Positions 1 through 64,000 of a DNA stretch of 64,000 nt are shown piece after piece. Position numbers and translations under genes: made by a program. Below the pieces are notes generated by a model. It did no database searches. It was not told where the DNA came from and saw nothing but the letters and a program-made list of their open reading frames with translations. Origin of the DNA: Trichoplax sp. H2 (Eukaryota); assembly GCA_003344405.1 (NCBI GenBank), contig NOWV01000114.1, positions 62,001-126,000 of the forward strand, written 5' to 3'. The number at the start of each line of letters is the position of its first letter. Positions within the stretch are counted from its first letter, which is position 1.

Positions 1-52
1 TCCCTAGTAATGTACATTATATTTGATACTAATGATACATTTTATTTCTAAG

Positions 53-1491
53 ATGGATCTCCAGACATCATCGAGGAAGCTTTATATTTGTTCAAAGCTA
101 ACATTTGGTTTAAGAATTATGAAGTTAAGGTTAGTATGTTTCGGTTTCACGGTACAGTAGTTGCTAAGAATTGCGTACTTCGTCTATTCTTAGAATAAAA
201 CTTACTGAAATAGTTGTTACTTCTCAATCATACAACGCCATAAGCGTTGGATGGTAATAATGATACGGTTGCCATAAAACACTACAGTACAAGGAGATTG
301 CGGATCGGCTGCTGCGATATATGCTTTGTGTTATCTATTAATACAGACTAGGAAACCAATATATAAAATTATCTTCCCTGTATAGGATAAAATTTAAGCT
401 TTCTTAGTTATGACGATATAATATACTCGTATGTTAATTAATTATTCTCCAATATTTTATGTATGAGTAAGTAAGTCTATGCAGATTTAGTGGTCTTAGT
501 CAGAAAATAGCACTAGCTTCCCGGTCATTGTGTGCGAGTATAGACAGCTAGTATTCTATAATATAGTCTCTTCAGTCCCCTTAGCTGAGAATTTTACGAA
601 GTAAGGTACTGCACTGTAGCTTACCAAACTTGTCAAAATGGCCATAAGCTGAATTTTGATATTCAACGATAGAGCCATTCGTAAAGCATGGAACTATTTT
701 TATTCAAAAATTACTATCGTATTCGTGTCATGTTTGTATTTAATATGTACACTTATTATTTAGAGCGATGCAGATAGAACTTTGATATACCTGACTCTTT
801 ATATATCTGAATGTCTTAAAAAATTGCAGAAGGTAAATTGAGATAAGGCGTGCTTTAACAGCGTCTTCATTTCTAATAATTTTGATGAGCTATTACGTGT
901 AATTGGGTCGTGATTGCATTTTATATGCTTTGTCTTTTATTAGTGTCCAACAAAAAATGCTGGTACTAAGGAATTATATACAGAAGCGTTAACCAATGTT
1001 GTTATACCAGGCGAGGCTGGATTCCCTCTTAGTTCTTTGTATCAGAAGCCCTCAAAATCAGACGGTGGTACTGCTGCATACATTAGCGATAAATTACCTA
1101 ACATCGAATAAATAGAACTGAATATTAACTACATACGAATATACGAAGAGTCACATTTATTTTACGTCATATTATTGCTTACAATTTGGATGACACTCAA
1201 ACTTACATTTATTTAAAAATGTTATCATTACTAATTTCTAATAGATTTAATGAGACTATATTTCACTCAATTACGTCAAGAGCTTGGTGTTCGTTTATTG
1301 GAAAAGGTCTACTGTGAACCTGATGGCAAGCCTAGCAAGGTATTTATACTTATATGAGAACTGATAAACCATTACGCAATGAAACTAGATATGGAAAATT
1401 GAATGTCATTCATATTGCTCGAATGTAATTCTAGTGGTGGATGTGTTTTTCCCGAAAGAAATTTATGGACAAGCGACTGGGGCAACCTTAA
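53..1491 (+). CDS. ARPC3: Arp2/3 complex subunit 3 (p21-Arc); 5' end lies outside the window; exons ~53-129, 764-832, 944-1067, 1245-1339, 1435-1491
   Basis: Spliced translation DIIEEALYLFKANIWFKNYEVK / SDADRTLIYLTLYISECLKKLQK / ...IPGEAGFPL... / MRLYFTQLRQELGVRLLEKVY...PSK / WWMCFSRKKFMDKRL matches hallmark ARPC3 motifs. Boundaries are GT-AG. Confidence 0.95.
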
Positions 1492-3323
1492 TTTAAGTTT
1501 TTAGAATGCCAGAAGCTACTTCAGCTACAAATAGAATCTTAACAGTTGTTATGAATTGTCTAAATAGTAGCATGACTATTTTGTATTGTACTTTATCAGT
1601 AGCCCTTAAAAATATCAGCGTACTTGATCTTGAATTGTGCATATCTACTGTTGAACGACCTTCAGCGGCTATTTTTGTTGTGCGACTCAGTAAACGTGTG
1701 AATACAATTTATGCATATTTTTGAATTCAAATTTGTCACTGTTGTACTCTAGATCAATAAAGTATATGAAATACAATTGCTGATGGTTTTTTAGGGCCAA
1801 GCTTAGAGTCTATTTATTCTGTCATTACTGAGACCAAGCGATTATTCTTGGGAATATCATCTATTACTATTTTAGAAAGTAGTTTTGACAATGATGCAGT
1901 GTGGAAGTTGGTATAAGAATAGTGTCACAAAGCTACAGCCTGAAAATATTTATCGTTGGATCCTACCTAACGTTAGGCATTTAATCAATATGCGATAAAT
2001 GGATTGTGACATGCATCACATTATCACAAATTCTACGCACAGTAAACACGGCAGCATCTTTAACATAAATAATCTTATGGATATGGTACCAACAAGTAGA
2101 ACGAATTTAAGAAAACTTTAAAACTTTTTACTCAGTGTACAAGTGCACTGTATGCCATAGCGTTACCTGTATTGCCAATTTACAAAATGCTGTACTAATA
2201 AAAATTGAGCATATAGTTTTATTCTAATTTGAATTTCAAGACGTTATTCTTACTAATGTAGAGAGTGAAGTCGAAGGAATAACGGCGCCAAATTAAATAG
2301 TTGAGATCAACACATAAAATACCTTGTTTCTAACCCGAAATTAGTCAAGTGCAACCCCAGTATTGTAGGAACGCGTTGATTGACACGTTAGAAGATAAGA
2401 ACTAACATTATGTGATACAAAAATTTTTCTTTAATAAAGTAGATAAACTCTTGATAAAATGTTCAATTCAATTAAATTATTATATATTATCGCTATGATA
2501 ATAATTCTTATTCTTAATCTCTTTATAGTTCATAGTATATTACTAATCTTCTCAATTTATTTTCAAACATTAATCAAATACAAGATGTATGTATCAGCAT
2601 AGGAAAGACATAGTGAAATGATTATTTTATAGTTGTGGCAAACAGCTACCCGAATGTAAGGGATCACATGGTACTTACAAGCAATTTTTAATACAAAGCA
2701 TTTATATATGTACGTACACTGTATAGATGCACGTATACGTATCGTGCTATACTTGTAGAACAAACATCTCTAAATCTCCACGTATGTATCTACTAGCATT
2801 GTCAAAAACGTTGCAAAGGAAATTTCTCGACTAACATGAAATACGTGACACGACATACATTGACAGTGTAAGTTAACATATTCTTCCTGCATTTATCAAT
2901 AGTAGTTTTATAATACTTTAAAAGAATTTAACATGTTTCGCAATTATATTGAATACGTAAAGTTACTAGACTTTAGAAATAGAGAAAATTTTTAATTATT
3001 CCTAGAGTATCGCGTAAAAGTGTTTTAAAAATAATCTTACTTATCAACCGTACAGTTCATACCTTCGGTCGGTATTCACGGTATTGTATTAGTCGTCACA
3101 ATAAGTTAAAACGATCTGATGAGGGTGAATACTACCGGATATGTCCCATATTTAGACAATGTACTATGGATTTTAGCAATGAAGTACAGTAGTATCGTGT
3201 ACAGTAATATGCGTATCAAGAAGGTCCTCAAACTGAGTTAAAGTAAGACGAAAAGAGGCTTTTAAATAAGACTACTACTGATACGTCCGTAACTAAGGAG
3301 AACATCATTCAATATTCAACGAT

Positions 3324-5191
3324 ATGGACGAAATTGGTAATATTGATTATTCAGGAAGATAGAACCTAAATTCTATGTGCCAAAAAATCCGTATTTTGTT
3401 ATAATCAAAACTCTAATGCATGCCATAACCTGCTACTGTAGCTGATCCACTTTATAATCCGAACCGTTACGGACCAAGTAAGAAAATAATAGCGGATTCT
3501 CTGGAATTACTGGTAGAAGAACACAAAATTTTCATGCAAGAGGGGAGACAGGGTTTGCGACCTATGTTTTTCAAGACGGATAAGATAGCAGGTAATTCAG
3601 ATTTTATGTTTTCTAATAGTTAATTCTTACTACTGTGTCTGTATGCCGCAATGACTGCTTACCAACTATTTATGATTCTTAAGTACAGTATGATATTTAT
3701 CCATTCGATAACTAAAATATCGAATATTGGAGATAAAATAGTAAACTATTCATTAAGTACTGCATGGAAGAGCTGTCTTTACTTTCATACTTTTTTAAAA
3801 TATTATTTTATGCATCTTCCATAGAAATTGTCTTCACTCTATGCGACTTTTTCGTTGTGGAAGAGATTGTACGCTATGCAACAATAGAAATCTTCAATAG
3901 GTAAAAGAGATCCATTTATGTCCTTTAGTGTCAGTATGTAAGCTACAGTAATTACAATTTTTTTATTCTTACAAGGTTTGAGATTGAGCACATTCGCAGT
4001 GCTTTTATCTATTTTAGATCAGAATACAAGCAGATTACTGATTTAAAAAGACGATGGTATGAAGTTGAAAAAATAATTGTATATCAACTGCCCTTGCGAA
4101 TCCTAACTTGTTTGCAGATATGTGCGAAAATATACGCAAGCAACAACAATGTAAGTTTGAGTGAAACTATTTCACCGTATTTACCGAATGGTAGAGAGAT
4201 GGCTAACTATACTGCATCAGTCCTTCATGACTACAGCATTGCATGTACTCATTGTACTGTATTATATCACTGACGACTATCTATTTATTAAAATCAATTT
4301 TAAATATCTATTAAATACAACAGAAAAATCAAATTACAGTGAACGAAATAAAAAATCTCTTGGATCGAATAACGGGAAATAGTCATGCCTCTAATATAAT
4401 TTTAGATTCAGAAGTATACGTTTTAGAAACACTACAGTACGATTTAGGTGTAATTATGCCATATACTTTTGTCGAAACTTTACTAGAAGCTCTAGGTAGG
4501 ACTTGAGTACATGTAAATACAAACCGGATGAAAGTTAATATCATGTTCCTATATTTTTATGAGATTAGTAGATACAGGGAACATTACACAACTGCTTCTT
4601 AAAATAATAAGTAGCTCTGTGAAAATTAAGTCTTTAAATTTATCCTGACTCCTGATTCCTCATGGTTGATACTAGTACTCTTATGCTACATTTCACAGGT
4701 TTCGATCTACAAGAAACCAAGATTCAAGCTCTTCACAAACCTTGTGTAGCTTTGTTAGACATAACATACATGAGGCATACTCAAATATATGAAAGAATAA
4801 ATCGTGAATTTTATGCGAATAATCCTAAGAAAGTTCTCACTGATCTAAGCAAAATGATCATTAAGTACGACTATAAACTTCTTGCAGTGGCAATTGTGAC
4901 GTCAGCAAGTTTCGTTGTTGCAGGAAATGAAAATAAGAGTTTTCCTTTCAAGGTCAGAGCAATGACATTAAGCGATTATTTATAGTGCTGATTGATCAAC
5001 TGCAGTAGTACAAACGTTATGAACCAAAAGAAATGATTGATCAAAATACTTCAAATACTGTACTTTAATAAACAATTTTACAGGTTATCGACAAACTTAG
5101 CAACTGGTCATCTATTGCATTCTCAGATATCCAGAAATTCACATTTGGTATTCTTGAAATAATTAAAGGTGATTATAGTAAAGTAAAATGA
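3324..5191 (+). CDS. CNTD1: Cyclin N-terminal domain-containing protein 1 (meiotic crossover factor, COSA-1/CNTD1 family); about 7 exons
   Basis: Exons translate to EIVFTLCDFFVVEEIVRYATIEIFNRF, LPLRILTCLQICAK, ILDSEVYVLETLQYDLGVIMPYTFVETLLEALG and DYKLLAVAIV, matching CNTD1 cyclin-box motifs. The start codon (3324) is inferred from a short ATG exon that splices in frame. Confidence 0.85.
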
Positions 5192-6062
5192 AAGGTTATA
5201 TCATATGAGACAGTGTATAAGTTTAACTGTAAGCTTTACTTTTGGATCCGTACACCTTTACAGTGAATAAATTGTTACTTTGTAGATTAAGGAACAACTT
5301 AATACGCATCATCTGCGTAAATCTAATAAATGTCGTAACGTCTGTTTAAAATACCATTGTTTTAAGCGCGTGTGTAATAATAATCAATTATAATCAATTT
5401 ATTGCAATTTAATAAATAACATGTCAATTATCCTTTAAGTCTTATTTGGGACTAAATGTAAATATATGTTATGAATTGTAATCTAAAAATAAAGTACTAT
5501 TGTGTTGTAAAAGAATGTGCATACACATGAAAATTTAGTAATCCACAACGTACAGTGTGACATTGTTATCTTAAATATAGAATCATTTCTAAAATGTTAT
5601 ATCGAAAAGTTATTATCGTAAATCAGTTTATACTATAGTTTTCGTTTTGTTGAAAAGATACTGTATTATTATATTAACGAAGTACAATTTTGATCCTGAA
5701 AGATAAAGAATCTTAATTTATAGCAAAATACCACAAAAACATTAATGTTAGATATACGAGTGTATATTCTCTTTACGAGAGTCACCCTTCAAATTAAAAT
5801 AGCGACTAAATAACATATACTTATCGTGCCGCATCTGAACTCCATTTCTGTTGCATCGCTTAATAACGTAAAATGTTCTTAAAGTAGTTTTTATACTGTG
5901 ACATCCCATAGTTCATTAAAAGCAATGGTTTACGGTTCAATTTATGGATTGTTTAATGGGAGCCAACTTATCACCCATAATTGTAATCCTGTATCAGACG
6001 CACATTTTCTGTACTAAATTCTATGCAAACCATTAGTACCAATCGATAGCGAACTCAACCAG

Positions 6063-6914
6063 CTACAAATTAGCTGGTGGTGAAGGAGGGAGGTTCGAAT
6101 CTCTCTGATTCCATAATAACATATTAATCACTTCGTTAATATAAAAGTCTATACATTACTATATATTAAATTTTAATAAAATTGTATTCTATGGCCAGAT
6201 ATTATTCAATCAACTTACATTGGAATTATTTTGCTTGTGGCTATTATGAAGGCTTGATGGTCTATAACGTTTATATTATACTTTTCAATTACATGTAGAC
6301 ACAACTATGTTTATTATATTTTAAGGTAACTAAACAAAGTTTACATCTACGAACCTGGCGAGATATAATAAAACTGCCATGATTATCCAAGCGGTAATTA
6401 GAATTAGGGGAAGAGGGGTTTCGTTACTGGATTGTAAATCTACAGCTACAAAAACAAGTTAAGACTCAAACACTAACAACGATAAATCAAAAATGGTAAT
6501 GAATAGACAAAGAAGCTAAATGCTAGTACTGTTTACAGACAGGATTAATAGCTATGATTTAGCAGCACACTTACAATCCTGGAAACATTGTGTATCCGTA
6601 CAATGGGTTTGAGAATTTCTTATCTGAAGTAATAAACAATTGTAATTATGATTATTCATTGCAGCAAAAATCGAATTCGTGTTAATTTATCTGATAACTG
6701 ATCCATCCAATTTCATTAGTTAATTGCTTGATATTCATCAGTAATTTCATATTATAGCGTTCAATTTCTACTAAAACACAATACTATGCTGCACTTATTT
6801 TCTGATGACATGTCCCATTTATCGATGGTCTTTACTTACCAATGAAATAAGCCTTCTCATCGCTCCTTCCTGGTCAAATACGCATTCGCAAGGATCATAA
6901 TTAGGATTTGCCAT
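6063..6914 (-). CDS. SMIM14: Small integral membrane protein 14 (C4orf34 family); 5 coding exons, absent from the ORF track
   Basis: Minus-strand exons give MANPNYDPCECVFDQEGAMRRLISL / IRNSQTHCTDTQCFQD / ...PLILITAWIIMAVLLYLAR / PSSL... / RDSNLPPSPPANL*. This matches the DPCEC...AMRRLI.L.R.SQ..CTDT.C signature, the TM segment and the Pro-rich tail. Confidence 0.92.
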
Positions 6915-8090
6915 CTTGCACTTCTAATTTAGCGTCTGGAATCACTTTTCTGGACACAACAGCGACAAAATGGAAGACGACAATGAAAAACCGCAGTGTA
7001 AAGTTACAGCATTTTAAAGCAGGTAGAGGTAGACAGCAGGAATTAAAAATGCATATATGAACGTATACTATTACTCGCTTATGTCAGCGAAGTTTCATTG
7101 CGATGCAGTAAAATTGCGGCTAAACTTTATAAAGTGTTTACTGTTAATTAAAAAAATATGTTGTACAGTAATTTCTACAAACCGGTAACAATTGTTACTA
7201 AAAACTTAACGGCATGCAGTCTGTATTTCCAAATTTTAATTAAGATCAAGCACGCCTCTTTAAAATATTTTCATCACTATACAGTACTAGTTATTCTTTA
7301 CAACCAAAACATCGTAAGTTCATTATATACGCTTAATTATAATTATCAGTAATTGCTTATTGACTGGACTAGCTTTATAAACTTGGATGGCCTATGTAAT
7401 ACGACTAGAAAAGTCTCGCAGATAAGCCATAATTAATTATTATGACTAGCATTATACCAATGTTAGCCTCTATTTCCGTAATGTCCATCAGTACTTACTC
7501 AGTCGGGAGTTTACAGCAACTAGTAATAATTGCCTAGTGAGATCACGCAAAAGGTATTGCTATTCATGTAATACTATGTACGAGTATGCTGTACTGAGCT
7601 TGTCGTTGGTAAATAAATAAAGAACAGTCGGATCATATCTAATATACTGTACAGTCAGTCATAAGAGAATATATCTATAGTTTGCAGTATGATGCCATCT
7701 GTTTTACTACGATAGATGTAACAATTTACCACACTTCATTTTATAGGAAAAATAAATTATGTGAAAACGCAACAATCACTTTCCGGTAAATTCTCTCAAA
7801 TCCCGAAACACATTCCCTTGTTACAGTGTTAATTGTAAATGCGCTTGTAAACAACTACTCAACTCCTAGTTATTTATATTTATATTCAATAAATTTTGAT
7901 TTTAAAGGAAAAATATTTATCAATACTGCAGTGCTAGTTTTCTCCTCAGGTTGTGAAATTTCAGTAACATTCAAAAGACGAGCAGCGTATGATAAAAAAA
8001 TTTTATTATGGCCACTTACTGTACTTCCGAGGTTCGAGTTACGATAGAATAAATCCACCCACTCGGAAGTCGTAAAGCTCATTTATACGT

Positions 8091-8202
8091 TACAGTACTG
8101 CCAGAGAATTCAGGAAGTCCCTGGTACAGTACTGTACAGTACAGTATACCGTACTGTACAGTACCGTACCAGGGACTTCCTGAATTCTCTGGCAGTACTG
8201 TA
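8091..8202. repeat. 112-bp near-perfect palindrome (56-bp arms, 2 mismatches)
   Basis: tacagtactgccagagaattcaggaagtccctggtac... pairs with ...gtaccagggacttcctgaattctctggcagtactgta. The centre is at 8146/8147. Confidence 0.95.
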
Positions 8203-8625
8203 CTGTACTGTATATTATGTACTGTATGACATACTGTAGTACAGTACTGTACTGTACAGTACAGTATGACAATCTGTTGTTAAAACTGTACAGTACTAAG
8301 ACTGAAAGATTTTCTTCTCTTTTTCCTACTGTGTACAGTACACTGTACTGTACAGTACTGTACATTCTGTAGTCTGCACTGTAATAAAAGGTGCCTGGGA
8401 CTACAGTACAGTACGGTAGTACTGTACAGTACAGTTGTACAGTACAATGTACTGTACAGTACTGTAGTTCCGTTATTCCGCTGTGCATTGTACAATGTAC
8501 TGTACAGTACTGTACTGTACAGTACAGTACAGTACATTTTGTAGTCTGCACTGTACAGTACTGTACAGTACTGTACAGTACTACAGTACTGGAGTTATAT
8601 TTTTATGTACTGTACAGTACAGTAG
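8091..8625. repeat. Dense (ACAGT/ACTGT)n pentamer microsatellite array between divergent SMIM14 and SPRING1
   Basis: Runs of tacag/ctgta in both orientations with many TACTGTACAGTA palindromes. The array ends about 130 bp before the SPRING1 ATG (8752). Confidence 0.95.
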
Positions 8626-8751
8626 TTGTTTGGCGAACGATGTTGTATTAATACTTGATCTAGTATTTACGGTTTAAGACTTAGCGAGCTAGTTTATAAA
8701 CAACACAAAACTTGTGAAGATATTAGTCTTCACGAATAACTAATTCCTTTA

Positions 8752-10512
8752 ATGTATTCTTACTTAACGCGTTATGCACGCAGTTGTTATCGTCGTCGTA
8801 TTTTATTTTCGTTTATTCTTTTAACGTTTACTGCATTATCATTGCTATTTTTACCGTTAAGAAAGGTAAGGTGCTTCAAGATAAAAGTTCTACATTTTCC
8901 CTTAATTTCTTTATAATGCTATATTATTAACTTAACATGTTGCAAATATATACTAATTATAATTATGAGCTGCAACTTGGCTATATATAGTACTGTAATC
9001 ATCTTAAAGTCCTAATACAAATATTCTAAGTTAAAAACTGTCAAACTTTCATGCACAGCAATGAATATCAAATGATCTATGCTTATTTTTGGGGCTTATT
9101 TTGTTTAATCTGAATTATTGGTGCTAAGAATTGCTATGGAACAACGTTTAACAATTTAGGACAATAGAAATCAACTAAACAAATATCAAAAACCGTCAAC
9201 AATTGTGACAGTTCCTGCTTCAAACAGATTTCTGAGGCCATCCACATTCTTGCCTAACGAACCTCACATACGTTCGTTAAAAGGAGGTAAATCCTTGCAC
9301 AAACCTTATCCAAGTAAAATCAAGTGTCTAAATACGAGACAGGGGAGAGATTTAGTTGCTGACGATCAAGGCAAGTGTTGTTATGTATTTTTAAGGATAT
9401 TGAAATATAATTGATCGGTTTATTGCTTAGGTGTGGAATACTACTATAAATTATTCAATGTTCAACGTTTATTATTTACAGTTAAACATTTCTTTAAAAG
9501 TTGTACGAGTTAAATTAGATTATGCCAAATATGATTACTAATAGTAGTAAAACTAAAACTAATAAAGTAAATATTGTTTACCTGTTTTACATCTAGGTTT
9601 AATCTGTAATCGTTCTCGATTACTAAATAATGGATGTTGTGGCAAGATAACTTTAAAGAGAAATTTCGGAAGCGCTTGCCACACCTGCAACAGTAATCGT
9701 TGCTGTGATCAATACGAATTCTGTGTTTCCTGTTGTCAATATCGGAAAGAAGTAAGAGCGTACAAAGCATATCGTACATGTTACATGGCGTATATTCTTA
9801 CATAAATTATTTTTTAGCAATGACGATTTTAAGAACAAAATACTATGCGGTGCTTATATGCAAATCTTACCTAAAAATGATAATACTATATAATAAGAGT
9901 GATAGTATAGTAAAGATGTGACTTTAAATACATCGTGCAGTTCGCACGCAATGTTGTACTGAATCTGTAGACGTTGGAATTGTGAGCTGTAAAGTAAAGA
10001 TAGAAATACTTTCCTGCATAAAATAGCTCGCTTACTAAACTTTGAAAGGCAAGCATTTGTTTATTTTAATTCTAGGTAATTAAATCTCGTTTGTACGAAT
10101 ATACGAATATAAACATCTAACATTATCATTGTACCTAACCGACATAATATGATATAGCATAATCGGAATGCTCGCGATTATAATTTAGTATCGAGTGTAT
10201 CATTGAAATTAAACTAATACTGTCTATTTTAGGCCTTAGACCTGAAAGAAATAATCCGTAATTCACCTGACGGAATCCAACAACTTCTTACCTCGGCAAA
10301 GACCCGCTTCGAGTTTTGTTTAATCCAGTGTAGAACATCTTCACGTGTAATTTGCATTTACATGGTTTCATCTAATACTGTTTATAATATCGTAGCTGTC
10401 CCTTACCTAATTTACTTTTTCTACCGAATAGAGCGTTCATCACGAAAATAGTTACAGGGATTCTACATTTCGTTTTTGTTACGGAGCGGAAGCAGCAGAA
10501 TTAACCTCTTAA
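8752..10512 (+). CDS. SPRING1: SREBP-regulating gene protein (C12orf49/UPF0454), Cys-rich type II membrane protein; exons 8752-8865, 9160-9370, 9597-9751, 10233-10346, 10432-10512
   Basis: N-terminal RRR plus hydrophobic anchor (ILFSFILLTFTALSLLFL), followed by CLNTRQGRDLVADDQGLICNRSRLLNNGCC...CHTCNSNRCCDQYEFCVSCC, FEFCLIQCRTSSRSVHHENSYRD and FCYG, matching the family's Cys pattern. Intron 2 requires a GC donor. Confidence 0.93.
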
Positions 10513-10759
10513 AAAAAATAGAGTTAACTTTTAAAACCGTCAGATTTCAGTTATCCACGTAATGAATCTAAATAGAATCTACTTGGAGTAGTGGTACTAC
10601 CAGTAGATTATATCAACTTCATTTACATACACGAACAAAAGTAAGAAGACGATGTCAAAATTAGTAGATGCAGTATTATTATCATATACCAATATTATAA
10701 ACCGATTATCTCGATCTCTGATTTATTAACTTATGGTTGCATGAAAGTAAGACATAAAA

Positions 10760-13700
10760 ATGAATACGGATAGGCAAGTAATTGAGGACACCGATAGTAC
10801 TTATGCAAAGCTAAAGCTCAATATAACTGATGACTTACTCGCATCATCATCACCCTGGCATGAGGTTGGTACTTTTTTAGACTGGTAACTCTAATAAACG
10901 TATACATGATCCTACAGTATCAATAACTAATAAAATGCTGTTTAATTATTATTAATCGAACGATTCTTTTCGTAGATATTTAGGGCAGCCAGTGATGATT
11001 TGAGGGAAATACTGACTGAAGAAGCATTTCATAAAATTATTCAATTTGCTGCTTCTGATCTATTAGGATTTAATTTTACTCATCATGTAACCTCGTGGCA
11101 AAATTACCGCGTAAGATACTCAATTCCTCTTACATTTAAATTAACCAATGCTATGTAGCGTGATGATACTGTACACAATCTCACGAAAGCATCAAAGTTG
11201 ATAGCGTTTATAAAATAACTTATACTATTAGCCGGATGAAAATACAAGTCTGCAGAAGAAATTTAATAATTAAATAGTATGGTGCTACTTTACTGTAAAA
11301 AATTGCAACTAAATAATTCAATAAAATAAAGTAAATAAGCGAAAAATGAATCCATTTATTGCACTTACAGGGTTCGACTGCAAGCTGTAATGTAAATTCT
11401 AATAGACTTGAAACTGAACATTGGTTAAAGAAAAAATTACAAACAATATTTGAAAAGCGAAGAATAAACCTTGCTAGTCCTATTAATGGAATGCAAGAAT
11501 CTGAAGCTTTTCTTAATTATACCATTAGAACTTGTGTTAACAGAATTAACCAGTATATCAGTTCATTAAGTAATCAGGACATGCCAATGAAGCGAGATAT
11601 AACCAAGTGTAAGTTAAATTTAATATTTACTTTCTTACATTTAAAGTCAATTAAAATCAAAAATTTTACCACCCGATACGAGTATTAGGTGGACCAGTAC
11701 CATACTCGTTATATGAGTTTTTATTTTATTAACAATACAGTCAGAGTAAGTGATGTCGTGCCTCCAATAATACTTCCAGTGAGAACGTGTGTATTTAGTC
11801 AAGAAAGTGAAACTATGGGCAGCATTTTGGCCAATATGATAGAAATAGATTTTGATTTTACAAAGGAAGTATGCAATCATCTTAATGGCTACCTACTACC
11901 GAAAAGTTTAAGACAGAAGCTCTTAATAAATGTACTACTCAATGAATCGCTATTAAACGAAAATAATTATGGTAAGTGCTTTTCAATTTGCTTATTTACT
12001 GTCGAATATGAAGAAGCCAATCTTCATATATTCCCGTCAGCTATGTATTATTTTTGAGATTTTAAATTACATACTTATACACGTATATTTATTCAGATGT
12101 GAGCCCTAAGACCTTGCTGCAAAAGCACCAAACTGCTTTTAAGGCATCTATCGAGCGTGAAATTAAAACATTTTTTGACGGCTCCCTGATTGGATCATCA
12201 ATTGCCGGACTTTTACGTCAGAATATAAGCGGGGTAATCCAGTGATATTTCAGTGATGTGATATATAAAGATTCATTAGAATTGAGAAAATCGAACTCAA
12301 TTACCGATGCTTATTTCTTCTACTGATTACAAATTAACTAGTTTGTTGTAGTAACTTTAAAATGGCGTATTTATTTTATTGTAGGTTATAGCACAGTCAC
12401 CTGCTATACGTGATAATTCCACCGAAAGGCGAGAAAGGATATTATTTGAAGTTCTGAGTATCGTCTACGCACATAATAAAACTTATGAACCGCAATACAT
12501 TTACAATTTGTATCCATTAATAATAACATATGAAGACGCTTATTCTTCGATTGACGGTAATTTCTGGAAGCTATTGCATACCATCACAGTTTATGTGATA
12601 CGTGCACGGACCGCGTAAATTTTATGCCCATTTAAGTTAATACCCGTAGCATTAAATTTTTTTATTTTAAATTTTTTAGAGTTGACCATGTTTTTAGCCC
12701 TGGTGTTCGCTGTGCTTTGGCCATATTGTTTCCCAATTATAGCTGAAATTCATGAAGCCACTGAAAGAGTTTTGGCTAAATTATTTTCAGAAGATAAGCC
12801 TTTAATGTCACATATATCAAATATTGCAAATATGGAAAATATAAAGGTAAAAGATAGCACGGAATGAAAGCAGTCAAAATTTAAATTTTACTCTAATTTG
12901 TCTATTTAAGCAATCGATCCTACGGAAATAATATTGATTCTTAACGAAACTGATCTTGCTCCATTTTTATCGTTACGTTACGATTGCAAGGATCTTCCAC
13001 TAGAGCTAATGTCTGGAGAACTAAAAATTAACTTTAACTTCGATGAAATTTGCACCGATAGTTTACATAATTCTTCAAGCCAGATGTCCTTATTTAAGTA
13101 TCTTATTCGCAAATGGATGGTAGAAATGTTCACAGGAATTCTTAACTTACCCAGTGTAATGTTCGTTCTTGATCAGTTACTTATGAATAAATTCAAGGCT
13201 GTCGTATTAGAAGACGTTAGTTTATCGTTAATTATGCTTTTACGTGAAGACTTAATGCAGTGTAAGGGCCATGCTGCGTTACTGAGGGTAAAGTTATTCT
13301 TTACAATACTGTAAAGATTCAATAGGCACAGTAAATACTGTATACTAGTGCATGATTATTCATGGTGTAATCATCATAACTACTTTAAGAAAATCTATTA
13401 CGTTGTCTCATGTTTATAATTACTTCAATAACATTTTTGGTTAGACCATGATACAAAAACCATGCAAGCTGTATACGACTGATATACAAGACGCTGTGGC
13501 AGCACTTCGTAGCGGTCAGCCTTTGTTTCAATCGGTTATCAACCATCTTAATAGAAAGTATGATAATTCAAATATTGAATATCAACCTGAGCTTTCGTTA
13601 AGAATTTCTCTAAAGTTCCAAATATACTTTTGTGATATCAGGCTTTGATTATTATATTGTAATTGTAGTGCATGGCTGTCTTATTCTGAAAAATCTACGG

Positions 13701-16700
13701 AGCTTTCATTACACGCGTTCCAGCCGTTTCAATTAAGAAGAATTACCTTAAGCCTCAATATTTCAACGGCTATTAATATGGCCAAAACTGGTAACAAGAA
13801 TTTTATTACATGTATACGTAAAGGCAGCATCCACAGTAACTAATATAACCTATTACTTGCTCAATACTTAATATTTTACGCTATCGTATCAAAACTACTT
13901 CCACCTCTGTCCTTGTGCTGATTTATTTAATCAATTAATGTTTCTCTCTTATATGCTACGCAAGATAACTATGACGACATAGTTCAGTCACATGCTATAC
14001 TGTCTCTCCGAGCAAGTGCCTACGTAATCTTTAGTATTCTGTTCGACAACGAAATTATATTTTCAAAGAGAACAAAATCACAACCGACCGTTGAGAAATA
14101 TTTGGAAAATAGTCAATCAATCAGATTGATATGGCCGATATCTGAAATTATTTCTTTTCATGATATTCAATCCCAATCTGGTTCTCGTGAAGCTCATGCA
14201 AGAATGTATATTGAATTAAAGTATCAAACAGATTTAGATGGTGACGATAAATTGCTAGGATATGCTATAATCTCTATGAAAAAATTACAAAATGATAACC
14301 CAAATCTTATTCGTTGGTCTTTGGAGTCACTCACATTGAAAAGTGACTTGATTTCCCTTGATAATCATCATAATTCTAACTGGCAGTCCAGCCACTCGCT
14401 AGCTTCTGATAAGTTATCAAAGTCTATAAAGTCATGCATAATTGCTTCTGTAGTAAGTGAAAATCTTTCGGAACATCTATCTCTACAAATGATTGATCCC
14501 AACATCTGGACGCCTCAACTTCAGCCAACTGAAACTGTCCATATTACTGAATTAACAAGTGATCTCGACTTTTATATCGACTCAATCCGTTACCTGCCAG
14601 ATAATGCAACTATTATTAAGGTAATAAGACTAAACGCGAGCGGCAATGTGTAAATGAGCGATCATTTACTGCATCTTCAAGTAATTGAATAAACTTTCAC
14701 TTTAGATTGCAATGTACAAATCTCGATTAAATCGACTGATATTTATCGCGTAAAATCCATACTTAATAGTTACAGAAGTATTTTAAATTTTTAATGTCTT
14801 ATTCTCTCTTTAGGTAGCTTATTCACTTTTTACCTCCTCTTGGGAAAAAATTAATTTCGTACCTGCCGATCAGTCGACTTCTTACCCAATTCTAACTTCA
14901 TCTGCAAAATGCCCGAAATTCACGTATCGATACTCCTTTGTTTCTGATAATAGTGACAAAGATATTTTGTGTTGGGAGCGCAACACAATATTGTTAATTC
15001 GCATTTTGACTGTTGATCTTCACTTCGGTAATGTCGCTGTACTCGGAAATGGATATTTACCGATTTTTACTAGGATAGATGATAAGGTATCGCTTTATTC
15101 CTAAAACTATTCTTGAACTTTAACAGTTGCTGAATTTAAATTATATTACTTTTTATACTATGAAGACAACCCTCAATTTTGGTGGACACCAGTTGGTAAT
15201 TTATCAAAATTTACCAGAACGAAATCAGTCACTAACCATGGAAAATATCGCACGCTTTTGTGTAAAAGTACCTGCAGCATCTATTGTAGTAAGGTTGACT
15301 CCCCATACCAAAGTAAGATATTGTTTATGATGGTACATGTATCAGTTTGTATTCAGCCATAGAGGAATTCTTTGGCTTAATTTAATATTTTTAAACTGTA
15401 AATAGCACAATAATTACGTGCTATTCATTATTTAGTATACGCTAATTTTAATTTAGATACATACTTAATATTGGATATCTTGTTGCAGGACTATGTTTCA
15501 CAACCAGAGTATACAAGTGGATATTACAAAACAGAAGCTTGTTATCCTACGAAGTCTGAAATAGACGTGATAAATCATTACTTAACTACCACAACCTATT
15601 CTTCTACTGTAGCAGATATTACCAAATCATTGATTCTGAAGGATAAGCCAGTAGTTCGTCAAGCAGCTCATCACTTAATGCGTGCAAATCATGACAGATC
15701 AACCTTATCAGCTCAAGCTGTCGGCAACGCTGTTAATCAGTTTAGGAAAAAAGTCTCTTTAGCGCGCTCTGCTGCTGTTGTTTCTAAAGGAATATATGAT
15801 GATGCAGTAAGTAATGCAAGTACAATCAACGATGCCAATAGCATATCGACTGAGAATTTATCGCCAAAGCAACATATTAGTACAGAAGCTAAGCAGGAGA
15901 TAAATATGTACATAAAGTCTCGTTTTCGTACAAAAGATCAATTATCTTATCTTGATTTATCTCGCTCTGTGCTATACGAAGAGTCAGTTGGTTTAACAGT
16001 AAAACTCGATAGACTTTATGGAATGCAATCGAAGGGCTACTTAAATGTCTTCTGTTACACATGGATGAATAAGCGTTCTAATGATGAAGGAAACTGTCTT
16101 TTACTTTCTCACAAACGAGACTGCTGGCATAAAACCGCATCACCTTTATTCATCGATTCCCAGCATGTTAGCGCTGATTTTTGCAAAGCAAAAACTAAAA
16201 CTGGCGTTATCTAATAATTATGTTTTTACTTTCTAACATAGAAATTTCAGTCTCCATATGGTCATGCTGTTGCTTTAGTCCTTATGGTTTACGGTGTGGA
16301 GAGATTTAATTACATTCCTACTACGAACACGCAAAGTGGAACTACCATTGCACAAAATGATCCAGACTTAGATCCGAAATATATCGGCTGGAGCATATTA
16401 CCACTGTTCAGCAGGTCCTACATTCAATACAATTTCCATATTCAGACTAACGCATTTGATACTTAATTAAGTCATAACAAATATGGCATCTTTATAATTG
16501 TAAGATATTTAAACATTAAATCATCTTACGAATAGTAACTGCGTTGCCTGTTCCAAATATTTATTGCCATTATATGACAACTACCCACAGGTATTAATTT
16601 ATAATTAAACTAGCTTTTGGTAATTGTATCTTCAAAATTCATACTTTTTTCTGGTTAATTAATAATTTTAAAGGCGGCTTTGTCAATATCTCCGACAAAG

Positions 16701-17265
16701 ACAATATCAAGTCTTTTGCAAACAGCTATCAAGCAGCAAAAAATTTCTGTTCTAGTAAGATTGCAAAGGTTTTTGTAACGTTTTAGGGTAGCAGTTACCA
16801 CTCTTTAAGCACTAAAATCAAACACGTGTTTTACTATCATCTATTTAGCCGACTGCAAGTCTCGAAATTAGTCTTTGGGATGGTCACTTTTCCCAAGATG
16901 AATGCTATCCGTTGAGGGTATCTATTTACATAAGCTTTACACAGACACCAAGATATCCTAAGGACATATTTATTATTTCTCGCAGTCGATATATAAACCA
17001 ACTATTAATTAATAGTGGAATATGATTCTTAATATGTAAATTGTAGGTAAACAACGACTTCTTCCAGTTGGGTGATGCAGATCGACTCCAGAGCACGATT
17101 TTGAGTGATACTTTTGAGTGTGGAACATTGATGGAATTCTTTATTGAATCTCTACCAGAAAAAGATAAAAAGCCGTCAGAAGAATTACTAGCAGATGCAT
17201 TTCGTAGTTTCGAAGTACACCTTAATGAAATAATGGAAAAGAAATTGGCAAGTAGTATCATTTAG
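10760..17265 (+). CDS. Large uncharacterised multi-exon protein: TBC/RabGAP-like helical region followed by about three putative C2-type domains
   Basis: About 20 in-frame GT-AG exons, including ORFs 11359, 11689, 12682, 12934, 13448, 14102, 15127, 15471, 16284 and 17068. KWMVEMFTGILNLPSVMFVLDQLL resembles a TBC C-terminus. LLGYAII, LGNGYLPIF...LNFGGHQLVIY and IGWSILPLF...V...KYLLPLY resemble C2 strand motifs. Domain calls and the start codon are inference. Confidence 0.7.
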
Positions 17266-17745
17266 CAACACATGTTGCGTAACGAAGATAATTCCATAAC
17301 TACTACAAGTACATCTTTCTCGAAATTTTTAGAGACAGGACCATAATCAAGAAGGAAGTTACTAAACTACTATGTTGAATAATAAAGCGACAAATATGAT
17401 GGCATGTATTTTAGATCTTCTGTCATGTCATACATATTAAATGATATGTAATAATGTTGCTATTTGACGTATGTAGCTTACATAAAAGATACTGTATATT
17501 GTATACGTGTACGTGTATGTGATACTCGATAACGACACACTAAATCTTTCAACGAGGAGTGCCAGAATTTTGACCTTGATTTCTTCAAAATTTTAAATGA
17601 AGCGAAAACCGCATTAAAAATAGCGGATCCATTTTCAATTGCTGGCAATTATTTTATTTTATCATAAACTACCTTCTATTCTGTAACAGTACCTTATCTT
17701 ATAAAGGAGATATATTTAATCATTGGTATTAATAAAAAGAAACGG

Positions 17746-19107
17746 CTAATTCTTTCGGAGTTTATTTATAAGAGTAGCCTGATAGTAAAAGCCATCGCCA
17801 AGAGTCGCTTGCTGTCGTCGTTAGTAGCAATGTAAAATACATGGTAAGTCCCATATCAATTCCATTTACGTAAATAATTATAATTTAAAGGGTACAAGAC
17901 TTAGATATTTGATCATAGATATTTAATATCGCAAAATCAATCGCTAATTAGCCAGACAAACTTTATTAATTCTTTGATGTTGTTCTTTAGAAACGATTTC
18001 TTCAAGGATCTCACCACTGCCTTTGATTAACCTGAAAGATTAACTGATTAAATAAATTTATTTATGAAATCATATCGGTGCTACTACCGTGAATGCGTAT
18101 CAAAAATAAACGAATACAAACTAGCCTGAATAAGCTGAGTATGATATAAAATTTAGTATACTGACACAGCTTGAAGTACGGATGATATAAAATGATGAAT
18201 GTCATTTCAAGAAATTGGCGAAAATGTACTGACAAATGATCACTAGACGGAGAAGGGTGCTAAATGCATACGTCATACACACAGCAGTATCTAGATGCTG
18301 TACATATTTACAGTAATTCGCGTAAAATTTAAGCGTAGTTAACAAGCTTGTCTTGTAGTTCGACTTTCGAATTACTAACTGACATTTCCAGTATTTCTCC
18401 GTACTCCGGTACTGTAGCTAAACTGTGCTAGTAATCATATTGATATGTATAACTAGAATATAACCACATAAACTAGATATGGTGAAGATCGGAATGTATT
18501 TTCGAAAAATGTTTACTGTTAATAATGTGTAATTTACCTATTTCTGCCGGTTTCTGGATCATAAACTCTTCTTATGACGCTTTGTTGCTTGTCCCATTCT
18601 TCTTTCGTCATAGGTGCAAAATTTTTCTGTTGTTCAACAGGTCCTAAGATAATCAGTACACGATTAAAAATGATACCACATCATGCACTCAGATCCAATA
18701 AAACGTCTAATCTAGAACTGTTTCTTTAGTAAATCGAGGTGAATTACTGTACTGTATTATAATTTTTTTATTTTATAATGATAATTATTATTACTTTGCA
18801 GCTAATACATCATACTGTACTCATAAGATAATAAAATCATAACTGTGCTATGCAAACCCGTCGAAGCATCCTTCTGGGAAGTCTTCGCTGCTGCGTCGTC
18901 GGCGTCCTGTGAATTTTTGTATTTTTTATCCTTTCTTTTTTCTTTCTTAGCAGACTTATTATCCTTCTTGTTTTTTTTCGATTTTTTCTTTGAATGTTTC
19001 TTTTTTTCGTGGCTATCTTCCGATGAATGCTTTCTTTTGTTTTTATTCAAACATTGACCATCATTCTTCGGATTTAACGCAAATTTATGATATCCTTTGT
19101 CACTCAT
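17746..19107 (-). CDS. ARL6IP4: ADP-ribosylation factor-like 6 interacting protein 4 (SR-25 family splicing-related protein)
   Basis: A Lys-rich first exon (ORF 18802-19107) is followed by [27 protein letters not shown] / [23 protein letters not shown] / QATLGDG, the conserved SR-25 C-terminus. Confidence 0.93.
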
Positions 19108-19322
19108 GATTATTGGAATTCGGTCTTCGATTTATGCGTATTATACTCGTATAATTATAACCATATCTATTGGTCTAATCGTAATTTAGTTATTCAATGA
19201 TGAATGATGATATGGATAACTACCGCACAAAGTGCGGATGGATCTAGTAGAGATATAAAAAATTATTTTAAACTATCTCTACTAGCATAATATCGTCGAC
19301 GATCAAGAACCACAATGTGTGA

Positions 19323-19702
19323 CATACAGTACAGTATACAGATAGTAGTATAGTACTGTACAGTATACTGTGCATGATATGAAGTACAGTACTGTACAGT
19401 ACTGTACTGTACTGTACTGTACAAAGCCTACTGTACATTGTACTGTACAGTACCGTATGAAGAAGGAAAGCTACAGTACAGCACAGTATTGCACTCATCC
19501 CACACAGTACAATGTACGGTGTACTACAGTACTATACGGTACTCCATGATGCACTTCAGACTACAGTACAGTACAGTACTGTATACTGTACTGTACTGTA
19601 CAGTTCGTACAGTAATGTACAGTACTTTGACTCACTTGAAACCATTATGGTAAAACACTACAGTACTATACTGTACGTACTGTGCTGTACTGTACGTACT
19701 GT
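19323..19702. repeat. (ACAGT/ACTGT)n array between divergent ARL6IP4 and S6 kinase
   Basis: Dense tacag/ctgta runs lie between the ARL6IP4 ATG (19107, -) and the S6K ATG (19862, +). Confidence 0.95.
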
Positions 19703-19861
19703 AAGTAATCTAACATTAGGAATTTTAATCGAACTCAAATCCTTTCTGGTGGTTCTTAACCATCTGCATCTTACTCGTTTTACTCGTAAATCACTCGTTA
19801 TTCATAGTCTTTATCAATTTTAGATTATATCCTAGGCGTAGGTTTATCAATATTCGAAGCT

Positions 19862-25629
<5,768 letters not shown>

Positions 25630-28600
25630 CCGTATTTGTGAAATTGGAAATTACGATGTTAAATTTACAATTAGAAGAAACATTTCTTTGCTGTGTTTAT
25701 TTACTGTTTTATAGTTGCACTGTGCTTGAGCGACAATCTCATTACTGTACCAGTTTCAGCTATTCTGATGTTTAACCAGGAATGACATTACTTAATAGCT
25801 TGGTATAAAATGATTCAGGAATTACTATATTGATTTTTAGGAGTACATTTACTCCGTGAATATATGTAACGATCTTACTACATCGTTATTAAACGAAAAC
25901 ACATTTATTAAGACACCAAAAATTAGACAGCTCACTTGTAATATGATCTACAAGTATTGTCTTGCACAATTTAAAATTTCTACTGGCTTACACTCACCTT
26001 AATGTTTATTATATACAGGTAAAGGGATGCAGTACATTGTGCTGTCAATACTATTTTATTATCGATGTTAAATAGTTTTATTAAAAATTGCTCATATGTT
26101 CTAAAATTCTGTTGGTTTCAACTTCTATTGAAAATTCAGTATTAAAAGATCATGCCATTATTTGAAATTTAGCATACGTTGTGTCTAATTTCTGTACATA
26201 CAATCATGGACTACTAGAAGTAGAAGTAGTCCATGGTATAGTACATACGAGTACATGTGAACGTTGATGACTCCAAAGCCTTAGAAGATATATATTCTTA
26301 TCTCTGAAATTTCATAACAGTCATCACTTCTTCATCATGCTTTGAAGTCAACTTGTTTTAATCTGTTTTATTTAAGTTAAGGATAATTGTAATAACAGCA
26401 AACACGACTGTTAACAATAGTGAATAGTTGTAAACTAGAAATAATTCGATATTGAATTCGCTGTAACTTACTCGCAAGAATAGCGAAACTTAATAATGGA
26501 AAAGAAAATACGAATATGCTTGTTTTGGGGCTCAAACAATTATCGATTTTAACACTTTAGCTAAAACACAACAAACTACATTCCTTGGATATTTGCGATT
26601 CCTACTTACAATGATGTATCTACGCGAAAAGAAAAGATTATAGCCTTCTCCAAATATAATGTCAGATATATTAGATCATTTTGACTAAATGCATTAAGTA
26701 AGATTGGTGTAACAATTAACCTGTTATAAGTACTTCTTGATCTAACATATTTGTACCTTCATTCATTCTGTTCTACATTCTATTCCATGCACAACATCTG
26801 TAGGCATACTCATGGACTATTAGTATTCCACGATCCTGTGAACTGGAAACTATCCAGTACACAACATACATTTACTAAACGTAGGAAAGATTACCGTCGA
26901 AAAAGGTAACGCTATTACACTGCAAGTATCCTAAGCTGTAGTACCGAGACATATTAATGTACAATAGGGAAAGTAGTTTACGGCGATACAGTCTTTTAGA
27001 TCAAGTGGTGCACCCCTTTTGTATCTCATGATTGTACTTGAGTTCTTTAAATTACATGCAACTACCTTAGCAGTAACTTTATAACGTAAACTTAACATAG
27101 AAATAAGAACTTGACGTCTCGAAGGAACTACATGTACTGTAATACTACAGAAATCTCTATTTTACTAGACATCGGGCCAGTAACTTCTAAATGGCCGCAT
27201 TTCTTATGTTACTATATACATCCACACATTTGCCATTTCTAATAATTAAATAATCAAATCATCACGGCTAACTTATGCTCTAAGCGTGCAGAATTACGCT
27301 GCAAATTAACATTTCTTGTTCGATATTCCAAATACAGTAAAACGGGCCCTAATATATTACTGTAAATTAATGCTATTGTAAGATACATAAACTGGCAAAC
27401 GTAGTACCATATCAAGTTTATTCCTTAATAACATACTCATAACGGAATTTCGGACGTGTGTAACGGCCAATGTCGGAAATGTAGTCAGCTGGCTGTTCCA
27501 TATGCTTTGTATCAATATACACGTAGGGTAGCTACTTAACACATAGAGTATCATGCTCAGAATAAAACGCAGGTATTTCAGGGTTAGCTGTATCAATGAC
27601 TTCAATAATAAATTTTAGTTTAAAAAATATTAATCATAGTTCGTAAGTGTATAGCTTTAACATTCCTTCAAAAATTTTAACTTTCAGTTTAATTGTTTAG
27701 AGCGAATAATCAAATGATTATCTAAGCTTCAATTACATAATTTTATATATATTATATACTAAAACAGGATATATGTCCATATAACGGGTTCTAAAATATA
27801 GTTCTATCGGCCGTTTTTAAAAATATAAAGTAGCCCAGATCCTACATAAAATGTGGATAAGTATTGTATTGTTATGTCTTTCTTTAAATATAAAGTTAAG
27901 AATCATAGACAACATCAAGTTAATTCAACACTGAAGGAAACCACAACAGGATGGTTAAAGTAGTAAATTGGTAACTAAAGCAGTATTTTTCTTATCTAAT
28001 ATAATCTCATACACAATTGCATGCGTTTTCTTCATTGCAATGATAATTATGACATTAACATATTTGATTAAGCGTAGCCACACACAGCAGAAGAAATTTT
28101 GATTATTTTCGTGGTTTATTAACTTGTTTTACAGGTAACAGGCTTCTCCATGGATAAATTTTTTTACGAAAATAGAATTACAGAAAAACTTTAACATCTA
28201 AGCATCACTCATTATCTGAAATATAAAATCTAAATACGATGACAACCCTCTAATATTCTAACTAGAATAATAATGAGCTATACTTATAAGTAAAGACAAT
28301 ATCTAGTTGAATAATAGTGTGTTTCATAATATATAAAATAAGCGATCTAAATGAGAGGGAAGCAAAAGAATATAAGAAGTTCTATTAAATTCTTCTTGAT
28401 TGATTGAAATTCTTTCGGGTTTAATTTAATATTTACAATGCAAGCTGTTTATAGCATTGTGTAAGCAATACACTCTTGGGCTTCATTGTCTTGGCTGTCA
28501 TGGAAACAATCATAGATTAATTTAGTCTTAAATTTCAAATTTCACCCGACAACAACGTTGCACAGATTTCATATTTAAGCATAGCCAGGTAAGGTGTAAT

Positions 28601-29850
28601 TGTGTTCCTACATGTGAAGCCTTATTGATATCATTCTTTTTTCATTAGATATATTGAAATAGCAGTATAATCAGGATTTGCATTTCTTACCGCATGCTTA
28701 TTTAGGAAATGGCGATGATAGAATAGCGCATCAGCGAATTTTTAACACGCAATAGCTGCTATTAACTACTGTGGTTCTCTGTAAACATTATATGTATATA
28801 TAATTCCAGATATTAATCTACTGATATAAAAGATGAAATTTCAAAAAGCGATATGTAAAGAATAGAAAAGAGGTATTGTTACCTTTACATTTATCTATGA
28901 AAAGCAAAAATCTACAACAATATCCATTCAATACTTGAACTAACTACATTTACAACGTTATTAGAACAACTTTCGTCTTAGAAGTTATAGATACGAGGTA
29001 AATTCAAATCTATACCAAATTTGTAGCTTATATGTAGACAGTTCTAATAGTAATATGGTCAAAAATGCGGTAATAGTTGGGTTGAGATTCATAAAACCCA
29101 ATTTTTATACCAACGTGTGAAATTCATTTAAGAAATATAGAGAATACTTATACATACGAGTTAAAAAAAATTTAGCCACTAATAATTTCAGTTCTATTCG
29201 TTTGGGTCTAAGATAAAAAAGTTCCACGCAATAAGTTAGCCTTTATTTCATTATTAGCTTCAAAGCCAATCGGATATCTTCCTCTTCATATTTAAACGAC
29301 TTACTGGCGTATGAAATAAGAGTGGCTTGCCATGCTACTAAAATCATACAAATCTTTTGCTCGCATATACTATAGATTGATCAGGAAAACTTTGGTATTA
29401 TAGCTTTTAAGATACAGGCCTGTCTTGCTTGGATTATTTCTTTGTTTAAACCAATATAAAAACTATTTATAGTTACGTAATATTTAAAGCATAACTGTCT
29501 CAAGGGAACTGTAGACTATAATGGATTGATATTGAGAATGTCTTTCTAAATTAAATTGCAAACTATACAATGATTGGTTGGTTAGATTTTTAAAGTATCT
29601 ACTGCGGCATCCTTCCATTGCCACTACGTGTATTTATTCATGCTAATTTATTAGAATGACAAGTATGCTATTATTCCTGCGTCATTTTTAGGCCTTTATT
29701 AGTCTACAAATACTTTGAACATCACTACATAACAATTAAATGATTCCTTATCTCACTGTTTAAGTTAATGTTATCGTTTTCACATTATATAATCTATGTT
29801 ATTGAATTTTTAAATCTTGATCTGGCCTTTCGATCACGTTTACCTGAAGA

Positions 29851-32262
29851 ATGACGAATCACTTAACCTCTAAAGATCTTAAATTTGAGGGGACTAACAG
29901 CTTAGCGACAATGAGTACAACAACACTAGATGAAATTCCTTTCAAGTATACCACAAAATCGATTTCTTTCTTTCGTGATGATACAACGACGACACGAGGA
30001 CGGCATTATCAGTTGATGAAAATTATGATTTTGATATTGCTGCCTTGTATTGGATTGTTTGTGGAAAGTTGTATTACCTTTGTCAATGCTATTCAAAATA
30101 GCCAAGCGTACGAAGAAATACAAGAAGTTATCAGTCTATCTTCAGCTTATACAACACTAGTTCATCAATTACAATTAGAGCGTAGCCAAAGCGTCTATTA
30201 TGTCGCAAGCAATTATAGTTACATTAATTTGCGTTCACTAATCGCTAGTCAACGCACAACGAACAAAACTTTAAGACTTAAATTAAGCGAATATCCACAA
30301 ACTATTAATTTAACATTTGGTAATCAAGTTAGATTACTTCAGCATTTGCAAAAACATCGCGACACCGTAATCCGGTTAAAAAATTCTGATCCGAATCAAG
30401 AATTGCTCTTTTATAGTAACATTATTAATACTTTACTAACTTGGGTTAATTATAATTTCAAAAAGTCATCTCACTTCAACATTTGGCAACATTCAGTTGC
30501 TTATCATTCGTTGCTTTTAGGCAAAGAACAAGTTGCTTATTTTACTTCCTTTGCCAGCCTGTATTACGTCCAATTCCCATTTAATACGCGAGGGCGTGAT
30601 CAATTGATTCAACTACGTAGCAGTGCTGAAGCACATTTTCGAAATGCGTTCTATTATTCATCGAAAGCATCAAAATTTTTTTCACAAAATATATCTACGT
30701 CGTATCAGCAAAGTTACATGGACTATAACTTGACCGTTATTTATAAAAATCAACTTCGTATTTTGTCTATACAAGGTGGCTATACTTGGTTATCAATTAC
30801 AAATACTTATCTACAGTTACTCGAAACTATGAACAGCCTGGTTGTTGATCAAATTAATTCTATTGCTATACGCTTAGATCGCGATTCTCATGTTGATATT
30901 ATCTTGTCATCAACATTATTAGTAGTTGTCTTCATTGCTTGTCCAATTTTAATTGGCATTATGTACAAATTATTACGTAATATCCAACTATTAGCTATTC
31001 ATTTATCCAAGCAGACCCAACAATTGCAAGATGAACGCGCGAGAGCAAATCAATTACTTTACCAAATGCTACCGAAATTTGTCGCCAATCAGCTAAAACA
31101 AGGCTATAATGTATCAGCTGAAACATTTGAAGATGTTACTATTTATTTCAGTGATATTGTTGGATTCACTGTTATCTGTCATCGTATAACAGCTTTACAA
31201 GTTGTTCAAATGCTAAATATATTATACGAAATATTTGATAGTAAAGTAGACAAGTATGATGCATATAAAATCGAAACTGTCGGCGATGCGTACATGGTTG
31301 CTTCTGGTCTGCCAAGGCGAATACCAAATCGTCGTCATGCTAGAGAAATTGCCGACTTAGCTCTTGATTTACAAAGTGAAATCCAAGGGATTAAAATATC
31401 GACTATGCCAGATCAATTAATAAGATTGAGAGCCGGAATTCATACGGGTTGGAATTAAGTACTATATATGAATATTACGCAATATGCCCGACAACATATT
31501 GTGATTATCAAAACTAACGAATAGTTTCATTAGATAGTAATAGTTTAATATATCACAACAATGCTATGTATTAACACGGATTTTGTTTTATTCACGTTGC
31601 TATTATCAGTACAGCCATACAATAATTTAACCAGAATCAAGAGATATTTCAATAGTAATCCAAATGTTCTAACTTATCTCGTTAATTTTTTAACTAGGTC
31701 CTTGTGCAGCTGGCGTAGTCGGTAATAAAACGCCTCGATATTGCCTTTTTGGAGACACTGTTAACATTGCCTCAAGAATGGAATCTCACGGACAAGGTAG
31801 CTGAGGCCAATTATCATGCTGGATTTCCGATATTTCGTAATAACGCTTGTGCAATGTACAGTACATTTATCCAAGAGTTACGTATAAGTGCTCAATTGCA
31901 GTAATTCTTCCACAATTAGATCATGAAATTTTGTAATAGTTTATCGATAATAAGTTCAATAGTTAATTTAATCAAATTGTATTGATTTATCTAGCTGCGA
32001 AGATTCACGTTAGTAAAAATTGTAAGACAGCATTAGATCATATTGGTGGATATATTCTGAATAGCAGAGGTCATGTGACAGTCAAGGTACTATGGAATTA
32101 TGAAAACGTTTAAAACTTAAAGTATTAAATATCATCAGCTGAGAACCTTTATGCTATTATATAACTATGCCATCGTCAATTTTTTAGGGAATAGGAGTTA
32201 TGAAGACATTTTGGCTAGAAGATAAAGCTGTAAAGGCTTCTTTAAGTGAAAGCACCGTGTAA
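29851..32262 (+). CDS. Membrane NIT-domain guanylate cyclase (TM-NIT-TM-coiled coil-cyclase); exons 29851-31447, 31698-31796, 31995-32086, 32188-32262
   Basis: The NIT signature [10 protein letters not shown] lies between two hydrophobic segments, followed by the signalling helix [14 protein letters not shown]. Cyclase motifs [31 protein letters not shown] and [18 protein letters not shown] include the GTP-specifying E and C residues. There is no kinase-homology domain. Confidence 0.92.
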
Positions 32263-34299
32263 ATTGTTTTGTGTTTATTGTTCAGGCTAAATTGATTGCG
32301 ATTAGCCGATGCAGTACGGTATTCTACCGTATTAATATACTAATAATATTATTGCTGAATACCTTCAGCGTACGAAGATAATACGTTATCCTGGTAAGAT
32401 TTTCTCCATGTGAACATTTTCATAGGCACTTATTAAACTTTGATTACTTGCTTTAATTTGCTTAAAGATTTAAAGAAACTTGCATAAATTGTAAAATCTT
32501 TGGCTTGTATATAATAGTAATGTCACTTTGCCTCGCATATCTTCCAGTATAGCGAAAACTGTCTTAGGCTAACCCAATTCCTTAACATTATTTTCAGTTA
32601 GATAGCTACAGCGCTGCATAGTATAGTACATCAAATAGCACTACGCTCTGATCAAATATGAGTGTCAATGCTACAGTAATGTCAAGATATAAGCGTAGAT
32701 CTTTCGCATCGCTATAGCAGCTAGTCCTTTAAACAGCTATTAAAACTTTCCCGGATAGAGTTCATATTCATACACGCTTTATCTTAATACAAATGTAACT
32801 GAGATCGAGTGATACGTCAGTTTTATCTTATAGTTCTTATAGAATCTTGTAAATCTTTTTATCCCTCAATCATACGGCTAAAAGAAAGTAGAATACAGCT
32901 AATCATAAATTGCGTAATCAAGTTACTTTCGATTTTATGTTCCCGTATAAAGGATCCACTACAAATATCCAGACTTCTGTCACTAATTGTTCACTAGTTA
33001 CCGTTCAATAAACTTCCAAGATTAATTATGTAAGCGTTAATAAAGTTACAACCTTACAAAATAATATCGCGAAATAATTCAGCGATACTAACCAAAATTT
33101 ATAAATTTACGACCGTTTACTAGTGAATCTGCCATAATTAATGGCTCTTGGAACATGATCTATCATCTAGTCGACTTTTATCAGCTGTTCGTATAGTGAC
33201 TCATCACAATCAAAACCAATAGCATGAAATAATTACAATAAAGTTTTTGGAAAGATACAAATTAAATATTAGTACTATATTTATCATCTATGCATGCCTC
33301 CTATAACTTCAGACATACATGGCTATAATAGAGCGCATCTTAAGCTGGAGAATAGCACAGATACTTTGCTAATCAATTTAAAGTTTAAATGCTGACGCTA
33401 GGTTAATTAGAAGGATTATCATTGTCGTGTATAAGAATGCAAAATACTATTATAACCATTTCAGTCATAACCAGAGTGAGATACGAATTTTAAGCGCGAA
33501 ATATAGCGAGCGAGGGACATACTAGTAAGTAATTGATATCCTATTATTATAGAAATTAATCATAACAGTCTAACGGTAATGTGTAAAATTCGTATACGTT
33601 TTACTTTAACTGTTCTACCTTTTTGCAAAAATGAATATGCAGTATTATTGGTCCTTCAATGTATAGTAATAAGTGCATGGTTTTAATATTAAGATCTGAG
33701 TTCTAACGAATTGTAGACGGCGGCTTTAAATTTAGAACACGTAATATTATAGTGAGTATGCTACGAAAATGTAGTCCATTAATCGTAAACTAGTAGTGTT
33801 GCACTACTATACGCACTGTAGCATTATATGAATTCATTACGCAAATATATGTAAATCGAGTCGAAATGAGAAGATATTTACTATATGCACTACGGTATAA
33901 TTTGACAATAAGACTTTTAAACAGCAAAATCGGTAGGGATAAACTTTCCTTTCTGACCCTATCGTACATTCAAATTCGATGACTGTGATGATGTACATAC
34001 TATACATGGTCAGATAAATGAACTACTGGTACGGAGATTAATTAATAACCATCACTTACAAGAGATTATAAGTTCGAATTTTATAGCAGTATAATAAGCA
34101 TTCGAGTATGTATAATATTATATAAATAAACCAAACTTAATTGTTATATCATTTGGCCTACAACTATATGACTAGTAATGCACGAAATTCAGACTGTAGT
34201 CAATAATGGTCAGCAATAAGGTTAGCGTTGTTATGGTGCGGTACATGCTCAGTGAATCAGATCTGATCACTGCAAAACTTAGCTAGGTGACTGATATCA

Positions 34300-35681
34300 C
34301 TCACTACAAAACCAGTTATTACGAATTTAAGCTGATTATTTCAATTTTAATTCCGTGTATCGGTTTATTCACGCAATCCATATTTACAGTTATTACATCA
34401 ATTCAAAATATTCGTGATACGGATAATATTGAAAACATTATCACCTTTTAGTATTGGTTGTTCTAATCTAGTTCATAGTCTTCAAATTGAGTGCGGTATA
34501 TCAACATTATACGTTAGCTCGAATTTTAGTCATTGAGTACTCGATCTGTTAAATCAAAATCGCAATAATACAGTTACTTATCCAGTGTTACTGTGTTTCT
34601 TTCTTAACGATACATCATCATTTGATCATTTAACGGCTGTGCGACAATATTTATCCGCTCATCGTCAAGAAATTGATAATCAAGAGGTAACTTCCAGTGA
34701 AGTTATTAAATTTTATACGGAAATGATGTTAATAATAATAATAATGCACGCGAAGAAATTGGACGTATCAAACACTATGAATTATGGAAAAATTCAGTCA
34801 GCTTTTAATTATTGATATCGCCTGAAGAAGAAACTGGCGTTGAGCATCCCTCAATGCCGATACTCACACATCATAGACTCGTATACAGTACAAAGGAATA
34901 CTCGCAGTGAAATATTTCTTAATACCAGTTTTATATATTCTGAAATTCCACAGGTCTATCATACAATCAATTTTATCAAAACACCGTTAATGAAAGCTAT
35001 TACTAAATAAAGACATGAAATTATACATAATATTCACCATCAACCTTCGGTAACTACTAGAACAATTTGTTATATAGCAACTTATATTACGGAATGATAC
35101 GATATTAATGCGAGAGTTAACCGAAGTATTATCACTAAATCGGATGAATAGAAAGCCATTGCTCATGAGAATCTAACCTTAGTTGTTTTATTATTGACCA
35201 TTATATGTTTTGCTTATCCATTGCTACTATTTTTACTTTATCGCTTAATGAGTTACATGCAAATTTAGCTAAAAGTTTATCATAGTGGACTGATCAATTA
35301 AATCAGGAACGTCTACGTGCCGATAATTTGTTACACCAGATGATGAAATGTTCTGTTGCTGATCAATTAAAAACCCTCCCTCAGTTCCAGCTGAATCGTT
35401 CGATGATGTTACCGTTTACATTAGTGATATAGTACACCAATTCAAGTAGTTCACATGTATACTCAACTCCATTTGCGGATCTTTGATAATAAAATTAACG
35501 AATCAACGCTTATAAAATGAAAACTGTGGGGACACTTATATAATTGTATCTGGTTTGCCTAACAAACGGCTTGCAGTAGAAGTTGCTAATTTCTCATCTG
35601 AAGTGCAAGTTGGATTACATGATATTCGCGTGTCACATATGCAAAATTCTTCCATTCAATTCAGAATTGAAATTCATTCAG
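34300..35681 (+). pseudogene. Decayed tandem paralog of the NIT-guanylate cyclase (exon 1 only recognisable)
   Basis: Colinear fragments ILIPCIGLF, LVHSLQIECGISTLYVS, QLNQERLRADNLLHQM, AESFDDVTVYISDIV, AYKMKTVG, IVSGLP and FRIEIHS(G) occur in shifting frames with multiple stops. The relic ends at the same phase-1 GT donor (35682) as exon 1 of the intact gene. Confidence 0.88.
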
Positions 35682-37652
35682 GTATGGATACAATGAAAAT
35701 ATTCTTGCATTAATATATTTTATGCTAATGTAAAATAGACGATTAGCCTATGTCTTCGATAGATATTAATTATGATCATCGATAGATCTCGATCGTCCTT
35801 AACGTTATAGCAATTGTTTTTATTTGTTTCAGCATTTCTGAAGTCAGGTAAAAAATTATGTATACATCATATCCATCCCTACTTAACTCAAATTTTCTCC
35901 TTACCTTCAGTCATAAAACTCAATTTCTATATTGAGTACAGTACTATACGCGTATAACCTCACTATGAATTTGGTGTACTAAGACATGTACTTCTCTGTT
36001 GAAATAGCTTATTTTAATAGTCCTTGTTTTAAATTGTTAGACAATCAACGGCATGTCATGTCATTTACCTATCAAATGTTTGTGTGCATTGTTGTATTGC
36101 GGTCCAATTCACTTCAGCTATTAAATTAATTTATGCTGCAAACTATCCCTTAAGTTGACGTTTACTTTATGCGTTGATAGGTGGAAGTCAAACTTGATAC
36201 TACTGTATTAACGTATCAGAAGCTCGTTCTGATTTAATTTTTAAGGATTAGATTTTGGCTTTTAATTAATCCGTTACAATTATTTTCATTGTTATAATTT
36301 ATTTTCATATTATTTTAAATTAGCAGGCAAATAATATTCTTTAGTCAATCCTTATTTAAATTTTTTCTCTTTGTATTAATAGAATAAGTTTTCTAAATAA
36401 GCTAAATTTTATAATATTTATTTGGATTCTCCTACTCTATTTAATTTCAAGTAAGATTGATCTGAAGGAGGTAGTGTAGATCGTGTAGTCAGTTTACGCG
36501 TATAATGCTATATTTTACCAAATGTTTATAGTTTGATCTTTCGATAATTACTTTAGATTTATCATATTTCTTGAGCAGTTCGTCCCTAAAATGTTTCGTG
36601 ATTAGAGTAGTACAGTATTTCATACAATTCCTACTACCTACATTACTTGAAAATTATCGTATCATTTATTATCTATCACGGTGTTATATTGTTTTTTGAA
36701 GGACCATAATTTAATTTGCAACGTTATTGTAATCATAGAAAAGAACAATTTTTCACCGTTGCAATAGTATAGGAAGGGAAAACATACAGTCCTTTAAAAA
36801 TCGATACCAACTAAGAAGAGGACTAATTGAAGATTTTTGCGTATCTTCCAGCTTATTATTTAGAATTTTGTGAAGTTATCAACTTTGCAGTTTGTATTTA
36901 CTGTTAGTACGAATTACTTATAATTACAATTGGATGAATTTTCCGTGTCCTTGCACGACTGTTTACCTAACTGGCTAGTTTATCATTTATACATATCAGA
37001 TAAGACACGGAAGTAATGGCGCAATCGCAACTGAAAATCTTGTTGATTAGATGATTGTAATGGAATCTGGATTGCAGATTTCGTATAGCGGTAGAGAACG
37101 AAAATGAATATGAAATAAGGCTGTTTTATACCTCTAAACTATCTGCTAATGTATTCCAAAGTAAACTATAATATTGGATGAAATGTAAGTGGCAATGATC
37201 GCAAGGCGGTAAAAACATTTATTTCATAGTTCGTTTATGGACAACTGATCCGCGATGCAATTATACATCAACACAATTCAAAACGACAGTTAAATAAAAG
37301 AAGCTGCTTTGAAAAATTTATATTTATAATACTTTACAGTATAATTACAACCAGCAAAAAGAAATCAACTGAACATTTTATGAGATTTCATAGTTGCAAC
37401 GTATTCATTTTACATGCCAGTAACCCTTTCTAGTTGTCACTACAGTAGGGTACACTGTAGCAATTGCCTGCTGAATGGTATATTCACCAAAATTGCGTAA
37501 CACACTATATGGTAGATAACTTCACGAAAAATGCTAAATAGGTAACTGACAAGTTATAAAATTTTACTGTTTCGATATTGCGGTTACAATGTATGATACA
37601 GTACAAGAATATTTATTAGTGTTTTATTGTTATCAATAGCTGATAGAATAAC

Positions 37653-40600
37653 CTAAGTTTTATCATTTAATCTTGTCAATGCCCTCGTTTTTGGGCGGGA
37701 TGTAAGAGAGTTATTAGGATGGTTTACCTGTCGATGGGCTTTCTTTTTCTTTGCCGAAGCTGGAGGCTTATTTTTCGTTTGCAATGCCAAGCCTTCGTTC
37801 ACGAAATTGAGATTATTTTCCTGTATGCGTAACGACCTAATCATATCCATAGTTTTACTAAGAAGCCATTGCTTATCCTGAAAATTCAGTTAATATATTT
37901 CTAGATAAGTCTTACGTTTGTGACACATACTACGTAAATATTATTTTAAATAGTGCATACTGGTAGGTTGTTTAATAAAATCTCAAAGGCAGATCCAGTA
38001 TCCTTGTCTAAGTTTTGAGATACTTTTGTAAGTTCTGTTGCTGTTGCTATGGGTACAGCTAGAGACATTCGCGGCTTCGTTTGCAGATTGCATATCGAAA
38101 CAGCCATACCAACGGTTAACAAATCGTCAACAGCATAATGCTATAAAATTGTGATTAGTTCATTGTCAGACCTTACTAACATCAGAGAATAAAGTTACTA
38201 GGTAAACGAAACCGTACCTACCTTCAACCCGTTGACAAATCGTATGCAAAGGAGATTGCAGTCTTTATCAGCCAAATATACTGAATCTACTAATCTAAAA
38301 TTTTGATAGTGTAATCAGGTTATCTTGTACTTCTAAATTAGGTGAAATAAAGCACTAAAAATGATTCTACCGAGTTAATGCTGATTCACAATTGAAATCT
38401 ACATAGACTACAATTCCGACACAATCGAACTCATCAAAAGGCATTGAAGTGAATTTCGATTTGACATTACCAACTTGATAGACCTATTTCAAACATCAAG
38501 CGATAAATAATGCTTTATTGGTCTAGATTTATTTGGTTCTATTACATAAAATCATCTACCTGACGTTCGATGTAAAGACGTTCAATTGCAACTCGATAAG
38601 TTGTTATAGGAATAAATTTTGTTATACGAGTTGTAGAAAGCTGTCAATATACATCAAATCTAAGGGTTAATGCTTAACGACTGTTACCTTCAAATGTATA
38701 AAATAAAATATGAATATGGATAGAAAGATACCTGAGCACTGCTGGATGTATTTTGAAATCTAGAAACTTAAAATGTTAGCTATCTGCGGTTTGAAAAATC
38801 ATCAAATACTACGGAACAATAAAAATGTTAAGTGATACCTATTAGGAGATGCCGTAAGATGATAAATTCTCAGCAGGTTTCCTTCATTCAACATTTCTAG
38901 AATCTCATCGCTGGGTTTCCAAATAGTAAGAAAGCAATCTGGCATCCTTGATTTCTTGCGCTGATAATTGATAAGCCTAATCTTTTTTATAGGAGTGACG
39001 GCACTACTAGAAAACTTTAAATTGGTGAAACTAGTATCAATACAGTATAATTTTTCACAGCGGTAGTATATTTCAAAAACGACTGTATTTAATACTTTTT
39101 TAACATTGTCTTGTATCTTTCCTTGGATAACTGTTTGGATTTTTTCTACTTCAAAGCGATTTTGTGATAGCCGATAGTTCATCATATTTTGACGCTGTTT
39201 CTCATTAAGCTGTTTCTAAAATTAAAATAATCGTGGTATATCTTTGCTGAATATATATTGAAAATTCAATACAAAAGGAACTAACTAAAGTCTGGGTAAA
39301 ATCCGCCAATACTACAAATGATATTAAGAAAGTTATGATCTATACTTCAAAATTCGCAGGATCAGCAGCAACCCAGTATAGTTCGAAAAGTTTCTTTCCG
39401 TCTTCAATCGTTTCAATATTTTCGAAGGATTGCCTAGCCCTTTTCTTGTTTTGATCTGAGATAAAGTTACATACGTTATAATGCTTCGATTTCTCCGCAA
39501 ATAATACTATTACTGTATATCAAATCTTTGTGATAGAAATCACGATCAAAACTTATTGCCTCTATTGATGCTGAGTTCTAATTCCTTGAATGCCTCTAAG
39601 TATAGAGATTCAGCGAATTTTTCGCTCTTTTCGATTCTTGCTCTTGCTGCTCGATCCTCAGCACGTTCGCTATATACCCGAACGCAGTCATCGGTTTTTT
39701 CCATATATGTTAAGGGATAGCTACGCGCTACAACTACATCCAGCCTGCCTACAAGTCCACCATCAGCATAAATGGTATCAATAGGAATAGGAAAAGCTCG
39801 AGAATGGCGTTGGTACCCCAACTTAGAATACCATTTTGCTCTTCTTGTCGAATTAGCAGAAAGACGCAACATTAGGGTATCGGGAGCCTAAAAGTAAATG
39901 TTACGAAATAGAACGATAAACTAATTCTCAACTCTGCGGTAACATACAAAGGAACAAGATTTTAAAAGAATAATGTAGAATCTTTGTTATGTTCAATTAC
40001 GTTATATCACTAAAATTAATCGTATTTGGTATTTCGTACATCTAAGGGCGACACCGCATTAGTGGATCCAATCAATTCCGCACCAAAGATACATAACTTT
40101 TGTCCAATCGAAATTTTACCATCTGTTAATAACTTTGTAAGTGGCCGGTCTAAAAGGCCCTTAATGCTATACCATCCATCCGTTAACTCTATAACAGCAA
40201 ATGTTGGTGCCTATTGTAATAAATTCCATAACTTATGATAAATTGCAATAGCAATGCAATGTATGCGCATTTACGTATAGTCCTTAAGGAATTAATTTCG
40301 CCGACTTTAATTTCTAATTTACTCTGCTGTCTGAACTTACACTTTCATCTATCGTATCGCTAGATTTTTCGGGTTTACTTATAATATCGGATACACAAAG
40401 AACCAAAGTCCGACATGCGGTATCATCTCTTTCATAAATTTTCTTTAGTGCGGATCTTTTCGAGACGAAGATGTCAAACAGGATCATGTTAACTTTATAC
40501 AGTTAATCTTTCATTCTTTACTATAATCTTAAAACTGTATCGGGAGAATCCTACCTACCTTTTACAGTTATTTATTTCCGTATCATATCGATATTTTAAC

Positions 40601-43600
40601 TGATGTAGAACAACTTCAGGCGTTAAGGACCTATATGAATCGATTAATGATTGTCTTTACTAAATCGTATAACAATAATTCACGTGTAATAAGTGATAAG
40701 CAAACACTAATGTATAATGCTCTTAATAAACTCCGAACAATGGGTCTAAAAACTGTACCTGGACGCAAAACACTGAGGGAAAAAAACTTCATAAGCAGCT
40801 AATTTCCAAACGATCCATTTAAAATGATTAGCTACCCATTCCTCACTTATAAGCGACGGATTAATACTCGGTGCTCTAAGGAATGCCCTGTTTAAAGTTT
40901 GATTTCAGTACTACTGATTACTGCATATTAATATTACTGTTTCCATGTACATGTAATAGTTCGAATAATACCTAGTAAAATCGTGTAGATCCAAAAAGCT
41001 ATTATTTGTTAACAAGTAAATATCATCTTCTGTCTTGATATTAAACCTTTCGCAGCTTGATTCTTGACAGTTGGATTCCCTTGGTTTAAACTTAAAGGAC
41101 ATAGCAGTCTTACTTGTCACACTTAATACATTTTCTGTAAGTCCATAGGCCTCTAGCTAGTTAATTAAAATAGAATTAATTACAGTTAAATTACACGATC
41201 TGTTATTACAAATTAAGCATCAGAGCTTTTATTACGTGATTTTGACAACAATAAACGTGATACATTAATACCAGACTATGCCATGTAGAAACGTACTGCA
41301 ACACGAATACGCTCACAAATTTGATACCTGATCTCTTGTAAAGTTCTGTAATTGTCCATAAGAGATTAAAGATTTTAAACTATAGCGCTTGCTGCTCGTA
41401 TTTATTTTCATTCGCAGCCAATAACCGGTTTGAGAGAAAGGGTCTTGATTATTTTCCATGAGAATATGAGTATTACGACCATTGCGGGGGCTACTTTTTG
41501 GATAGCTTACGGCGTTGGCATTTTCTGCATTTTTAATTCATTACGTTATTAATTTTAATAAGTTTATCAAATTTAGACTACTTGCAAAAAATACGCGGCA
41601 GCCTCATTTAAGCAAAGATACGTAGTCAACGATATTGTCTGTTAGTAAACTCTTAACGCCTTTTGATCGCAGATTACACTCTAATTATCTCATAAAACGG
41701 TAATTTCTGCATTTGATAAATATAAAGTCTTAACCTCTCTCCGTCCAGCAATTTAAATGTCTAGAGATCTTCGAAGGATAAAGACAATGCATACTTCCAT
41801 TTCTCTTTATATTAAAACTACTTTTAAACCTAGATTTAAACAGTAAAGCTGTATTTAGTCTTGGTAAAACAAAAACATAAGTTAAAACTACAATTGTGAA
41901 CTCATCTACCTTTTAAGGGTTGAATTGTTTTGACGATGATATTGACCTCCGATAGGAGTACAACGCACCGGTTTCAATGCCGGCTTAGAAGGCACACGAT
42001 CAGCAAACGTAACTAAAAAAAAGTATATTAAAGACGTATTCTAGTAATAATATTAAGGTATCCCCAAAATTATCATAAGTAGGTCGAGATCATGGGGTTA
42101 TCCTGATAATTAACATACCGTATTCGCGAATTTAGTAAAAACTGTATAGCTGGATACACAAGGCTATTTACAATTTAAATTTAGTACAATTAAATCAAGA
42201 ATTGTGCTTACATGTTGGAGATGTTGATATTGGTATAAGGCGTTTACGCATACCATCTACCTATCAAGAATAAAAATAGAACTAAAATTACATAACTAGA
42301 GAAAGACTTCTGAGGATCCAAATAAATTACAAAAGTTAGAGGGTCACTAATAGTTACATAATGGTACCAACGATTCGATTAATAAATTTATAAAGACTTT
42401 TTAAAGAAGCATTATATTACTGATACTGTACTGAAGTTGAACAAGAAGTAAGCCCAAGACAACTAATAATGAGATGTTACAATAGCATTAATATTATAAT
42501 GCTATGTCGCCTTCCGACGTATAACAATATTTAAAAATAAAGTCTAAAACTACAGGCTATCGAATTCTTAACAATTTATTATGGTTGTAGAAAATACGTT
42601 AATGTAGCTCTCGCATATCTTTTCTCGGAAAATGCAAAGTTAGTATTCTATTTTACCGAATTTTTTTCCAAATTCCTATCGCATTTTGTTTCTGCCTCAA
42701 AGATATAAATATATGCTTAGTTATTCCGAGAGTCAAGTTCGAGAACGATAGGGAACACACAAATATCGTGACTAGTAACGTCTAGATTTAGCTGTTACAT
42801 CATGCAGTAAGACTGATTGCAAGCGTTAAAAATGTACGCGTAGATCTAGTTACCGTTTTTGGAGATTTTTGAACCGGTATCGAAGGCGAGAACAGAACTA
42901 TCTATTTTACTTTTTCGCCAGTGATCATCAGAAAGTAAGGCTTTCGCACATTCTTCACTTTCTCGTACTACTTCCAAATCAGTCATAGAATGAAGACTAG
43001 GAATCGAAGAACTACCGCAATTATTACTTTCAAAAACATTATTTTTTGTCGTTGGATTATCGCCTTCAGTCTCAGATAAAAGTAATCTTGCCTTACGCAA
43101 CGATTCTTCTGATACTTTAATATTAGTCCCTTTTGCAGATTTGAATCCGCCCATAATGCACGGTTTTCCCCTGTTAACAAGCTGGTTGGTTTCATCGATC
43201 GTATTCATATTGATATCTGGCTTGACATGAGGTTCGACAGGGGTTTTATTTCTGCTTTGGAATGCATCGCTCCGGCAAGGGGTTTCAATGTTGCTGTTTT
43301 TGACTGAATTGCTTTTGCTATCGAATGTTTCACCAATATGGCAGATAGTATCATCAGGATCTAAAATCTTTTCAGATTTTATTGCTAATTCAAGCAGTGG
43401 TTCGTTTATTGTTGAGCTGTCACGATGAATTTCAGATAAAAGTGATTCCGCTAAATCTAAAGATGCATCCGAAACAGTAATGTTTGTGCCTTTAGCAGTT
43501 TGAAATCCAGAGTTTACATTTCCAGAGATATCTAGTTTATCATTTTTTGTACTACTTTTCAGATTATGTTGACCAGAGGGAGATTCAGACAAGCCAATTT

Positions 43601-46600
43601 TGTCTAGTATATCGCAATTTCTTAACTGCGTATTGGAACTCCTTATAGCACTTTCAGTTCTATTTCGATGAATCTCCGGTTCCCCTACTTTCTTAAAACC
43701 TTTACTGGTGGCATATCTATAGATAAAATTTTTATCTATGTTGCTAAAAGAATTATTACTATTCGATGCCACCTCTTCCGATTTTAGTTCTGGCTGCATC
43801 TCGTCTATTGCGAAGTTTTCAAAACCCACTTCAGACAATAGTAATTTCGCCGACTGTAATGCTTCATCAGATATAGTAATACATCCACCTCTAGCAGTTT
43901 GAAAATCAAAATCTACCTTAGATCTTTTATTAGTACGAGTATCTGTTTGTTGGTAAGCACTTGAATTATCTTCAGTATTGCCTCGTTGAAAATCAGAATT
44001 TCGCATTATATGAAGCTTATTCGATTCATGGTGCTCTTGGGATTCACGTTTACCTGACACTTTTATTGATATGTCGCGATCTTGCATAAGTACGCATTTT
44101 TTCTCTTTCACAAAGTCACTACCCTCGACAAAATTGTTCGAGAAATCCTGACGGTTCTGATTACCAACATCATTTTGAGTCTTTATCCTTTCAGATTCCC
44201 TATCTAATAATTGGTGGCTTTCGAAATCATTAAGTAGGGCATTAACTTGTTTAAGTGATTCAGTAGATGCGCAAACCTCTTTGCTTGAGGCAGTTGCAAA
44301 AGCAACACTATTACATGCAATTTCAGAGGCATTATTTTTAGAATTACTATGAACTTTATTTGTATTCGAGGTCTTCTTTATGGATTGCATTCGCACACCC
44401 GTATTTGATTTTTCTGAGTTGTTTAAAGATTTGGTTTTGGACTGAACTGATCGAGGTGGTACAAATTGTGACACACGCTTCCGTGTATGTGGGGACTTGA
44501 GATCCTCTAACGAACCATCAGAGAGGTTGTCTATGTCTTTCAGTAAGATCGTAGCGCGATGAAGAGCTGCCTTCGATATAGGAACCTTTTGACCGGATGC
44601 TGTACTAAATCCTGATAGACCATCCGAAGACTTGGAATCCTTTATAAATGATGCGGCAGTATTGTGACAGCTAGAATGAGAATCAGGTCTTAACCTTTGA
44701 GACTTATTACCAGGCTTCAAGTTCGATGTATAGCTATTGGTACGATGGAAAGATTTCTGCTCTGAAGATGAAAAATCCTCCCTTATTAATAATGTATTAG
44801 ATTTATTTTGGTTAGCTAACATTAAGCCCTGGCCTTTCGTGATTGAAGTCAAATCAGAATCGATCAAGGATGGAGAACCTCTTTTTAGAGGCGAAACTTT
44901 CTCTTCGGTAGTGTCTAGCTCTAGATCACTTTCTTTTCGCAATCCTTCAATAAAGTTGTTAGCTTCGAGCTCAATTTCCATCATCATAGCCTTAGCTTCA
45001 TTAAGATGCTTGTCAGATATTCGAACTTTTTTTCCAGTTGCAGTCCGAAAACTGCAAATGTTCTCAATAGGTGTATTTAAACAGTTTAAATGCTGACTGC
45101 CATTAGCAACCGTCTCAGCTGCTTCCATTTCTTTTGATTCAGCCTCGAGAAGTACTTCATCGGAAACTTCATTCCTTTCGGTACAAATGAATTGGGCATC
45201 AAGATGATTCTTAGGATGGTGTACTACGTCCAGATTCTTCTTAAACCGGCTTAAATCGTCAGGGCTTGGACATGTTTGGGTGCATACAACATCAGCACTG
45301 GCACTTTCATTGTTATCGTTATTCTGTAAGTCTATTCTATATCCATTCTTTTCTGCGTTTTCAAATTCCGTATTTAATAGGCTGTAAGAAATATCTTCAG
45401 GTGTGGAAGTAATATCTGTATTGATGACAACCAGATTCTTAGTAGCTTCACTTAAGCAATTTCTTTTATCATAATAAATTTTCGAGTTTTCAGTCAAAAT
45501 TTGATATTTTGACTGCACCATGGTTTCCGGCGTACTTTGTTTCTTTCCTATAATAATAGACGTACCATATTCAGTCCAAAAAACAATACTATAAGTGCTT
45601 TATCAAGAAGATACTGATATTTTACTTTTTTTTTCCAGTACAGGATTGTACATGGAACCAAATCCACTACTTTCAGTTGCGTTGGGTAATAATTTGGCTA
45701 AATCTTCCGCCCCGTTATTATCAGTGTGACTGTTAATTACATTAGTGTTTCCGAGATTTGTTTGGAACGCTGTATCAAAAAGTACTCTTGCTACAACCTA
45801 GAGAGATAAAATGTCTCCATTTAAATACTGAGCATAGCATGAAAATAATACTTAACATCGTAGACTTAGATATTAAGAAGACCTTTGATTGGCTGTTTAT
45901 TCTTGATGCATTGTTACTACTATTCATTGTTATATCCTTGCAATTTGATCCTGTAAATGCAGCTAAAAATTTAGGTATAAATGTTAATAAATCCTTGAAT
46001 AATAGCACTCTTTAGAACGCAGATATCGCCGGTTACATCAATCTCTTCAGGTACTAACTTTGTCCTTCCGCATTCTGAAAAGATCTATGATTTTTAGATA
46101 ATCCTTTGCTACTAGATGGAGGTGGAGTAGCTAAGGAATCCGTCCAAATGTAGTAATTATCATCTTCTATACTAATAATTGGATGTGTTTGTATTGTATT
46201 TTGAATCTAAGCAAAACGACAATATAGTACTTAAAGCAGTTCATAAAGTAAATCTTAGCGCGCTTATGCACATCTATTAAATAATTCATAAAGTTATAAA
46301 TACTACCTTCGGGGTTGCAATCGAACAATTGGATAAATCTGCCGAGAACAAATAGTAACGTTAACTTTATGTAATTAAAGCTTGAAGACGAAATCTGCCA
46401 AGGTTATAATTTAAAGAAAGCATTCGGAAGCTACTTACCTGATTTAGGCTTGTCGTTTACAGTTTGTATAAAGGTTGCTAAGCGCGACTGGGGCTGACAT
46501 CTATAATTTTACAGACAAAAAATTCTACAACTATTATCACAGAAACTACTGTAGCTGAGCTTAAGTTCTATTTAATTATGTATAATAAAGATTACATAAG

Positions 46601-48224
46601 AACAGCAGCTGACCGGTATTGTAGAGCAGAAGATTGGCATAAACGATTTCTTTTAAGATTTACATAAGTTATGGTATGACTTTAAATTACACGGTAATAA
46701 TATAATTGATCACATCCTAACGCTATCGAGCAAATACTCTTCTAAATGTCTATCCGCAGAATACGCACAATTCGTATGACCAGAGATCATAGTAAAATAT
46801 CACTCTCACCTTCGAGCATTGTAAATTTCATCCTCACTGCTATCGCTGAGTGAGGAAGTTCGCACATGAAGAGGAACAGTACTGAGTATTGGTGAACCGC
46901 TATTAGTAAGAGCAACTGGCGTAGAAGACGATAAATGAAGACCAGAAGACATTTGGCGTGCAGTTAATGGTGATTCTCCGGAGTTATTTGCATTCCAGAT
47001 TGGTATAGGGCTATCAGTCAAAGAGACCAGGATATCATTAAAACTATCATCGGGTCTGTTATAGCTAGAATGGATCAATCTAAAGAAAGGCAGACATAAG
47101 GATCGGTTTGACATGTTAGAAAAACTAAAGCTGTGGAGTAAATTGCTATTAAGTTCTAATAATACCAGTGTACAGTTTAGAGCGTGCGTACCTGCGACTA
47201 CTACCAGCTGTGTGTGTGTATGTAATTTTTTGTGTTGGAGAGAATAAATTGGGGGATTTCGTATATGACATTAAAGAAGATGGTGTTTTATCATCTGCAA
47301 TGAGTTGAGAATTTTTTGGTGTTTCGTCATTGTGATGGTTATAACAGCTTGTTTTATTTTCTTTGCATGAAGTGTCTTTACAATTTCCTTGGATTTTAGA
47401 TATTTAAAATCGAATACAAATAAAAATTATTCTTAGAGAAAGATTTCAATGGAAAGGGGATATAGCTAAATAGTACTCAAATACTAGCAAAGTATGGTAG
47501 TCATTTATTTGAAATCATGTAAGTTTTGGATAAAACAAATCTAAGCATACTTTCACAAATCATCATAGATGACAAACGGAAAATCTATACTCACTATGAC
47601 TGGATTTTCTAATAAAAGCAACTAATTTTCACACATACAGTATATTCTTTCTTTCAAACCAAACAACGGAATTTTACTTTCCCAACAACTATAACGCGAT
47701 CACAACTGAAACGTCGCCAATTCAGTCAAGGAAAGCAAAACGCTGCTATTTAGAACTTAACTGTAAATGATTTTTACGGTATTGGGACAATGGATAATAA
47801 AATTTAGCCATACCATAAAGTAATAGTAAACCATGGTTGAATTACTGCGCTCGTTGTAACCTTACTACCACTCAAGTTAAATTATACATGAATTCCTTTA
47901 CACTGTCAAGTAAATAAATTACTTTTATGTATCTATTTACAATGCGGTCAGCATGTAAAATTCTATATAGATACGACATATGATTACATGAATAAAGTTA
48001 GTGTATTGGTGGGCTTACTAAACTATAAACAGGATATAAGACTGTAGTTTATCATTGTTGTACATGCTCTAGTTGGTCAGCGATACTGTACCTTCTGTTA
48101 ATTGTCGGCCAAATGTGAATAGATAAGATTCGATAGGCATATCTTCACTGTCATCAAATTCAATCTTATTACTAGGTACTATTTGCATCTGTTGACATCT
48201 ACCGCTGCGGTATGAAAAATCCAT
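37653..48224 (-). CDS. BRCA2: BRCA2 ortholog: N-terminal region, one large BRC-repeat exon (~42850-45545) and C-terminal helical/OB/tower DNA-binding domain
   Basis: Six FxxAxG-type BRC repeats in ORF 42846-45521, and [10 protein letters not shown] near 46110-46150. DBD motifs include [89 protein letters not shown] and LTIWKPS. The start (48224) is inferred from an in-frame spliced ATG exon. Confidence 0.95.
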
Positions 48225-49099
48225 TTTACTTGTACGTCCTATAAAAACTTTAAATTTTTAGTGCAACATGCATTTTCTGGATTGTATACTACATTAATAA
48301 TAGCTACGCTCATAGTGATGCATCCATTTCATGAAAAGAATACAACAGCGCCGATTAATAAAATGAATGAACTTTAATTGTAAACTAGTACTCCGTGAAA
48401 TAACAATTTCTTACAATGAAACATACGCATAGATTCCAGGAAATTCCAAACTTATGACTGCATTTACGACTAACTCATACCCCTTCATTCGAAAGGGTGA
48501 TGTACTGGTTGTTACACTTAATATACGCTATGAGTTTCTTAAATTTCGATATGCATTAAAGCATTTACGTACTTACTAATTCTGCAGTGCACACTGTACA
48601 TTGCACAGCCTTCAGCACAAGTGCAATTAATCATGTCCGTCTTAGTTTTTTACCTTTTCAAGAAGACAATTGGGAATTCTACTATTCCAGGAACTTTTGA
48701 ACTTGAGTACAGTAGTTTGGGATCTTACTAAAAACTTCAATGTTGAATAATTCAATTACAGTATATCATCGGTCTGTTTGTTCTGCGGTAAATTTCATTT
48801 TCGTGGGGTTGTTTCGGCTGTCTTGAGATCGATTATAAACACATGTTTAATATTACTTTATTACTTCCTTTTTTCAGCACCGAGTGCATCAGATACTGTG
48901 TGATGCCATCAAAGTCGTGTTTCGAAAAATACATATAACTATGGTTAATCGAGATACTGTATACTGTACACTGTGTGCACTTGAATACTTGTGTCTTGGT
49001 GTAGACTTTTTAAGATAAAAGCTTTAGTAAAGGTTCATGACTTAAAGAGTAGTATAAAGTTTGTAATTTCCCGCCATTGTACGCCTTATAGACTTCATG

Positions 49100-49555
49100 T
49101 AGTGTGCACTGTGCAGTGCACTTTACAGTACCGTATTGTCAGTACGTAAACCGGTTATGATTAGCACAGCGAGTTAGTGTAAACACTGCATGAGCCAGTA
49201 CTGTACAGTACTCTAGTGTACTGTACAGTACTCTAGTGTACAGTACAGTACACGAGCCGGCGAGTAGCTGAGTCAAACACCCTACCGTATAGTACTGTAC
49301 AGTACAGTGTACAGTATAATACAGTACAGTACAGCAGGTGGTACTAGGTTATACAGTACTGTAGTGGCTACTCAATAACCGAGCCAGTAGCTTATTTATT
49401 TTTTTTATTATTACAGTACTGTATTAATCTTATATAGCATTCGGAGTGAATAAGAAGGAAAAAGCAAAGAATATTTCATTTAAATTTAATTTATCGCATC
49501 TCGTAGTGTACAGTACAAATCAGGTCTAAGTACAACAGTACAGTACAGTACATGC
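49100..49555. repeat. (ACAGT/ACTGT)n array between divergent BRCA2 and SBDS, with a 20-bp tandem duplication (ctgtacagtactctagtgta x2, 49201-49240)
   Basis: Directly visible. The array ends about 30 bp before the SBDS ATG (49581), and further copies occur in SBDS intron 1. Confidence 0.93.
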
Positions 49556-49580
49556 TAACACAGAATTCCTTGCAGTTAAA

Positions 49581-51265
49581 ATGTCAATTTTCACGCCTAT
49601 TAATCAGTTAAAATTAACGAACGTCGCGGTGGTTCGCCTAAAGCGTAACGGAAAGCGATTTGAAATAGCTTGCTATAAAAATAAAGTCATTTCCTGGCGT
49701 AATAAAGCGTGAGTACCATTTTTAGTACTATACGGTACAGTACATCATAGGCAGTAATTAATCAATCAAGATCTTGAAATCACTATACTGTACTGTACAC
49801 AATTATATATTATTAATTATAATCACAGTTTATCAAGTTCAACTTTTTTGCGTTGATTACTAAGAAATTTATTACGATAGTATTTTAGCACTAATCTATC
49901 ATATTATGTAGAACTGTACTTGCTATGTAGTAGGCACTCAGTATAAAATACAATAAAAGTATATTCTTTTGTGTCCTACCTGCAAGCTGTAAGCCATTAG
50001 CTCACTCAGTACAGACATTATTTTTGTAATGATGTTGATCTTTAGGAACATTTGCAACTACAAGCTACTGTGTATGCTATTTCTGACTCTTGCACGTTCT
50101 CTTTGTAGGGAAAAAGATATAGAAGAAGTACTCCAGACTCACTCCATTTTTATCAATGTTTCCAAAGGTCAGGTCGCTAAAAAAGAAGATCTTTTCAAAG
50201 CTTTTGGTACATATGACGATACCGAAATATGCAAAGAGGTTCATATTACTTAATGCACGTACGAGCTGAGCATTGCTTTTTAATTGATAAGCAGAAGTAT
50301 TTACAGAGTTATATCTTTTATAATGAAGAACATTCCTACATAACTTGCTTTAATTATTACATACGTACTATATGATACACTGCTACAATATATCACTTTT
50401 GTTAACTTTGTAGGTACAATTCTATTTTATCTACCATAGATTTTAATGAAAGGAGATTTACAAGTATCAGAGAAAGAACGTGCATCCCAAATTGAGACTA
50501 TGTTTCGAGAGATTGCCACTATAGTGGCTGATAAATGCGTAAATCCAGAAACGAAAAGACCCTATACTGTAAGTTTGATTGAAAAGGGAATGAAAGACAT
50601 CCATTACTCTGTCAAGACGAATAAGAATACTAAACAACAAGTATGTTAAGTTCTTTATCTTACTGAAAAAAACTTCGTTAAAAATTCGTATATATTGCTC
50701 AGTCAAGATACCTACTACTCGAAAGTAATCAATATTTTTCTTAAAGTTATCAAACGCAATACTAGTTGTTGAGGTCCAGTTTAACTTAAAATATTAGTTA
50801 TTCCCTACTGCTAAAGTTTAACCGCTATAATTCGTATTTACTAGGCCTTGGACGTAATCAGACAACTTAAAGAAAATATGCAGATTGAGCGTGCACAAAT
50901 GAGGTTACGATTAACTTTGACAGGTCGCGAAGGTAGGAAAGCTAAAGAGATCTTGTATCCGAAAATGGCCCATGTGGAGAAAGATGAGTGGGATAATGGA
51001 TCACTAGAAATTGTAAATTAACGAGACTTTAACATGCAAATTGCACAACTATTGTGTATACTCTTCTATGTCTTGGTTCGACAGCTAAAAATGTTTAGTA
51101 AATTTCTAACCGTAACAATTTATATACCTACTGCAGGTTTGCTTGATCGATCCGGGTCACCTGCGTTCATTTGACGAAACGGTAAGATCACTGACGAAAG
51201 GAAAGGGCTCAGTTGAGGTTTTAAATCTAAAAGACATTGAGGAAGGAGATGGAAAGTTGATATAG
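49581..51265 (+). CDS. SBDS: Ribosome maturation protein SBDS; 5 exons
   Basis: [36 protein letters not shown] / [28 protein letters not shown] / [11 protein letters not shown]...[11 protein letters not shown] / [10 protein letters not shown] / LIDPG...LKDIEEGD. Confidence 0.97.
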
Positions 51266-52746
51266 TTTTTACTTTATCTTAATTATAACTTACTATCATG
51301 CAAAACCTCACAACTACGAGAGAGTTATTTCTAAGTGCATATATGTATTCACACTTTTGTAAGATTGTATAAATATTTTGTTAAACAGAACAAAGTGGCG
51401 TATACGTAGATTATACGTTAGTGCCAAGAGACCTTAAAATTATGCCGTAATCTAATTATCTAATATCTATAGGTTGCAATTCGTAGTTATTTTAATGCCC
51501 CATGTGACTCAAATATGCAATATATAGTGTTCTATGCGCTTTTGAAGGTATACCTACTGTGCGTACCGTATATACGTAAATTGTTTAAATGAGTATACAG
51601 TATAGTAATATAATTATTATACTTTGTTGCCTACATTTTCTATACTCTAACATCATATGCTCGTAAAATTAATTCGGAGGAGAGTTTATAGCGTGCTGCA
51701 TTACGCGTATTAATTATACAGAAATGGGTAGTTCATTATAATGTGAATGTATCAAAAAATAAATATGTTTGCGTCAGCTCTTACCTCACTGTACATTCAC
51801 TGATGTTTACTTTTACTTTCAAAGGTAAAAACTGTACATCTAACTATAAAATTAAGAATTTAAATCAGATCTCTTGATCCTTACAATTACAGGCAACTAA
51901 ATTATAATAGTACAGAAAATATTACTGTACGAGCTTATATAATAAGATAAATTTACAAACTTATTACGAGTCGCCCCATCATCTGCATCTAAAATATGCT
52001 CAGATAGCAATAAACTACTTACTGTACAGTATTGATAAGTAGGTAAGTTATATCCAAGTACTTGACATATTAAACTCCGTCTGCAAGATATTCAGAACTT
52101 TGCTAAAATTACTTAATACTACAGTGCTTTAGAAACTATCAGTTCAATTGAGCGTCAAGTAGCTATGTCTTGATATCGTATGCCTTAAATTGTAAACTAA
52201 AAAAGCACAAGTACTTAGTCTGAAAATGTAACCAGAAGTCAAAAGGGGTCAACATTGATCCGCCAAAAGACTAACAGAACTGGAAATTTCAAATTAACTA
52301 GCTTAATATCCTGTCACTTTGCTGACATAGATATTATATAGTTCGTTTACGCTTTTAAATAACTATAATATAAACTGACGTTATAAGTTACGATCAGGGA
52401 TTGATAGTAATTGTGAAATATTAATCCTCGATATTAAATAATTATTAATAATTATTGTTATTATCATTATTAATATCAGTGTTCAGCTGTTGGTAATAAG
52501 TAATAATAACATTATCATTGGACTACTGTAATACTAATAATTCACTCAAGCAATATGACATTAAATGTCACTTAGTGCAAAAATTAAATTATGGATTTCT
52601 GTCCATGCTGTATATTCAGTAGGTAACACCAGGGACTCCTCACCACCCCCAGCTTCACAACAATTGAAATTACAGTAACATTGTGAAGCTGGACGGATAT
52701 CGTGACCTTTACTTAATTTGCATAGAGGAACCAAGTATGGCCTAAA

Positions 52747-52918
52747 TACAGTACAACGAAAGTACAGTACAGTACAGTACTATCAATGTAATGTGCGTAT
52801 GTGCTCACATGACTTTACCTTATTAATACCGTACAATGCTGTCGTGTACAGTGACCCACACTGTACTGTACTGTACTGTACAGTAGTTGCATGGAACTGA
52901 GTAATACTGTACTGTACT
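52747..52918. repeat. (ACAGT/ACTGT)n array upstream of CHFR
   Basis: A tacag run (52762-52780) is followed by an opposite-orientation ctgta run (52861-52883), about 185 bp before the ATG at 53103. Confidence 0.9.
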
Positions 52919-53102
52919 TCACTGTCAGTAAAAGTAAAAGTTATAACACCCGTGCCCCGCGAATGTATCAGGAACACTAACCGTCCTGTACCGCAACGAT
53001 GCGAGTCCGAACAAGTAAACAAAAACAAATGACGATTTAGCTATAAAATTCGAACCATAATATGTATATCTAGTGATCCATTGTTATACAATTTCAATCA
53101 AC

Positions 53103-56100
53103 ATGACATCGACGATCGTGAATGCCAAGCTAATCCCGATGACGGGTTGTAGCTCTGATATTATTGAAATTAATAAAGAAGAAATTACCATCGGCAGATT
53201 ACAAGGTATTACTATTAGACTTCATTTCAATATTTGTACGAGCAGTATCTATCGACTATCGTATGAAATGTTAGTGTATTGTAGTAAAATACTATATAAA
53301 TCGGAAGCGCGGAAAGTATCACGAGCTGGGCGTTTATATATAACGATACACTAGGCGTTCGACGACTTGACTACATATACTTCATTACGCGTTCACCAGA
53401 TTAATGGAGTATTACAGTAACTGCTGTAACATACCGTAGATTGACTCGATCATTGGATTTGGAAATCCAGTTTAAATAAACAAGTCCATTGCTGAAAGCG
53501 TTACGATTCCCATAATTGCTCAATGAAATTGTATGTAAATAACGATATTATTAAACTGTAGGTCGACTAAAGTTTAGTATACGAGTATGCATAATACTGC
53601 ATTAATTGATCTCCTTTTAGAGTTATACTGACTAGTGGAACGCATATGACAACTTAATAATTACGTCACCTTACTGTAACTAATTATCTGATTCCTGCTA
53701 AGTAGGCCAATTGATTATTCGATTTTATCTTGTGTACAAATTTGAATTAAAGTAGAATTGTCTTGCTAGAGTGCGATGTGAAAATCTTGAACAATCCGTT
53801 CGTCTCTAGCCAACATTGTAAGTTGGTTAAAGATCCAGATATTGGAGAAATCTGGCTTGTAGATTTAAGGTGAAGATCGGATATTTACTTTCCTACGCTT
53901 TCTCTTATCCTGACTCTGCTATTTTTTGTAATAAGATTTCCAAAATATTAACTTTTTATATTAACAACTAAACGTGAATTTAGTCTTTTTACTTGTGCGC
54001 ATATTTCTGTAGTGAAAACGTTACGGGAATCTACATATATGTGATTAATATGTACAGTAGTTGAGTAGTCCTAAAATAACTAATTGGATGTATATCCATA
54101 TATACGTGTATACTTATATATAATTAATACGTAGTGCTACCATCACATTTAGATACAGCACTGTATCCTAACATGATGTTATATAAATTAATATATATTT
54201 AGAGATAGCATATATCAAACGTGTGTTCTTTACAGTATAGCTGGGAGTTGGATGCAATGAATGAGTTAGGTAGTACTTTGATGCTTAAATAATTCAAAAA
54301 AGTTGTGTTAATACACAATTATTACTTTTTAAGTTGACTATGTCCGAAGTAGATTAACTCTCGGTCGTTTCGGGTTGTTTATCACAATGAAGTTCTACAA
54401 ATGAGGCTTGTTTGAAATTTTCGAATTTTTTAGGGTTGCCGTATACTATGTATATAATTTCTTATTAGAACCTACTGAAGCATGTAATTGACAATTCTCT
54501 TTTTACAACATTTTGGTATATAAATTTTAGTAAGAACGGAACAGTAGTTAACAGTAAAAAATTGCGAAAGGGACAGGTACGGTTCTAAAGTATATGGACT
54601 GTTAAATTAGAGATATTAAACTGTAAATTCAAATTTTTATGTTTACGATAACGGTTCTATTTACTGTATACTTGATACTGGTAATACTCCACTACGTTTA
54701 CGTTTATAATACTAGTATATTGTAATTATTGTTCTTAGCGTGCAAAATTAACAAGTGGCGATGAAATTAAAATTGTCTTAAGATCCGATAAACAAAACTA
54801 TAGTAAGTCTGTAACTGGTGATCCTTAAATGAATTTATAAACCTATATTATGCTATGACTTGTTCCTTCTGTACGGTAGAACATTTAAGTTAATACGCCT
54901 TAGTGAGGTAAGATCTAGCAGACTATTTCATAATATGATTTCGAATTAATTGTTATATGAAACTTCATAGCCATAATACTACTCATGATATTACTTGGGT
55001 TACAGTTATCATATGCTGAATAGGTTTACGTGTACAGTAATTGAATTCGATCAGCAATCAATCATCGTTAACATTACTTTGTACAAATTGCTGATATACT
55101 GTACTACATTATGCTAGTGAATATCCTATAGAATTAATGTACTAGTATAGTCCGTGGATGTTGCAAATTTCTTTCTTGGTTCAATGGACTATCGTATCGG
55201 TAATCCTTATATCGCATGTCATTAATATTCCCTAGACGTTTCTTACTTATATGAAGAGGTAAAGTCTTTTTCTGAAACTCTGGAATACAATGATTATCTT
55301 GAAGGTTTGCTATTCAACTCATAAGATGAAATATTCGACTCGTTACTTCGGCCATCGCATAATTACTAATAAGAAATTATTTCAAGTGTTGTCAGCGTCG
55401 TTTGTTAAAGCGACATTTGAAAATTATTTTAGTTCATTTTTAAATTCATTAACTTAAAGTTTCAGCTTCTACGTAAGATTGCATTTAATTCGTGTACTGT
55501 TTAATATTGTTATAGATGAAGGCCTCGAATTTAATCCAAAGAAAAGGCTAGCAGATCAGGTTTCTAACCTTTTATACTTTAATGTTATCTATGGAGTTTA
55601 AATTCTGTATGTGTCGATCTAAGCTGAACTAGATTACTAATTTTATGTATCTTCCATTGTTATCGTTCATTGCAGGATTTAGAAAGCAACTTAAATAAAA
55701 AAATCAAACAGGAGGTAAAAGAAGTTTAGAATGTTTTGATAGCAGAAGTTGTTTGAAAACAGGAAATACGAGCTATTGCTTTGTTGCAGTAATCCTTTTC
55801 TTCTTAGTTTACTTCTTATGTCAGTTATGATGTCATGTTTTATAAATGTATCTCTACGCAGTCTGCAACTATTCTCTTTCGCATTAACTGCAATATTTTC
55901 ATATATTATAACATTTTTAGAGCGATGTAGCTTTACCGGAAAAGATGCTTGACGTAGATAACAGTAGAAAATTACAACCTGAGACATTAGTTCCCCAACC
56001 AGAAGTGACTGAGGACACTACAAAAATCGCTCCAAACTCTACTCTTTCAAATGTTGGACAGGACATGTTAGAAAACTTGACTTGTGGGATCTGTCAGGTA

Positions 56101-58182
56101 AATCTAGTGAACAAATTACTCTTGTTTAAATGAAATTGTACGGAAAAACCTGATGGGTATTTTCATTAAGTTTGAATTCAATCTAATTTAGGATCTACTG
56201 CATGATTGCATTAGGTAAGCGACCACTAAATATTTTCTATCAATAAATACATATATAGTCAGGTTATTTATTCAGTGAGGTTACCAATCCAAGCAATCGA
56301 TTAAATTTTTAAAATAAAAGTATATTTAAATTTTGTAATTTTCTCTGGCCCAAGTTTGCAACCGTGTTTACATTGCTTTTGTTCTGGATGTTATTCTTCG
56401 TGGATGAATCAATCTAATAACTGTCCCGCCGTAAGTAAACATTCATCTTTAAGGCTTTACCTTTCTAATATTCCAGCACTTACAATTCGCATTATTTTTC
56501 AGTGCCGAATTACTGTAGTTCAAATTAGTCGAAATCATATCATAAATAACTTAGTAGATGCTTACGTAAAACAATACCCTGAAAAAAAACGAAGCGATGA
56601 AGATATTGAAGATTTGAATGCAAAAAATAAAATCACGAGAGAAATGCTTGATCCGCAAAAATTTATTAAAAGAGCACGAAATCAATTTGGCTTCACATAT
56701 TACGATAGCGAAGGGTCGAATGTTGAATCTTACGATGGTGATAGCTCAGATGAGGAGTAAGCGAACTTTATTCGAAATATACGTTTTCTAGCCCCTACAT
56801 TTATTTAAAAATTAATTATTATTTCGCCGTTTCCCTTCGATATCTCATATTATAGCGAAAGATGTAGGCAATGTCCAGGGAGAATGTCGTACACCAGTGT
56901 AGCAGCTGATGATGGCTGCAACAGCGTTACCATTTCCAGCAACACATCAGGTTTTACTTGTAACCTTAATACAATTCATATTTCATGCCAATGTTGCTTT
57001 GAGCTTCTGCCTGATCGAAGATCAGAACCGATATCAGATCGAAGGCCACCTGTTCAATGTAAGCAATACGTTTACTATAGCTATGGAGCGTATTGTCTCT
57101 CACTTGGAAAGAATTAATAATTTGCATCGCTTCAAACTATTCAGGCGAACACTGTTCCGGAGTTTATTGCAATATGTACTGGAGGTGCAATGGAGCTTCT
57201 TGTGTTGGATGCCTATCTCGATTTAAGGGTATGTACAATGCGAGGATATTCTTGTTATCTGTTTTGTCGACGTAGTAGCGCAAAATAAGATGGTAATTGG
57301 TAATATAATTATAAGCTGACTAATGACATTGCTACTCCCCTGATTACAGACAAGGAATTTAAGGAAGAATGGCTGAGAGAATTAATCAGTGGCAACGTAT
57401 ATGAAACTGACATCTTGATGGTAAAAAATTCGATTTAGATGATATTAAATGAAAGAGCTTTATTACAATACTTCTATCGGTTATCCTTATATCTTTAAAT
57501 ATCGGAATTGCTTTTATCTAGAATTACCTAAATGACAACCATTTGACTATTTCGGATATGACAAAAACGATCTGTAGTAGACTAGCTTCGAATGAGTATT
57601 CAACAAGTAAGAGATAATTTAAGCTACTTCAATTAAATTATAGAGAGTAAGCCACGTGTTCAATATCTTTCATGGTTTGTAGTAATTGATTAATAAAGTT
57701 ACTATAATTTTTAGCCATTGTATCAGCGAATTTTTCTATCGAGCAAGCATTATGCCATCGTTGTTCTATTTCCGCTTTGCGCCCTTTGGCTTATTGCTAT
57801 CGAAATGATATCCCGAATACTGAATTACCTGGTAGTGATTAGATATTTGAAAAATTTTTTTACTTTATGAATTAAATTTTATTGGACTTATTCAGTTTAA
57901 GAATATGTTATTGCAATTTTGATTACTGTATGCGTATAGCTGAAGTAACTCGCCGCCCTAACTGTTGGTATGGGAAAGAGTGTCGTACGCAAAAAAACAG
58001 CTTGGCACACGCAAGGTAACGAGATAGATGTATCACCATCTATAACACTTATATAAAGGGGTCATCTTTAAATTTTAAATTAAATTTTAAATCTTATTGG
58101 CCAAATTTAACTGTTTATCTTCATTACAATATTTTGCTATAGAAATTATAATCATATCTGCGAAAATATGAGAGGGAAATAG
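53103..58182 (+). CDS. CHFR: E3 ubiquitin ligase CHFR (FHA, RING, Cys-rich region, PBZ); about 18 exons
   Basis: FHA motifs ITIGR, VSSQHC and DLSKNGTVVN. RING LENLTCGICQDLLHDCISLQPCLHCFCSGCYSSWM...CPAC, then RNHIINNLVDAY. Cys-rich CQCCFELLPDRR, and C-terminal PBZ RPNCWYGKECRTQ...HARNYNHICE. Confidence 0.95.
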
Positions 58183-58399
58183 ATCGTAAACATTGAAGAT
58201 CAATGTAACTCGAAATGTCAATCCTATGATATTGTTTTGTTCTTATCTTTTTGATGAATCAGTTATTGAGTCAGCATCAATAAATTCTGACTATGGCCCG
58301 AGTTGTGGGCACGTTTTAAAATAAAATTCGAATTTCATAGTGGTTTAGTATTTAGTGAATAGCGATCATGATATAATGCACGTCATGATTCATTTAGAC

Positions 58400-59050
58400 T
58401 GTATACGGTATTCTCTGTACATGAAGTCTCTACTGTTCAGTGTACTGTACACTATACAGTACTTGTACTGTACTACACGTGTACCTGCACGCGTATTAAG
58501 TCTAAATGTGCGATCCACTGTTTCGAAAACGTTCTTCGATACCATTAAAAGTCATTTAATTTAATTAATTTAATTTATTTAATTAATTTAAAGCATCACA
58601 CGATTTTTGTACTGTACAGTACAGTACAGTACACAGGATAATACAGTACAGTATACTGTATATCTTGTCAGCTATGTCTTACTTGAGAATAAATAAGTTG
58701 ATAAGGTTTCGTATACACTGAGCTCTCTTATCATACAGTACGCTGAGGCTGTACTGTATGCGACATACTTTGCAGTTGTTATCTACAGATGTACTGTACT
58801 GCACTCAGTGCACTGTACTGTATAAACAGTCATGGACTACTACTGTACAGTGTACAGTACAGGACAAAATGGGACGTGGAAGTGAAGTGAAGCGATGAGA
58901 TGAAACAGGATAGGACATACTGCACCGTCGTTCACCAGATGTTGCAGACCTCTGCTGCATAGTACAGTACACTGCAAGGGCACGTGTATGCTACACTGTA
59001 CAGTACAGTATTGGACTACGCATGTGACACATACAGTGTATGTACAGTAG
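58400..59050. repeat. (ACAGT/ACTGT)n array upstream of TYW1, with an embedded AT-only tract (58555-58590)
   Basis: Dispersed but dense tacag/ctgta and tgcac variants end about 85 bp before the ATG at 59135. Confidence 0.9.
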
Positions 59051-59134
59051 TAGTCAATACTCACTCAATACTTATTCAACCACGAACCCGTGTTATGCAG
59101 TGCAGAAACAAGTTACGTGTTAACATTAATCGAG

Positions 59135-62100
59135 ATGGTGGTATTGAGGACTAGCAAATTTGATCGAAGTTATTTACCGTTGATCACCATTATTTTGGTA
59201 ATCTACGTATCAGGCTTTTCGGTTCTAGCGAATGATGATGAGTCCGATACAGAAACATCGGGATCTGTCCTTACTAAAGGTTCTGACTTCAAAGTGCAAT
59301 TATTGTGCAGCAGTTATTGATTGATTCAACTGGCATAGATATTACGTATTTTTTGCTAGAATCACTGTCATCTCTTTCATACGCGTATACGCGCAGCATC
59401 TACTATTATTAAGATCTCAATATCTTTTCATAAACTATATAAAATAAACTACAGTAATTATTTTGAGAGAAACTTTACCCAATTTCCTTAGCAGCCAGCT
59501 AAAGGGTACAAAGTAGGTATTATTAACCAGTGAACAGTGAACACTAAACACGTAACAGAAATTTGAAATAACCAGCATTTTATGCAACATATTGATTTTT
59601 GTTTGCAGTGATCTAATGTCAGATCTTTAGATTCATGTAACGTTGGTGTGATGTTATGCCGATATAGTTAGATCATAATTTTATATCAAAATTAGTGCAT
59701 ACGGGTACAGAATAGTACTTTATACGCGTACGTTGCAGCATCAAGGTACGGTACATATAGATTGACACGCAATTTTTCGAGAAGGTTTTATGTTTAGTGT
59801 GTATTATATACTGTACTGTACTGTATATATATACCGTATATCAGTAACGACAAACTACTGGTGCAATGTTATATCTAACATTCGCAATTGAAATTTTAGG
59901 TACTACTTCCTGCAGCTGGAAATTGTCAACGTGGCTCGCAGCTATATTGCTTGGGAGTGTTGCTTTAATATTTTATAAGAAGGGATTGGTATTTAATAAG
60001 ATATTATTAGCTACTATGTATTTAAGCGGAGTTAACTACAAAGATCCATTCACCGTGATTTTGCTTATAACACGTACGTGTGTCTAATGATATCTTTAGA
60101 TAAATGAACAAATATCTAATACTAACCAAGGTAAAGAAACTAGCATTAGGGTGTACTATGGTAGCCAGACGGGAACAGCTAAGGTACTATTACGAAGCTT
60201 AGTAACCAAATGAATATTGCATGATGCGTATCCTAAACCACATTCGAAATCAGTTCGTTTTATTACATTTATCGCTGCATTTGTTACAGCGATTTGCAGA
60301 GAGGTTGTACAGTGATCTGAAGGCCTTATTCAGTGATGAACAAGATGCACATAGAGTAACGATGAACATTTATAGCTTAAACCAGCAGGAACCCGAAGAT
60401 GTAATAGCTATAAAGGTATATTGGATTCTGATTTGAGCTATACAAGTGAGATGCACTTATGCTGTAGTACTGTAATTATAAATTTCTACATATGAGCTAT
60501 ACGGTGTACAGTATAGTATGGACATCATTAATCATATAAAATAAGTTATCGACGTTAACTCTTATAGCCAAAATCTAGACAGATTTGTATCTTCCTACTG
60601 TCTACCTACACTGGTGGAGAGCCTGCTGAAAGTGCAAGATGGTTCTATACTTGGTTACAGGATACCGTATCTGATTTTAGGGTTCAGAAAACTCTATTGA
60701 GTAAATTAAATTACGCTGTATTTGGTCTTGGTAACTCAGTCTACCAAGAACATTTTAATTCGGTACAATTTTTAATTTCTTTTTAATGCTCATTTATTAT
60801 TACTTACTAATGCTGCATAATCATCAAGTAGCATAAATTGTAAGTGATAATTACGAGATAGAGTGTGATTCTATTATGGGGTTTTAATCTATAAAGGTTG
60901 CTAAGGATACTGATAGTTGGCTTCATAAATTACATGGAAATCGAATTTTACCCCTTGGCATCGGTGATAATAACGTAGTGCAAAGTGAAAATGGAGGTGT
61001 GTTTAATATTTCATATATTTTTTTTATTTGTCTAGAACAGATAACACTATGGTATAACTGGCTACACGCCTTTAAAGTATTTCTACGGATACGACATACA
61101 TTAACGTGAACTGCAATAATTACGTGTATTTTAGTAACTTCATGTTATAAATACCCTCACTATATGACTGATCATTAGGCCTTGAAGAAGATTTCGTGGC
61201 TTGGAAAGGAAGGATTTTAAGAGTTCTCAACTTAGAAATTACTCCTAGTCATAAACCTGTCGATAATGAAGTCAACGTTGCCCCTTCAAAAGTAAAGGTA
61301 AAAGAGAATGTAATACACGAAGGAAAGATGTCGACTCTGACATTATTTTATTACCTACGTTTTAGATCTTATATGAGAGTACAAGTGAATCTAGCGATAA
61401 CAGCGAAGATGAAGAGACAATTGCAATGAAAAAAAACTCTACTATCCCGATAAAAAATGATGTCGTTGATGTCGAAGATTTAGGGATGATGCTGAATAAT
61501 TTAGGGAAGGCAAAGGTAATTCGCATATTCAGCTAAAGTTTAATATACTTCAGTATCAAATTAGGTTATGATAATCAATTAACCTAGCTTAAGCTATGAT
61601 ATATCTGAATGTATTTACAGTTTTTAGAAGGGAATTTAAAATTTTTTAGGCAGATAGAGAACTTGAAGTAAGCACACTACAGCGTGTCCAAGCTGGGCCA
61701 AAAACATCAATATCCTCCTTAAAGAAAGCTGAGTTAAGAGATATGGTAACCCCATCCCTAAAAGAGGCACTAAGCAAGCAAGGTAAACCTTAAATGTCAT
61801 ATGAATCGTACGGTGCATTTAACATCAAAGAATCAACTTCTTCAGTTTATATTTAAAATCGTTTTTAACCGTATACGGATGACATATTGTATCATGATTA
61901 ATAAAGCTGATAATTTGCGTTACGGTGCGCAATTAAGTACTATAGATGTCGGTATTAGAGACACTTTTCACGTATGTTTCAGGATATAAAATTATCGGAT
62001 CTCATTCCGGCGTTAAGCTTTGCCGCTGGACGAAGGTGTTAACAACTGAAAAACTTATTAGAAAATCTTTAGATATTTTAGTCTTCAAAATTATTATACA

Positions 62101-63864
62101 GTATATCGGCTCTTTCGTAATTAATTAGTTTAACTTGAAGACTTCAATTGTTTTCTGCAGTCAATGTTACGAGGACGGGGTGGTTGCTATAAGCATACGT
62201 TTTATGGAATTGAGAGTCACAGATGCATGGAAACAACGCCCAGTCTTGCTTGCGCAAATAAATGTGTTTTTTGTTGGCGTCATCACACGAACCCAGTTGG
62301 TACTGAATGGCGATGGAAAATGGATGACCCAGAAAAAATCTTTAATGAAGCACTTAAAAATCATTATGGCTTGATAAAGCAATTCAAAGGCAAGTTAGGA
62401 CATTTAAGAATTCGCACTATAATTTTATTTTGTAAGCATAACGGAAAAAATCTCACGGATTTCTTAGGCGTTCCAGGGGTACAAACAGAAAGATTCAAAG
62501 AGGCCATGGAAGTTAAACATTGTGCTTTATCTTTAGTCGGTTAGTATAGAAGTAAATTTGCAGTTGCTTACATTGTAAATTAATGTTGGGCTTTCTTTCT
62601 GAAACACGGTAGGAGAGCCAATAATGTATCCAGAAATAAATAAATTTATTGAACTTCTACATGGAAAGGAAATTTCCAGTTTTCTTGTGACTAACGCACA
62701 ATTTCCAAATGCTATTAGGTTAAAATCATTACTATATTTTACTAGATGTAATGTAGTCTTATTTGATCGTCAAAGTAATACTACACGGTATCATGATTAA
62801 CGAATTATAAATATTTCTGAATATATAAATATTAATAGAGATCTTACGCCCGTAACGCAATTGTATGTGAGCGTAGATGCCAGTACTAAAGAAAGTTTGA
62901 AAAAGATTGATCGGCCGCTATTTAAAGACTTTTGGCCTCGATTTCTTAAAAGCCTTTCCGCCTTATCAGAGAAGGTTCTACAATGCGAAGGAATTGTTTC
63001 GATATAATCATTTACATTCGCAAATTTTATGAATTTAGGGTCAACGGACAGTTTATCGATTAACTCTCGTGAAAGCGTGGAATGCTGAAGAAATTGAGGC
63101 ATATGCAAATCTTGTCGGGTACGGGAATCCAGATTTTATCGAGGTTAAGGTAAGAGGGGAGACGACAGCTGTTCTCTTATATCTTGTGACAATTTTATAG
63201 GATTATAGATCTACGTTCGGTTAGTTTAGACCTTGCATATGTCACTGTAGTAACTAGATATAACTATATTAAACAATATTTTTCATAAAAAATATTTCTT
63301 ATTTACTAATAGGGAGTAACATATTGCGGCGAATCAAAAGCTTCTAAGCTAACAATGGAAAATATTCCTTGGCATCAAGAAGTAAGATAGCTTGATTCTT
63401 TAACATCTTATTATGCTTCCTCACTATTTTGGAATGCTGTACAAATCCAAAACCTCCTGGTTTTTTAGGTTTTATCATTTACAGACAAATTAGTTGATAA
63501 TCTTCCGGAATATGAAATTGCTTGCGAGCACGAGCATTCAAATTGCGTTCTGGTTGCACATAAGAAGGTAGACTACCTAGTACTGTTTAATTAATAGAGT
63601 TTTCTATATAGCAAAGCGAACATTTTGTGCTATGGAATGTTGTATCGTGAGACATAGCACATAATTCTAAAAATTTGATAGATGATAATACGGTGTTTAT
63701 GTACACAACCATCGTTTAGTTGCATATATCCAATAATTTTAGCGTTTAAGAATTGTCCCACTCATCGAGATATATTCATAATCACATATTTGACTTTTAT
63801 TTAACAGTTTAAGGTTCATGGGAGATGGCACACTTGGATTGATTACGCGAAGTTTCATAAACTG
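59135..63864 (+). CDS. TYW1: tRNA wybutosine-synthesizing protein 1 (flavodoxin plus radical SAM); 3' end runs past the window
   Basis: Flavodoxin motifs IRVYYGSQTGTAK, LSTYTGGEP and YAVFGLGNSVY. Radical SAM motifs GYKIIGSHSGVKLCRWTK, GGCYKHTFYGIESHRCMETTPSLACANKCVFCWRHHTNPVG (CxxxCxxC), HCALSLVGEPIMYP, SSFLVTNAQFP and PDFIEVKGVTYCG. The first two exons are less certain. Confidence 0.95.
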
Positions 63865-64000
63865 GTTTGAGATAATAATAGTTCTTAATAACAAGTAGTC
63901 AAACATACTACTGTATTTTTATTAAAGATTCTGTGATTAGTAATAATTAGTCTGATTGTATAAAGTATATATTGTCTATATTATTTCAATAGTCTTGTTT

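What the first reader, a model, noticed from the sequence alone, without database searches (positions are those of the whole stretch)
8091..59050. Self-complementary ACAGT/ACTGT arrays mark housekeeping and bidirectional promoters: a candidate microsatellite-based promoter code
Seen: five dense arrays (8091-8625, 19323-19702, 49100-49555, 52747-52918, 58400-59050) each end about 30-190 bp before a start codon (SPRING1, S6K, SBDS, CHFR, TYW1). Three lie between divergent pairs (SMIM14/SPRING1, ARL6IP4/S6K, BRCA2/SBDS). No comparable array lies upstream of the NIT-GC or its pseudogene, or at convergent 3' ends, and only scattered copies occur before the meiotic gene CNTD1. The arrays mix both orientations, so they are rich in TACTGTACAGTA palindromes and are strand-symmetric. 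From memory, high ACAGT abundance near genes has been reported for Trichoplax, but I know of no mechanism. Inference: a CpG-island-like functional element (multimeric TF site, nucleosome-excluding DNA or cruciform DNA) that drives broad, often bidirectional, transcription.
Basis: partly seen in the sequence, partly recalled or inferred. Interest (0 to 1): 0.8.

Follow-up and report, generated by a model that had tools for sequence, protein, structure and literature searches.

The report
Known Trichoplax promoter ACAGT repeat arrays
Five dense blocks of a five-base repeat sit just upstream of broadly used genes in this Trichoplax DNA segment, a link already published in 2010 whose mechanism is still unknown.

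Summary
ACAGT/ACTGT occurs 384 times against 150 +/- 11 in dinucleotide shuffles. 147 copies lie in five arrays covering 3.5% of the window. Each array ends 26-184 bp before a start codon: SPRING1, S6K, SBDS, CHFR, TYW1. None of 200,000 random placements put even 4 of 5 arrays that close. The window is Trichoplax, where Wang et al. 2010 (PMC2871265) reported ACAGT as the dominant microsatellite, 54% of it within 1 kb upstream of genes. The association is therefore already known; the mechanism is not. New here: the arrays are GTAC cores at 5-bp spacing with an A or T spacer in random order, so the mixed orientation and the palindromes follow automatically. The unit TAC[A/T]GTA equals the canonical Sleeping Beauty/Tc1 excision footprint (PMC6943129). 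A 108-bp TA-flanked inverted-repeat element with CAG...CTG ends sits in array 1. Isolated heptamers are 3-fold enriched outside the arrays. My best reading is an orientation-free multi-site platform at constitutive promoters. That function is inferred, not shown. A purely mutational origin, possibly transposon footprints, remains a strong rival.

The parts
8086..8625 (.). Array 1, the largest: 55 GTAC cores, 37 exact 5-bp steps, ACAGT 27 / ACTGT 25. It ends 127 bp before the SPRING1 start codon (8752, +).
   Evidence: a 42-nt block duplicated at 172-bp spacing, 93% identical
8093..8200 (.). 108-bp inverted-repeat element at the left edge of array 1. Arms are 54 nt with at most 2 mismatches. 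The ends read CAG...CTG, and TA lies on both sides (8091-8092, 8201-8202). It holds the only non-microsatellite repeat in the window (27-nt arms at 8098-8124 and 8169-8195).
   Evidence: 61-nt arms 8086-8146/8147-8207, 93%; DNA hairpin -61.2 kcal/mol, z -18.5
19323..19707 (.). Array 2: 36 GTAC cores, ACAGT 17 / ACTGT 17. It lies between ARL6IP4 (start about 19107, minus strand, 216 bp away) and S6K (start 19862, +, 155 bp away).
49079..49555 (.). Array 3: 27 GTAC cores in two blocks, ACAGT 16 / ACTGT 6. It ends 26 bp before the SBDS start codon (49581, +). BRCA2 lies on the minus strand; its first recognisable coding ORF ends at 48257.
52747..52920 (.). Array 4: 13 GTAC cores. A run of ACAGT units and a run of ACTGT units flank about 85 bp of unique sequence. 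It ends 184 bp before the CHFR start codon (53104, +).
58400..59050 (.). Array 5: four loose blocks with 26 GTAC cores, ACAGT 15 / ACTGT 12. It ends 85 bp before the TYW1 start codon (59135, +).
49713..49798 (.). Minor cluster (6 GTAC cores) just after the first SBDS coding exon, apparently in intron 1.
59705..59830 (.). Minor clusters downstream of the first TYW1 coding exon: 5 GTAC cores at 59705-59754 and a three-unit chain at 59809.

Best explanation
These are the promoter-associated ACAGT microsatellites already described for Trichoplax adhaerens.

Shown here:
- The window is Trichoplax.
- The arrays are chains of the palindromic core GTAC at exact 5-bp spacing, separated by one A or T in statistically random order. 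This is the same as chains of overlapping TACAGTA/TACTGTA heptamers.
- They are patchworks of short runs (1-7 phased steps) plus block duplications.
- They have no preferred orientation towards the gene.
- They lie 26-184 bp upstream of five start codons and are absent from the other 5' regions and from all 3' regions of the window.

Inferred:
- They act as orientation-independent, multi-copy binding platforms for a placozoan sequence-specific or architectural factor. That factor would keep constitutive promoters open or insulated, much as GA repeats with GAGA factor do in flies.
- The arrays themselves arise and grow by mutation: slippage, block duplication, and possibly transposon excision scars.

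The identity with the published element is near certain. The confidence given below is for the functional mechanism, which no one has tested.
For: Identity: a CHFR exon is 99% identical to TRIADDRAFT_28805 of T. adhaerens. The NIT-cyclase exon is 79% identical to a Placozoa sp. H4 protein. AT content is 67.0% against 67.3% printed for T. adhaerens (PMC4773876). Wang et al. 2010 describe ACAGT as 78% of pentanucleotide repeats, 54% of it within 1 kb upstream of genes.

Placement: 5 of 5 arrays end within 200 bp upstream of a start codon. Among 200,000 random placements, 0 reach 4 of 5. Densities are 25-78 copies/kb in these promoters against 1.3-6.4/kb elsewhere.

Anatomy: 92 of the GTAC-to-GTAC spacings are exactly 5 bp, with spacer A 47, T 41, C 3, G 1.

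Core against spacer: in the same arrays the A and T inside the core changed to the complementary base once among the phased neighbour units. The near 50:50 A/T spacer is therefore not ordinary point decay. Either both forms are tolerated or required by whatever maintains the arrays, or the generating process makes both.

Outside evidence for a chromatin role: in silico only. Chimaera recovered repeating ACAGT as an insulation-associated motif in T. adhaerens (PMC12817080). Regulatory elements in placozoans are mostly promoter-proximal or in first introns (PMC10580291). The minor clusters lie in exactly those places.
Against: - No binding factor is known and none can be named from the motif.
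- There is no long-range helical phasing. Of 66 GTAC spacings in the arrays that are not 5 bp, 15 (23%) are multiples of 5, against 20% expected (tallied).
- Spacer order is random: 18 same, 25 different, permutation mean 21.3 +/- 3.3. No particular palindrome is favoured.
- Core decay is dominated by G>A and C>T (32 of 61 single changes). That looks like AT-biased neutral decay.
- The same heptamer is 3-fold enriched as isolated copies all over the window, away from promoters (77 against 24.1 +/- 4.3). The sequence is therefore not promoter-exclusive.
- Kim et al. 2025 attribute placozoan housekeeping promoter hubs to a different motif carried by Mutator inverted repeats (PMC12221973).
- The Chimaera result is a model prediction, not an experiment.
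Confidence: 0.42

Rival explanations
1. Mutational by-product without function. The arrays are scars and slippage products that build up where DNA is open and insertions are tolerated. In the sharpest version each 5-bp unit began as a Tc1/mariner-type excision footprint (TA + CAG or CTG + TA). Repeated insertion and excision at the TA sites of earlier footprints, plus slippage and block duplication, then built the arrays.
For: - The canonical Sleeping Beauty footprints are printed as 5'-TACAGTA-3' or 5'-TACTGTA-3' (PMC6943129, passages). These are exactly the overlapping heptamers of the arrays (124 of 209 window copies lie in the arrays).
- The model predicts an A/T-only spacer in random order, which is what is seen.
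- A 108-bp TA-flanked inverted-repeat element with CAG...CTG ends lies in the largest array and is followed directly by two footprint units.
- Outside the arrays, TA-CAG-TA/TA-CTG-TA is the single outlier among the 32 TA-NNN-TA classes (77 against 24.1 +/- 4.3, z 12.2; next z 2.2).
- 70 of those 77 are isolated single units.
- The enrichment arises at the step that adds the TA flanks (0.35 observed against about 0.16 expected).
- Wang et al. list 11 mariner/Tc1 copies in the genome.
Against: - Only one such element is present in the window, and no second copy of its unique arm. Its 'ends' could simply be array units next to an inverted duplication.
- Wang et al. found no active transposon and only one MITE family of about 20 copies.
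- Tc1/mariner elements are not known to me to target promoters (recalled). Yet the arrays are strictly 5'-proximal here, while 3' and convergent intergenic regions, equally free of coding constraint, have none.
- Flanks of the isolated heptamers show no clear target-site consensus.
- Non-canonical footprint forms are absent (TACAGCTGTA 0, TACTGCAGTA 0).
- Tandem footprint arrays are not described in anything I found (0 papers).
Confidence: 0.3
2. DNA-structure element. The self-complementary arrays extrude cruciforms or otherwise disfavour nucleosomes, and that structure, not a sequence-specific protein, marks the promoter.
For: The arrays are self-complementary by construction. Perfect hairpin arms of 15-17 nt occur in arrays 1-3, against a mean of 6.6 and a maximum of 11 in 98 control 400-bp segments. 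The 122-bp palindrome folds at -61.2 kcal/mol as single-stranded DNA, z -18.5.
Against: - Arrays 4 and 5 reach only 8 and 10 nt arms, within the control range.
- Real arrays have far shorter palindromes than ideal random-spacer arrays would (mean 42 nt), so long palindromes are not being preserved.
- The large palindrome is unique to one array.
- The unit carries flexible TA and CA/TG steps every 5 bp. From general knowledge this does not predict nucleosome exclusion (inference, not computed).
Confidence: 0.1
3. Core-promoter reading. Each unit offers an initiator-like CAGT (the fly initiator consensus TCAGT is recalled from memory) on one or the other strand. On this reading the arrays are clusters of dispersed, bidirectional start sites.
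For: Both strands carry CAGT at high density. Array 3 ends only 26 bp before the SBDS start codon. Wang et al. note that ACAGT is still the commonest pentanucleotide repeat in ESTs, so some arrays are transcribed.
Against: There is no orientation bias towards the gene. In the proximal 120 bp, ACAGT:ACTGT is 9:6, 4:6, 4:0, 2:6 and 5:1, pooled 24:19. The sequence between array and start codon, and the arrays themselves, contain several upstream ATGs (read). TATAAA-like sequences lie between array and start codon for SPRING1 and CHFR. This suggests initiation downstream of the arrays, though such matches are common in AT-rich DNA.
Confidence: 0.08
4. The arrays are the same thing as the loop-anchor motif that Kim et al. 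2025 found in Mutator terminal inverted repeats at housekeeping (GP1) promoters of placozoans.
For: The promoter class is the same (housekeeping, promoter-proximal; PMC12221973). Array 1 contains an inverted-repeat element whose arms include GTAC units, among them GTACCGTAC.
Against: The Chimaera authors, who compared both, list 'ACGG' (transposon-borne, Kim's) and 'ACAGT' as two separate repeating motifs. I found no ACGG or CCGT repeats in the window, and no bin enriched for them near the arrays. A masked self-comparison finds no dispersed element family here. I could not see Kim's motif logo.
Confidence: 0.05

Closest known systems
ACAGT microsatellite of Trichoplax adhaerens (Wang, Zhang, Meyer, Bao 2010, Biol Direct; PMC2871265)
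   Same: Same organism, same unit and same placement upstream of genes. The authors also suggested a role as a transcription-factor site.
   Different: Nothing essential. That paper counts perfect ACAGT microsatellites. Here the arrays are read as imperfect GTAC+A/T chains mixing both orientations, about 170-650 bp long, with block duplications.
GA-repeat promoter elements bound by GAGA factor or CLAMP in Drosophila (recalled knowledge)
   Same: Short tandem repeat close to promoters. Many adjacent copies of a short site could let a factor bind multivalently and keep chromatin open.
   Different: Different motif. No binding protein is known here. The analogy is functional and untested.
Vertebrate CpG islands
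   Same: A sequence-composition mark at broadly expressed, often bidirectional promoters.
   Different: The unit has no CpG. Window CpG observed/expected is 1.0. Array GC is only 0.39-0.45. The logic based on escape from methylation does not apply.
Canonical Tc1/Sleeping Beauty excision footprint TACAGTA / TACTGTA (PMC6943129)
   Same: Identical heptamers. The A/T choice at the centre is built into the mechanism. A TA-flanked element with CAG...CTG ends lies in array 1.
   Different: Footprints are known as single scars at donor sites, not as tandem arrays or promoter features. No active element of this kind is documented in Trichoplax.
Mutator-inverted-repeat motif at placozoan promoter hubs (Kim et al. 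2025, PMC12221973)
   Same: Placozoan housekeeping promoters carry a repeated, transposon-linked sequence tied to 3D contacts.
   Different: It is reported as a different motif ('ACGG' according to PMC12817080), and no such repeats occur in this window.
Microsatellite platforms for multimerising factors: GGAA repeats with EWS-FLI1, TnG repeats with FoxP3 (seen as titles and abstracts in the listing)
   Same: Precedent that a tandem short repeat can act as a regulatory element through many adjacent weak sites.
   Different: Different motifs, factors and organisms. Those cases are enhancer-like or disease-related.

Membership tests
Trichoplax promoter-associated ACAGT microsatellite (Wang et al. 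2010) | Tandem ACAGT units (or the complement ACTGT) | tested here: met
   TRF period 5/10 arrays. 82 of 92 exact 5-bp GTAC steps lie in the five arrays. 147 of 384 pentamers lie in 3.5% of the window.
Trichoplax promoter-associated ACAGT microsatellite (Wang et al. 2010) | Genome is Trichoplax adhaerens or a close relative | tested here: met
   99% identity to TRIADDRAFT_28805 over a CHFR exon. AT content 67%.
Trichoplax promoter-associated ACAGT microsatellite (Wang et al. 2010) | Lies within 1 kb upstream of a gene | tested here: met
   5 of 5 arrays end 26-184 bp before a start codon.
CpG-island-type promoter | Raised CpG observed/expected and high GC relative to the genome | tested here: not met
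   The unit has no CpG. CpG: 1754 observed against 1740 expected window-wide, with no array bin standing out. Array GC 0.39-0.45 against 0.33.
Tc1/mariner-type MITE (for 8093-8200) | Terminal inverted repeats flanked by a TA duplication | tested here: met
   54-nt arms with at most 2 mismatches, TA on both sides. Caveat: the outermost 8 nt are themselves array units.
Tc1/mariner-type MITE (for 8093-8200) | Multiple dispersed copies in the genome | tested here: not met
   The unique arm occurs only as the two arms of this one element in the window. Here 'not met' covers only these 64 kb.
Tc1/Sleeping Beauty excision footprint | Heptamer TA + CAG or CTG + TA | tested here: met
   Sequence identity with the printed canonical footprints. 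209 heptamers in the window, 124 of them in arrays.
Tc1/Sleeping Beauty excision footprint | Arises as a 5-bp insertion at a TA site where an element sat | not testable with these tools
   Needs alignment with sister placozoan genomes. No eukaryote DNA collection was available.
Mutator-inverted-repeat loop-anchor motif (Kim et al. 2025) | Matches the published motif / lies in an annotated Mutator inverted repeat | tested here: inconclusive
   The logo is not in the text or in the three readable supplements. Its description as repeating ACGG finds nothing here.
Cruciform-forming inverted repeat | Long, near-perfect arms with a short loop | tested here: inconclusive
   Met for 8086-8207. Arms are 15-17 nt in arrays 1-3 and 8-10 nt in arrays 4-5, against at most 11 in controls.

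The most novel reading that the evidence does not exclude
The arrays are trails of Tc1/mariner excision footprints. A small TA-flanked element with CAG...CTG ends, like the one at 8093-8200, repeatedly hops within or back into its own scar. Each excision adds one 5-bp TAC[A/T]G unit with a random central base. Slippage and block duplication then enlarge the trail. The resulting dense GTAC lattice at open promoters was later put to use. It may be read by one of the single-copy Tc1/mariner- or hAT-derived proteins that lack inverted repeats, which Wang et al. noted. That would be a new route both to microsatellite birth and to a lineage-specific promoter mark.
Probability: 0.15. Interest if true: 0.8.

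Novelty: already known. Interest (0 to 1): 0.4.

Why it matters
Placozoans regulate genes almost entirely from promoter-proximal DNA. This window shows no CpG depletion and no CpG islands. If the GTAC+A/T arrays really hold constitutive promoters open or insulated, they would be an independent, lineage-specific answer to the problem CpG islands solve in vertebrates. They would also offer a simple handle for dissecting early-animal promoter logic. If instead they are transposon scars, they would show that cut-and-paste elements can write microsatellites and seed regulatory DNA. They would also reveal heavy past transposon traffic in a genome now almost free of transposons. Public Trichoplax data can settle either reading.

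Tried and rejected
- Naming the large + strand gene (about 10976-16463). The protein search in 'longer' mode found nothing. PDB searches gave nothing, or one weak RabGAP/TBC hit at E 0.036. The Atlas was unavailable. The gene is left unassigned.
No Pfam hit and no PDB hit. Its identity is unverified.
- Dispersed repeat families near the arrays. A self-BLAST with the microsatellite masked gave only the palindrome arms and one AT-rich palindrome at 52418-52476.
- ACGG/CCGT repeats, as a stand-in for the Kim et al. motif: none.
- Non-random order of A/T spacers: none. TA steps outnumber AT steps 17 to 8, which I did not test separately.
- Long-range 5-bp phasing between runs: 15 of 66, about chance (tallied).
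- Orientation bias towards the gene: none.
- A flanking consensus around isolated heptamers: only a slight excess of G/C completing GTAC.
- Other TA|CAGT...ACTG|TA elements: 35 pairs were found and 34 are trivial array-on-array matches.
- Rfam and tRNA scans: 0 hits.
- Papers. Sebe-Pedros et al. 2018 is not held. Kim et al.'s motif logo and Supplementary Data 1 are not readable. Wang et al.'s Additional file 5 (gene list, old .XLS) was not opened, because that format is stated to be unreadable; it might list these very genes.
- Searches for placozoan papers on these repeats beyond Wang 2010 and Chimaera found none. A search for excision footprints as a source of tandem repeats returned 0 papers.
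- No eukaryote genome collection was available, so conservation in other placozoans and genome-wide statistics stayed unchecked.

Full report
**What is there**

The window has 33% GC. It carries 182 ACAGT and 202 ACTGT, against about 65 each from base composition and 150.1 +/- 11.1 for the two together in 200 dinucleotide-preserving shuffles. Clustering is extreme. The densest 200-bp bin holds 23 copies, against at most 5 in any shuffle. Tandem Repeats Finder reports period 5 and 10 arrays in intervals 1-3, but in interval 5 only AT-rich repeats and in interval 4 nothing. The five arrays cover 2,227 bp (3.5% of the window) and hold 147 of the 384 copies.

**Whose genome**

A CHFR exon is 99% identical to TRIADDRAFT_28805 of Trichoplax adhaerens. 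The NIT-guanylate-cyclase exon is 79% identical to a Placozoa sp. H4 protein. The AT content matches the 67.3% printed for T. adhaerens (PMC4773876, passages). The window is therefore Trichoplax, either H1 or a very close lineage.

**Gene map**

Pfam on stop-to-stop reading frames, one PDB search and one search support these genes:
- ARPC3 (+)
- SMIM14/DUF2615 (-)
- SPRING1 (+)
- ARL6IP4/SR-25 (-)
- p70 S6 kinase (+)
- a NIT-domain guanylate cyclase and a degenerate second copy (+)
- BRCA2 (-)
- SBDS (+)
- CHFR (+)
- TYW1-type flavodoxin/radical-SAM (+)

I read these start codons from the sequence: SPRING1 8752, S6K 19862, SBDS 49581, CHFR 53104, TYW1 59135, ARL6IP4 about 19107 (-), SMIM14 6914 (-).

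**Placement**

The arrays end 127, 155, 26, 184 and 85 bp before the next + strand start codon. In 200,000 random placements of five intervals of the same lengths, none had even four of five that close to any of 12 start codons.

Pentamer density in the 600 bp upstream of these five genes is 25-78 per kb. It is 1.3-6.4 per kb in 3' and convergent intergenic regions. The window mean is 6.0 per kb.

Only ARL6IP4 is close to its array on the minus side (216 bp). SMIM14's start codon is 1,172 bp away, and the first recognisable BRCA2 coding frame is about 820-855 bp away. Shared, bidirectional use of arrays 1 and 3 would need non-coding first exons, which I cannot see.

**Anatomy**

The repeat is best read as the palindromic core GTAC at 5-bp spacing with a single spacer base. 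Of the window's GTAC-to-GTAC spacings, 92 are exactly 5 bp, and 82 of these lie in the five arrays. The spacer is A 47, T 41, C 3, G 1. Switching between ACAGT and ACTGT is therefore only the A/T choice at the spacer. The strand symmetry and the TACTGTACAGTA palindromes follow automatically.

The order of A and T along runs is random: 18 same-neighbour and 25 different-neighbour steps, against a permutation mean of 21.3 +/- 3.3. Runs are short (1-7 phased steps). Spacing between runs keeps no 5-bp register: 15 of 66 spacings that are not 5 bp are multiples of five.

There is no orientation bias towards the downstream gene. Pooled over the proximal 120 bp, the counts are 24 ACAGT and 19 ACTGT. 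Block duplications occur. Examples are a 42-nt segment repeated at 172-bp spacing in array 1 at 93% identity and a 20-bp period at 97% match in array 3.

Decay of the core is mostly G>A and C>T (32 of 61 single changes). The core's own A and T changed to the complementary base once. The near-equal A/T mix at the spacer is therefore not ordinary point decay of a once-uniform array.

**What is already in print**

Wang et al. 2010 (PMC2871265; passages) reported the following:
- Pentanucleotides are the commonest microsatellite class in T. adhaerens.
- 78% of them are ACAGT.
- 54% and 85% of them lie within 1 kb and 5 kb upstream of genes.
- The associated genes are enriched for translation (ribosomal proteins) and protein modification (kinases).
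- The authors suggested a transcription-factor site.

The Chimaera study (PMC12817080 and its preprint; passages) recovered 'repeating motifs ACGG and ACAGT' for T. adhaerens Micro-C insulation. It assigned ACGG to the transposon motif of Kim et al. and left ACAGT unexplained.

Kim et al. 2025 (PMC12221973; passages) describe placozoan promoter hubs at housekeeping (GP1) genes. They found a motif in Mutator terminal inverted repeats. The logo is not in the text or in the three readable supplements.

Najle et al. 2023 (PMC10580291; passages) place placozoan regulatory elements mostly at promoters and first introns. The minor GTAC clusters of SBDS and TYW1 lie in such positions.

The mechanism remains open in what I could read.

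**A new lead on origin**

Written in the other register, the arrays are chains of TAC[A/T]GTA. Kesselring et al. (PMC6943129; passages) state that the canonical Sleeping Beauty excision footprints are 5'-TACAGTA-3' or 5'-TACTGTA-3'. These are the terminal three transposon bases between the duplicated TA. Three observations fit that reading.

First, at the left edge of the largest array lies a 122-bp palindrome: 61-nt arms, 93% complementary, no spacer. As DNA it folds at -61.2 kcal/mol with z -18.5. Its 108-bp core (8093-8200) starts with CAG, ends with CTG and is flanked by TA on both sides. It contains the only non-microsatellite repeat in the window. Two footprint units follow it directly. 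Its inner GTAC units are mirrored between the arms apart from two transitions, so it formed as a unit.

Second, with the arrays and 300 bp on each side masked, TA-CAG-TA/TA-CTG-TA occurs 77 times, against 24.1 +/- 4.3 under a second-order Markov model. It is the single outlier among the 32 TA-NNN-TA classes (z 12.2; next 2.2). Of the 77, 70 are isolated single units spread over the whole window.

Third, the excess arises at the step that adds the TA flanks to AC[A/T]GT (0.35 against about 0.16 expected). It extends only weakly to full GTAC on both sides.

Against this reading:
- There is one such element and no second copy here.
- Its outer ends are themselves array units.
- Wang et al. found no active transposon and few MITEs.
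- The flanks of the isolated heptamers show no target consensus.
- Footprints alone do not explain why arrays sit only at 5' ends.
- A search for footprints as a source of tandem repeats returned no paper.

**How it most likely works**

I favour a two-layer account. The arrays are generated and enlarged by mutation: slippage, block duplication, possibly excision scars. They persist at constitutive promoters because a dense, orientation-free lattice of GTAC sites serves as a multivalent platform for a placozoan factor that keeps these promoters open or insulated.

Shown: identity with the published element, anatomy, placement, lack of orientation and of phasing.

Inferred: any binding, any effect on chromatin or transcription, and the housekeeping label of the five genes, which rests on general knowledge and not on expression data.

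Nearly neutral by-product is a serious rival. Structure-only, initiator-cluster and 'same as the Mutator motif' readings are weaker, for the reasons given under rivals. The CpG-island comparison holds only as an analogy.

**Verdict**

Novelty: already known. The phenomenon is still unexplained. The footprint identity, the TA-flanked palindrome and the window-wide excess of single heptamers give a concrete test that can be run on public placozoan genomes. Interest is therefore moderate, not low.

Noticed in passing
8086-8207: 122-bp near-perfect palindrome with no spacer. Its 108-bp core has CAG...CTG ends and TA flanks and looks like a tiny Tc1/mariner-type element or an inverted duplication. 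It starts 3 bp from a minus-strand ATG (8083-8081).
   Followed up: partly
whole window outside the arrays (e.g. 153, 3185, 18745, 52020, 59809): Isolated TAC[A/T]GTA heptamers are about 3-fold enriched (77 against 24 expected). They are the only outlier among TA-NNN-TA classes, and 70 of 77 are single units. Only one falls in the four longest reading frames (BRCA2, the NIT-cyclase, and two frames of the unassigned gene), by my reading of the positions.
   Followed up: partly
7873-8082 (-): A 70-codon frame starts with ATG right beside array 1 and has a GTAAGT donor after 22 codons. It has no family hit. It could be a 5' exon of SMIM14, whose conserved N-terminal exon is at 6822-6923, or of an unannotated gene.
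   Followed up: partly
29848-31455 and 34287-35710 (+): A NIT-domain guanylate cyclase whose best named hit is Placozoa sp. H4 'NIT domain GCY 2' at 79%, while named T. adhaerens proteins reach only 35%. The orthologue may be missing from the 2008 gene set. A degenerate second copy lies 3 kb downstream; the two do not match at DNA level.
   Followed up: no
10976-16463 (+): A long multi-exon gene with frames up to 266 codons and no Pfam, PDB or protein-database hit, apart from one weak RabGAP/TBC match at E 0.036. No array lies upstream of it.
   Followed up: partly
8093-8602 (-) and other frames inside the arrays: Because ACAGT repeats contain no stop codon in any frame, the arrays create spurious open reading frames of up to 170 codons. 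This is a trap for ORF-based gene calling.
   Followed up: no
52418-52476: An AT-rich imperfect palindrome (about 81% over 62 nt), roughly 270 bp upstream of array 4.
   Followed up: no
8098-8124 and 8169-8195: The unique arms of the palindrome contain stretches that resemble, from memory, a heat-shock-element-like TTCnnGAAnnCTC and an NF-kB-like GGGACTTCC. Not tested.
   Followed up: no
49552-49583: An out-of-frame ATG and a TTGCAG acceptor-like sequence lie between the end of array 3 and the SBDS start codon. SBDS may have a short non-coding first exon or a very short leader.
   Followed up: no
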